This document shows positions 1 to 64,000 of a DNA stretch of 64,000 bases, one piece after another (positions within the stretch are counted from its first letter, which is position 1; the number at the start of each line of letters is the position of its first letter). Source of the DNA: Bispira polyomma (taxonomy: Eukaryota); contig OZ287752.1 in the NCBI GenBank assembly GCA_965649765.1, forward strand, positions 32,488,001-32,552,000, in the 5' to 3' direction. Below the pieces are notes generated by a model, which saw nothing but the letters and a program-made list of their open reading frames with translations, was not told the DNA's origin and searched no databases. A program made the translations under genes and the position numbers.

Positions 1-350
1 ATTGACAAAGTTGTAAAAATCATAGTCCATTTCTAAAGTAAATTTGTGATTAAGGTAACGTTGAGGAGAAAGATATCTATGGGGGGTAAGCGAGGGTAAA
101 GAGATGGGTCTTAAGATTACTTCTAAAGCCAGCGAGTATTTCCTGGGATAGTAAATTGGTTGATAAATTATTCCATAGAGTAGGTGTTGCAACAGAGAAG
201 GTATATAGGATCCAATCCGTTTACTTGTCCTGGTATCAAGACTGAAATTATGTTTCCCCTGTTGAAAGACAACAGTAAGGCAATATATGGGGGCTGACAT
301 AGGTTTACAGCTTTGTATATAGTAATATTGGTCTTGAAAATGATGCGGTA
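1..350 (-). mobile_element. L2-type LINE 3' fragment (cut by the window start)
   Basis: Same block as 6608-7022. The minus strand encodes RIIFKT..YKAV..FSVA.PTLWNNL..RSNLKTHLFTLAYPP. Confidence 0.85.
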
Positions 351-3300
351 CTTGAGTACTTCTTATAGCATCAGAAGGAGCATTTCCTTTTTGTTTCAGA
401 TTGTTTCATTAAACTCTTTTACCTGTTTTTCTTTAATGGTCCCCATGTCTTCTTTATTAACACAGAACGTCTCTAAGGACACACACACACAAATATACTC
501 TTGTACCCAAGTTGGTGCATGAGCAATAGATATACAACATAACTCGGGATAATAAAGAAACCACCACCCATGCCATCTACTCTTTAATAATAGATGTTAT
601 ACATGCAATGTTCTGTCCCTGTAATGGATGCTGTCTCTTTTTTATCTCTTGCTATATGTAACAGAATTACTACTGGTAATAAAGATCATCCACAACTCTC
701 AAGTCTGTTTGAAGATGTAAAAAGAGTTAGAGAGGGATTGGAGAGGAATTGTTGCAGTTTTCTAGTAAAAAGGTTCCAAAGGGTAATTTTGTGTATTCTA
801 TTTACTTTGGTTGTAAAGTATAGTTTTCTCTTATCACATATTGATTACAAGTTGTGGCAATAACATAAATGAACCATGCCTATCCTTTCAACCAATTTCA
901 TGTCAATCAATCCATTAATTATTTATGTAATCTTGGTCACACACCAACCACAATGGGCCCTCGGGAGAAAACATCACATCTCTGGCAAAGGTATTTATTG
1001 AAGCTTTATAGGTTCTCAAACGATAGACATATCTTGATATTTTGTTAAACAAAAATAGTTCTAAATGCTCAACTTGAGTTGACAACATGTTATCCCACTT
1101 ATGTGTTTTTTATGTAATTAAATTTAATGTAATACTATTAATCTAGATATTCCTGATAGATCTACAATATATAATTGAGCTATTAGTGTGTAATGTATGA
1201 TCAAGATAAAAAAATATACAAACAGTGTAACAAATGAACCTGTTGTAAGTTTTGGAATAGATTAGTGAGATGTTCTACGTAGACCAACCTTCCTCTGACA
1301 TCAAGACTCAGTATGTGTGTGTTTGTGTGTGTGTTAAGATTGAGTTAATTACATTGCCTCCAGTGGAATGGCGTAGTCTTCATTTTAAAAGTACTTTAAT
1401 TTAACACACTGGTAAAATCATCTGTCGGAACATCAGGACTTGTAATTCATCTCCTTGTAATAAATGATGAGGAAGTGCATGCTGAAACGATCTTAATGCA
1501 TAACTAATGTTTTACCATTCATCAATTCGGAAGAACAAAATTTCAAACAGCTAATTTTATTAATTATTGTTACTGGTGTGTTGTAGTTTAAATAAATGTA
1601 CAAATTTGGAATAATATTGCTTTATTGCATTAATATCCTTAATTTATTCAAAATAAAAGACTTATATTACAAAAACTTGGCATCTTTAGAAAGGTCAATG
1701 AATGCACAAAACAAACACCAGAGTTAAAAATGCATTTATACATTCCAATATGCTAGAAAGGAAAGATGACAAGATAAACAAGCAACAAATAACTTATAAT
1801 AAGCGTAAACAGCCCTTCCATTCAAAGTGAAAGGTTATCAAGACTAGTGCATCACTAAATTACTTAACTGTGGCCATTAAGTGTTATTTGGGAAGATTAT
1901 TAGCGGATTTTCAGGGTGTATTTACAACTTGATAATTTAAGTACAAGTACAACTTGATAATTTAAGTACAAGCGGGACAATATTTTTAGACATTACGTAA
2001 AATTGCTGGGGGTGTGTGCGTTATTGTTGACCAGAAGGGGTACTTTGTAGTGTCTGTACCTCTGCCCAGGTGACTCATTTCCAAAAAGTGAAAAAAATTC
2101 CTGGATCTGGCTTTCTACTCGAATCTGCTCAAAAAAATTAACGGATTCTTCCTTTGGCCTGTGAGCCATCCATTGGGTTACTACTGAATGTGTCAGGTTA
2201 ATAATTTTTGGTTGCAGGAATATTTCAAAAGGATACATGGTACTGTACTATACTCTGAATACTCTCACTAATACCTGTAGGCGTGTGCTATTACTTAATG
2301 TGCCCTGTATATTTTAGACATTCAAGACAATTTTGTGTATACTTATGTACTGTATCAATATAAATTTTAGCTGGAAGAAACATTTTCTACTTTTTAATTG
2401 TTACAGGAATTTATTCTTATCATAGGCACTCTTAAATTATATATTAATGCTAGTTTCAACTTTAAATTAATTTTCTGTATGATAAGATTGGTACTTTTGT
2501 TATTGTCATCAAACATTTAATGAGAACATTTACAAAGGAAATCACATTTTAAGCCTGATGTTTTAAAATTATTCGCTTTAAACATGTTACAATACTATAA
2601 CAGGATGTATGTCCATCAGAAGTGATACTTCTTGTTGTATTTCACCATGTCTATTGAACTTCTTCCCTCTTTTCACTTTAATGGTCCTCTGGTCATCTTT
2701 GTTTGCACAGAACTTCTCTGTTATAAAGAACATGGTGAACTATAAAGAAGACTCAGAAAAAAATATGTTCTTGTACCTAAGCTGGTTTAGTAGCAATAGA
2801 TAGAGACAATTTATGTGGTGACCAGAAAGAAACTACCACACACAGGAGTTTCCAGTTATTTCTGCCATCATCTGGTCTACAATATTAGACATTGCACATG
2901 CAATGTTCAATGCTTGTAATAGATGCTCTCTGTTCTTTATCACCTGGTATATGTGTAATAGCATTATTACTGATGACAAAAGATCTTCTACAATTCTTAA
3001 GCCTGTACGAAGATATAAAGGACTTAAAGAAGGTACTAGAAGTTGGTGCTGTCAAATGTTCTATCATTGTTATGGTAAATACTGGGCTCTATGTAACGTG
3101 TTCCACCCAGGGTTGAAAACTTTAGCAGTTTTATTACCAGAAAAAAGGCTTGGTTTATAAAGATATTAGATGTTGCTTGCAGTCTCAACAAAATTACATA
3201 CTGCACTATAGTTGATGTATTTACTGACCAAGTGAATGCTAAATGTTGTATGTGATGAATGACATTAGATGAGTAATGGTTATTTTTTGGTTATTTTGTT

Positions 3301-6300
3301 GGTTTTTGGTTAATGGTTATTTTTTGTGTTGGATTTTTGACACTTTGTGGTGGGTGTACTAAGTGTGCTTTTAGTTTACCAGTAAGAGGGTTGTCATGCT
3401 TTAAAGATATAGTCTTCATTAGGTGTTAATGAATGTTATACTCACATGCAAACCCTCATGGTTAGAAGTGATACATTGTGTGAAGCTAAACAAATATACA
3501 ACAATTTTCACAGTTAAAAGGTCCTAAACCTCGAGTAGCAATATTTTTGTACATCGAGTTCTTAAGTAACTGTATATAATGTATTATTTTGCCTATGTGC
3601 ATTAAACTTTTGACACTGTAGAATACTGTATGGAAATATATAATAAATACTGATATTTTATATTATATCTGTTAAATCATAAAAATAAAAATTAAATGGC
3701 ACACAGTAGAGTGTACCTCCCCCAATGGGTAACAGTGGCATAAAGTGAAAACAAACTATACCTTGGTCCAAAATTCCTTTAATTCCCTGTGCCATATTTC
3801 ATCTTTGTTTCTTCCATTTTTAACGTGCCTTATGGATGTAAGGTATTTTTTAAAGTGCAACAACAGAGTCAATTAAAGATAAAAAAAAAACATCGCCAGG
3901 TCATAAGGAAGGATGTGGGAGTGTGCAGGGAGGAAGCTTACATTTAGATTGGGGATTTTTATTTGCTATTTAACTTCAGCAAAAAGTGTTTCTACGGATC
4001 TAAGCTTAATTGGGAGACTATGCAAATCAATTTAGTAGCAATATTGCAAGCCTTGTGATACATAAGGCACCATAGTGGCCAAAAAATTTCCAGATTCCCA
4101 TTTGTATTCGGATCTGCTCCAACAAAAACAAAACCTTCTTGGTGTTCATAGCTAGTCCAGGTGTATTCATCTGATTCATTAGACTAAGAAATTCTAACAA
4201 TTTTGTGAAGGGGTTATTGTACAAAATAGTATTGAACCAAACATCCATAAGAAGTATATCTTCATAGAGAGGAATATTGCAAAGTTTGTTGATTCCTACA
4301 AACCTGAGAGAGAGATCCTACAATAAGGGGTTAACAGAATAATTGTATACTGAGTGGGACATTCAGTACATGTGTACAAGCCATAGTCACATATACAACT
4401 TGGGTCTACTGTCTCCTGTGCGGTTTAACCAGCATATGACTCCTAAACTTATAATTAAAACTAGCGGGCATATATCTTAACAGTTAGAAAAAGAAAATAT
4501 TTTTCATCAGTAAACAACTATAAGCTTAACATTGCCTATGATTGTATTTAATTTTTAAAAACAGGTATAATATATCTTAATAGTTACGACAAGAAAATCA
4601 ACTATGTTGGTAAACAGTGTATTAAATATCTTTCAAAATTAATTTTTTTTAAATTGTATACTGACTGGGACATTGAATTCAATATAAAAAATCTAACATT
4701 ACTTTTTAGCGCTATCCTTTAATACTTACTAACACTGCATTTGGAAATTATGAGGCAAAAACCTCTCAACAGCACTTTTTCTGTTGTCAGTTATGACAGA
4801 AAAGTGACAATAGAAACAAGCTAGGCAAAAGCTCTCCCAACGGCTACTTTGTTATTATTACCTCGGACAGGTCTAATACTTTTTACTGTGTCTTACTATA
4901 CTGACCCCTAAAATTAGTTGGCTAGACTGGGAGAATACTGAAGTGTTAGAGTCAAACAGAAAGTGTTTGGTCTTAAGTGTACACCATTTTCTATTTGTGC
5001 AACAGAGGTTATATAATTGTGCTTGTCTTCATTGGTTAGTTGGTTGGTTTCTTTAATTGTTTGTTTATCACAGTGAAGGAAACTACCAAACTAATTTACA
5101 TAAAATTTTGTTGGGGGATGGGACATGGGCACATGCAGATCCAGGTAGATGTGTGGATAATCAGTTCAAAAGTTATTTGTGTAATCTTGGTTACACAAAA
5201 AACAACAATGGGCAAAGGAAGGACATCACCTTTTTGGTTCAAATAGCTAAAAATTCCAGGTTCCTAAATGATCGCGGTATCTTGATATTTTGCTAAACAA
5301 AAAAAATAAAAAACAACAATATATAATTGAACTATTTGTATGTTAAGTATGAAGAAGATAAAATTATACACACAGTTTAACAAATGAGCATGTTGCAAGT
5401 TTTGGAATAGATTAGTGAGATTATTTACATAGAAGACCATTGCTCTGACATCAAGACTCATTATGTGGGTATTTGTGTGTGTGTGTCAGGAATGGAGTTA
5501 ATTAAATTGCCCCCAGTAAAATAGCTTAGTCTTCCTTTTGAAAGTACTTTAATTTCACACACTGGTAAAAATCATCTGTCATTACATCCAAATTTGAGGA
5601 TAAGCATACTGTAGAATTTAGACATTCATTGAAAATATATATTTGCAGGGACTAAATTCTATAACAGCTAATGTTATTAATACTTGTTTCTGGTTTTCTG
5701 TTGCTTAAATAAATTAATATAGTTTTGGGACAATAATTCTTGATTGCATATTCACAATAAAATATTTATATTACAAAAACTTGGCATCATTAGAAAGTAC
5801 ATTAAATGTACAAAAAAAACACATTAAAAACACATTTATACATTCCACAAGAACAACAAATACGTTATAAAAAATTGTTCTCAAGATCAACTTATAATAA
5901 TTTTTACTTAAATCATTTGGTTTCAAGCTTCTATTAATCTAACTGGTACACAAATAGCACTTCCTGTATTTATGCATGCTTCTGTGACAAATAAAAATTA
6001 TTAAAACAAAAAAAGAAGCGGCACTCTGTAGTGTGCATACCCCTGCCTAGTTGTCGCATTGCCAAAAGGTGAAAACAATTCCTCGATTTCTTCCCAAATC
6101 TGCTCCAAAATTTACTGGATTCTTCCTCGGCCTCTGCCCTTTCTGTTGGGTTACTACTCAATGTGCCAGGTTGATAATCATGGTTGAAGGACCATTTCAA
6201 AAGGAGACATCACTCTATATAATCATGTTAGTGTTCGATACTGTGATTACTCTTACTAATACTAATATGCTTGTGCTGTTACTTAATGTACCAGAGTTTT

Positions 6301-6607
6301 TAGAAATTGACTGGAATAAGATTTAATTATAGGACATTTTCAACTTATAGATTTTTACAAATTTAAAGTTTCATTTAGAATTAATTTTGTCTTTCTAAGC
6401 TGATTAAGTTAAATTATTGAGAGAGTTTGTTTTATTTAACTCAAGTCATGAATAATTACGCTGTAACTATAAGAGGGGAATTACATTTGAAGTCAAGTTC
6501 TATTTGAAAAGGAGACATCACTCACCAAAACCATGGTATTATACTGTTACTCAGCACACTGTACTAATAACATCAAAAGGAGTACTTCTTTTGGCATCAG
6601 AAGGAGT
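1..6607. repeat. Array unit 1 (monomer A ~369-2613, monomer B from ~2614)
   Basis: Colinear with the other units. Lacks block Q (7640-8070 in unit 2) and the ~670 bp SINE-containing segment (junction ~5159). Confidence 0.85.
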
Positions 6608-7022
6608 GATTATGATATGGTAGATTTTTAACATGCCTAATTGATGCCAGGCATCTTCTAAAGCACAACATCATTCACAAAGTTGTAAAAATCATAGTCC
6701 ATTTCCAAAGTAAATTTGTGATTGTGGTAAAGTGGAGGAGAAAGATATCTATGGGGGGTAAGCGAGGGTGAAGAGATGAGTCTTAAGATTACTTCTAAAG
6801 CCAGAAAGCATTGCCTGGGATCGTAAATTGGTTGATAAATTATTCCATAGAGTAGGTGCTGCAACAGAAAAGGTATATAGGATCTAATCTGTTTACTAGT
6901 CCTGGTATCAATACTGAAATTATGTTTCCCCTGTTGAAAGACAACAGTAAGGCAATATATGGGGACTGACATAGGTTTACAGCTTTGTATGTAGTAATAT
7001 TGGTCTTGAAAATGATGCGGCA
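6608..7022 (-). mobile_element. L2-type LINE 3' fragment at a unit junction
   Basis: Minus strand gives RIIFKTNITTYKAV...FSVAAPTLWNNL...FRSNLKTHLFTLAYPP*. The 3' UTR end (ctttagaagatgcctggcatcaattaggcatgttaaaaat) is homologous to 25610-25650. Confidence 0.88.
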
Positions 7023-10000
7023 CATGAATACTTCTTATAGCATCAGAAGCAGTACTTCTGTTATTTCAGATTGTTTCATTAAACCCTTTCACCCCTTTTC
7101 TCTTTAATGGTCTCCATGTCTTCTTTATTAGCACAGAACATCTCTGTTATAAAGGAGACACACACAAATATCTTCTTGTACCTAACTTGGTGCATGAACA
7201 ATAGATATACAACATATATCTGGGGACAATAAAGAAACCGCTGCCCATGTCATCTGCTCTTCAATAATAGATGTTATACATGCAATGTTTTGTCCCTGTA
7301 ATGGATGCTCTCTCTTTTTTATCTCTTGCTATATGTAACAGAATTACTACTGATAATAAAGATAATCTACAACCCTCAAGTCTGTTTGAAGATGTAAAAA
7401 GAGTTGGAGAGGGGCTTAGAGTAGAGAGGAATTGTTGCAGTTTTCTAGTAAAAAGGTTCCAAAGGTAGTTTTGTGTATTCTATCTTCAACTCTCAAGTCT
7501 GTTTGAAGATGTGAAAAGAGTTCGAGAGGGGATTGGAGAGGAATTGTTGCAGTTTTCTAGTTAAAAGGTTCCAAAAGGTAGTTTTGTGTATTCTATTTAC
7601 CTTGGTTGTAAAGTATAGTTTTCTCTTATCACATATTGATTACAAGTTCTGACAATAACATATCTCTTAAATGATTTTTACTTAACCAAACCTGGTTTGT
7701 CGATGATGTCATAGTTCCTGCTAAGGCAATTTTTCTTAGACCCAAAATAGTTAGCTAAGCAATAAACACATTAAGCCCCTCTCAAATACACTGATAGTTT
7801 TTACCTGTTCAATGCAATGGTTTGTCGGATTACACAGAAGATTAATATATCAATATAATTAACTGTGTAGCTTCAGTGGCTGGTATTTTAATATTGTCAT
7901 CGTTTATCTTGCCGTAACTAACTCATGTGTACTTAGTACCAGTTTAACACATTAGTCAACACTGTGTTTATGTCTATTGATATTCCTTGTCAACAGTAAA
8001 ACTCATATCCTTTTTAAAATATTATATTAATAGATCAAAATTTCATACTTTATATTTTAGATCTGCTTAAACATTTAATGAACCATGCCTATCCTTTCAA
8101 CCAATTTCATGTCAATCAATCCATTAATTATTTATGTATTCTTGGTCACACACCAACCACAATGGGCCCTCGGGAGATAACATCACATCTCTGGCAAAGG
8201 TATTTATAGAAGCTTTATAGGTTCTCAAACAATAGACATATCTTGATATTTTGTGAAACAAAATAGTTCTAAATGCTCAACTTGAGTTGACAACATGTTA
8301 TCCCACTTATGTGTCTTTAATGTAATTAAATTTAATGTAATACTATTAATCTAGATATGCCTGATAGATCTACAATATATAATTGACCTATTAGTATGTT
8401 ATGTATGATCCAGATAAAAAATATACAAACAGTGTAACAAATGAGCCTGTTGTAGGTTTTGGAATAGATTAGTAGACCAACATTCCCCTGATATCAAGAC
8501 TCAGCATGTGGGTGTTTGTGTGTGTGTTAAGATTGAGTTAATTACATTGCCCCCAGTGGAATGGCGTAGTCTTCATTTTAAAAGTACTTCAATTTAACAC
8601 ACTGGTAAAATCATCTGTCGGAACATCAGGACTTGTAATCCATCTCTTTGTAATAAATGATGAGGAAGTGCGTGCTGAAACGATCTTAATGCACAACTAA
8701 TGTTTTACCATTTATCAATTCGGAAGAACGAAATTTCAAACAGCTAATTTTAGTAATTATTGTTACTGGTGTGTTGTAGCTTAAATAATTGTACAAATTT
8801 GGAGTAATATTGATTTATTGCATCAATATACTAAATTAATTCCAAAATAAAAGGCTTATATTACAAAAAACTTGGCATCATCAGAAAGGGCAATGAATGT
8901 ACAAAATAAATACACGAGTTAAAATACATTTATACAATCCATATGCTAGAAAGAAAAGTTGACAAGATAAACAAGCAACAAATAACTTATAATAAGCGTA
9001 AACAGCCCTTCCATTCAAAGTAAAAGGTTATCAAGACTAGCGTACCACTAAATTACCTAACTGAGGCCATTAAGTGTCATTTGGGAAGATTATCAGCGGA
9101 TTTTCAGGGTGTATTTACAACTCTAAGGTAAACAGGGGATTGATAATTTAAATACAAGTGGGACAATTTTTTTAGACATTATGTAAAATTGCTTCTGGAA
9201 GTAGGGGTGGGTGTGTTGACCAGAAAGGGTATTCGGTAGTGTCTATACCTCTGCCCAGGTGACTCATTTCCACAAAGTGAAAGAAATTCCTGAATCTAGC
9301 CTTTTACTTGAATCTGCTCCAAAAATTTAACCGATTCTTCCTTTGGCCTGTGTGCCATCTGTCGGGTTACTACTAAATGTGTCAGGTTAATAATTTTGGC
9401 TGCAGGAACATTTCATAAGGATACGTGGTACTGTACTATACTCTGAATCCTTAATACCAGTAGGCTTGTGCTATTACTTCATGAACCCTGTATATTTTAG
9501 ACATTCAAGACAATTTTGTGTAAACTTATGTACTGTATAAATATAAATTTTAGCTGGAAGAAACTCATTTATTTTCTACTTTTTAATTATTACGGGAATT
9601 TATTTTATTATAGGCTTTCTTAAATTATATATTAATGCTAGTTTTAACTTTAAATTAATTTTCTGTATGATAAGATTGGTAGTTTTGTTATTGTCATCAA
9701 ACATTTAATGAGAACATTTAAGGAGGAAATCACATTTCAAGCCTGATGTTTTAAAATTATCCACTTTAAACATGTGACAATACTATAACAGGATGTATGT
9801 CCACAGAACTTCTCTGTTATAAAGAACATGGTGAACTATAAAGAAGACACAGAAAAAAAATATGTTCTTGTACCTAAGCTGGTTTAGTAGCAATAGATAG
9901 AGATACTTTATGTGGTGACCAGAAAGAAACTACCACGCACAGGAGTTTCCAGTTATTTCTGCCATCATTTGCTCTACAATAATAATGTTCACATAATGTT

Positions 10001-12087
10001 CAATGCTTGTAATAGATGCTCTCTGCTCTTTATCACGTGGTATTTGTGTAATAGCATTATTACTGATGACAAAAGATCTTCTACAATTCTTAAGCCTGTA
10101 CGAAGATATAAAGGACTTAAAGAAGGTACTAGAAGTTGGTGCTGTCTTGTCAAATGTTCTATCATTGTTATGGTAAATACTGGGCTCAATGTAATGTGTT
10201 CCACCCAGGGTTGAAAACTTTAGCAGTTTTATTACCAGAAAAAAAGGCTTGGTTTATAAAGAGTTTAGATGTTAGTTGCAGTCTCAACAAAATTACATAC
10301 TTCACTATAGTTGATGTATTTACTGGCCATGTGAATGCTAAATGTTGTATGTGTATGTGATGAATGACAACAGATGAGTAATGGTTATTTTTTGTGTTGG
10401 ATTTTTGACACTTTGTGGTGGGTGTACTGAGTGCGCTTTTAGTTTACCAGTAAGAGTGTTGTCATGCTTTGAAGATATAGTCTTCATTAGGTGTTAATGA
10501 ATGTTATACTCACATGCAAACCCCCATGGTTAGAAGTGATACATTGTGTGAAGCTAAACAAATACACAACAATTTTCACACTTAAAAGGTCCTAAACCTC
10601 GAGTAGCAATATTTTTGTACATCGAGTTCTTAAGTAACTGTATATAATGTATTATTTTGGCTATGTGCATTGAACTTTTGATACTGTAGAATACTGTATG
10701 GAAATATATAATAAATACTGATATTTTATATTATATCTGTGAAATCATAAAAATAAAAATTAAATGGCACACAGTAGAGTGAATACCTCCACCAATGGGT
10801 AACAGTGGCATAAAGTGAAAACAAACTATACCCTGGTCCAAAATTCCTTTATTTCCCTGTGCCATATTTCATCTTTGTTTCTTCCATTTTTAATGTGCCT
10901 TATGGATGTGAGGTATTTTCTGAAGTGCAACAACAGAGTCAATTAACCAATGGACAGATCGAAAAAAACATCGCCAGGTCATAAGGAAGGATGTGGGAGT
11001 GTGCAGGGAGGAAGCTTACATTTAGATTAGGGATTTTTTTATTTGCTACTTAACTTTAGCAAAAAGTGTTTCTACTAATCTAAGCTTAATTAGGAGGCTA
11101 TGCAAATCAATTTAGTAGCAATATTGCAAGCCTTGTGATACATAAGGCACCATACTGGCCAAAAAATTTCCAGATTCCCATTTGTATTCGGATCTGCTCC
11201 AACAAAAACAAAAACTTCTTGGTGTTCATAGCTAGTCCAGGTGTATTCATCTGATTCATTAGACTAAGAAATTCTAACAATTTTGTGAAGGGGTTATTGT
11301 ACAAAATAATATTGAACCAAACATCCGTAAGAAGTATATCTTAATAGAGAGGAATATTGCAAAGTTTGTTGATTCCTACAAACCTGAGAGAGAGATCCTA
11401 CAATAAGGGGTTAACAGAATAATTGTATACTGACTGGGACATTCAGTACATGTGTACAAGCCATAGTCACATATACAACTTGGGTCTACTGTCTCCTGAG
11501 CGGTTTAACCAGCATATGACTCTTAAACTTATAATTAAAACTAGCGTGCATATATCTTAACATTAACAAAAAGGAAATATTTTTATGAGTAAACAACTAT
11601 AAGCTTAACATTGCCTATGATTTTTATATTTAATTTTTAAAAACAAGTATAATATATCTTAATAGTTACGACAAGAAAATCAACAATGTTGGTAAACAGT
11701 CTAGTAAATATCTTTCAAAATCAATTTTTTTTTTAAATTTTATACTGGCTGGGACATTTAATTCAATGTAAAAAATCTAAATTTACTTTTTAGCACTGAT
11801 CTTTATTACTTACTCACACTGCATTTGGAAAATATGGGGCAAAAATCTCTCAACAACACTGTTTCTGCTGTCAGTTATGACAGAAAAGTGACAATAGAAA
11901 CAAGCTATGCAAAAACTCTCCCAACGGCTACTTTGTTATTATTACCTCAGACAGGTCTGATACTTTTTACTGTGTCTTACTATACTGACCCCTAAAATAA
12001 GTTCGCTAGACTGGGGAAATACTGAAGTGTTAGAGTCAAACAGAAAGTGTTTGGTACTAAGTGTACACCATTTTCTATTTGTGCAAC

Positions 12088-12990
12088 AGAGGTTATATTC
12101 TTGCTTGTCTTCATTGGTTAGTTGGTTGGTTTCTTTAATTGTTTGTTTATCACAGTGAAAGAAACTACTGAACCAATTTACATAAAATTTTGGTTAGTCG
12201 ATGGGACATGGGCACACGCAGAACCAGGCAGATGTGTGGATACAAGAATTGTTCACACTATTTGGTGCTTTGGTACTTTATAATTTATCCAATTTGGATG
12301 GATGGGGTAGTGTGGTTTTTAACACAGTAGAGTATTCATGCTGGACCTTTCAAACCATTATGGCATTGGAAACTCTATCCATCCTAGGTTGAGAAGTATA
12401 CCACTTGATTATAATTTCTAGGTCTTCAATGTAATCTTTACTCATGGTCTTTTGATATAGACAGATTCATAGGCACAGATAGATAGACTCATATCTAAAA
12501 ACAAATGTCCATTTTGACAGGTCTGTCATAGTACAGCTTGTAAATGTTAGGTCTTATCAATATTGAGATACATAATTGGAATAATTCTTGGTTAATTTTT
12601 AACTTCAGTCAGAGGTTAGACCGTTTATTAATCAATGTCCCCAAGATTTGTTAGCCAGCCTCTAGAATAAGACCCAGTGACATTTTAATTGGTTATCCAA
12701 GCCACTAGGTATCTGCCTTGACCTGGTAATGCCAGGCTCCTTTTTAAGTGTGTTAGCAACAAGGGCACCATGGCATATATACAAGTAGTGTTTAGGAATT
12801 AACCTAATTTCATTGTAATGTCTTAAAAAGAATTCCTGGGTCAACCTTGCTACTTGGATCTGCCTCAACATTTAATGGACCATGTCTGTCCTTCCAAACA
12901 ATTTCATGTCAATCAGTTCACAAGTTGTTGGTGCAAGCTTGGTTACACAAAAACCACAATGGGCAAGGAAGAAGACATCGCCTCGTTGGC
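12088..12990. mobile_element. Two oppositely oriented HINE-like remnants (~12088-12260 plus, ~12828-12990 minus) bracketing the SINE; repeated in B monomers
   Basis: gaggttat...ttggttggtt...actactgaaccaatttacataaaattt...gatgggacatggg on one side; ccatgtctgtccttccaaacaatttcatgtcaatcagttca...acatcgcctcgttggc on the other. Confidence 0.55.
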
Positions 12991-14170
12991 TCAAATAGCT
13001 ATATAAATTCCAGGTTCCTAAACGATAGAGATATCTTGATATTTTGCTAAACAACAAGAAAACTACAATTTTTAATTGAACTATTTGTATGTTAAGTATG
13101 AAGAAGATAAAATTATACACACAGTGTAACAAATGAGCATGTTGTAAGTTTTGGAATAGATTAGTGAGATGTTCTACATAGAAGACCATTGCTCTGACAT
13201 CAAGATCCAATATGTGGGTATTTGTGTGTGTGTGAGTCAGGAATGGAGTTAATTAATTTGCCCCCAGTAAAATAGCTTAGTCTTCATTTTGAAAGTACTT
13301 TAATTTCACACACTGGTAAAAATCATCTGTCGTTACATTCAGATTTGTAATCCATCTCTTTGTAATAAATGATGATGAAGTGTGTGCTGAAACGATCTTA
13401 TTGCACAACTAATCATGTTTTAGCACAGACATAAGCATACTGTAGAATTGAGACATGCATTGAAAATATATATATGCAGGAACTAAATTCCATAACAGCT
13501 AATGTTATTAATACTTGTTTCTGGTTTTCTGTTGCTTAAATAAATTAATATAGCTTTGAGACAATAATTCTTGATTGCATATTCACAATAAAATATTTAT
13601 ATTACAGAAACTTGGCATCATTAGAAAATGCATTAAATGTATAAAACAAACACATTAAAAACACATTTATACATTCCCCAAGAACAACAAATATGTTATA
13701 AAAGATTGTTCTCACGTTTAACAAGAAACAAACAGCTTATAATAATTTTTACTTAAATCATTTAGTTTCAAGCTTTTATTTATCTAACTGGTACACAAAT
13801 AGCACTTTCTGTATTTTTGCATGCTTCTGTGACAAATAAAAATTATTGAAACAAAAAAAGAAGCGGCACTCTGTAGTGTGCATACCCCTGCCTAGTTGTC
13901 GCATTGCCAAAAGGTGAAAACAATTCCTCGATTTCTACCCAAACTTGCTCCAAAATTTACTGGATTCTTTCTTGGCCTCTGCCCCATTCCTCGGGTTACT
14001 ACTCAATGTGCCAGGTTGATAATTATGGTTGAGGGACCATTTCAAAAGGAGACATCACTCTATAAAATCATGTTAGTGTACTATACTGTGATTACTCTGT
14101 TTAATACCAGTATGCTTGTGCTGTTACTTAATGTCCCGGAGTTTTTAGAAATTGACTGAAAGTAAATTTA

Positions 14171-17100
14171 ACTATAGAGAGGAATTGTTGCAGTTTTCTA
14201 GTAAAAAGGTTCCAAATGTAGTTTTGTGTATTCTATCTACAACAATCAAATCTGTTTGAAGATGTAAAAAGAGTTGGAGAGGGGCTTGCAATTGTTGCAG
14301 TTTTCTAGTAAAAAAAAGTATGAGATTCCAAAAGGTAGTTTTGTATATTATATTTACTTTGGTTTCAAAGTATAGTTTTCCCTTATTTCATATTGATTAC
14401 AAATTCTGGCAATAACATATCTCAAGAATGATTTTTAATTAACCAGGCCTGGTTTGTCGATGATGTCATAGTTTTTGCAAAAGTAATTTTTCCAAAGACC
14501 CAAAATAGTTAGGCAAGTAATAAATACATTAAGTCCCTCTCAAGTACAGTGATACTTCTTTACCTGTTTAATCAAATGGTTTGTCTGATTACACAGAAGA
14601 TTAATATATCAATATGATTAATAGTGTAGTTTTAGTGGATGCTATTTCAATATTGGCATCTTTTATCTGGTCGTAACTAACTCATGTGTACTTAGTATCA
14701 GTTTAACACATTAGTAAACAATGTGTCTATGTTTATTGATACTCCTTTTAGATCTGCTCCAACATTTAATAAACCTTGCCTATCCTTCCAACCAATTTCA
14801 TGTCAATCAATCCACTATTATTCTAGATATGTCTGATAGATCTACAATATATAATTGGTCTATTAGTATGTTATGTATGATGAAGATAAAAAATATACAA
14901 ATAGTGTAACAAATGAGCCTGTTGTAAGTTTTGGAATAGATTAGTGAGATGTTTTACATAGATCAACCTTCCTCTGACATCAAGACTCAGTATGTGTGTG
15001 TTTGTGTGTGTGTTAAGATTGAGTTCATTAAAATCCCCCCCCCCCCCAGTGGAATGGCGTAGTATTGATTTTAGAAGTACTTTAATTTAACACACTGGTA
15101 AAATCATCTGTCGGAACATCAGGATTTGTAATCCATCTTTTGTATTAAATGATGAGGAAGTGCGTGCTGAAATGATCTTAATGCACAACTAATGTTTTAC
15201 CATTGATCAACTTCGAGGAACAAAATTTCAAACAGCTAATGGATTAACGGGACTTTAACGGATTCTTCTTTTGGCCTGTGTGCCATCTGTCAGGTTACTA
15301 CTAAATGTGTAAAGGTTAATAATTTTGGGCGCAGGAACCTTTCAAAAAGATACATGGTACTGTACTATACTCCGAATCACTAACACCAGTAGGGCTGTGC
15401 TATTACTTAATGTACCTTGTATATTTTAGACGTTTAAGACAATTTTGTGTATACTTATGTACTCTATAAGTTATAAGATATTAGCTTAAAGAAAATCACT
15501 CATTTTCTACTTTTTAAATTAAATTGTTACGGGAATTTATTTTTATTATAGGCATTCTTAAAGTATATATTAATGCTAGTTTCAACTTTGAATTAATTTT
15601 CTTTATGATAAGATTGGTAGTTTTCTTATTGTCATTAATCATTTAATGTAACTGTAAGGAGAAAATCAAATTTCAAGCCTGTTATTTTAAAATTATCAGC
15701 TTTAAACATGTGACAATAATGTTACAGGATATATGCCCATCGGAAGCAGTACTTCTTGTTGTATTTCACCATGTCTATTGAACCTCTTCCCTCTTTTCAC
15801 TTTAATGGTCCTCTGGTAGTCTTTGTTTGCACAGAATTTCTCTGTTATAAAGGACATGGTGAACTATAAAGAAGACACAGAAAAAATATGTTCTTGTACC
15901 TGAGCTGGTTCAATAGCAATAGATAGAGACAATTTATGTGGTAACCAGAAAGAACAACCATGCACAGGAGTTTCCAGTTATTTCTGTCGCCATCTGCTCT
16001 ACAATAATAGACATTGCACATGCAATGTTCAATGCTTGTAATGGATGCTCTCTACTCTTTATCACGTGCTATATGTGTAATAGCATTATTACTGGTGACA
16101 AAAGAAGCTTAAGCTTGTTCAAAGATATAAAGGAGTTGAAGAAGGGGCTACAAGTTGGTGCTGTCTAGTCAAATGTTCCATCTTTGTTATAGTAAATACT
16201 GGGCTCTATGTAATGTGTTCAACTGTGGGTTAAAAACTTGAGCAGTTTTATTACCAGAAAAAAAGATTTATAAAGAGATTGGATGTTGGATTCAACATAA
16301 GTATTTACTGCACTATAGTTGATGCACCTACTAACCATGTGAATGCTAAATATTGTATATGATAAATGACATTGGATGAGTGATACTAATTTTTGTTTTA
16401 GATTTTTGACACTTGGTGGTGTTTGTACTGTGTGACTTTAGTTTAACAGTGAGAGGGTTGTCATGCTTTAAAGATAGAGTTTTCATTAGGTGGTAATGAA
16501 TGTTATACTCCCATGCAAACCCTCATGGTTAGGAATGATACATTGTGTGAAGCTAAACAAATATACATCAATTTTAAAAGCTCAAAGTAACTTTCTCAAG
16601 TAACTGTATGTAATGTATTATTTTGGCTATGTGCATTAAACTTTTGATACTGTAGAATACACATCAAAAATGGAAATATAATTAATACTGATATTTTATA
16701 TTATATCTCTAAAATTACAAAATTAAATGTCACGCAGTAGAGTGAATACCTCTACCAATGGGCCACAGTGGCATTAAGTGAAAACAAATTATACCCTAGT
16801 CTGCTTCCAAATTCCTTCCTATTCCCTGTGCCATATTTCATCGTTTTTTTTTTTTTCCTTTTTAATGTGCCTAATGGATGTGAGGTATCTTCTAAAGCAC
16901 AACGACAGAGTGAATTAACCAATCCACAGGTCGAAAAAACTTTTTTTTTTTCGGATCTGCTCCAATAATTCAAGGATTCTTTATTTTAACCAACATACAT
17001 TAGCAAAACCAAAACCATCCTGGTTTCCATAGCTAGTCCAGGGGTATATTTATCTGATTTATAGGACTCAGAAATTCTAAACATTTTGTGAAGGGGTTAT

Positions 17101-20100
17101 TGTACAAAATAGTAGTGAACCAAACAACAATATCTTCATAGAGAGGAATATTGCAAAGTTTGTTGATTGCTACAAACGTGAGAGAGAGATCCTACAATAT
17201 TATGGGTTGACAGAGTAATTGTATAACTGGGACATTCAGTACATGTGTACAAGTCATAGTCACATATACAACTTGGGTCTATTTGCTCCTGTGCGATTTA
17301 ACCAACATATGACTCCCAATCTTAAAATTAAAACTAGTGTGCATATATCTTAACAGTTAGAAAAAAAAATAATTTTTATCAGTAAACAACTACCTCAAAA
17401 TTGCCTATGATTACATCTAATTATTAAAAATAGGTATAATATATCTTAATACTTACAACAAGAAAATCAACCATGTAGGGTAACAGAGTAGTAAAAATCT
17501 TTTAAAATCAAATTTTTTTAAAAATTGTATACTGGCTGGGACATTTAATTCAATAAATGTGTATGAGCTATTTTTGCAAAATTTCAAACAACTAAATTCA
17601 CATTTATTGTATGACAATATACATAGTTCTACAAACGATCGCTTTCCTCCATATTTCATTAAATAGACTTCTCAGTTTCCAGAGAAACACAGTACTAATC
17701 TAATAGAGTTTATACGGATAAAATATTAATAAAATAATCTCAAACCAGTTCAGTAAAAATCTAACATTACTTTCTAGCACTGACCTTCAATACTTACCCA
17801 CACTGCATTTGGAAATTATGGGGCATTATATGAGCAATTATATTTTTGCTTGTCTTCATTGGTTGGTTGGTTGGTTTCATTAATTGTTTATCACCGTGAA
17901 GGAAACTACTGAAACAATTTACATAAAATTTGGTTGGGGGATGGGACATGAGCACACGCAGATCCAGGTAGATGTGTGGATACAAGAATTGTTCGCACTA
18001 TTTGGTGCTGTGGTATTTTATTAAAGGTACTTCAAGTTATTGTTGAACTTAATGAACCATCTATGCTACAAATTTGTATGGATGGGGTAATGTGGTTTTT
18101 AACACAGTGGAGTATTCATACTGGACCTTTTAAACCATTATGGCATTGGAAACTCTACCCATCCTAGGTTGAGAAGTATACCACTTGACTATAATTTCTA
18201 GGTCTTCAATGTGATCTTTACTCATGGTCTTTTAATATGGACAGATTCATAGGCACAGATAGATAGACTCATATCTAAAAACAAATATCCATTTTGACAG
18301 GTTTGTGATGGTACAGCTTGTAAACGTTAGGTCTTATCAATATTGAGATACATAATTGGAAAAGTTCTTGGTTAATTTTTAACTTCAGTCAGAGGTTAGA
18401 CCATTTATTAATCAATGTCTCCAAGATTCGTCAGCCAGCCTCTATGATAGGACCCAGTGACATTTTAATTGGTTATCCAAGCCACTATGTATCTTCCTTG
18501 ACCTGGTAATGCCAGGCTAGAATCAAACCCAGGTTTTCTGTGTTCCGTATTAAGTGTGTTACCCACAAAGGCACCATACACAGTGTTTAGGAATTAACAT
18601 AATTCCATTGTAATGCCTTAAAAAGAATTCCTGGGTCAACCTTGCTACCTGGATCCTTCCAAACAATTTCATGTCAATAAGTTCACAAGTTGTTTGTGTA
18701 ATCTTGGATACACAAAAACCACAGTGGGCAAATGGAGGACATCACCTCTTTGGCTATATAAATTCCAGGCTCCTAAACGATAGAGGTATCTTGATATTTT
18801 GCTAAACAAAAAACTACAATATATAATTGAACTATTTGTATTTTAAGTATGAGGAAGATAAAATTATACACACAGTGTAAGAAATGAGCATGTTGCAAGT
18901 TTTGAAATAGATTAGTGAGATTATCTACATAGAAGACCATTGCTCTGACATCAAGACTCAATATGTGGGTATTTGTGTGTGTGTGTGTGTGTCAGGAATG
19001 GAGTTAATTCAATTGCCCCCAGTGGAATAGCTTAGTCTTCATTTTAAAAGTACTTTAATTTCACACACTGGTAAAAATCATCTGTCATTACATCTGGATT
19101 TGTAATCCATCTCTTTGTAATAAATGATGATGAAGTGTTTACTGAAACGATCTTATTGCACAACTAATCATGTTTTAGTACATGAATATTTTTTTGTAAA
19201 CATCAGATTGTTGAAGAAATAGACATAAGCATACTGTAGAATTTAGACATGCATTGAAAATATATATTTGCAGGAACTAAATTCTATAATACTTGTTATT
19301 AACTTATATATTAATACTTGTTTCTTTTTTTTCTGTTACTTAAATAAATTAATATAGTTTTGGGACAATAATTCTTGATTGCATATTCACAATAAAATAT
19401 TTATATTACAAAAAATTGGCATCATTAGAAATTGCATTAAATGCACATAACAAACACTATAAAAAATACATTTATACATTCCACAAGAACAACAAATATG
19501 TTATAAAAGATTGTTCTCAAGATCAACAAGCAACAAACAACTTATAATAATTTGTACTTAAATCATTTGGTTTCAAGCTTTTTTTTATCTAACTGGTAGA
19601 CAAATAGCACTTTCTGTATTTATGCGTGCTTCTGTGACAAATAAAAATTAATAAAACTAAAAAAGGGGGGCACTCTGTAGTCTGCATACCCATGCCTAGT
19701 TGTCGCATTGCCAAAACGTGAAAACAATGCCTCGATTTCTACCCAAACCTGCCCTAAAATTTACTGCATTCTTCCTTGGCCTCTGCCCCATCCCTCAGGT
19801 TACTACTCAATGTGCCAGGTTGATAATCATGGTTGAACGACCATTTTAAAAGGAGACATCACTCTGTAAAATCATGTTAGTGTACTATACTGTGATTACT
19901 CTGACTAATACTAAAACGCTTGTGCTGTTACTTAATGTACCCAAGTTTTTAGAAATTGACTGGAATAAGATTTAATTATAGGACATTTTCAACTTAAAGA
20001 TTTTTACAAAATTAAAGTTTCATTTAGAATTAATTTTGTCTTTCTAAGCTGATTAAGTAAAATTATTAGAGAGTTTGTTTTATTTAACTCAAGTCATGAA

Positions 20101-20255
20101 TAATTACTCTGTAACTGTAAGAGGGAAATTACATTAGAAGTCAAGTTCTATTTGAAAAGGAGACATCACCCTGGAAAACCATGGTATTATACTGTTACTC
20201 ACTACAATGTACTAATAACATCAAAAGGAGTACTTCTTTTGACATCAGAAGGAGT
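14171..20255. repeat. Array unit 3 (several internal deletions)
   Basis: Colinear with the others, with deletions near 14170, 14815, 15240, 16950 and 17830. Confidence 0.85.
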
Positions 20256-20650
20256 GAAGATGATATGATAGATTTTTAACATGCCTAATTGACGCCAGGC
20301 ATCTTCTAAAGCACAACATCATTGACAAAGTTGTAAAAATCATAGTCCATTTCTAAAGTAAATTTGTGATTGTGGTAACGTGGAGGAGAAAGATATCTAT
20401 GGGGGGTAAGCGAGGGTAAAGAGATGGGTTTTAAGATTACTTCCTGGGATCGTAAATTGGTTGATAAATTATTTCATGGAGTAGGTGCTGCAACAGAGAA
20501 GGTATATAGGATCCAATCCGTTTACTAGTCCTGGTATCAAGACTGAAATTATGTTTCCCCTGTTGAAAGACAACAGTATGGCAATATATGGGGACTGACA
20601 TAGGTTTACAGCTTTGTATGTAGTAATATTGGTCTTGAAAATGATGCGGT
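20256..20650 (-). mobile_element. L2-type LINE 3' fragment flanked by a 28-bp direct repeat
   Basis: Copy of the same block. Flanks 20228-20255 and 20655-20682 match at 25 of 28 positions. Confidence 0.88.
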
Positions 20651-23600
20651 ACTTGAGTACTTCTTATAGCATCAGAAGGAGTACTTCCTTTATTTCAGAT
20701 TGTTTTATTAAACCCTTTTACCTCTTTTCTCTTTAATGGTCCCCATGTCTTCTTTATTAGCACAGAACATCTCTGTTATAAAGGAGACACACAAATATAC
20801 TCTTGTACGTAAGTTGGTGCATGAGCAATAAATATACAACATATATCTGGGGACAATAAAGAAACCACCACTCGGGTCATCTGCTCTTCAAAAATAGATG
20901 TTATACATACAATGTTCTGTCCCTGTAATGGATGCTCTTCTTTTTTATCTCTTGCTATATGTAACAGAATTATTACTGGCTATAAAGATCATCTACAACT
21001 CTTAAGTCTGTTTGAAGATGTAAAAAGAGTTGCAGAGGGGCAATTGCAATTGTTGCAGTTTTCTAGTAAAAAAAGTATGAGATTCCAAAAGGTAGTTTTG
21101 TATATTTTATTTACTTTGAGTTAAAAGTATAGTTTTCCCTAATTTCATATTCTGGTAATAACATATCTCCAGAATGATTTACACTTAACCAGGCCTGGTT
21201 TGTCGATGATGTCATAGTTTTTGCTAAGGTAAATGAAATGGTTTGTCTGATTACACAGAAGATTAATATATCAATATAATTAACCGTGTAGCTTTAGTGG
21301 CTGGTATTTTAATTTTGACATCGTTTATATTGCCATAACTAACTCATGTGTACTTAGTACCAGTTTAACACATTAGTAAACACTGTGTCTATGTCTATTG
21401 ATACTCCTTGTCGACAAGAAAACTCGTATCCTTTATAAAATATTATATTAATTAATCAAAATTTCATACTTTATATTTTAGATCTGCTCAAACATTTAAT
21501 GAACCATGCCTATCCTTCCAACCAATTTCATGTCAATCAATACACTAGTTATTTTGTGTGTCACACACCAACCACAATGGGCCCTCGGAAGAAAACATCA
21601 CCTCTCTGGCAAAGGTATTTATAGAAGCTTCATAGGTTCTCAAATAGACATATCTTGATATTTTGTTAAATAAAAATAGTTCTAAATGCTCAACTTGAGT
21701 TGACAACATTAATAATACTATTAATCTAGATATGCCTGATATATTTACAATATATAATTAACCTATTAGTATGTTATGTATGATGAAGATAAAAAATATA
21801 CAAACAGTGTGACAAATGATCCTGTTGTAAGTTTTGGCATAGATGTTCTACATATTCCAACCTTCCTCTGACATTAAGACTCAGTATTTGGGTATTTTAG
21901 TGTGTGCTAAGATTAAGTTAATAACATTGCCTTCAGTGGAATGGCGTAGTATTGATTTTAAAAGTTCTTTAATTTAACACACTGGTAAAATCATCTGTCG
22001 GAACTTTAGGACTTGTAATCCATCTCTTTGTAATAAATGATAAGGAAGTGTGTGCTGAAACGGTCTTAATGCACAACTAATGTTTTACCATTTATCAATT
22101 TAGAGGAATGAAACAGCTAATTTTATTAATTATTGTTACTGGTGTGTTGTAGCTTAAATAAATGTACAAATTTGGAGTAATATTGCTTTATTGCATCAAT
22201 ATACTAAATTAATTCCAAAATAAAAGGCTTATATTACAAAAAACTTGGCATCATCAGAAAGGGCAATGAATGTACAAAATAAATACACGAGTTAAAATAC
22301 ATTTATACAATCCATATGCTAGAAAGAAAAGTTGACAAGATAAACAAGCAACAAATAACTTATAATGAGCGTAAACAGCCCTTCCATTCAAAGTAAAAGG
22401 TTATCAAGACTAGCGTACCACTAAATTACCTAACTGAGGCCATTAAGTGTCATTTGGGAAAATTATCAGTGGATTTTTAGGGTGTATTTACAACTCTAAG
22501 GTAAACAGGGGATTGATAATTAAAGTACAAGTGGAACAATTGTTTTAGACATTACGTAAAATTGCTTGTGGAAGTGGGGTTGGGTGTGTTATTGTTCACC
22601 AGAAGGCGTCTATACCTCTGCCAAGGTGATTCATTTCCAAAAAGTGAAAGAAATTCCTGGATCTGGCTTTCTACTCAAATCTGCTCCAAAAATTTAACGG
22701 ATTCTTCCTTTGGCCTGTGTGCCATCTCTCGGGTTACTACTAAATGTGTCAGGTTAATAATTTTGATTGCAGGAACATTTCAAAAAGCCACATAGTACTG
22801 TACTATACTCTGAATCACTATTACCAGTAGGCTTGTGCTATTACTTCATGAACCCTGTATATTTTAGACATTCAAGACAATTTTGTGTAAACTTATGTAC
22901 TGTATAAAAAGAACTTTTAGCTGAAAGAAACTCACTCATTTTTTACTTTTTAATTATTACGGGAATTTATTTTATTATAGACATTCTTAAATTATATATT
23001 AATGCTAGTTTCAACTTTAAATTAATTTTCTATATGATAAGATTGGTAGTTTTCTTATTGTCATCAAACATTTAATGAAAACATTTAAGGAGAAACTCAC
23101 ATTTCAAGCCTGATGTTTTAAAATTATCAGCTTTAAAGATGTGACAAAACTATAACAGGATGTATGCCCATCAGAAGCGGTACTTCTTGCTGTATTTCAC
23201 CATGTCTTTTGAACTTCTTCCCTCTTTTCACTTTAACGGTCCTCTTTTCGTCTTTGTTAGCACATAACTTCTCTGTTATAAAGGAAATGGTGAACAAAAA
23301 AGAAGACACAGGTTTTTGTACCTGAGCTGGTTTAAGTAGCAATAGATAGAGAATTTATGTGGTGACCAGAAAGAAACTACCACGCACAGGAGTTTCCAGT
23401 TATTTCTGCCGTCATCTGCTCTACAATAATAGACATTGCACATACAACATTCAATGCTTGTAATGAATGCTCTCTGCTCTTTATCATTTGGTATATGTGT
23501 AATAGCAAAATTACTGATAACAAAAGATCTTCTACAATTCTTAAGCTTGTACAAAGATATAAAGGAGTTAAAGAAGGGCTAGAAGTTGGTGCTGTCTTGT

Positions 23601-24326
23601 CAAATGTTCCATCATTGTTATAGTAAATACTGTGCTCTATGTAATGTGTTCCACCCAGCTTTGAAAACTTGAGCAGCTTTATTACCAGAAAAAATTAGTG
23701 GTTTATAAAGAGATTAGATGTTGGTTGCAGTCTCAACATAATTATATACTGCACTATAGTTGATGTACTTACTGACCATGTGAATGCTAAATGTTGTATG
23801 TGTATGTGATGAATGACAACAGATGAGTAATGGTTATTTTTTGTGTTGGATTTTTGACACTTTGTGGTGGGTGTACTGAGTGCACTTTTAGTTTACCAGT
23901 AAGAGGGTTGTCATGATTTAAAGATATAGTCTTTATTAGGTGTTAATGAATGTTATACTCACATGCAAACCCTCATGATTAGAAGTGATACATTGTATGA
24001 AGCTAAACAAATATACAACAATTTTCACAGTTAAAAGGTCCTAAACCTAGAGTAGCAATACTTTTGTACATCAAGTTCTTAAGTAACTGTATATAATGTA
24101 TTATTTTGCATTAAACTTTTGATACTGTAGAATACTGTATGGAAATATATAATAAATACTGATATTTTATATTAGATCTGTTAAATCATAAAAATAAAAA
24201 TTAAATGGCACACAATAGAGTGAATACCTCCACCAATGGGTAACAGTGGCATAAAGTAAAAACAAACTACACCCTGATCCAAAATTCCTGTTAATTCACT
24301 GTGCCATATTTCATCTTTGTTTCTTC

Positions 24327-24500
24327 CATTTTTAACGTGCCTTATGGATGTGAGGTATTTTCTAAAGTGCAACAACAGAGTCAATTAACCAATGGACAGA
24401 GCGAAAAAAAACATAGCCAGGCCATAAGGAAGGATGTGGGAGTGTGCAGGGAGGGAGCTAAGGGTAAGCGAGTTTAAAGTGATAGGTTAAGGCATTTAAA
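24327..24500 (-). mobile_element. Short L2 3'-end remnant in monomer B (homologues ~3815-3937, 10885-11016, 16860-16935, 32356-32530, 37320-37500)
   Basis: Minus strand has tttaaactcgcttacccttag (FKLAYP*) followed by the same 3' UTR motif (gacctggc...gttgcactttagaaaa...catccataaggcacgttaaaaat). Confidence 0.75.
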
Positions 24501-24698
24501 ATTACAATAAAGGACTATGAAAAACCAACCTTACATTTAGATTGGGGATTTTTGTTTGCTATAATAATCTATCTTAATAGTTACGACAAGAAAATCAACA
24601 ATGTTGGTAAACAGTGTAGTAAATATCTTTTAAAATCAATTTTTTTTAAATTGTATGCTGGCTGGGACATTCAATTCTATATAAAAAATCTTACATTA

Positions 24699-25661
24699 TG
24701 CTGACGACACTCAAATCTATCTCTCTCTTAACACTCAGAATGCCGGACACAACCTGGATTTACTTGCCGACTGTCTCTCCTCAGTTCAGGCATGGCTGAA
24801 CTATTCCAAACTGAAACTAAACCCTGACAAAACTGAATTCATCCTAATTGGAAATAAGAAACACAGTGAATACTTCAGATCACTTTTCCCAATCACACAG
24901 CTGGGTAATGAGATTCAACCTTCAGATCAGGTCAAAAACCTAGGTGTCACTATCGACCCTTCCTTTTTCATTTTTTCCTCACATGACCAGCATCTGCCTC
25001 TCCTGTAACTATCACATTCGGGACCTTAAAAGAATCAGAAATTATTTGTCACTGGATACTGCTATCACTGTAGCCAACGCTCTTGTAAGTAGCCGCCTTG
25101 ACTACTGTAATTTTCCTTTGTATGGAGCCAATAAGTCCCACATTAACAGGTTGCAGTCCATTCAAAACTATGTATGTTTCGTCTGGGAATCTGTACTAAT
25201 GTCACTCCATACCTCAAGAAACTTCACTGGCTTCCTATTCAGTATCGAATCCTGTTTAAAATGCATGTAACTATTTTTAAAGCTGTTGTCTCTCAACAGC
25301 CTCACTACCTCGCTACTAAACTCTTCCTCAGCAGCCTTAAGTGGGAAAAAAGACTCTCTGTTTCCTCAAATAAAAACCACTAAGAGGGTTGGATCTAGAG
25401 CCTTCTCGGTGGCCGCACCTAGTTTATGAAACAGTCTTCCAGCAGAACTTAGACTGCTTAAAACACTTTCTGGTTTGAGGAAAAAGTTTAAAACCTATCT
25501 CTTCAGACTCGCCTATCCGCCGTAGTCCTCTTCCTGGGCACTGATGCGTCCATGCTTATGACCTGGCTATGTTTTTCAATTTTCTATTGGCTGATTAATT
25601 CTGATGTTGCACCTTAGAAAACGCTTAGCATCAATAAGGCGTGTTAAAAATGCACAATACA
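24699..25661 (+). mobile_element. 5'-truncated L2-type (CR1/L2 superfamily) LINE with a frameshifted RT C-terminus and 3' UTR
   Basis: Translates as YADDTQIYLS...LKLNPDKTE...VKNLGV...ALVSSRLDYCN...LHWLPIQYRILFK...FSVAAP...KTYLFRLAYPP* (stop 25523-25525), followed by a tail cacaatacaa. The empty site aaatctaacattactttttagc is seen in unit 1 (~4690). Confidence 0.95.
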
Positions 25662-28170
25662 ATTACTTTTTAGCACTGACCTTTAATACTTACACTACAT
25701 TTGGAAATTATAGGGGCAAAAAACCTCTCAACAACACTTTTTCTATTGTCAGTTATGAGAAACAAGCTAGGCAAAAACTCTCCCAATGGCTACTTTGTTA
25801 TTACCTCGGACAGGTCTGATACTTTTTACTCTGTCTTACTATACTGACCCCTAAAATTAGTTGGCTAGACTGGGGGAATACTGAAGTGTTAGAGTCAAAC
25901 AGGAAGTGTTTGGTCTTAAGTGTACACCATTTTCTATTTGTGCAACAGAGGTTATATAATTGTGCTTGTCTTCATTGGTTGGTTGGTTGGTTTCTTTTAT
26001 TGTTTATTTATCACAGTGAAGGAAACTACTGAACCAATTTACATAAAATTTTGGTTGGTGGAGGGGACATGGGCAAACGCAGATCCAGGTAGATGTGACA
26101 CAAGAATTGTTCACACCATTTGGTTCTTTGGTACTTTATTAATTTATCCAATCTGAATGGATGGGGTAGTGTGGTTTTTAACACAGTAGACTTTTTCATA
26201 CTGGACCTTTCAAACCATTATGGCATTGGAAACTCTACCCATCCTAGGTTGAGAAGTATACCACTTGACTATAATTTTTAGGTCTTCAATGTGATCTTTA
26301 CTCATGGTCTTTTGATATGGACAGATTCATAAGCACAGATAGATAGACTAATATCTAAAAACAAACGTGCATTTTGACAGGTCTGTCATAGTACAGCTTG
26401 TAAATGTTAGGTCTTATCAATATTGAGATACATAATTGGAAAAGTTCTTGGTTAATTTTTAATGTCAGTCTGAGGTTAGACCATATATTAATCAATGTCT
26501 CCAAGATTCGTTGGCCAGCCTCTAGAATTGGACAAAGTGACATTTTAATTGGTTATCCAAGCCACTGTATAATGTCAGGTAATGCCATGCTCAAATCAAA
26601 CCCAGGTTTTCTGTGTTCCTTTTTAAGATTTACCCACAAGAGCACTATGGCATATATACATGTGGTGTTAAGGAATTAACCTAATTTCATTGTAATGTCT
26701 TAAAAAGAATTTCTGGGTCAACCTTGCTGCTTGGATCCGCCTCAACATTTAATGGACCATGTCTGTCCTTCCAAACAATTTCAAGTCAATCAATTCACAA
26801 GTGATATTTTGCTAAAAAAATATATAATTGAACTATTTGTATGTTAAGTATGAGAAAGATAAAATTTTACACACAGTGTAACAAATGAGCATGTTGCAAG
26901 TTGTGGAATAGATTAGTGAGATGTTCTACATAGAAGACCATTTCTCTGACATCAAGACCCAATATGTGGGTATTTGTGTGTGTGTGTCAGGAATGGAGTT
27001 AATTAAATTGCCCCTAGTGGAATAGCTTAGTCTTCATTTTGAAAGTACTTTAATTTCACACACTGGTAAAAATCATGTCATTACATCCAGATTTGTAATC
27101 CATCTCTTTGTAATAAATGATGATGAAGTGCGTGCTGAAACGATCTTTTTGCACAACTAATCATGTTTTAGCATAGACATGAGCATACTGTAGAATTTAG
27201 ACATGCATTGAAAATATATATATGCAGGAACTAAATTCCATAACAGCTAATGTTAATAATACTTGTTTCTGGTTTTCTGTTGCTTAAATAAATTAATATA
27301 GCTTTGGGACAATAATTCTTGATTGCATATTCACAATAAAATTTTTATATTACAGAAACTTGGCATCATTAGAAAATGCATTAAATGTACAAAACAAACA
27401 CATTAAAAACACATTTATACATTCCACAAGAACAACAAATATGTTATAAAACATTGTTCTCAAGATCAACAAGCAACAAACAACTTATAATAATTTTTAC
27501 TTAAATCATTTGGTTTCAAGCTTCTATTTATCTAACTGGTACACAAATAGCACTTCCTGTATTTATGCATGCTTCTGTGACAAATAAAAATTATTAAAAC
27601 AAAAAAAAAAAGTGGCACTCTGTAGTGTGCATACCCCTGCCTAGTTGTCGCATTGCCAAAAGGTGAAAACAATTCCTCAATTTCTTCCCAAACCTGCTCC
27701 AAAATTTACTGGATTCTTCCTCGGCCTCTGCCCTTTCTGTTGGGTTACTACTCAATGTGCCAGGTTGATAATCATGGTTGAAGGACCATTTCAAAAAGAG
27801 ACATCACTCTATAAAATCATGTTAGTGTTCGATACTGTGATTACTCTTACTAATACTAATACGCTTGTGCTGTTACTTAATGTACCAGAGTTTTTAGAAA
27901 TAGACTGGAATAAGATTTAACTATAGGAAATATTCAACTTATAGATTTTTACAAATTTAAAGTTTCATTTAGAGTTAATTTTGTCTTTCTAATCTGATTA
28001 AATTCAAGTCATGAATAATTACTCTGTAACTGTAAGAGGGGAATTACATTTGAAGTCAAGTTCTATTTGAAAAGGAGACATCACTCACCAAAACCATGGT
28101 ATTATACTGTTACTCAGCACACTGTACTAATAAAATCAAAAGGAGTACTTCTTTTGGCATCAGAAGGAGT

Positions 28171-28585
28171 GATTATGATATGGTAGATTTTTAACATGCC
28201 TAAGTGATGCCAGGCATCTTCTAAAGCACAACATCATTCACAAAGTTGTAAAAATCATAGTCCATTTCCAAAGTAAATTTGTGATTGTGGTAAAGTGGAG
28301 GAGAAAGATATCTATAGGGGGTAAGCGAGGGTGAAGAGATGGGTCTTAAGATTACTTCTAAAGCCAAAAAGCATTGCCTGGGATCGTAAATTGGTTGATA
28401 AATTATTCCATAGAGTAGGTGCTGCAACAGAAAAGGTATATAGGATCTAATCTGTTTACTAGTCCTGGTATCAATACTGAAATTATGTTTCCCCTGTTGA
28501 AAGACAACAGTAAGGCAATATATGGGGACTGACATAGGTTTACAGCTTTGTATGTAGTAATATTGGTCTTGAAAATGATGCGGCA
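28171..28585 (-). mobile_element. L2-type LINE 3' fragment at a unit junction
   Basis: Nearly identical to 6608-7022; the ORF-track peptides are almost the same. Confidence 0.88.
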
Positions 28586-31500
28586 CATGAATACTTCTTA
28601 TAGCATCAGAAGCAGTACTTCTGTTATTTCAGATTGTTTCATTAAACCCTTAAACCCCTTTTTCTCTTTAATGGTCTCCATGTCTTCTTTATTAGCACAG
28701 AACATCTCTGTTATAAAGGAGACACACACAAATATCCTCTTGTACCTAAATTGGTGCATGAGCAATAGATATACAACATATATCTGGGGACAATAAAGAA
28801 ACTACCACCCATGTCATCTGCTCTTCAATAATAGATGTTATACATGCAATGTTCTGTCCCTGTAATGGATGCTGTCTCTTTTTTATCTCTTGCTATATGT
28901 AACAGAATTACTACTGATAATAAAGATCATCTACAACCCTCAAGTCTGTTTGAAGATGTAAAAAGAATTGGAGAGGGGCTTGGAGAGGAATTGTTGTAGT
29001 TTTCTAGTAAAAAGGTTCCAAAAAGTAGTTTTGTGTATTCTATCTACAACCCTCAAGTCTGTTTGAAGATGTAAAAAGAGTTGAAGAGGGGATTGGAGAG
29101 GAATTGTTGCCGTTTTCTAGTCAAAAGGTTCCAAAAGGTAGTTTTGTGTATTCTATTTACTTTAATTGTAAAGTCTAGTTTTCCCTTAGTTCATATTGAT
29201 TACAAATTCTGGTAATAACAAATCTCTTGAATGATTTTTACTTAACCAGGCCTGGTTTGTCGATGATGTCATAGTTCTTGCTAAGGTAATTTTTCTAAGA
29301 CCCAAAATAGTTAGGTGAGCAATAAACAGATTAAGCCTCTCTCAAATACACTGATACTTCTTTACCTGTTTAATCAAATGGTTTGTCTGATTACACAGAA
29401 GATTAATATATCAATATAATTAACTGTGTAGTTTTAGTGGCTGCTATTTCAATATTGGCATCTTTTATCTGGTCGTAACTAACTCATGTGTACTTAGTAT
29501 CAGTTTAACACATTAGTAAACAATGTGTCTATTTTTATTGATACTCCTTGTCAACAATAAAACTTGTATAGTTTATTAAATTGTTTAGTAATGAATCAAA
29601 ATTTCATACTTTATATTTTAGATCTGCTCCAACATTTAATGAACCATGCCTATCCTTCCAACCAATTTCATGTCAATCAATCCACTATTATTCTAGATAT
29701 GTGTGATAGATCTACAATATATAATTGGTCTATTAGTATATTATGTATGATGAAGATAAAAAATATACAAACAGTTTAACAAATGAGCCTGTTGTAATTT
29801 TTGGAATAGATTAGTGAGATGTTGTACATAGACCAACCTTCCTATGATATGTGGTATGTCAGTATGTGGGTGTTTGAGTGTGTGTTAATATTGAGTTGAG
29901 TTCCAACCTTCCTTGAGTTAATAACATTGCACCTCAGTGGAATGGTGTAGTATTGATTTTAAAAGTACTTTTATTTAACACACTGGTAAATTTATCTGTC
30001 AGAACATCAGGATTTTAATCCATCACTTTGTAATAAATCATAAGGAAGTGCGTGCTGAAATGATTTTAATGTACAACTAATGTTTTACCAGTTATCAATT
30101 TGGAAGAACGAAATTTCAAACAGCTAATTTTATTAATTATTGTTACTGGTGTGTTGTAGCTTAAATAAATGTACAAATTTGGAGTAATATTGCTTTATTG
30201 CATCAATATCCTTAATTTATTCCAAAATAATAGGCTTATATTACAAAAAACTTGGCATCATCAGAAAGAGCAATGAATGCACACAATAAACACCCAAGTT
30301 AAAAATACATTGATACATTCCAATATGCTAGAAAGGAAAGATGACAAGATAAAGAAGCAACAAACAACTTATAATAAGCGTAAACAGCCCTTCCATTTAA
30401 AGTAAAAGGTTTTCAAGACTAGCGTACCACTAAATTACCTAACTTTGACTATTAAGTGTCATTTGGGAAGATTATCAGCGGATTTTCAGGGTGTATTTAC
30501 AACTTGATAATTTAAGTACAAATACAACTTGATAATTTAAGTACAAGTGGGACAATTTTTTTAGACATTACGTAAAATTGCTTCTGGAAGTGGGGGTGGG
30601 TGTGTTATTGTTGACCAGAAGGGATACTCTGTAGTGTCTATACTTCTGCTCAGGTGACTCATTTCTAAAAAGTAAAAGAAATTCCTGGATCTGGCTTTCT
30701 ACTCGAATTGGCTACAAAAACTTAACGGATTCTTCCTTTGGCCTATGTGCCATCTGTCGGGTTACTACTAAATGTGTCAGGTTAATAATTTTTGGTTGCA
30801 GGAACATTTCAAAGGGATACATGGTACTATACTATACTCTGAATTCTCTCACTTATACCAGTAGGCGTGTGCTATTACTTAATGTACCCCGTATATTTTA
30901 GACATTCAAGACAACTTTGTGTATACTTATGTACTCTATAAATATAAATTTTATCTGGAAGAAACTCACTCATTTTCTACTTTTTAATTGTCACAGAAAT
31001 TCATTCTTATTATAGGCATTCTTAAATTATATATTACTGCTAGTTTCAACTATGAATTAATTTTCTCTAAGATAAGACTGGTAGTTTTCTTTTGTCATTA
31101 AACATTTAATCTAACTGTAAGGAGAAAATTACATTTCAAGCCTGATATTTTAAAAATATCAGCTTTAAACATGTGACAATACTATCAAAGGATATATGCC
31201 CATCGGAAGCAGTACTTGTATTTTACCATGTCTATTGAACCTCTTCCCTCTTTTCACTTTAATGGTCCTCTGGTAGTCTTTGTTAGCACAGAATCTCTCT
31301 TATAAAGGACATGGTGAACTATAAAGAAGACACAGAAAAAATATGTTCTTGTACCTGAGCTGGTTCAGTAACAATAGATAGAGACAATTTATGAGCTGAC
31401 CAGAGAGAGACTACCATGCACAGGAGTTTCGAGTTATTTCTGCAGTCATCTGCTCTACAATAATAGACATTGCACATGCAATGTTCAATGCTTGTAATGG

Positions 31501-34007
31501 ATGCTCTCTGTTCTTTATCACGGTGCTATATGTGTAATAGCATTATTACTGGTGACAAAAGATCTTCTGTGATGCTTAAGCCTGTTCGAAGATATAAAGA
31601 AGTTCAAGAAGGGCCTAAAAGTTGGTGCTGTCTAGTCAAATTTCCATCTTTCTTATAGTAAATACTGGGCTCTATGTAATGTGTTCAACTGTGGGTTACA
31701 AACTTGAGCAGTTTTATTACCAGAAAAAAGGATTGGTTTATAAAGAGATTAGATGTTGGTCTCAACATAATTGTTTATTGCACAATAGTTGATGCACCTA
31801 CTGACCATGTGAATGCTAAATGTTGTATGTAATAAATGACATTGGATGAGTGATAGTAATTTTTTGTTTTAGATTTTTGACACTTTGTGGTGGGTGTACT
31901 GAGTGACTTTAGTTTAACAGTGAGAAGTTTGTCATGATTTGAACATAGAGTCTTCATTAGGTGTTAATGAATGTTATACTCCCATGCAAACCCTCACGGT
32001 TAGAAATGATACATTGTGTGAAGCTAAACAAATATACATTAATTTTTACAGTTTAAAGATCCTAAACCTCAAGTAGCAATATTTTTTACATCGATTTCTC
32101 AAGTAAATGTATGTAATGTATTATTTTGGCTATGTGCATTAAACTTATGATGCTGTAGAATACACATCAAAAATATATAAATACTGATATTTTATATTAT
32201 ATCTCTGAAATTATAAAAATTAAATGGCATGCAGCAGAGTGAATAGCTCGACCAATGGGCCACAGTGGCATAAAGTGAAAAAAAATTATACCCTAGTCTG
32301 CTCCCAAATTCCTTCCTATTCCTTGTGCCATATTTCATTTTTTTTTTTTTTTTTTCATTTTTAATGTGCCTAATGGATGTGAGGTATCTTCTAAAGCACA
32401 ACAACAGAGTCAAATAACCAATCAACAGGTCGATAAAACATACCCAGGTCATAAGGAAGAATGGGGGGATGTCTAGGGAGGGGACTACGGGGTAGGCGAG
32501 TTTAAAGAGATAGGTTAAGGCATTTAATATTTACAGGATTACGAAAAATCAACCTTACATTTACATTGGGGATTTTTGCTTGCTATATTTAGTGATCTAA
32601 GCTCAACTAGGAGACTATGCAAATCAATTTAGTAGCAATATTGCAAGCCTTGAGATACATAAGGCACTTTAGTGGCCAAAACTTCCCAGATTATCCTTTG
32701 TATTCGGATCTACTCCAACAATTCAAGGATTCTTTGTTTTAACCAACAGACATTAGCAAAAACAAAACCTCCTTTTTTTCCATAGCTAGTCCAGGTGTAT
32801 TCATCTAATTTATTCGACTCAGAAATTCTAAAAATTTTGTAAAGGGGTTATTGTACAAAATAGTAGTGAACCAAACAACAATATCTTCATAGAGAGGAAT
32901 ATTGCAAAGTTTGTTGATTCCTACAAACGTGAGAGAGAGATCCTACAATATAATGGGTTTACAGAGTAATTGTATAACTGGGACATTCAGTACATGTGTA
33001 CAAGCCATAGTCGCATATACAACTTTGGTCTATTTTCTCTGATTTAACCAATATATGACTCCCAATCCTATAATTAATATTAGTGTGCATATATTTTAAC
33101 AGTTAGAAAAATAGAATATTTTTTATCAGTAAACAACTAGCTCAAAATTGCTTATGATTATATTTAATTATTAAAAATAGGTTTAATATATATCTTAATA
33201 GTTACAACAAGAAAATCAACAATGTAGGTAAACAGAGTAGTAAATATCTTTCAAAATCAATTTTTTTTTAAATTGTATACTGGCTGGGAGATTTCATTCA
33301 ATATATGTGTATAATCTATATTCACATAAATTTGAAACAACTGTGTGTTACGATATTGACCCCCAAAACAATTAGTTAGCTAGATTGGCGGAATACTAAA
33401 GTGTTGTAGTCAAACAGGAAATGGTTGGTCTTAAATGTACACTATTTACTATTTGTGCTACAGAGGTGAAATTCCTGCTTGTGTTCATTGGTTGGTTTCT
33501 TTAATTGTTTGTTTGTCACCATGATTGCTTGGTTTAAACTACTGAACCCATTTACATAAAATTTGCAGGAGGGATGGGACATGGGGAAACACAGATCCAG
33601 GTAGAAGTGTGGATACAAGAATTGTTCACACTATTTTGTGCTGTGGTACTTTATTGAGTGCACTTCTAGTTGTTGTTGTTGGACTTCTATGTCACAATTT
33701 TGTATGGATGGGATAGTGTGGTTTTTAACACAGTGAAGTACTCATATTGGACCTTTTAAACCATTATGGCCTTGGAAACTCGACCCATACTAGGTAGAAA
33801 AGTATACCACTTGACTATAATATCCAGGTCTTCAATGTGATCTTTACTCACGATCTTCTAATATGGACAGATTCATTGGCACAGATAGATAGGCCCATAT
33901 CTAAGAAAAAATGTGCAGTTTGACAAGTTTGTCATAGTACAGCTTGTAAATGTTAGGTCTTATTACTATTAGGATACATTATTGGAAAAGTTCTTGGTTA
34001 ATTTCTA

Positions 34008-34206
34008 ACCTCAGTCAGGGGTTAGACCATTTATGTATCAATGTCTCAAAGATTCGCAAGCCAGGCTCTAGGATAAGACCCAGTGACATTTTTATTGGCT
34101 ATCTAAGCTACTATGTATCTGCCTTGACCCGGTAATGCCAGGTTAAGATAAAACCCAGGTTTTCTGTGGTCCTTATCAAGTGTGTTAACCACTAGGGCAC
34201 CATGGC
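34008..34206 (-). mobile_element. Same SINE family inside monomer B (also ~12600-12775, 18385-18578, 26460-26652; remnant 38530-38645)
   Basis: Reverse complement ggtgccctagtggttaacacacttg...acctgggtt...atagtagcttagatagcc...ataaatggtc aligns by eye to 58741-58920. Confidence 0.75.
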
Positions 34207-35345
34207 ATATACACAGTGTTTAGCAATTAACCTAATTTCATTTTAATGCCTTAAAAAGAATTTGTGGGTCCACCTTGCTACTTGGATCTGCTCTAACATT
34301 TAATGGGCCATGCCTATCCTTCCAAACAATTTCATACCAATCAGTTAACAAGTTGTTTTGTGTAATCTTGGTCCCATACAAATCACAATGGGCATGGGAG
34401 AACACATCATCTCTTTGCCAAAAATAGCTATACAAATTCCATAGGTTCTTAAATGATAGACATATCTTGATATTCAGCTAAACAAAAACAGTTTCTAAAT
34501 GCTCAACTTGAGCCTACAACATGTTACTATACTTATCTAATGTTTCTTTAATGTGACTAAATTATTCCATATATGCCTGATAGATCGACAATATATAATA
34601 GAACTATTTGTATGTTATGTATGATAAAATAAAATTATACACACAGTGTAACAAATGAGCATGTTGCAAGTTTTGGAATGGATTAGTGAGGTTATCTACA
34701 TAGAACAGCATTCCTCTGACATCAAGACTTAATATGTGGGTATTTGTGTGTGTGTGTCAGGAATTGAGTTAATTAAATTGCCCCCAGTGGAATAGCTTAG
34801 TCTTCATTTTGAAAGTACTTTAATTTCACACACTGGTAAAAATCATCTGTCATTACATCCAGATTTGTAATCCATCTCTTTGTAACAAATGATGATGAAG
34901 TGCGTGCTGAAACGATCTTATTGCAACTAATCATGTTTTAGCACATGTATATTTTTTTTGTAAACATCTGATTGTTGAAGAAATAGACATAAGCATACTG
35001 TAGAATTAAGACATGCATTGAAAATATATATTTGCAGGAACTAAATTCAATAACAGCTAATCTTATTTAAACTTGTTTCTGATTTTCTGTTGCTTAAATA
35101 ATGAATATAGTTTGGGACAATAACTCTTTATTGCATATTTACAATAAAAGATTTATATTACAAAAACTTGGCATCATTATAAGGGCATTAAATGCACATA
35201 ACAAACACATTAAAAAATACATTTATACATTCCATAAGTACAACAAATATGTTATAAAAGATAAACAAACAACTTAAAATAATTTTTACTTAAATTGTTT
35301 GGTTTCCAGCTTTTATTTATCTAACTGGTACACAAATAGCACTTC

Positions 35346-38300
35346 CATTTAAAGTGCAAGATTACCAATAGTAAGGTATCACTACATAACCTGACTGTGG
35401 CTGTTAAGTGTCATTTGGGAAGATTATCAGCTGATTTTCAGGGTGTATTTACAACTCTCAGGTAAACGGGAGATTGATAATTTAAGTACAAGTGAGGCAA
35501 TGTTATGGTCATTATGTAAAATTGCTTCTGGAAGTGAGTATGTTATTGTTGACCAGAAGGGGCACTCTGTAGTGTGTATACCTCGGCCCAGGTGCCTCAT
35601 TGCCAAAACGTGAAACATATTCCCAGAGCTGGCTTTCTACTCAGATCTTCTCCAAAAATGTAATGCATTCTTTCTTTGGCCTGTGTGCCATCCCTTGGGT
35701 TACTACTGAATGTGTCAGAGAGATAATTATGGTTCAACGGACCATTTCAAAAATATACTTGATATTGTACTATACTCTGAATACTGTCACCAATACCAAT
35801 AGGCTTGTTCTATTACTAATGTACACCGTATATTCAAGACAATTTTGTGTATACTTATGTACTCTATAAGTAAAGATTTTAGCTAGAAGAAACTCACCCC
35901 ACTTTTTAATTGTTACGGGTCTTTATTTTTTATTATAGGGCATTCTTAAATTTTCTATTAATGTAAGTTTAACTTGGAATTAATTTGTTCCATCATAAGA
36001 TTGGTACTTTTCTTGCCTGATGTTTTAAAATAAGTAGTTTTAGTTTTTTATATGTGATTAATAACATTAGATGAGTGATGGTAGGAACAAGGAGCCATTA
36101 AGAAGCCATGTTTTTGACACTTTGTGGTGGATGTATTGGGTGCCTTTTAGTTACAAAGTGAGAGGGTTCTCATGCTTTGAACATATGGTCTTCATTATGT
36201 GTACACCTTTATGAATGTTATACTCCCATGCAAACCCTCATTGTTAGGAATGATACATTGTGTGAAATATATATCCATTTTCACCGTTGAAAGGTCCTAC
36301 ACCTTGAATAGCGATGACTACTGTGTAGTGTACCAAGATAACCAAGTGGCATTCACAAACATACATCTTTAATCCCCTTTAGATTTAATTAATTTCTAAA
36401 GCTGGTTAACAGTAGATACACATCTACTGACCTAAAAGATAAGGCAATACTCCACATTCACACTGATTGTCACTAAAGCAAGGATGTCAGAGATTTAGTT
36501 AATGCGATAGTTTCCGACTGAGGTCATGTTTGTATGGCCATAAAGATATAGTTAAGTCACAAAGAGATTAAGGAGCTCTCTAATACACTTGTACTTTTCC
36601 CCTATTCAGTCAAATGTTTCGTCTGATTACACAGAAGATTAATATATCAATATCATTTAAATGAGTATAGATTTAGTAGTTGCTATATTAATATTGCAAT
36701 TCTTCAGCTGCTTATAATGAATCCATGTGTACTTAGTACAGTTTAACACATTAGTAAACACCTGTGTATGTCCAGTGCTGCTTTTTGTCATTAATAAAAA
36801 CTGGTATCCTTTATTAAGTATTATATTGATGAATTAAACGTTATCAAACATATTAATAATGAAAATATAAAATAACTCATAACAAAAAATTTATAGTAGA
36901 TATCTGGAAACACTTCCTGAGTTTGGGAGAAAACGTAAAACCTATCTCTTCACACTGGGTTACCCCTTCACATCCCTCCCTATACACCCTAATATCCTTT
37001 TTTTACGACCTTGTTATGTTTTTCAACTTCATGTTTTTGTTAATTAAGTCTCCTGTTATACTTTAGAAAATGCATTCACGCTAAAAACACAAATGCAATA
37101 TACTTTATTTAATACACATCAAACTGAAAATTTAAAAATACTGATATTTCATCATATATCTTTAAAATTATAAAAGTTGAATAACACACATCAGAGTTAA
37201 TACCTTTATCAAGAAGCCACAGTTGCAAAAACGTAAAAATATTCTGGATCCACCATTTTACCTGGATGTACTCCAACACATAATGGAGTTTGCTTGTCCC
37301 AAGCCACATACCTGTGCCAAATTTCAAATTTGTATTTTGCATTTTTGACTGTGTATTATTGATGTGAGGCATCTTCTAAAGTAGATCAACAAAATCAATA
37401 AACCAAGCAAGAAGTCCCAAAAACATTGGCAGGTCTTCAGGATAGATGTGGGGAATACAGGGAAGGAACTAACAGGGCAAGCAAGTTTCAAGAGATAGGT
37501 TACTCTTGTTGTTTATAGTGATCTAAGATCAACTGGGTGACCATCTAAATCAAATTAGTAGCAATATTGCTATACTAATAAGGCACCATAGTGTCCACAA
37601 ATATTGAAGAAGAAAACAATTCCCAGATCCTCGTTTGTATTCGGATCTACTCCAACAATACAAGGAAACCATATTTTAACCAACAGAAATCGTCAGAAAC
37701 AAAACCGTCTTTGTGGTCATAACTAGTCGAGGTTTATTCATCTGATTTATTGGATTCAGAAATCCTAACTATATTGTACAGGTTGTGCAAAATAGTCAAC
37801 CAAATAACTGTAAGGAGAATATCGTCACAGAGAGGAATATTGCTAGTTTGTTATTTCCTGTAAACGTGAGAGACAGATCCTACAATTAAAGGGGGTGTTA
37901 ACAGAGTAACTGTATACTGGCTGGGACAATTTATTCAGTACATGTGTATAAGCCATATTTTTCGGATAAACTTTCAAACAACTTTATTCACATTTGTTGA
38001 AGGGAAATAATTTCCTCCATATTCTATTAATTGAACTTCTCTTTCTCTGTTTCCAGAGAGTAAAATACTTATCTACTGACCTTCAATATTTACCGCCCAC
38101 TGCATTTGGAAATTCGGGCGCAAAGAACTTTCAACAACCTCTTTACCCTTTTTTCTGCTGTCAGTTATGAACAGAAGGTCTGATACTTGTTGCTGTGTGT
38201 TACTATATTGCCGCCACACACACGCACACAAAACAAATATAAGTTGGCTAGACTCGTGGAGTACTTAGGGGTTGGAGTTAAACAGGGTATTGGCTTAATT

Positions 38301-38650
38301 CTCTACCATTTACTACCTCTGCAAAGGTCCTACATCCGTTAGTTGGTTTATTTTATGACCAGGTAGAATTACATAAAGGAAACTGCTGAACTACTGTCAT
38401 TTAGTGAATAGATGGTGTATAGGGCACAAGAATAATTAAATTATGAAGAAGGATTTTATGGTAGAAAATTCATTAACGATATTGGCAATAATTAAGACAT
38501 CCAACTAGGCTGTTAACTAGAGAATGACAGTTAGGTATCATTGTCACCAACGTTCGTTAGCTGGTCACAGGTGGTAGGGCCCCATCATAGTAGGGTATCA
38601 TTTAACTGGTTATATGAGTGACTATGTATCCCCTTCTACCTGGGATCCTG
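35346..38650. repeat. Diverged terminal segment of the array (monomer C)
   Basis: Degenerate matches to A-specific blocks (35346-35560, 36560-36830) and B-specific blocks (36110-36310, 37130-38320, SINE remnant 38530-38645). Confidence 0.8.
36905..37105 (+). mobile_element. Short L2 3'-end remnant unique to the terminal monomer
   Basis: aaaacctatctcttcacactgggttacccc (KTYLFTLGYP) followed by a degenerate 3' UTR. Confidence 0.7.
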
Positions 38651-41600
38651 CATTTCCAACAAAATAATAATTATAAATTAGGTCTTAATCACAGATATGT
38701 AACTACTAAATATAAAACAGTTATCTTTTATTTTAACCCAAAAATTGATTTATCATTAAAAATATATTAATGATCTTCATTGTATCAATTGACAATACAT
38801 TCAACCAACATATCGCTGTCTGATTAATGTAATTGGACTGAAACTAAAATACTTGCCATTTAACACAAAGATGAAGCTTTTATTCCCCGTTAAAAAGTTG
38901 CCTTTTGTGTCCCTATTTATTGTACTAATTTGAGAAAGGGGGTCAATGCCCTTTTTGTATTTACAGTAGATATAAAAATACCCTTTTTTAGTGTGCATTA
39001 TCTTACTACAAAGGCCTTATCTATTTCCAAATATTGGTCTATTTTCTTCTGTTCTTAAAAAAAGGGTTTATATGTCAATTGTAACACAAACAAAATAATC
39101 AAAATTTGTAAACAGGGTAGTGAACCAACTTCACCAATCAGGTTGGGTTGGAGTTAAATTGAAATATTTTAGCGAAAGACGACAGTTCAAGTTAATTACA
39201 AAATGTATTTTCAAACTGCACTACCTTAAAAAGTGTATAATTTCTCGGCCCAACTTTATTAAGGTAAGGATTAAAATGATTTAGATCTAGAATTTAGGAA
39301 TCAGAAAGTTCAGTCATCCTAATAATGTATGTCCCACCTTTTATTTATTTTCCAGTATTATTCTTTCCATAAGAGATGTAGTATGGTGTGTTTTTTTAAT
39401 TTGTCACAGTTGGTGTTCCATATTTAGCCATTGCCATTCTGAAATGCGTTGTATTTGTGTTGTCAATGTGCAGTTTTCTGCATACTGTATATTCAAGAAG
39501 ATGACTCAAGTAGTTATATCATTATTTTCGGATGTTGAAGTATTCACGTTCAGGTGTTCTCAGATAATATCATTTTAAAACTCATACTGACTGCCCACTG
39601 TGGTTAAAAACCTATGTCCCATTTCAGAAATTTTAATTGAGATCTCTGAAGTTCACCGGTGATTGCCCCGTGATTGAGTTTTGTACAAGTTGAAAATGCC
39701 TAGGTCACATGCGACCGCTGTCTGGTAACCTTACTTAACCCCTGATATGCTCATATGGTGTGACAATTTAAATTTAAAATACATTTCTGCAATAAGTCAG
39801 TTACAGCAGGGAGCTTGGGCATTACCATCACAAAGATCGCACTCGTTGTGTCAGCTGCGTGTATCTGTCATCCCATGATCGCCTATTTAGTTGCCCCAAA
39901 TTTTCACCTTAAAAAACTCTTGAGCCACATAAACAATAAGATGTACTCGATTTAGGGAGCGATGTTGAGAACGCCATATAAATTAATATGACCAGTGTAC
40001 GACCAGTGCAAATTTGCGATTTTTAAAGTTGAAAACAAAACCTTTATTGTTCTGTCAAAATAAATCCTCCTGTGAAAAAAAACACACAGACAGGTCATTT
40101 CCCTGGGGTTTTGCTTTTGTTTCTTGTTACTTTTTCTGTTGTAATGTGACAGGATGCAGATGATAGATAGAAATCTATGACAAATTGGTCCCAACCATAC
40201 ACAAGTCTGGGTCCATATATCAGTCCAAAAGAAACTGTAGCTCAAACTCAGACTGAAACTCCAATAGAAACTATGTTTTAGTCTCTGTAAACTTTGAAAG
40301 AACCTGTACTTGTGACCATTCATTTTAACAGGGATTTTAGTGCTGAATTCATATATGCAGTCAGATTTAACTTTAATTTTACTGCAGCCATAGATATAGG
40401 AGAGATACATTTGTGTTGAGCTTAAGTTTCTGAGTTGAGATTGTAGGTGGAAGCTACTTCAAACAGGTCTGTGTCAAGTAAAGAGATCATCTATGCTGTG
40501 TCTTCATAATTCAGTGGCTGAAGAAACATCAGCTAAAACGTGGTGTCTTTAAAGGACATTTATTTGCAGTTAATAAGCTTTTTTTGATCGTTAATTAGTG
40601 GTCCTCTATCACAAGTAATTTGTAGCTAGTCATGCAATACTGTAGCTATATTTAGAATGAGCAACAAATTAAAAAAAGGCATTTATCATGTACTATTTTT
40701 TTTTATATTAATACCTGTTCTTAGTATTCTCAATTATATATAGAATTAATATATGGTGATATATAGTATTTATTTTATAGGCAAAATCTTTTGATGATTA
40801 TTAATAATAAGCAGAATCCAATCGGTATTGGACCTTTTAAAATCAAATGCAAAGGTACAATGTGATACAAATGCTTAGTAACTGTGGGTGTAAATTTTAA
40901 CATTTTAGAAAATATGGTTAAAACATGGTTAATTAATATTATTAATTGTTCAAATTTAATTGATTTTTTTACTTGCACTAAAGCTACATTAAAAATATAA
41001 TTAACATCCAACATATATGCATGGCATGGTTAGAAGCAATTGTTTGTGTTAATGTTACCAAACAGGGGAAGAAGAATAATCCCAATAACCATTATTCTCT
41101 CAGGTTTGACGTCAATATCAATATATCTCTTCAAAAAGATAGAAAAATATAACAAACAAGGATAAAAGTGGGATGTATGATATATGCCTGTTGTCACTAT
41201 AAGGTATTGTGTAAACCACTTGCTGTTGATAGGGATGCTGACTTAGAGTGAACATATCCAATTATTTAATACAGCTTATGTGTACCAAGTTATTTTATGT
41301 TTACCGTGGAATTATTTATTTTTAGCAAAAATGAATGGTGTTACATATAAACAAACAGCAGTTTTGTTTTTTGTGACAGTACATTAGGAATAATCTTTAT
41401 AAAAAAAACATTATACCTCAAACAGAACGTGGCAATGAGCAAAGACTGAGTCATAAGCACTGTTACATTATAAAAGAGGGAAAAAATAGCAGTGATAAAT
41501 GACAATATCCTATCTATGGTAGTTGGTACCTGTTCTGGATAACAGCAAAAGAGAGCAACACAAAAAATACTTATTGGTCTTTGATAAATGGCATAAAAAT

Positions 41601-43131
41601 ATCAACTGCTGCCTCATTTCTCTGTCGCAAAGTAAATGCCAAATCTATTTCATGGTATTGTTATTCTTGAAGGATAAATATTACACCAGTCTGTTGGCAA
41701 TACAGCAAAAAAACTCAGTTTCCATTGAAATATCATATATAAAGAGGTTTATGGTATGTTTGTTTACGGGGTTTGTTTGGGAGGTTGTCTGTATGTAACA
41801 GTAGAATAGAATATTGTTTTATTTCATCCAATAAAAAACTAGCTTTTCACAAAAGGTCCATAATTAGATATATTTCTTGCCACTTTATTGATCCAGAAAT
41901 GTTTTTGGGTAAAAGTTGTATCATCAATTACAAACAGTTTCCACATTTTAGAAAAATGGAATCCAAATGAAATTCCTTATCACAGTCTCCAGTTTATAAA
42001 AAATATTATAACTTGGACCATGTAGAACTGATATATGACATATATATGAGGTTTGAAGGTGCTAAACTGTGATGAAGTAGTATTTTTGTCTAATTAATGG
42101 TAACTAATATTTATTCCATTAATGTGTTTTGTCATAGCTTAAACTTTCCAATTCAGCAAGCTCCTCACTTTACACAAACACTTCACCTATTTCAAGTTAT
42201 ATTTGCTTATGGAATACCGCTTATATTTGAATTGTGCTATATTGCTATCAACAGAGACAGCATTTTATATATACAAATATAAGAATGAGAGGATCAAATT
42301 GTGTACATGACATGACTCAGTTCAAAGAGTTGTAAAATGTCTATTAATTATACCAGAACTAGAGGAGTTTTTGTAACTGACATAAAACCATCTTATGAAG
42401 TCTTTGACAAAATTAACACTTAATTGTAAACATGTAGATTAGTAGTTCGTGATGATTAGATTAATGTCCACTTCTGTCAATAGAATTGAAATGCATTGGT
42501 TTTGACAGATTGATTTCTGCATAAAATTTATCCTTATTTTTAAAACTGTCCATGTGCAGCGGCCAGCCTACTTATCATCTAAGTTATCTCAGCAATTTGA
42601 CCAGAATAAATCATATATCCACCTATGACTTCTTACCTAAACAATTTGCAGGTTCAAAATCATATAAAGTTGCAACACCTGCTGAATGGAATAGTGTCTT
42701 TGCCAACTGTCATACTAAGACAAGGATTACAGGCTTCCAAAAAAACTCAAAACACATCTGTATCAACTCGCTTTTCTGCCTTAACATTTGTCTGCTACTT
42801 ACGACTGAACTCTGATCACGAACCTTTCTTCCGAATTGAACTATTTTTTGCATCTGACTTTGATGTGTGCCACAGAGGACATTGATTGTGGTGCTATATA
42901 AGCAAAACATCCAAACAACTTTATATGATATTTGGTAAATGGAAGATTTTTATATGCCTTTGATATAACAATATACATGATTTGACTGCACCATAAAAAA
43001 CACACCAGGCCAGCCTTGTATTTTAAGATTAAGATCTAAATGAGATGACAAACAATACCTAATATTTTAATATAAATATATAAACTAATTAAATTGAACA
43101 CCCTCATATTACTCTTCAGCTATTCAACAAT

Positions 43132-44826
43132 TTAAACTACAGTCACCCTGTCCAGGTTCAAAGCCTTGGCTGTTGAGCTGTGTATTTGTACACCTATCAG
43201 TGGAGACTCACTGTGTTTTCTGCCATCCAGTCTAGAGCCTACAATCTCATTTTCTGTTGATGAGCCCTCGTGTTCTGGAGAACAGGGGGATCTCGCTGGC
43301 GGTACGGTCTTACCGTTCAAATGAACACTGCTGTAACTGAAGCGAAAACATGAGGAGACAGGACAACATAGAGTGGAGTTGACTGGCAATCTGTCTGATG
43401 TTGATTGTGTTGTTCTATTGCCACGTCTGTAACTTTGTTTTAATGGTCCATCCGGGCAAGACAGGATTCTTTTGAAGGCTGTTCTAAACTCTTTATTGAA
43501 TACAGGGTATATAATTGGATTGGCCACAGAGTTAATATAGCCGAGCCATGTGAAGACATTAAAGAGCAATGGGTCTACACAGGTTGAACACAGAGCAGTT
43601 ATCACATTAATGGCAAAGAAAGGCATCCAACAAAATAGGAATGTGCCCATAATGACCCCAAGAGTGATAGCAGCCTTTTGATCTGTAGGTTTATATTGAT
43701 GGTGCGGATGGATATGCGGGTCCAAAGCCACATTACTTATTGCACTCCATGTACTGTTTCTCTTAATGCTCTTTACATGTCTCCGCGCGTACTGATATAA
43801 CTTGGCATAAATTGCAATCATAATGACACACGGTACATAAAAGCTGACAAGAGACGATGAAACTGCGTAGATGGGATTTAGATCTAATAAACAAATGAAC
43901 TGGCCATCTATGTACTGGTTATAGTCTTGGGTTTTATGCCAGCCCAAATGAATTGGCAAGAAAGAAATTAGGGCAGACAAAAGCCAGATAATAGCTATAA
44001 ACAATAATGTCCTCCTATGGGTCATGGTCCCTTCATAGTTATATGGGTCTTTGATGTGTAGAAACCTGTCCAGGCTTATGGCACAGATATTCAGGATAGA
44101 TGCAGTTGAACACATTACATCAGCTGATAGCCAAATATTACAGAAAATTGGAGTGAAGACCCAGTGACCCATCACGTCATTGGCAACGGCAAATGACATC
44201 ACCACAGATGCCACAAGAAGATCCGCCACTGCCAGAGATACATAGAAATAGTTGCTACTTTTCCTCAGACTCCTCTCGGTTAAAATTGCAACACACACTA
44301 GTAAATTGCCAACAATTGCTGATATAATTATCAATGACAAAAAGCAAGCAATGATGATCTTTTCAGTTTGTGAGAATCCCTCTTCTGGTAAATGTTGCAC
44401 TGATGTTATGACTGAATCGTTTTCAGTTAGGTTGTTATCCGATAAGGTATACCAGATAGTGGTAGCTGTAGAATGAGTTCTTCTCAACACCGACGGGACT
44501 TCTGTCACTTTGACATCACTGAAAACATTAGCTACACTTGAAAGCTCTCTTGTATCTGAATCATTGTGATCAAAAGATGTAGCTACATGAGAAGCAGAGT
44601 CCACAAATGTATGAGAAGTATCCCTTCTTGTTAAAGACAGATCTGGTGTTGTTGTAAAATTACTCACAAAAACACTGGTCTTGCTAAGAATGTCCTTGTA
44701 TTTGTTGACATAATCAAAAGTCACAATTGCATCACTGGTATCTACATAGCTTGGAAATGAAACATCTGTGTTGACCATTTTTGGTGAACCAGATGTCGCC
44801 AGAAAATTAAATTCCCCTTCCATCAC
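43132..44826 (-). CDS. Dop1R1: D1-like (invertebrate Dop1-type) dopamine receptor, class A GPCR, 564 aa, uninterrupted CDS
   Basis: Seven hydrophobic segments. Motifs: GN (TM1), SLAVAD (TM2), DVMCSTASILNICAISLDRF (TM3 Asp, DRY-like), SSSLVSF (TM5 catechol-binding serines), CWMPFF (TM6), NPIIY (TM7). DRFLHIKDP and DQKAAITLGVIMG match protostome Dop1-type receptors. Confidence 0.93.
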   Translation of the reverse strand: MMEGEFNFLATSGSPKMVNTDVSFPSYVDTSDAIVTFDYVNKYKDILSKTSVFVSNFTTTPDLSLTRRDTSHTFVDSASHVATSFDHNDSDTRELSSVANVFSDVKVTEVPSVLRRTHSTATTIWYTLSDNNLTENDSVITSVQHLPEEGFSQTEKIIIACFLSLIIISAIVGNLLVCVAILTERSLRKSSNYFYVSLAVADLLVASVVMSFAVANDVMGHWVFTPIFCNIWLSADVMCSTASILNICAISLDRFLHIKDPYNYEGTMTHRRTLLFIAIIWLLSALISFLPIHLGWHKTQDYNQYIDGQFICLLDLNPIYAVSSSLVSFYVPCVIMIAIYAKLYQYARRHVKSIKRNSTWSAISNVALDPHIHPHHQYKPTDQKAAITLGVIMGTFLFCWMPFFAINVITALCSTCVDPLLFNVFTWLGYINSVANPIIYPVFNKEFRTAFKRILSCPDGPLKQSYRRGNRTTQSTSDRLPVNSTLCCPVSSCFRFSYSSVHLNGKTVPPARSPCSPEHEGSSTENEIVGSRLDGRKHSESPLIGVQIHSSTAKALNLDRVTVV

Positions 44827-45345
44827 TCTATTTTGTGATCCAGTGCAAGTTTTTTTGTTGTTGTTGAATCTGCTGAATTAATTAATGATTTTTTGTACTC
44901 TTTAATCCCTTTGTTTGAATTAATTTTCTATGAACGTTATTAACTATTGTATTAAACTGTTATACCCTGGTGTTATCTTCAGGGGTTTTATATTCCCTAA
45001 ATCTTAATAATGAACTGAAATATCATAGGTCATTTAACAAAACAACAAATATCCAATAATACATTTAAAGAAAACCTTGTGTCCAACCTCCTATTAATTT
45101 TATCCACACCTTTGTGTTTTTTTCTTAACTGACGTACCAAAATTGTTCTGTAATCAATCCATGAAAGAACTAGGATTTCCTCTAGAGTTTTCTGTAACAG
45201 CATGCACTTGCAGTTTATCCTTTGTTATTAATTTCACAGTATTATAGTTTTACTTACTGCCCTTGTGCAATGTACCATACAATACCTTTGGTATTAGTAT
45301 TTGTTTTACTGTAACACCATGAATTAACATATGATGTTTGTATAT

Positions 45346-45365
45346 CTAGAACAGGAAAAAAAATA
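45346..45365 (-). promoter_or_regulatory. Candidate 3' splice acceptor of a 5'-UTR intron of the receptor gene
   Basis: Minus strand reads ttttttttcctgttctAG|atatac (polypyrimidine tract plus AG), ~520 nt upstream of the ATG. Confidence 0.45.
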
Positions 45366-46572
45366 ATTGCAGTAAGATTAAATAGGTTGTATTTACATAG
45401 TATATTATATGAACAATAAAACAGTGTGTTCTACATCATTCTGCATCTATAAATTATATTATAATCCAGAACTACACTTGGTGTATGAAATCCAAATACA
45501 GATGCATAGTCTCTCACCACTGTACAGTCACAGACATTAATGAGTATGTTCCAATCTGATGTCAAGGTATATATATGTATGGCTTCTCACTGGTCTGACC
45601 ACCACCCCATAAACTCTAACAACACAAACTAAAACACTATTCAAGAGAGCGGCCAAAAGGACTAACCCCTGTTTTAATATTCTGGTGCTGAAGTCCATAA
45701 ATCCCAGAGATTGGCCATCAATGACCCTCTCCTTTCCCATCTACTTCTGTCATTCAAATAAGCAGAATGATTGGTGCAGCTCTGTGTGGGTTAATCAGTG
45801 ACAATGTCCTAGTTTACACTTAGCAGCTGGGTTTTTTTATTGTTCTTCTTTATACACAGACACATTTATCCTTCTGCCCCATATTTTATGTATATTATAA
45901 CATAGAGGCAGTTGTTGTAGTAAAAGTACAAGTCAAAGATAAAACAAATAGCTCCTCTTGTTCACTAAAACTATTGCCACAGCATGTGCTTTTTTATATT
46001 TCCTAAGCCCAAAAGAAATATTTAATAAAAAAAAACTCTGTACCATGATCAGTCCACACAATGGCTTATATCACATGGATGGTTGTTGAAAGAACTGTAG
46101 GTCTTTTCTGGTGACAAATCTTTATATCCACTTGACTTCATCCCTCCTGATTTATCTTTTTTCGCAGTGTGAATATCAGTGTCTGTGGTGATTACTCAGT
46201 ATATGTAGTTGCAAAAGAAAACAAGAAAAAACAGTCAATAGTTAATTCACTCTTTCCCTTGCCTAATATTTTTTTTTGTTTCTTTTATTTTTTCATTCTC
46301 CCCTTTTTCTTTCTTCTCTGTGGGTTGCACAAAAACTCTCCCCTTTAATATCCCTTCTGTGTTGAGATACTTTATTTGAATTAAGTTGGTGAGTTCCAGC
46401 TGATAAGTCAAGTGGCACACTGATTTACTCAACGACAGCATTACCACTTTTACATGCAGTATATTCCTTGCAGTGACTTTAACTTGTACTTATTGTCACT
46501 GTGTGATTGTTTAATAAAAAGAAGTCTGTCTGATCGCCTGACCTATTTCTACAATACACACACGTATATCTC

Positions 46573-46597
46573 ATATATATATATATATATATATATA
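46573..46597. repeat. (TA)n microsatellite
   Basis: Read directly. Confidence 0.95.
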
Positions 46598-46915
46598 GAC
46601 ATATATTTGTTCCATATTTTTCCAAGGTAGATTTATAAACCAACAATAATAAACTGTCTTTCAGTTCAAGGGTGGTGTGATTATTAAAATTTACAAGATC
46701 AGGTCCTTATTGTAGCATTTTATCCAGTGTTAAAATAGTTGAGGCAGACGGGTGAAACACTAGCCTACCCATGAACAGGTACCACACGATTACTTCAATG
46801 CCTTTAATTGCTGGCCTACTGAGCAGCCCTTTTTGTTTATCATCGAGTCACGCAATACAATAGTCTGTGGTCTTCTCGCTGGAAATTTATGAACCTAACC
46901 GCGTCACATTTCCAT

Positions 46916-47075
46916 NNNNNNNNNNNNNNNNNNNNNNNNNNNNNNNNNNNNNNNNNNNNNNNNNNNNNNNNNNNNNNNNNNNNNNNNNNNNNNNNNNNNN
47001 NNNNNNNNNNNNNNNNNNNNNNNNNNNNNNNNNNNNNNNNNNNNNNNNNNNNNNNNNNNNNNNNNNNNNNNNNNN
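46916..47075. other. Assembly gap (160 N)
   Basis: Run of N. Confidence 1.
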
Positions 47076-47189
47076 TAAGGGCACCAGTACAGAGTAAAGG
47101 GGTTTGGAAACCTTTTACTGGCTCCTGTACATTGCTCCACATCTCGCAGGATGTCACAAGATTTTCAGTTACACATATAACATAATAAC

Positions 47190-47776
47190 AACATTTGCCT
47201 AGTTTTACATGAAAATTCTATGTAGCATTACAAATTTTTCATAAATAAGAGAAAGTTTGTTTCAGAATTATTAACACACACATGTGATTGTGGAACATCT
47301 TAACATTTGTTAGATATCAATTACATGAAATAAAAATACAACTTTGTCAAATGATTATGAAAAACTTTTGCAATATAACAAGTTATTACATACACCTTTA
47401 CAGTACAATGCAAATATTTACTTTTCAAAGATATGCAAAATAGAAGTCATTATATTTTTCCAGTGCTTTTTTTGTGCAAAATCATGCATTACAGACAAGA
47501 AAACTTCTGAGTAAAATTTTAAATTATACTCAATAGAGCTTCTCAGGTTTATATTTGAATAATCTAATTTTTCAAATGAACATTTACACCATATACTATA
47601 TATACTAAATGCTACAATAATAATACATAAATGTCTTTTCATTTCTATGTAGTGTTGGTCGGTCAGACCAAGAATAACATGTTTAGGCTGTATATTTAGT
47701 TTTAAACATTTTCCTATTTTACTCCATATGTCTTTCACACGTTGGCAATTATATAATAAATGTAGTGTACTTTCTT
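47190..47776 (-). mobile_element. 3' fragment of an L1/Tx1-clade LINE (ORF2 C-terminus plus 3' UTR)
   Basis: ORF 47418-47822 contains ESTLHLLYNCQRVKDIW...HVILG, the distal half of the L1/Tx1 CCHC (zf-RVT) motif. It is truncated at a (TA)n tract. The lower boundary is uncertain. Confidence 0.7.
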
Positions 47777-47800
47777 TATATATATATATATATATATATA
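47777..47800. repeat. (TA)n microsatellite
   Basis: Read directly. Confidence 0.95.
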
Positions 47801-48936
47801 AATCCAGGCTATGCGAAATCAAAATTTTAATCTCGCCAAATTAAAATTTTGATTTCGCCTAGGCAGAATTAAAATTTCCAAGTTTGTCTAATAGAATTTT
47901 AATCTTGCCTAGGCGGATTTACAATCTGCCTAGACCAAATTGAAATATTTATTTTGCCTAGACAAGATTAAAATAGGGGAAATTAAAATTTTAGATTGAG
48001 GCAAATTTTAATTATTTCATTTATGTACTTATTTTATTTCTTTTTAAAGCACTTTCCATTCATGGTTTAAAGCATTAATTCATACATCGAATATTATAAT
48101 CACTGCATTAATTAAAATGCTGTCTGCCTGGGTAAAATTTAAACTTGACCACACCAATACTTTTTTGGCTTTGTTTACCCTACACTACATTAAAATCCCA
48201 TGTTTATTACTAGCCTAATATGTAATATTAGTGTATTATCACTGTATCAGTGTAATATTTCCTTATTATGGGGTGGTACTTGGGTGTCAAAAGGTTTGGA
48301 ATTGTATTTATTGGTACTGAAAGTACTGAAGTATACAATACATTAGGATTATTGATACAATTAAAATAATAACATTTATATTTTATAGTGTGTCTATTGT
48401 TTGTCTATCTATTATTTGTCTTACCTATTTGACCACCTACTGTTAATTGCCATTATTTGGTTTAGCAATTGTCTTTATCTCAGTACTTCCCCTGGTTTTT
48501 TCACTGCCCTGATAGAATGCAAAACACTGTAATTGCAATTAATGTTTGCAGTGAAAAATCACATGCCTCACAAAGGGTTAAGTATATAATCATTTATGCC
48601 TTTTCCATAGTGGTAATCCCCAAAGATTTTCTTGGTGCACTGCTCTTTTGTATATGCTCAGGAATAAATTGGTAGCACTTGGTAGTGTCTGAATTGATGT
48701 TTTAAACCATGAATGAAAAGTGCTTTATACAGAAATGATGTTAATAATTAATGTAATTACTATATTCCATGTATGAATTAATGTTTTAAACCATGAATGC
48801 AAAGTGCTTTATTAAGAAATAAAATGAGTTCAATTTTAAGGCTGTTATCCTTAGTTTTACTGCATATATAAATAAAATAATTAAAATTTCCCTCAATCTG
48901 AAATTTCAATTCCCCCTATTTTAATTTGGCCTGTGA
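47801..48936. mobile_element. Foldback-like element with long imperfect inverted repeats, between (TA)n tracts
   Basis: 47960-48110 is the approximate reverse complement of 48745-48932. The left arm carries aggcgaaattaaaattt/aatttcgcct-like subrepeats. Confidence 0.7.
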
Positions 48937-48937
48937 C

Positions 48938-48961
48938 ATATATATATATATATATATATAT
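48938..48961. repeat. (TA)n microsatellite
   Basis: Read directly. Confidence 0.95.
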
Positions 48962-49227
48962 GATCCAATTTTTATGCAGTGAATAATGTTAACAGCGTTA
49001 TTATAAGGTTTGATATTCTAAATACGAGGCCATATCCAGTTCCATGTTTATTTTTGTTATATAACAGCTGAAATTTCCAAGACAAATAATAATCTCTTAT
49101 CTATGTTTACATTTATAACATACCCATATAAAAGTAGTTATTTTTGTGGAGTCAGTGGGGTCATTGGAGGGTTACCGGATCAATATTCACATGGCTAATA
49201 CTGTTTCATCTCTTTTTGGGTGGTGTA

Positions 49228-49246
49228 TGACGTCAGTGTGACGTAA
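49228..49246. promoter_or_regulatory. Tandem CRE-like motifs
   Basis: TGACGTCA (49228-49235) and TGACGTAA (49239-49246), followed by YY1-like ATGGCGG and CAAGATGGC. Function untested. Confidence 0.3.
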
Positions 49247-49834
49247 TAGCTATGGCGGGTGCTAGCGGAGGAAAGAGGAAATTTGATTCAAGATGGCAAG
49301 CAGTTCATTTATTTTAAAATTAACTTGTTAAACGACAAAAATAACAGTAATCTCAGCCCACACTAACTGAGTTTACTGTATACAATGCTTACACCTATCA
49401 CATAAAAAACTGTAGGTTTTCAGAACCAGGATTAATTTCTCTAATCTGGACACTGAACCCAGATTCAACTGGGTCTGGTGTAAGCTGGAAATTCAGGTTG
49501 ATCCGGATTAGTCTGAACAGGGTATTAGTTGAAGAGCTCTTTTATTTTCATTGTTAAATGCAGTGAGAGGCTTCTTTCCTCAATGATATGGTAAAATCTT
49601 GATTACCCAAAACAGCAATTACACAAAATGTTTGTCCAAATCTTTAGATTAAACGAACCAAACTGATGTATTCAATCATGTCTTTTTTTTACCTTCAAAA
49701 CATAAACTATAGAAAAAATGTATTTTCTTACACTTTTGCAATTTGTATCAAAATGAGAAGAAACGTAATGTACAATATGTTCCTTTTTTTAACATCTTAA
49801 GTGAGGTTAGTTTGATCTTCTAACATTTTTTTTT

Positions 49835-49952
49835 TAGGTCATATCACGACGGGCAGGTTTAGTGCTGGGGAAACCAGTGTGTACTAGTAAGTTAAGAATT
49901 TACACTGTAAACCAGCGACCATCGTGAAATAAGTGCCAACTTTCCCACCTTA
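49835..49952 (-). mobile_element. Probable SINE 3' fragment of a second family
   Basis: aggtcatatcacgacggg...gaaaccagt...actgtaaacc.gcgacca...actttcccac resembles, from recall, reverse-strand invertebrate SINE bodies. It is preceded by a T-run (a poly-A tail on the minus strand). Confidence 0.5.
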
Positions 49953-50954
49953 AGCTTTGTTATGATTCAATCAAAGAGGTGAGTATGCTCAGGTGCGGTG
50001 AAATGCTGAAAAAAATATATTTATTTATTCAAATATGGGGAGAAAACCTAAATTTTTAAGCTATTATTCTCTTATATATGAATTCACACATAAAGCTCTT
50101 TTATTCCTAATGTCAATGTCAGGACCAATTTCGGTAACAAAATGCTAATATTAATATCACAAATTGCAAAGCAAAGATCTGTTGTAAGTGGCGAATGCTT
50201 CATTATGCCGTTCAATTCACGAGTTATTTGCCTAAATCTGAGCAATGGGAGAGAGAAATAAACAGTGAAAAGAGGCCAACATCACACATTGCCTTGGTCC
50301 ATACTAATTGGTAGAGTAAACATCATACAGACCTCCCTTCCCCCGTAAATTTGTGATTGGGGACATCCCAGTAGTAAAATGGAGGGGGTGGTTTTAATGT
50401 CTCTTGCTCTGGACATTTAATGGGGAGAGAATAGGGGGTGGGGAGAGGCTGGTTTTTTTTGGTGAAAGCAGGGGGAGAGGATGTGGGTGCAATAATAAGT
50501 GTAGAATAAAGAGTGGGGCAAGGTTTGTGCTAGAGGGGTAAGAGTCAGTTTTTACGGGGGGCTGCTGATGAAGTAAAGACAGTGAAGTCAAGATGTTGAC
50601 AGAAGCTCTTACTTTGAAGAACACTGGGAAAGATAATACCAAAATCTAAGATGTCTACAAAGCAACTATATCTCTATATAGAAAATAGCATTATTGTTTA
50701 ACAAGGAAGACATGTTGTGGCTTACAATTAATCAAATATCAATTTTGGGGTGTTTTTTTGTTGGCCACCAGGCACTTTTGCTCAGACCATCAGTTGGAAA
50801 TATGAAATGAATGTAATCAAGCGTAGGGCTAGTGACTGAGTTGCTTCCGGGTGTGTTAACCACAAAATCACCATTTGCTCTTTGACTTATCTTAGAATGA
50901 CGGAAGTGAAGAGTCTATATGTATAATATTATTTTATAGGTATCATGGTATGTA

Positions 50955-50957
<3 letters not shown>

Positions 50958-51004
<47 letters not shown>
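50958..51004. repeat. (TA)n microsatellite
   Basis: Read directly. Confidence 0.95.
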
Positions 51005-51006
<2 letters not shown>

Positions 51007-51394
51007 TATCCCATTCTGCAGCAGAGGAACCAATAAAATGAACAATAAATAAAACTGTAAGTTTTATTTACAAAATGTATTCCATAACCTCAAATAAAAA
51101 AGACTCTATAAGCAAACATAAGTTAGTTTGCAGTAAGTTAAGCTCTAGAGTGCTTTCAGGTTATTGTATGTGGAAAGTCCAAACTTGCAACCTTGCATTG
51201 TCACCATGTTTGTGCAACAGTGAGAAAGCAGGTGTAGTAAACTAAACACCATTTCCAATAAAAGTAATGAAAATACAGCTATATATACAGACCAACAATC
51301 AATAGCATATGTTAAAGTTAAAGAGCTAAGAAAAACCAAAGTCCTGGTTGGTTTTTTATATTAATTTATTGTAATCTTAGATGTCATAATATTG

Positions 51395-51635
51395 GAGTTT
51401 TAGTTTGAGGTGGAAAACTTAAAACCAATCTATTTAAACTGGCTTACCCTGTAGCTCCCTTCCTTTAGCCCCCCCCCCCCCCATCCCCCTTCCCCAACCC
51501 CACCCACATCCTTCCTTACGACCTAGGTATCTTTTGGGGACTTTTATTTTGGCTAATTGATTCTGTTGGTGTACTTTAGAAGATGCCTCACATCAATAAG
51601 GCGTGTTAAAAATACAAACTATAATATACAATATA
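51395..51635 (+). mobile_element. L2 3'-end remnant
   Basis: cttaaaaccaatctatttaaactggcttaccc (LKTNLFKLAYP) and 3' UTR ctttagaagatgcctcacatcaataaggcgtgttaaaaat. Confidence 0.8.
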
Positions 51636-54600
51636 TCTTATGGTAACTGGAAGAAATAAGTAAACTATATACCGTAGTGGCTTATATTAAAGTTAAATAG
51701 CAAGACAAAAAAATACACAACCTGTATCAAAAGGTTGAAGAATAATTTTGTAACATTTGATTTTTACTTTCAGGAATATTTTATGTTATTCTTAAAGTAA
51801 CATACAGAAGTAAGTCAGCTATTCTCTGGTAGTGACTATCAATATAAGTTAAATGAGCAAAACAAACAATTTTCCAATATAAATATGGATTATTCACATT
51901 AATTTACACTATAATATTACATTTTATAGAACATTGGAGTGTAAATTTAAGAAAACCTTTTTGTTATATCTTATATAAGAAAAAGAAATAAGTAAACTAT
52001 GCTGACGATCACTGTGTAGTGGCTTCATCCCATCTTCGGGTTAAGGGGTGCTTGGAGGAGAGACCATAAGGGAAAATCCTAAATGCTTGGGGAAGTAAGG
52101 GAGGGGGGTTATTTCACCCAACCCCCACCCACCACATCACCACCCCTACTACTCTAATCCACCTCTACCCCCCCACCCCCCACCCCTATCTCCCTACCCC
52201 TCTCACCCCTAAACCCCTCCTTGTGATGACCGGAAGAAGAAGATTAAACAACATGCCAATCACTGAGCACACAGCCCTTTTAGTAGTCCAGGCTTCAAAG
52301 ACCCACTAATAACATGTTCTTAATAATTCCTGCACTGATTACCCTTTGCAAATATGCCGGCAAGAATGATTAGGCCCCAACAACATATGAAGGGCACGAG
52401 CCAATGTGGATTTCTGCATTGCAGTATTTAACGAGAAAAAAATAACACATCCGATTTAAAGTTTCATGAAAAGATTGTTGTGCTCTATTGGTAAATGGAT
52501 CATACATTAAATAACACCTATATATCTGTATCCCTAAAAAAAGGAATGAAAATTCCAAGTCTCATGTTTTCAAATTATATTACTTGCTTAATTAAAAGCA
52601 TGGTGGGGTGTTTTGTCACATGGCTCTTAAATTGAGTACAAAAAATGGCACCGACATTGCTTCCTGCAGGTCAAACATGAGAAATCCGATGGTTTGCTTG
52701 ATGGGACCAAATTAATTTGGTGTGGTGAAGAATGGAGATTTTATTGAAGCTGAGATTTGCATCAACACAAAGAGACCATGGGGGGTATATATTATGGGGA
52801 TCGGGCATCACTGATCATCATCAGATGGGTGTACAAAGCCAAGTGCAAAACATGACACATGTATAAACGAAGAGGCAGTTTAATGTATTACATACATATG
52901 GACTTGTATGGCTTATCTGTGGTTTGTAGCCTTAAGAAAATTCACTTAGGCTCATTTTGGTGTGATAAATTAAACTAAACCTTTTCTTGATCTGTATTAG
53001 TTGGGTACCCCATATAACATGTTGTACTAACACTTTTGCAATTATCATTTTGCTGGCATCACACGATCACAGCATCATCAAAGTTTGGATATAGACATGC
53101 ATATAACAATTATGCATATGCAGAGTGAACTTTGACATTATCTGTTATATGTATTTGTTTATGAATATATTATGACATTGACTTTTTAAAGCCATGCCCA
53201 GTCTATATTGTAGTCTCTCATGGCCTAGTAGTTAGATCTGGTGATCAGAGGCTCCTCGTTTCAACTCCCAACTCCCATTATTCTGATGCTGCTAGGTTCA
53301 TTGGTGGGATAACATCATTGATGAAGATGTGAACATGCCATTGTGTATTGATTAAAACCCAGCCTATGTTGTAGGCCATGTTGTAGGACAGATAATTGAT
53401 TGATTGATTCAGATGTTGCACTTTAGAAGTCTTGCATCGATAAATCGTATAAAATATTCTCTTACTGTTACTAGAGTGGTATACTCCCCATAAATAATTG
53501 AACGGCATTTCTTTAACAAACCCAGTAACGGTGAATGTTTGAGTGATTCGAACAGCCAAAATATAGACCTGTTTAATTATATTAGAATAGAAATAATACC
53601 CTGAAACCCATGCTTTATATGCACATTTTAAATTAACTCAGGGGTTGAATTAATGCATTCAGTTCTTCGGGCTTCATGACATTAGTTCCTTTGATGAATC
53701 GTTCAGAAATTCACACGAAGCATTCGTTTTTATTATTATTCCTAAAATGACATATTTTTTTGCTATGTCTTATTTGTAAGCTTGTAAGAAATCAGAAAGC
53801 GCTGGGTCCATAAGCATAATGGCTGTATTTATGTTTATCTGCAAGTAGGCTGACAAAAATATTTTGCAGTGAGATTTTTCTTGGACTTTGATGATATTTA
53901 ATTCGGGTCATTCTCCTACAACAGTTCGGTGGTCACATCGACATAACCTTTTATTTAACAGCTTAACCCATATTTTATTTCCGAATTATTGTATTTATTG
54001 CCAACAGAGAATCAATGCATGAAACAACAAAGGCGCAAAGTAGAATGCAAAAACTCTCAACACAGGGTAAAACATGTATAAAGGACCTGTGCTTTGGCTA
54101 CATATTGTAACCTTTTAAAGTAGGTTATCTCATATAACATGTACAATGTACAGGAACAATTTCTTTGACCAAAATATGGTAAATATAATTATTAAATTAC
54201 AGAGTAAGTACTCATTACTCGCTTAGCTTTATCCAGTTTTGCACAACCAGTTCTGCCCATGTCTTAAGCATTACAAACATTTTAGGTAAAATTGGGTAAT
54301 CCTGTTATCAAACAAACCAACAAACAAACACAGTAAAAAAACATAACCTTTGTGGTCGAGGTAACAATGCTAAGAGATACATTTCCACAGATACCTCAGG
54401 TATAAGACCTCCCAAATGAAATGAAATATAAAATGTCTTCAACTCGCTTACCCCCTTATTTTCTTCCTTGTACACCCTTACATCACTCCTTACGACCTGG
54501 CTTTGGGGTTTTTAGGACTTTTCAATTGGTTAATTGATTGCATCTTAGCATATTTAGATAAACAGTTGTAATACTTGGTCTAAAATTTACATGACATTGT

Positions 54601-55067
54601 TTAGTGACTTATAACGTTTTCACCAAAATATAACTCGTTTCACATAATAAGTATGCTTATCTCTTCACATGTGGGCATCTGTGAACAGGGATTTGTTTGG
54701 TTTTCTAGTATACTTAAATACATATAAGAAAAAAAAACATAACACTCTGCTTGGAATGATCATTAGGTTTATTGCTGAAAATAACAATTGGATGCAGCTA
54801 ACGTCTGCTGATAGTAGTGGTTTATAGGTTTATTTTGACACCAAACAGAAACAAGGGAATCATTTGCTATCCAGGCTGAATATGCTTCACTTTGCTTAAT
54901 AGAAATTATAATTCATTCTTCAGGGTGTTTATTTGAAAGGTCAGTCACAGGAATAGAGCCAATCTTAATTCTTTGCTGGGGTCAGAATTAATCTAGCTTA
55001 AGAAATGTAATTCTGTTATCATCAAGAGCTACGAAATGTAAACAATTTAGTGCAGGTTTCATCTTCT

Positions 55068-55128
55068 GCAGTCTAGTGGGTCACACTCGCTTATGAATGC
55101 AGAGGATCTGGGTCCAATCCCAGCATGA
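55068..55128 (+). mobile_element. Truncated SINE head, paralogue of the copy at 58741
   Basis: gtctagtgggtcacactcgcttatgaatgcagaggatctgggtccaatcccagc, at the equivalent position of the triplicated segment. Confidence 0.65.
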
Positions 55129-57254
55129 CTTACTAAACTATTCTCTCACTGTTACTTGTATTTTCATATTGTCCCTGCATAAATTACATTAAGATTATAT
55201 ATAACTTTAGTGGAAAACTCCCAAAGAATAATTAAATGGCATTTCTTTAACAAACCCAGTAACGGTGAATGTTTAAGTGATTCGAACAGCCAAAATATAG
55301 ACCCGTTTCATTATTTTAGAATAGAAATAAAATACTAAAACCCATACTTTATGGGAACATTTACAATTAACTCAGGGGTTGAATTAATGCATTCAGTTTT
55401 TTGGGCTTCATGACATTAATTCCTTTGATGAATCGTTCAGAAATTCACATGAAGCATTAGTTTGCATTTATATTCCTAAAGTAACATCTTTTTTGCTATC
55501 CCTTATTTGTATGGTTGTAAGAAATCAGAAAGCACTGGTGCCACAAGCATAATGGCTGTATTTATGTTTATCTGCTAGTAAACTGACAAAAATATTTTGC
55601 AGTAAGATTTTTCTTGGACTTTGATGATATTTATTTCGGGTCATTCTCCTACAGCAGTGTGGTGGTCACATCGACATAACCTTTTATAAAACAGCTTAAC
55701 CCATATTTTATTTCCGAATTATTGTATTTATTGCCAACAGAGAATCAATGAATGAAACAACAAGAGCGCTAAGTAGAAAGCAAAAACTCTCAACACAGGG
55801 TAAAACATGTATAAAGGACCTGTGCTTTGGCCACAGATTGTAACCTTTCAAAGTAGGTTATCTCATATAGCATATACAATGTACACAAACAACTTATTTG
55901 ACCAAAATTTTTTTCCATAGTCGGTTTTAAGGAATATGGTAAAAAGAATTATTAAATTACAGAGTATGCACTCATTACTCGCTTAGCGTTATCCAGTTTT
56001 GCACAACTGGTTCTGCCCATGTCTTAAGCATTACACACATTGTGGTCAAAATTGGGTAATCCTCTTAACAAACAAACAAATACGTTAAAAAACATTACCT
56101 TTGTGGTCGAGGTAACGATGCTAAAAGATACATTTCCACAGATACTTCAGGTTGAAGACCTTCCAAATGAAATGAAATATTATATATCTTCAAACTCGCT
56201 TATCCCTCTTAGTTTCTTCCTCTGTACACCTTTACATCACTCCTCACGACCTGGCTTTAGTACCTGGTTTAGTAACTTATAAAGTTTCCACACTTTTCAC
56301 CAAAATATAACTTGTTTCACATAATAAGTATGCTTATCTCTTCACATGTGTGCATCTGTAAACAGGGATTGGTTTTCTATTCTAGTGTACTTAAATATAT
56401 AACTTTAGTGGAAAACTCCCCAAAAATAATTGAATGGCATTTCTTTAACAAACCCAGTAAAGGTGAATGTTTAAGTGATTCGAACAGCCAAAATATAGAC
56501 CCGTTTTCTTATTTTAGAATAGAAATAAAATACTAAAACCCATGCTTTATGTGCACATTTACAATTAACTCAGGGGTTGAATTAATGCGTTCAGTTTTTC
56601 GGGCTTCATGACATTAGTTCCTTTGATGAATCGTTCAGAAATTCACAGGAAGCATTCATTGCATTTTTATTCCGAAAGTAACATCTTTTTTTTGCTATCC
56701 CTTATTTGTATGGTTGTAAGAAATCAGAAAGCACTGGTGTCACAAGCATAATGGCTGTATTTATGTTTATCTGCTAGTAAACTGACAAAAATATTTTGCA
56801 GTAAGATTTTTCTTAGATTTTGATGATATTTATTTCGGGTCATTCTCCTACAACAGTGTGGTGGTCGCATAGAATAACCTTTTATCCAACAGCTTAACCC
56901 TTATTTTTTTTTCGAATTATTGTGTTTATTGCCAACAGAGAATCAATAAATGAAACAACAAGGGCGGTAAGTAGAATGCAAAAAGTCTCAACACAGGGTA
57001 AAACATGTATAAAGTACATGTGCTGTGGCTACAGATTGTCACCTTTCAAATTATGTTATCTTATATAGCATATACAATGTACACAAACAACTTCTTTGAC
57101 CAAAATTTGACAAAAACACACAGTCCATAGTCGGTTTTGAGGTACATGGTAAATAGAATTATTAAATTACAGAGTAAGTGCTCATTACTCTCTTAGCGTT
57201 ATCCGGTGTTGCACAACTGGTCCTGCTCATGTCCTAGCACCACACACATTTTAG

Positions 57255-57420
57255 TTAAAATTGGGTAATCCTGTTAACAAACAAACCAACAAACAAACAA
57301 GGTAAAAAACATAACCTTCGTGGTCGAGGTAACAATGCTAAAAATCGGGTAATCCTGCTAACAAGCAAACCAACAAATAAACATGGACAAGAACATAACC
57401 TCCATGGCGGAAGTAATAAT
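57255..57420 (-). mobile_element. Two tandem ends of a Helentron/HINE (DINE-1-like) non-autonomous element (single ends at ~54290-54365 and 56050-56116)
   Basis: taatcctgttaacaaacaaaccaacaaac...aacataacctccatggcggaagtaa: a (CAAA)n microsatellite next to a short terminal palindrome. The family assignment is from recall. Confidence 0.55.
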
Positions 57421-58082
57421 GCTGAAAGAAACATGTCCACAGATACTTCAGGTCGAAGACCTCCAAAACGAAATAAAATATTATATTTCTTCAAACTCGC
57501 TTACCCACTTTTAGTTCTTTCCCTGTACACCCTTACATCATTCATTACGACATGGCTTTGGGGTGTTTAGGACTTCTGGATTGTTTAATTGATTCTGTTG
57601 TTGCATTTCAGAAGATGAAGATAAATAGTTGTAATACCTGATCTAAAATATAAATAACATTGTTTAGTGACTCATAAATGAGTTTCCACCTTTTCCACCA
57701 AAATATAACTAGTTTCACATAATAAGTATGCTTATCTCTCCACACGTAGGCATCGCTGAACGGGGATTGTTTTTTTTAAGTATACTTAAATACATATAAG
57801 AAAAAGACATAACACTCTACTTAGAATAATGCTTAGGTTTATTGCTCAAAATGGCAATTGGATGCAGCTAACGTTTGCTGATACTAGTGGTTTATAGGTA
57901 TATTTTGACACCAAACAAAAACAAGGCAATCATTTGCTATGCAGACCATGGCCCAACTGAATATTCATCACTTTGCTTAATGGAAATTATTATTCATTCT
58001 TCAATGTGCTTATTTGAAAGGTCAGTCACAGGAAACAAGCAAAAGGTAATACCTTCCTGTGGTCGGTATTTATCTAGCTTAA

Positions 58083-58656
58083 TGGCCTGGTCACACCTAC
58101 ACGTGCTAATGTCCCCCAACATACCTAAGCAATATACACTGAAAACGAGCAGTTTTGTATCAAAGTGATTCCATAAATGTGTAGTTGATTATAACGTTTT
58201 GTGACATTTCGTGACGATGTTGGTACTTGTACACATGAAGAGGGGGCAAAAAACGAACTCTTTACTGGTAGGATATCACTACCTACTACTATGTATAGCT
58301 ATGGACTGCTGCTTACTGGTGCGTTCTGCTTCGTTCTGCTACTTCCTCGCTACCTACTACTAAGTAGAGCTACTTACTGATACGTCTATGCTACTTTCAG
58401 AAACGTTCGGGGACTAACAGAGAAACGGGGAGAAACAGGAGCTGTTTCTGTAGTGTTTCAAACAGTTTGAAGCACTACAGAAAAAAGATGAAACGGAGAC
58501 GTTTACAGAACGATATTATCCGTCGTAAAACATCTCAAAACATAAAGAAACGATCAGAAAAGGGATTCTCACTTCCTACTACGTTTCAAAACGTTTCCTA
58601 AATTCACACAACGTGACACAAATGTAGCTCTAGAACGTGTAGGTGTGACCAGGACA
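58083..58656. mobile_element. PIF/Harbinger-type MITE (574 bp)
   Basis: 26-bp TIRs tggcctggtcacacctacacgtgcta / tagaacgtgtaggtgtgaccaggaca with 2 mismatches. TAA TSD at 58080-58082 and 58657-58659. The paralogous empty site has a single TAA (54999-55001). Confidence 0.88.
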
Positions 58657-58740
58657 TAAGCAAGGTAATTCTGTAAACAAATAGGGCTACGAAATGTAAT
58701 GGATGCAGAATTAAACAGTTTCTTGCATGTTTTATCTACT

Positions 58741-58935
58741 GTGGCCTAGTTGGTAACACACTTGCTTATGAATGTAGAGCACCTGGGTTCAATCCTAGCC
58801 TGAGACGACCAGGTACAGTAGTGGCTTGGATGGCCACTTAAAATGATGGTCCTCTGTCATTGGGTATAATCCCCAGTGGCAGGCTGAGTAACCTTGGGGA
58901 CGTTGATAAATGGTCATCCTCAAGCCTGTTTCTTC
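58741..58935 (+). mobile_element. tRNA-derived SINE
   Basis: A box TGGCCTAGTTGG and B box GGTTCAATCC. The body (agtggcttggatggcc...ataaatggtc) is shared with the copies in the array. Confidence 0.8.
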
Positions 58936-60267
58936 AGTTAGAGGATTAATATAGATACTGGTACTAGTTTGCTGTACTTTTGCAGTAAAAAAACTGTTAG
59001 TAACCCTTTAAATATCAAATAAAGTTAAATGTATGTGCCGACTATAAATTTGAATACAATAATACAATCTTCCATAGTTTAGGTTGAATTCATACTAACA
59101 TCTTTGGGTGTTATTCATAATATGTGGTAAACGTTTTTATCTATGAACAAGCAATTAAGTTAGTACCATCGTATGGCAATCGATGTAGGTATTACTTTTA
59201 ACTGTTGGATCAGCAAATGTCTTTTCTGAATTGGAATGCACTTGTATATTGTGTAAAATATTGACATCACCTCTATTCTTTGGAAGGCTTTTTTGATACA
59301 CACTATGTAAATACATATTTTTATCTGTTTTATGCAGAACTCGTTTGATGCCCTGGAAACATAAACACCTGCTATCCTGTCTTAGAATAAAACAGCCTCT
59401 ATTTTAAGGTAGCCCACATGGGGCTATGAAGGTCAGTGCTGGCTCTCCAGTATAACACATTTAGACGTGCCCATCTGTCCCAATTAGTTATTGGTGGTCA
59501 ATAGCCTAATTAACCCGAGTTTTGCTGCCAAGAGTAGTGGGGCTTTACTTCAAACCTAAAAATCAAGAAGGCAAGACACTATTTTTAATATGTACAAAAT
59601 ATTACCCACCCTTTTTTCCCATCTGGGTTCCTCTGTTTTGGGGGCTATGTGGTGTTTGGAAGCAAGCTTCAGAAGTTAGGGCTCATGTCGTGCCATTTTA
59701 CACTGTGACACAGGGGAGTTTCTATCCTCTTCCGGGTAACACCAGGCCCACACAATGGGGGCACACCTAAACTTTTAATCATTTAAAATGTATCATATAT
59801 ATTGTCACATGTTGTTGTCACTGTTGTCAGAAATTACATTTAAATATACTTTGCTGTTAATATATCGTCTGTCATACTAGAACAGCACTAACAGTTAATA
59901 TGTAGTTTCAGATTCACCAAAGAACCATGCCATGGTTCACTGAATGGGCAAAGCAAGCTAGAGTGGCAACAGAGCAAAACCAGCCATAGCCTGCTTCATA
60001 TTTGTGCTATGTCTGAATAATGTTTTTTTCCAACTAGGGTGTTATTGTTATTAAGGGGCTATGTGTAGCTATGTAAGGCATGAGTAAGCTAAAGATGCTG
60101 GTGCATGGGATGTTTAAATATTTGACAGCTTGAGTTTAATTTTTAGGTTTTTAGCTGGACCACATTGGTTTTATTTGCTAGTTTACTCCCTGTTGGGTTC
60201 TTTGTATTTATAATTTTACATTATATACAAACTAATACTTACATAAGTATATTCATTTTTTATCTTA

Positions 60268-60581
60268 GGGCCACCTTATATTGAATTAACCTTAAGTTTG
60301 TGTAATCGTTGAATGTAACTAAAGTTAATACTTAAACTCGTAGACAACAATTTGAAGTAAAGCCAATTCGTCCCCAAAACAAGCTTGTCACCAACCAAGT
60401 CGTCCCCAGCACCACAAACTCGGCCTATATACATTACAAAGTTGACACCAATTGATTAAATGACTGTATCTTTATGAACACTTCACCCAAAATGTGAATT
60501 TAATGTGAACTTAAGCCAACCTTTAATCATGGACAGTATTTTTCATTTGCTTAACTTAACTTTAAACTATTGTGGTGGCCC
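60268..60581. mobile_element. Possible old Harbinger-type MITE
   Basis: Ends gggccacc / ggtggccc, flanked by TTA and TAA. Subterminal symmetry is weak. Confidence 0.4.
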
Positions 60582-62081
60582 TAAACTCAGCTTCTGTGTT
60601 AATGTCTAGTAGTTGGCAGAAAAAAAAATAAAATAACCCTACTGATAAACATTATGTAATAGTGCAAGAAAATCAATAACTTGTAAAATTTGTGGTAGAA
60701 CAAAATATAATAACCCCATTGATACACATTATGTAATAGTGCAAGTAAATCAATAACCTGTAAATAGGTGATTGCTGAAGCTCATTTCAGTCCGAGTGCC
60801 AGCTGTCCTATATTACCATGTATTTAAATAGTTAAAAACAATGCTAACTATTTGTCAAGTAACCCTTACGCTCTCTCCCATTTTTAATATACATTACACA
60901 TGATTCACACCAACAGACAAAAGCAAAGGTATTGTTCACTTCATTCAGTACCAATCACGCTTGTTTTAATCCCAAAACGAATGTTTTGATTTGACACTGT
61001 CAATTTTAAAAGGGGGTTTATTTTTCGGGAACCATCAAACTATACATGGTTACTGATTCACATGAAGGACGTAACTGCTACTGTATATATGTACTGCATA
61101 TGTCCACCCAGTGCCCAAACAGGCACCTGTAATTTATGTAATCTTATAGTGTAATATATATATAACTAAAGTTAATATTTAAACTCGTAGACAACAATTT
61201 AAGGTGAACTTAACAACTAAAGGACACAACTGTGATGGATTGAAGTGGAACCATCAAACTATACATGGTTACATGGATTCAAGTGGCCAGTTTTTTTAAC
61301 TGGTAGATCTTAGTACTTGTTGTTTATACGATTTAAATATTTGAAAAATATACACACAATATTTTACATTTGTACAGTACCAAACAATGAAATATTTTAG
61401 ATTAATAAAGGATAAATACTAAGTAAACACAAACAAACCTCCTTGGCATCAAGGAAACAATACAGCATCAGTGACACCAACATATATGTGTAAGGTGTGT
61501 AAACTAAGGTAAAGTAAACTGTCTCTCGTGGTGTCTAGGCTTCATGGGTGTCAGTCCTGCCTCACCCTTAAGCATCTGACTTAAAGTACCAGGCTAATTT
61601 TAACTGATTGTTGTCAGGGGTTCAAATTGTTTATACTTAATTTCCATTGGCTGACAGCCTGGGCTTACCCACACTTTCTTAATAATGCATCAGTTTAAAA
61701 CTTGAGACTGAACTGCACAGACGTGCTACCATTTTTATTGGAAACAAATGTTCATTTTACAACTGTCTTTTGGTTTTTAGTTTATTTTTAATCATTGTTT
61801 TATGTGAAACTGATCTACTACTGAACGAACTAACTGGAAGGATGGTGTGAATGGATATATCAAAAAATTGTGCTCGATACAGCTGATCTGACAACCTCAT
61901 GCTTGACTTGCTCGAAAGGGCAACAGAAAAAGGGACGATCCAAATCATTTATTAATATAATATTGGGTTCATTACTTTCTTTCTGATCAATACTTTTGGT
62001 AGCAAGCGTGATATTGTTAAACCAGCTCCAGAGGACTGTGCTTATAATTTCAGTGTTTCAGTATAACTGGAACTAGTAACA

Positions 62082-63275
62082 ATGCCAAAGCGTAGTAAAG
62101 CGCTCTGTAAAAAATGTATGACGAGGCATTATCCACCTACGGGTAAAAAATGCCAAGTAGAGCAGCGGATGGAGAGTTCACGAGTGGAAGAACCTGTTCA
62201 GCAGGAGACCCCTCCCGAAGACACGACCGAAGCAGGGACTTCCTCCAATGAAGAAGAGGAAAGTATGCAGTGGCAGATCGTAAAAGAACTTCAGAAGGTC
62301 AATTCAAGGCTGGACCTGGTTTAGGAACGAGTGGCGTACACACGGTCAAAGAGAAGCAGAGGTCAACACAGTGAACGGGACAATGCTAAGCTAAGTAGTG
62401 GTTCTTACAAACAATACAGTAAAACTAGAAAAATCAGTTCAAGAACTAAATCTCCAGATAGCGATAATGAAATGCTTTCTCATAAACTGGGTAATAAAGA
62501 CAAAAGAACTATCAAAAGTAAAAAAGTCTCAAGTGATAGTGAAACCTCTTCTGATGAGTCTGTAATACCTTCTATGTCAATACTGAGAACATCTCAGGAT
62601 ATACAAAGGGAAGTCGATAGCAGATTGAGAGAGTTAGAATGTGAAGGTGCTTGTTCAGGCAAACATTTGACCTCTAAAATAAAGTCAAAAAGGGGGGGAA
62701 ATGTAGAAGTGATTGTCAAAAATAAGGTGGCCTGGCCACATGAGTGTATCCTGGGAGGTAGTAGTAGGCAGAGAGTTGTTTATGATCAGTTATCTCTCAC
62801 ACAGTGGGTCCAAGGGTTTTGTAGAAATATAATGGAAGAGCCTGATAGCTCAACCAAGGAAAAAATGGTTCAGTACATGTCAGAATTAATGGAAGACGCA
62901 ACAGATTTTTCTTGGCAATGGGCTAAGGCAGCTCATGCGGTTCTGTTGTGCGAGATGGAGAGAGGTACTGTAACTTGGCAAAACACATCTCGTATTGACA
63001 AAATTTGCAGAGCCCATGCGCAAAAACACATCCCGGCTTCAGGAAAATTTAATTGGGGTAGAAGTACTGAAAACACCAGAAAACCTTGGTTCTGTAAAAA
63101 TTACCAAAATGGTAGCTACTCTCACACTAAAGATCATGAAATGGGCGGGAAAATGCAAAGACATATTTGTTCAATTTGTTTAGAGAGGGGAAGGGAATTA
63201 AACCATCCAGAAAGAGACTGTAACTTTGCAAAAAAGAAAAATCTGTCAAAAAACGAGCAAGCTGCTCAACTTTAG
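62082..63275 (+). pseudogene. Gag-like ORF1 of the DIRS/Ngaro-like element, with one in-frame stop
   Basis: ORFs 62082-62324 and 62331-63275 are in the same frame, split by TAG at 62322. Motifs: CKKCMTRHYPPTGKKC, WPH...YDQLSLTQWVQGF, and FCKNYQNG.Y...HICSIC...HPERDC, where the Y is probably a mutated Cys. Confidence 0.75.
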
Positions 63276-64000
63276 ATCAAGGTGAGGGCAGCAAAAGTAT
63301 AACTTGTGATCACGGTTGTAATAAAAATGTCAAGGTAAAATGTACCACTAGCAAAGTGGCTGGTGATGTGCAAGTTAATAAAGGTAAATTTGCAGGTAAA
63401 TGTATGTCTGAAAACGAGGTAAATATGTTCAGGACGCGACTAGTATATAATAGTTGTGTCAATGTGAAGCAAACAGAAGCCATGTTGGCACGTAAGTTTA
63501 TACAAAGTTTTAAGTTCACAAAGGTGACGGAAAAACCAATTATGCACACAAAAGTATCAACAATGACTTTATATCCCACAAAACAATTGACCAAACATTG
63601 TGTACAGGAGATTAACCCTCACAAAGAAAGTGGTAATGGTGGGGACAATCAAGGGGTTGAAGCAAGGTCCCACAACATAGTTGAAAAGGGCACCAACAAA
63701 GAAGTAATTAAAGGGGGTGACAGCTAACAATAGTGACATGACCACAACTGACACTGGCATACAAACACGTGGACATGTTGACGTCAATATGGTTGACCTC
63801 ACATCAGTTAGCAGAAGTGACACGGCTAATAGTCAGACGGGACAGAGCCAATTACTATTTGACATAAACAAATACAGCTCAGATGACAAATTCATCAATT
63901 CTATTGCAAGTAGAGCCAATAGGCGTGTCTTAGGTAATAGAGACTTGACACATGTACTCAGTTTCATCACTTGGCAGAAACAGTCAGAGTTTGACTTTGG
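63224..64000 (+). pseudogene. N-terminal part of a pol-like ORF2 (-1 frame relative to gag), frameshifted at the G run 63713-63717, partial
   Basis: One frame is open from 63224 to 63727. Another is open from 63708 to the window end (...LFDINKYSSDDKFINS...WQKQSEFDFG). Confidence 0.55.
63248..63292 (+). promoter_or_regulatory. Candidate -1 programmed ribosomal frameshift cassette
   Basis: In-frame heptamer A_AAA_AAC (63248-63254), 6-nt spacer, then a hairpin GCUGCUC/GGGCAGC with inner stem ACUUU/AAGGU. Confidence 0.6.

Follow-up and report, generated by a model that had tools for sequence, protein, structure and literature searches.

Macrosatellites of the D4Z4 and DXZ4 type are typically made of near-identical, homogenised units, and their copy number differs from one individual to another. 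In alpha satellite, as described in the portions of PMC8122249 and PMC5737470 cited here, monomers of 171 bp form higher-order repeat (HOR) units that are 97-100% identical, vary by ~2% in length and have a centromere function. The cited part of PMC5737470 characterises regular HORs by a unit divergence below ~5% and a length variation of ~2%, and it describes NBPF as a 3-mer HOR of ~1.6-kb monomers. A human LTR megasatellite on 13q11, 18p11 and 21q11 forms arrays of 4-25 units covering 14-80 kb; according to the cited portion of PMC2588610, its gene-less ~3.5-kb monomers are arranged in higher-order units, carry marks of TE insertion and deletion and of unequal crossing-over, and are wholly LTR-derived, with a 6-mer unit and a family spread over 25 loci. 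The potato repeat 2D8 combines two diverged monomers of ~3 kb in a unit of 5.9 kb, is pericentric and is derived from the rDNA intergenic spacer (excerpt of PMC8122249; the length also in excerpts of PMC2656509 and PMC4411372). Human T2T composite repeats are described, in the cited part of bioRxiv 10.1101/2021.07.12.451456, as multi-kb tandem units that mix TE pieces with non-TE subunits and arise via unequal crossing-over; some of their arrays are 80-95% identical, and they overlap staggered segmental duplications. A literature search turned up no description of a comparable array for annelids or molluscs, although the locus analysed here may still have been reported.

The window is the whole 64,000-nt stretch of Bispira polyomma DNA that was analysed. 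Self-BLAST showed that plus-strand repeats fill positions 1-38,645, and mapping of 25 reference segments revealed a strict alternation of A and B monomers from base 1 to 38,645. About eleven monomers of 2.5-5 kb were delimited, namely five B (3.2-4.6 kb), four A (2.5-3.5 kb), one partial A and one chimeric end monomer, termed T. They are given below together with the neighbouring gene; the starts of A2 (~12250), A3 (~18030), A4 (~26108) and T (~33690) are approximate.

1-865, plus strand: A0, an A monomer cut by the window start so that its 3' part remains (LINE piece V and block Z), grouping with A in the tree of block Z
868-5158, plus strand: monomer B1 (W, X, X2, X3, Y, Z and B-only segments), from segment mapping and trees
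5159-8076, plus strand: monomer A1, without segment C, from segment mapping and trees
8077-12240, plus strand: monomer B2, with the 5' part of Z deleted, from segment mapping
12250-14767, plus strand: monomer A2, with LINE piece V and most of Z deleted, from segment mapping
14768-17980, plus strand: monomer B3, with most of W, X2 and X3 and part of Y deleted, from segment mapping
18030-21497, plus strand: monomer A3, from segment mapping and trees
21498-26100, plus strand: monomer B4, with a private LINE insertion, from segment mapping and dimer comparison
26108-29637, plus strand: monomer A4, from segment mapping and trees
29638-33615, plus strand: monomer B5, from segment mapping and trees
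33690-38645, plus strand: chimeric end monomer T, from trees and segment mapping
43132-44823, minus strand: intronless D1-like dopamine receptor ORF of 563 aa, outside the repeat (7tm_1 E 6e-66)

The part common to A and B consists of five blocks, W, X, X2, Y and Z, which amount to ~1.5 kb per monomer and follow one another in a constant order, separated by differing spacers, in almost all monomers, the remainder being type-specific. In B1, block X lies at 1162-1515, Y at 2035-2304 and Z at 2614-3060. At the left end of the window, positions 1-801 match 6673-7483 by 90% in self-BLAST; on this side the repeats run on leftwards, and the array edge lies outside the 64-kb window. The right edge is at 38,645, where the last homologous fragment (38531-38645) was found with an E-value of 1.6e-5, and it is 4.49 kb away from the receptor stop (43132). 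The receptor is transcribed towards the array. Its 7tm_1 domain and its named relatives, which are called 'dopamine receptor 1(-like)' and among which Capitella teleta gave the best named match (61% over 56% of the query), confirm the neighbour as a dopamine receptor.

The original prediction, made from the sequence alone, of an array of at least 38 kb composed of A-B units of 6-8 kb was correct as to the extent of the array, the size of its units, where it ends on the right and its distance of 4.5 kb from the receptor stop. The examples it gave were likewise recovered: 369-790 against 2614-3060 as 475-736 against 2745-3033 (68%) plus 369-474 against 2614-2719 (73%), 1190-1450 against 5335-5590 as 1164-1747 against 5316-5847 (73%), and 2040-2310 against 6020-6310 as 2033-2304 against 6014-6292 (73%). 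The five units it described have to be qualified: the dimers are real, but the fifth runs into the more diverged chimeric monomer that makes up the last 5 kb.

Copies of one type were expected to be closer to each other than to the other type, and the identities in blocks X, X2, Y and Z agree, with 89-98% for A-A and 86-99% for B-B against 67-87% for A-B. The separate A and B clades that a monomer tree should display were obtained in four of four blocks, with bootstrap values of 100, 100, 98-100 and 100 for X, X2, Y and Z. The A-B identity in block X (78-87%) lies above that in Y and Z (67-79%), and this closer match was read as conversion because X is not less variable within B. The dimer periods are 7209, 6691, 6730 and 8140 bp, a range of 20% of the mean. 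Over ungapped columns the dimers are 88.4-93.5% identical in 10/10 pairs, corresponding to a divergence of 6.5-11.6%; these figures were preferred to the MAFFT dimer identities of 81-93%, which take in a misaligned insertion in unit 4. Perfect matches between units extend over at most 284 bp, followed by 180 bp for the next longest, and according to the segment mapping every monomer carries deletions of its own. Units 1 and 2 (93.5%), 1 and 4 (93.5%) and 2 and 4 (93.4%) are equally similar, with no gradient.

The likeness to the HOR architecture of alpha satellite that had been proposed holds in part. Both consist of two monomer types that alternate, copies of one type resembling each other more than those of the other type (PMC8122249, in the cited portion). 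An HOR is recognised by head-to-tail monomers in a repeating order that are 20-35% diverged within the unit, and the array agrees with this in its A-B alternation and its A-B identity of 67-87% in the ~1.5 kb per monomer that can be aligned. The monomer order and the clades thus correspond to alpha satellite, whereas the unit divergence of 6.5-11.6% (against less than ~5%) and the length range of 20% (against ~2%) do not; the monomers here are multi-kb, and the units are 88-94% identical. Similarly, the name macrosatellite is appropriate for tandem units on the kilobase scale (dimers of 6.7-8.1 kb) but not for their degree of homogenisation, which is 88-94% with private indels and a private insertion. 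The idea that multi-kb HOR monomers are unusual is not supported, as they have precedents in the human LTR megasatellite and in potato 2D8, and no new mechanism is needed. The locus differs from the LTR megasatellite in consisting mostly of low-copy DNA with LINE tails, in its dimer unit and in being seen at one locus. In contrast to 2D8, it has no rRNA family in the window (Rfam), is seemingly low-copy and lies beside a gene, and it differs from the T2T composite repeats in lineage and sequence and in that no captured gene was found. It shares with gene-less composite repeats and megasatellites a multi-kb unit with TE fragments, no gene found within it and traces of unequal crossing-over. The array works like these gene-less multi-kb repeats; it is neither a regular alpha-type HOR nor a homogenised macrosatellite.

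The transposable-element pieces in the units are the following.

24699-25665, plus strand: 5'-truncated non-LTR retrotransposon with broken RT frames, 967 bp, in unit 4 only (Pfam RVT_1 E 7.4e-10)
3816-3930, minus strand: dispersed-repeat tail common to B1-B5 and T, from self-BLAST and segment mapping, in a high-depth bin
6624-6965, minus strand: LINE 3' piece V common to A0, A1, A3 and A4, from segment mapping, in high-depth bins

The retrotransposon in unit 4, a putative L2/CR1-like element, has ATTA at both junctions and an empty site in unit 1, and the summed contig depth exceeds 10,000 in its bin. Further copies of the dispersed-repeat tail are located at 51503-51613 and 57521-57616, and another closes the unit-4 LINE at its 3' end. 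The pieces at 3816-3930 (in B and T) and 6624-6965 (in A) occupy fixed places and are older pieces of the dispersed family to which the unit-4 LINE belongs. Within the array, summed depths of hundreds to thousands were confined to bins that contain dispersed-repeat pieces. The proposed origin from TE-littered intergenic DNA is supported by these LINE pieces and by the segment mapping.

The end monomer T is A-like in its 5' part up to ~35340 (82-98% to A) and B-like beyond that point (73-87% to B), without Z. It carries segment D (36443-36841), otherwise restricted to A, between segments B2 and B3, and it terminates in a fragment of segment C. A-only segments (C, Xa2, D) and B-only segments (W2, X3, Y2 and segments B2-B7) are thereby found in T in a single colinear order, which suggests an ancestral unit of ~6 kb. 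An ancestral order of C-W-X-X2-X3-Y-Z-B1-B2-D-B3-...-B7 (~6 kb) would give both A and B by deletions, and T itself may have arisen when A and B crossed over onto an older copy at the array edge. Among the B monomers, 71/117 informative sites join B3 and B5, 21 join B1 and B2, and 8 join B2 and B4. Among the A monomers, A1 and A4 share 10 sites in a single tract at 27600-27900, and A2 and A4 share 10 sites after 29400. Sites supporting the same split are clustered in B (58 adjacent vs 47 expected, P=0.002) as well as in A (29 vs 15 expected, 0/5000 permutations); this clustering was attributed to exchange at offsets of one, two and three dimers, because such exchange would be expected to leave a patchwork of this kind.

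Unequal crossing-over likely made the array, beginning with the tandem duplication of an ancestral unit of ~6 kb of ordinary intergenic DNA that would already have contained the LINE tail. Between the two copies a divergence of 13-33% then built up, and the loss of different segments, in a presumed order, turned them into A and B. Out-of-register exchange would then have multiplied the A+B dimer to at least five copies, presumably because the best-matching partner was by that time two monomers away. Later exchanges at one-, two- and three-dimer offsets could have created the patchwork ancestry, and one A/B crossover could have created T. Homogenisation lags behind, as each unit has private deletions, one has a private LINE, and substitutions are evenly spread. 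The predicted course of duplication, divergence and re-amplification as a dimer is in line with the segment mapping, the A/B clades and the composition of T. The locus represents a small, clean example of an HOR arising from ordinary DNA, in which 38 kb display a probable ancestral segment order, the A/B split, patchwork exchanges and decay.

Contigs from three runs (two samples of one study) contain 94-97% of the words of 33600-43500; one sample, comprising runs X1 and X2, may be the assembly's own, and both samples may come from one individual. They cover 30/30 bins in each of the stretches 1-20000 and 25001-45000. Unit-specific exact-match contigs of 265-756 bp, too short for counting units, were found in both samples across the array. 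The longest exact array pieces had a depth of 9-22 in run X1, compared with 11-13 for unique flank, and of 46-123 in run X3, compared with 74-95, contig depth being a poor measure of copy number and no contig spanning the array. Bases 1-20000 gave 69 contig differences, and all of the 40 listed carry the letter of an in-window paralogue, which is that of another unit for 39 and that of T for the last. The contig depths and the in-window letters of the differences weakly indicate a low-copy array. Depths of 2-3 times that of the flank were reached by some short contigs that carry unit-4 letters, so the array may comprise a few more units beyond the left end of the window. Contig joints were also considered as unit deletions and were rejected, their sides being 20-34 letters long and mostly in TE pieces; the joint 29288-29372 matches a deletion in the paralogue A3.

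Permutations detected no conserved island in the clean B core (window minima P 0.48-0.99, variance P 0.08-0.44). An apparent excess of conserved windows in B came from an alignment containing the misaligned unit-4 insertion, and it was gone on the clean core. In A, windows with at most three variable sites lay slightly above the 95th percentile (0.357 vs 0.346), and ten tests for invariant cores across all monomers gave best P values of 0.03 and 0.04, uncorrected; both results were counted against a neutral reading. These even-rate tests are blind to very short elements such as tiny exons, mature miRNAs and binding sites. A dead LINE piece (16/323 columns variable) varies less than blocks X, Y and Z. 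A Pfam search with 124 stop-to-stop frames of at least 58 aa yielded the LINE RVT_1 domain as the sole match passing the cut-off. The Pfam matches to Pannexin_like, WIF, Perm-CXXC and ArlX were below threshold (E 0.0015-0.0065) and judged to be chance. Rfam gave 0 matches at gathering score in the 64-kb window and, at E<=5, two chance-level bacterial matches in 300-8100 (E 1.6 and 3) and none in 29600-38700; a tRNA search of the window found none. That no gene is recognised in the units, as stated originally, is upheld by the blank Rfam, tRNA, Pfam, frame and protein searches, which could have missed unlisted small RNAs and exons of very small size. On the sequence tests, neutral decay is favoured over the functions that had been suggested for the array, i.e. 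a copy-number-variable regulator, a piRNA source or a centromere-like array. An old, low-copy, neutrally decaying dimeric block duplication of intergenic DNA, likely functionless itself, is the reading we favour, with a probability of roughly 0.8.

The main candidate for a functional element within the units is a hairpin.

3375-3465, minus strand: hairpin in B1-B5 and T, an unsupported pre-miRNA candidate, from folding z-scores

Each unit might be a small functional non-coding cassette, containing either this pre-miRNA-like hairpin in B or enhancers of the receptor, and the array would then be a dosage cluster under selection. On the minus strand, which is that of the receptor, the hairpin has z-scores of -5.1, -3.6 and -3.8 in 3/6 copies, whereas the remaining three reach only -2.3, -2.1 and -1.0. 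Variable columns are fewer in the 5' arm (4/33) than in the 3' arm (12/38), a miRNA-like asymmetry that was picked after the fact; the hairpin's block is retained in T at 79-85%, and the array begins 4.5 kb from a neural gene. However, compensatory changes were seen in 0/47 predicted pairs and the covariation term was unfavourable (+3.13); these pairs and the weak folding in 3/6 copies speak against a tandem miRNA cluster. Other windows in unit 1 fold equally well (3/318 at z<=-4), and the hairpin is outside the top 8 windows of the z-score scan (step 45), in which low-z windows numbered 8/318 in unit 1, 0/192 in the adjacent flank and 9/208 in a second control. The units contain no Rfam family and no conserved island, and C..D box pairs are scattered over 5 places and absent from some monomers. 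A functional cassette is consequently considered unlikely, and we hold it quite improbable that a lineage-specific regulatory cluster lies on the receptor's strand, with B hairpins processed to small RNA or monomers acting as multiplied enhancers and the number of units tuning the D1 receptor. The array would matter more only if its units regulated the adjoining dopamine receptor or yielded small RNAs. The constant order of the five blocks between differing spacers, together with open frames of 87-112 codons in some copies of Y and Z, could also be explained by monomers that are pseudogenised copies of a small multi-exon gene with W, X, Y and Z as former exons. Yet frameshifting gaps predominate (59/71 gaps within blocks W, X, X2, Y and Z have lengths not divisible by 3), and stops occur in every frame, with stop variants in 60/60 frame tests; the crude omega was 0.53-1.82, calculated without transition correction, so that values of 0.5-0.9 were not taken as selection. 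The shared blocks are no more conserved than the unshared ones, varying in 200/1175 columns (17.0%) compared with 200/1100 (18.2%, P=0.47). The protein search found no relative of the Z frame, a six-copy Y profile had 0 matches in 1.84 billion proteins, and the ESM Atlas returned nothing above 0.80 for the best frames. A tblastn search with 120 receptor proteins gave no match in the array better than E 0.003, and decayed receptor copies were rejected as the source of the units on this search. A former multi-exon gene appears very unlikely.

Two further explanations concern what lies beyond or beneath the assembled sequence. The window could cover the frayed edge of a large macrosatellite or centromere-like array under active homogenisation, with a uniform core to the left. 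The open left end, the most diverged monomer at the right edge, as expected of satellite edges, the similarity of units 1 and 2, which are as alike as any pair (93.5%), and the few short contigs at 2-3 times flank depth would all be consistent with such an edge. Units 1 and 4 (93.5%) and units 2 and 4 (93.4%) match equally well, however, leaving no similarity gradient, the non-TE bins stay within ~4 times flank depth, in-window copies account for 40/40 of the listed differences, and an intact gene is only 4.5 kb away; a CENP-B box was not found in the array, but it is expected only in mammals, so this says little here. An edge of this kind is considered highly improbable. Haplotypes or errors placed in tandem by the assembly have a practically negligible chance of explaining the array. 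Although the contigs are short, none extends across the whole array, and runs X1 and X2 may derive from the very sample that was assembled, the five units are 6-12% apart, which is beyond what two haplotypes give, and both samples show unit-specific exact contigs (265-756 bp) and cover 30/30 bins in both stretches.

A second, smaller block triplication, with copies that are 88-91% identical, is located at 53475-58082 in the same window and shows that the block-duplication process is not rare at this locus.

The D1-like dopamine receptor adjoining the array was compared with its database relatives. Its closest relative, P0001, matches it at 76% along its entire length, and P0003, also a D1-like protein, matches it at 62%; the longest contig is 1,082,274 long for P0001 and P0003 alike, and the two are suggested on this ground to be linked D1 paralogues of one relative. 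The receptor carries a long N-terminal extension of about 150 residues ahead of the first transmembrane helix, which is Ser/Thr-rich and contains N-x-S/T sites, and an extension of the same character is also present in P0001 and in a further relative, P0002. An assembly gap of 160 bases (46916-47075) lies 2.1 kb upstream of the receptor start codon.

Also 5' of the receptor, a second tandem block duplication was observed at 53475-58082, with three units of 1.2-1.7 kb each that are 88-91% identical. Smaller duplications and an insertion were located within this block and inside the array monomers:

57257-57427, 84-bp tandem pair inside the upstream block duplication
28929-29160, 113-bp tandem pair at the end of block Z (one of the blocks common to A and B monomers), a small tandem duplication in monomer A4
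7370-7585, tandem pair in monomer A1 resembling that of A4
1923-1972 (monomer B1) and 30498-30546 (monomer B5), 25-bp tandem pair common to both
36899-37085, minus strand, insertion of the dispersed LINE tail family, private to the end monomer T

Possible mobile elements were found elsewhere in the window, among them the following reading frames:

62325-63727, plus strand, 316-aa ORF followed by an overlapping 167-aa frame

A Pfam search with the 316-aa ORF gave no match; the two frames resemble a gag region such as that of Ngaro/DIRS-type retrotransposons. A z-score folding scan revealed a very stable hairpin at about 47790-47970 (z about -9), and an inverted repeat pairs 47967-48114 with 48745-48925, its arms being 71% identical. 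Together, the hairpin and inverted repeat (47790-48925) probably constitute a non-autonomous DNA transposon.
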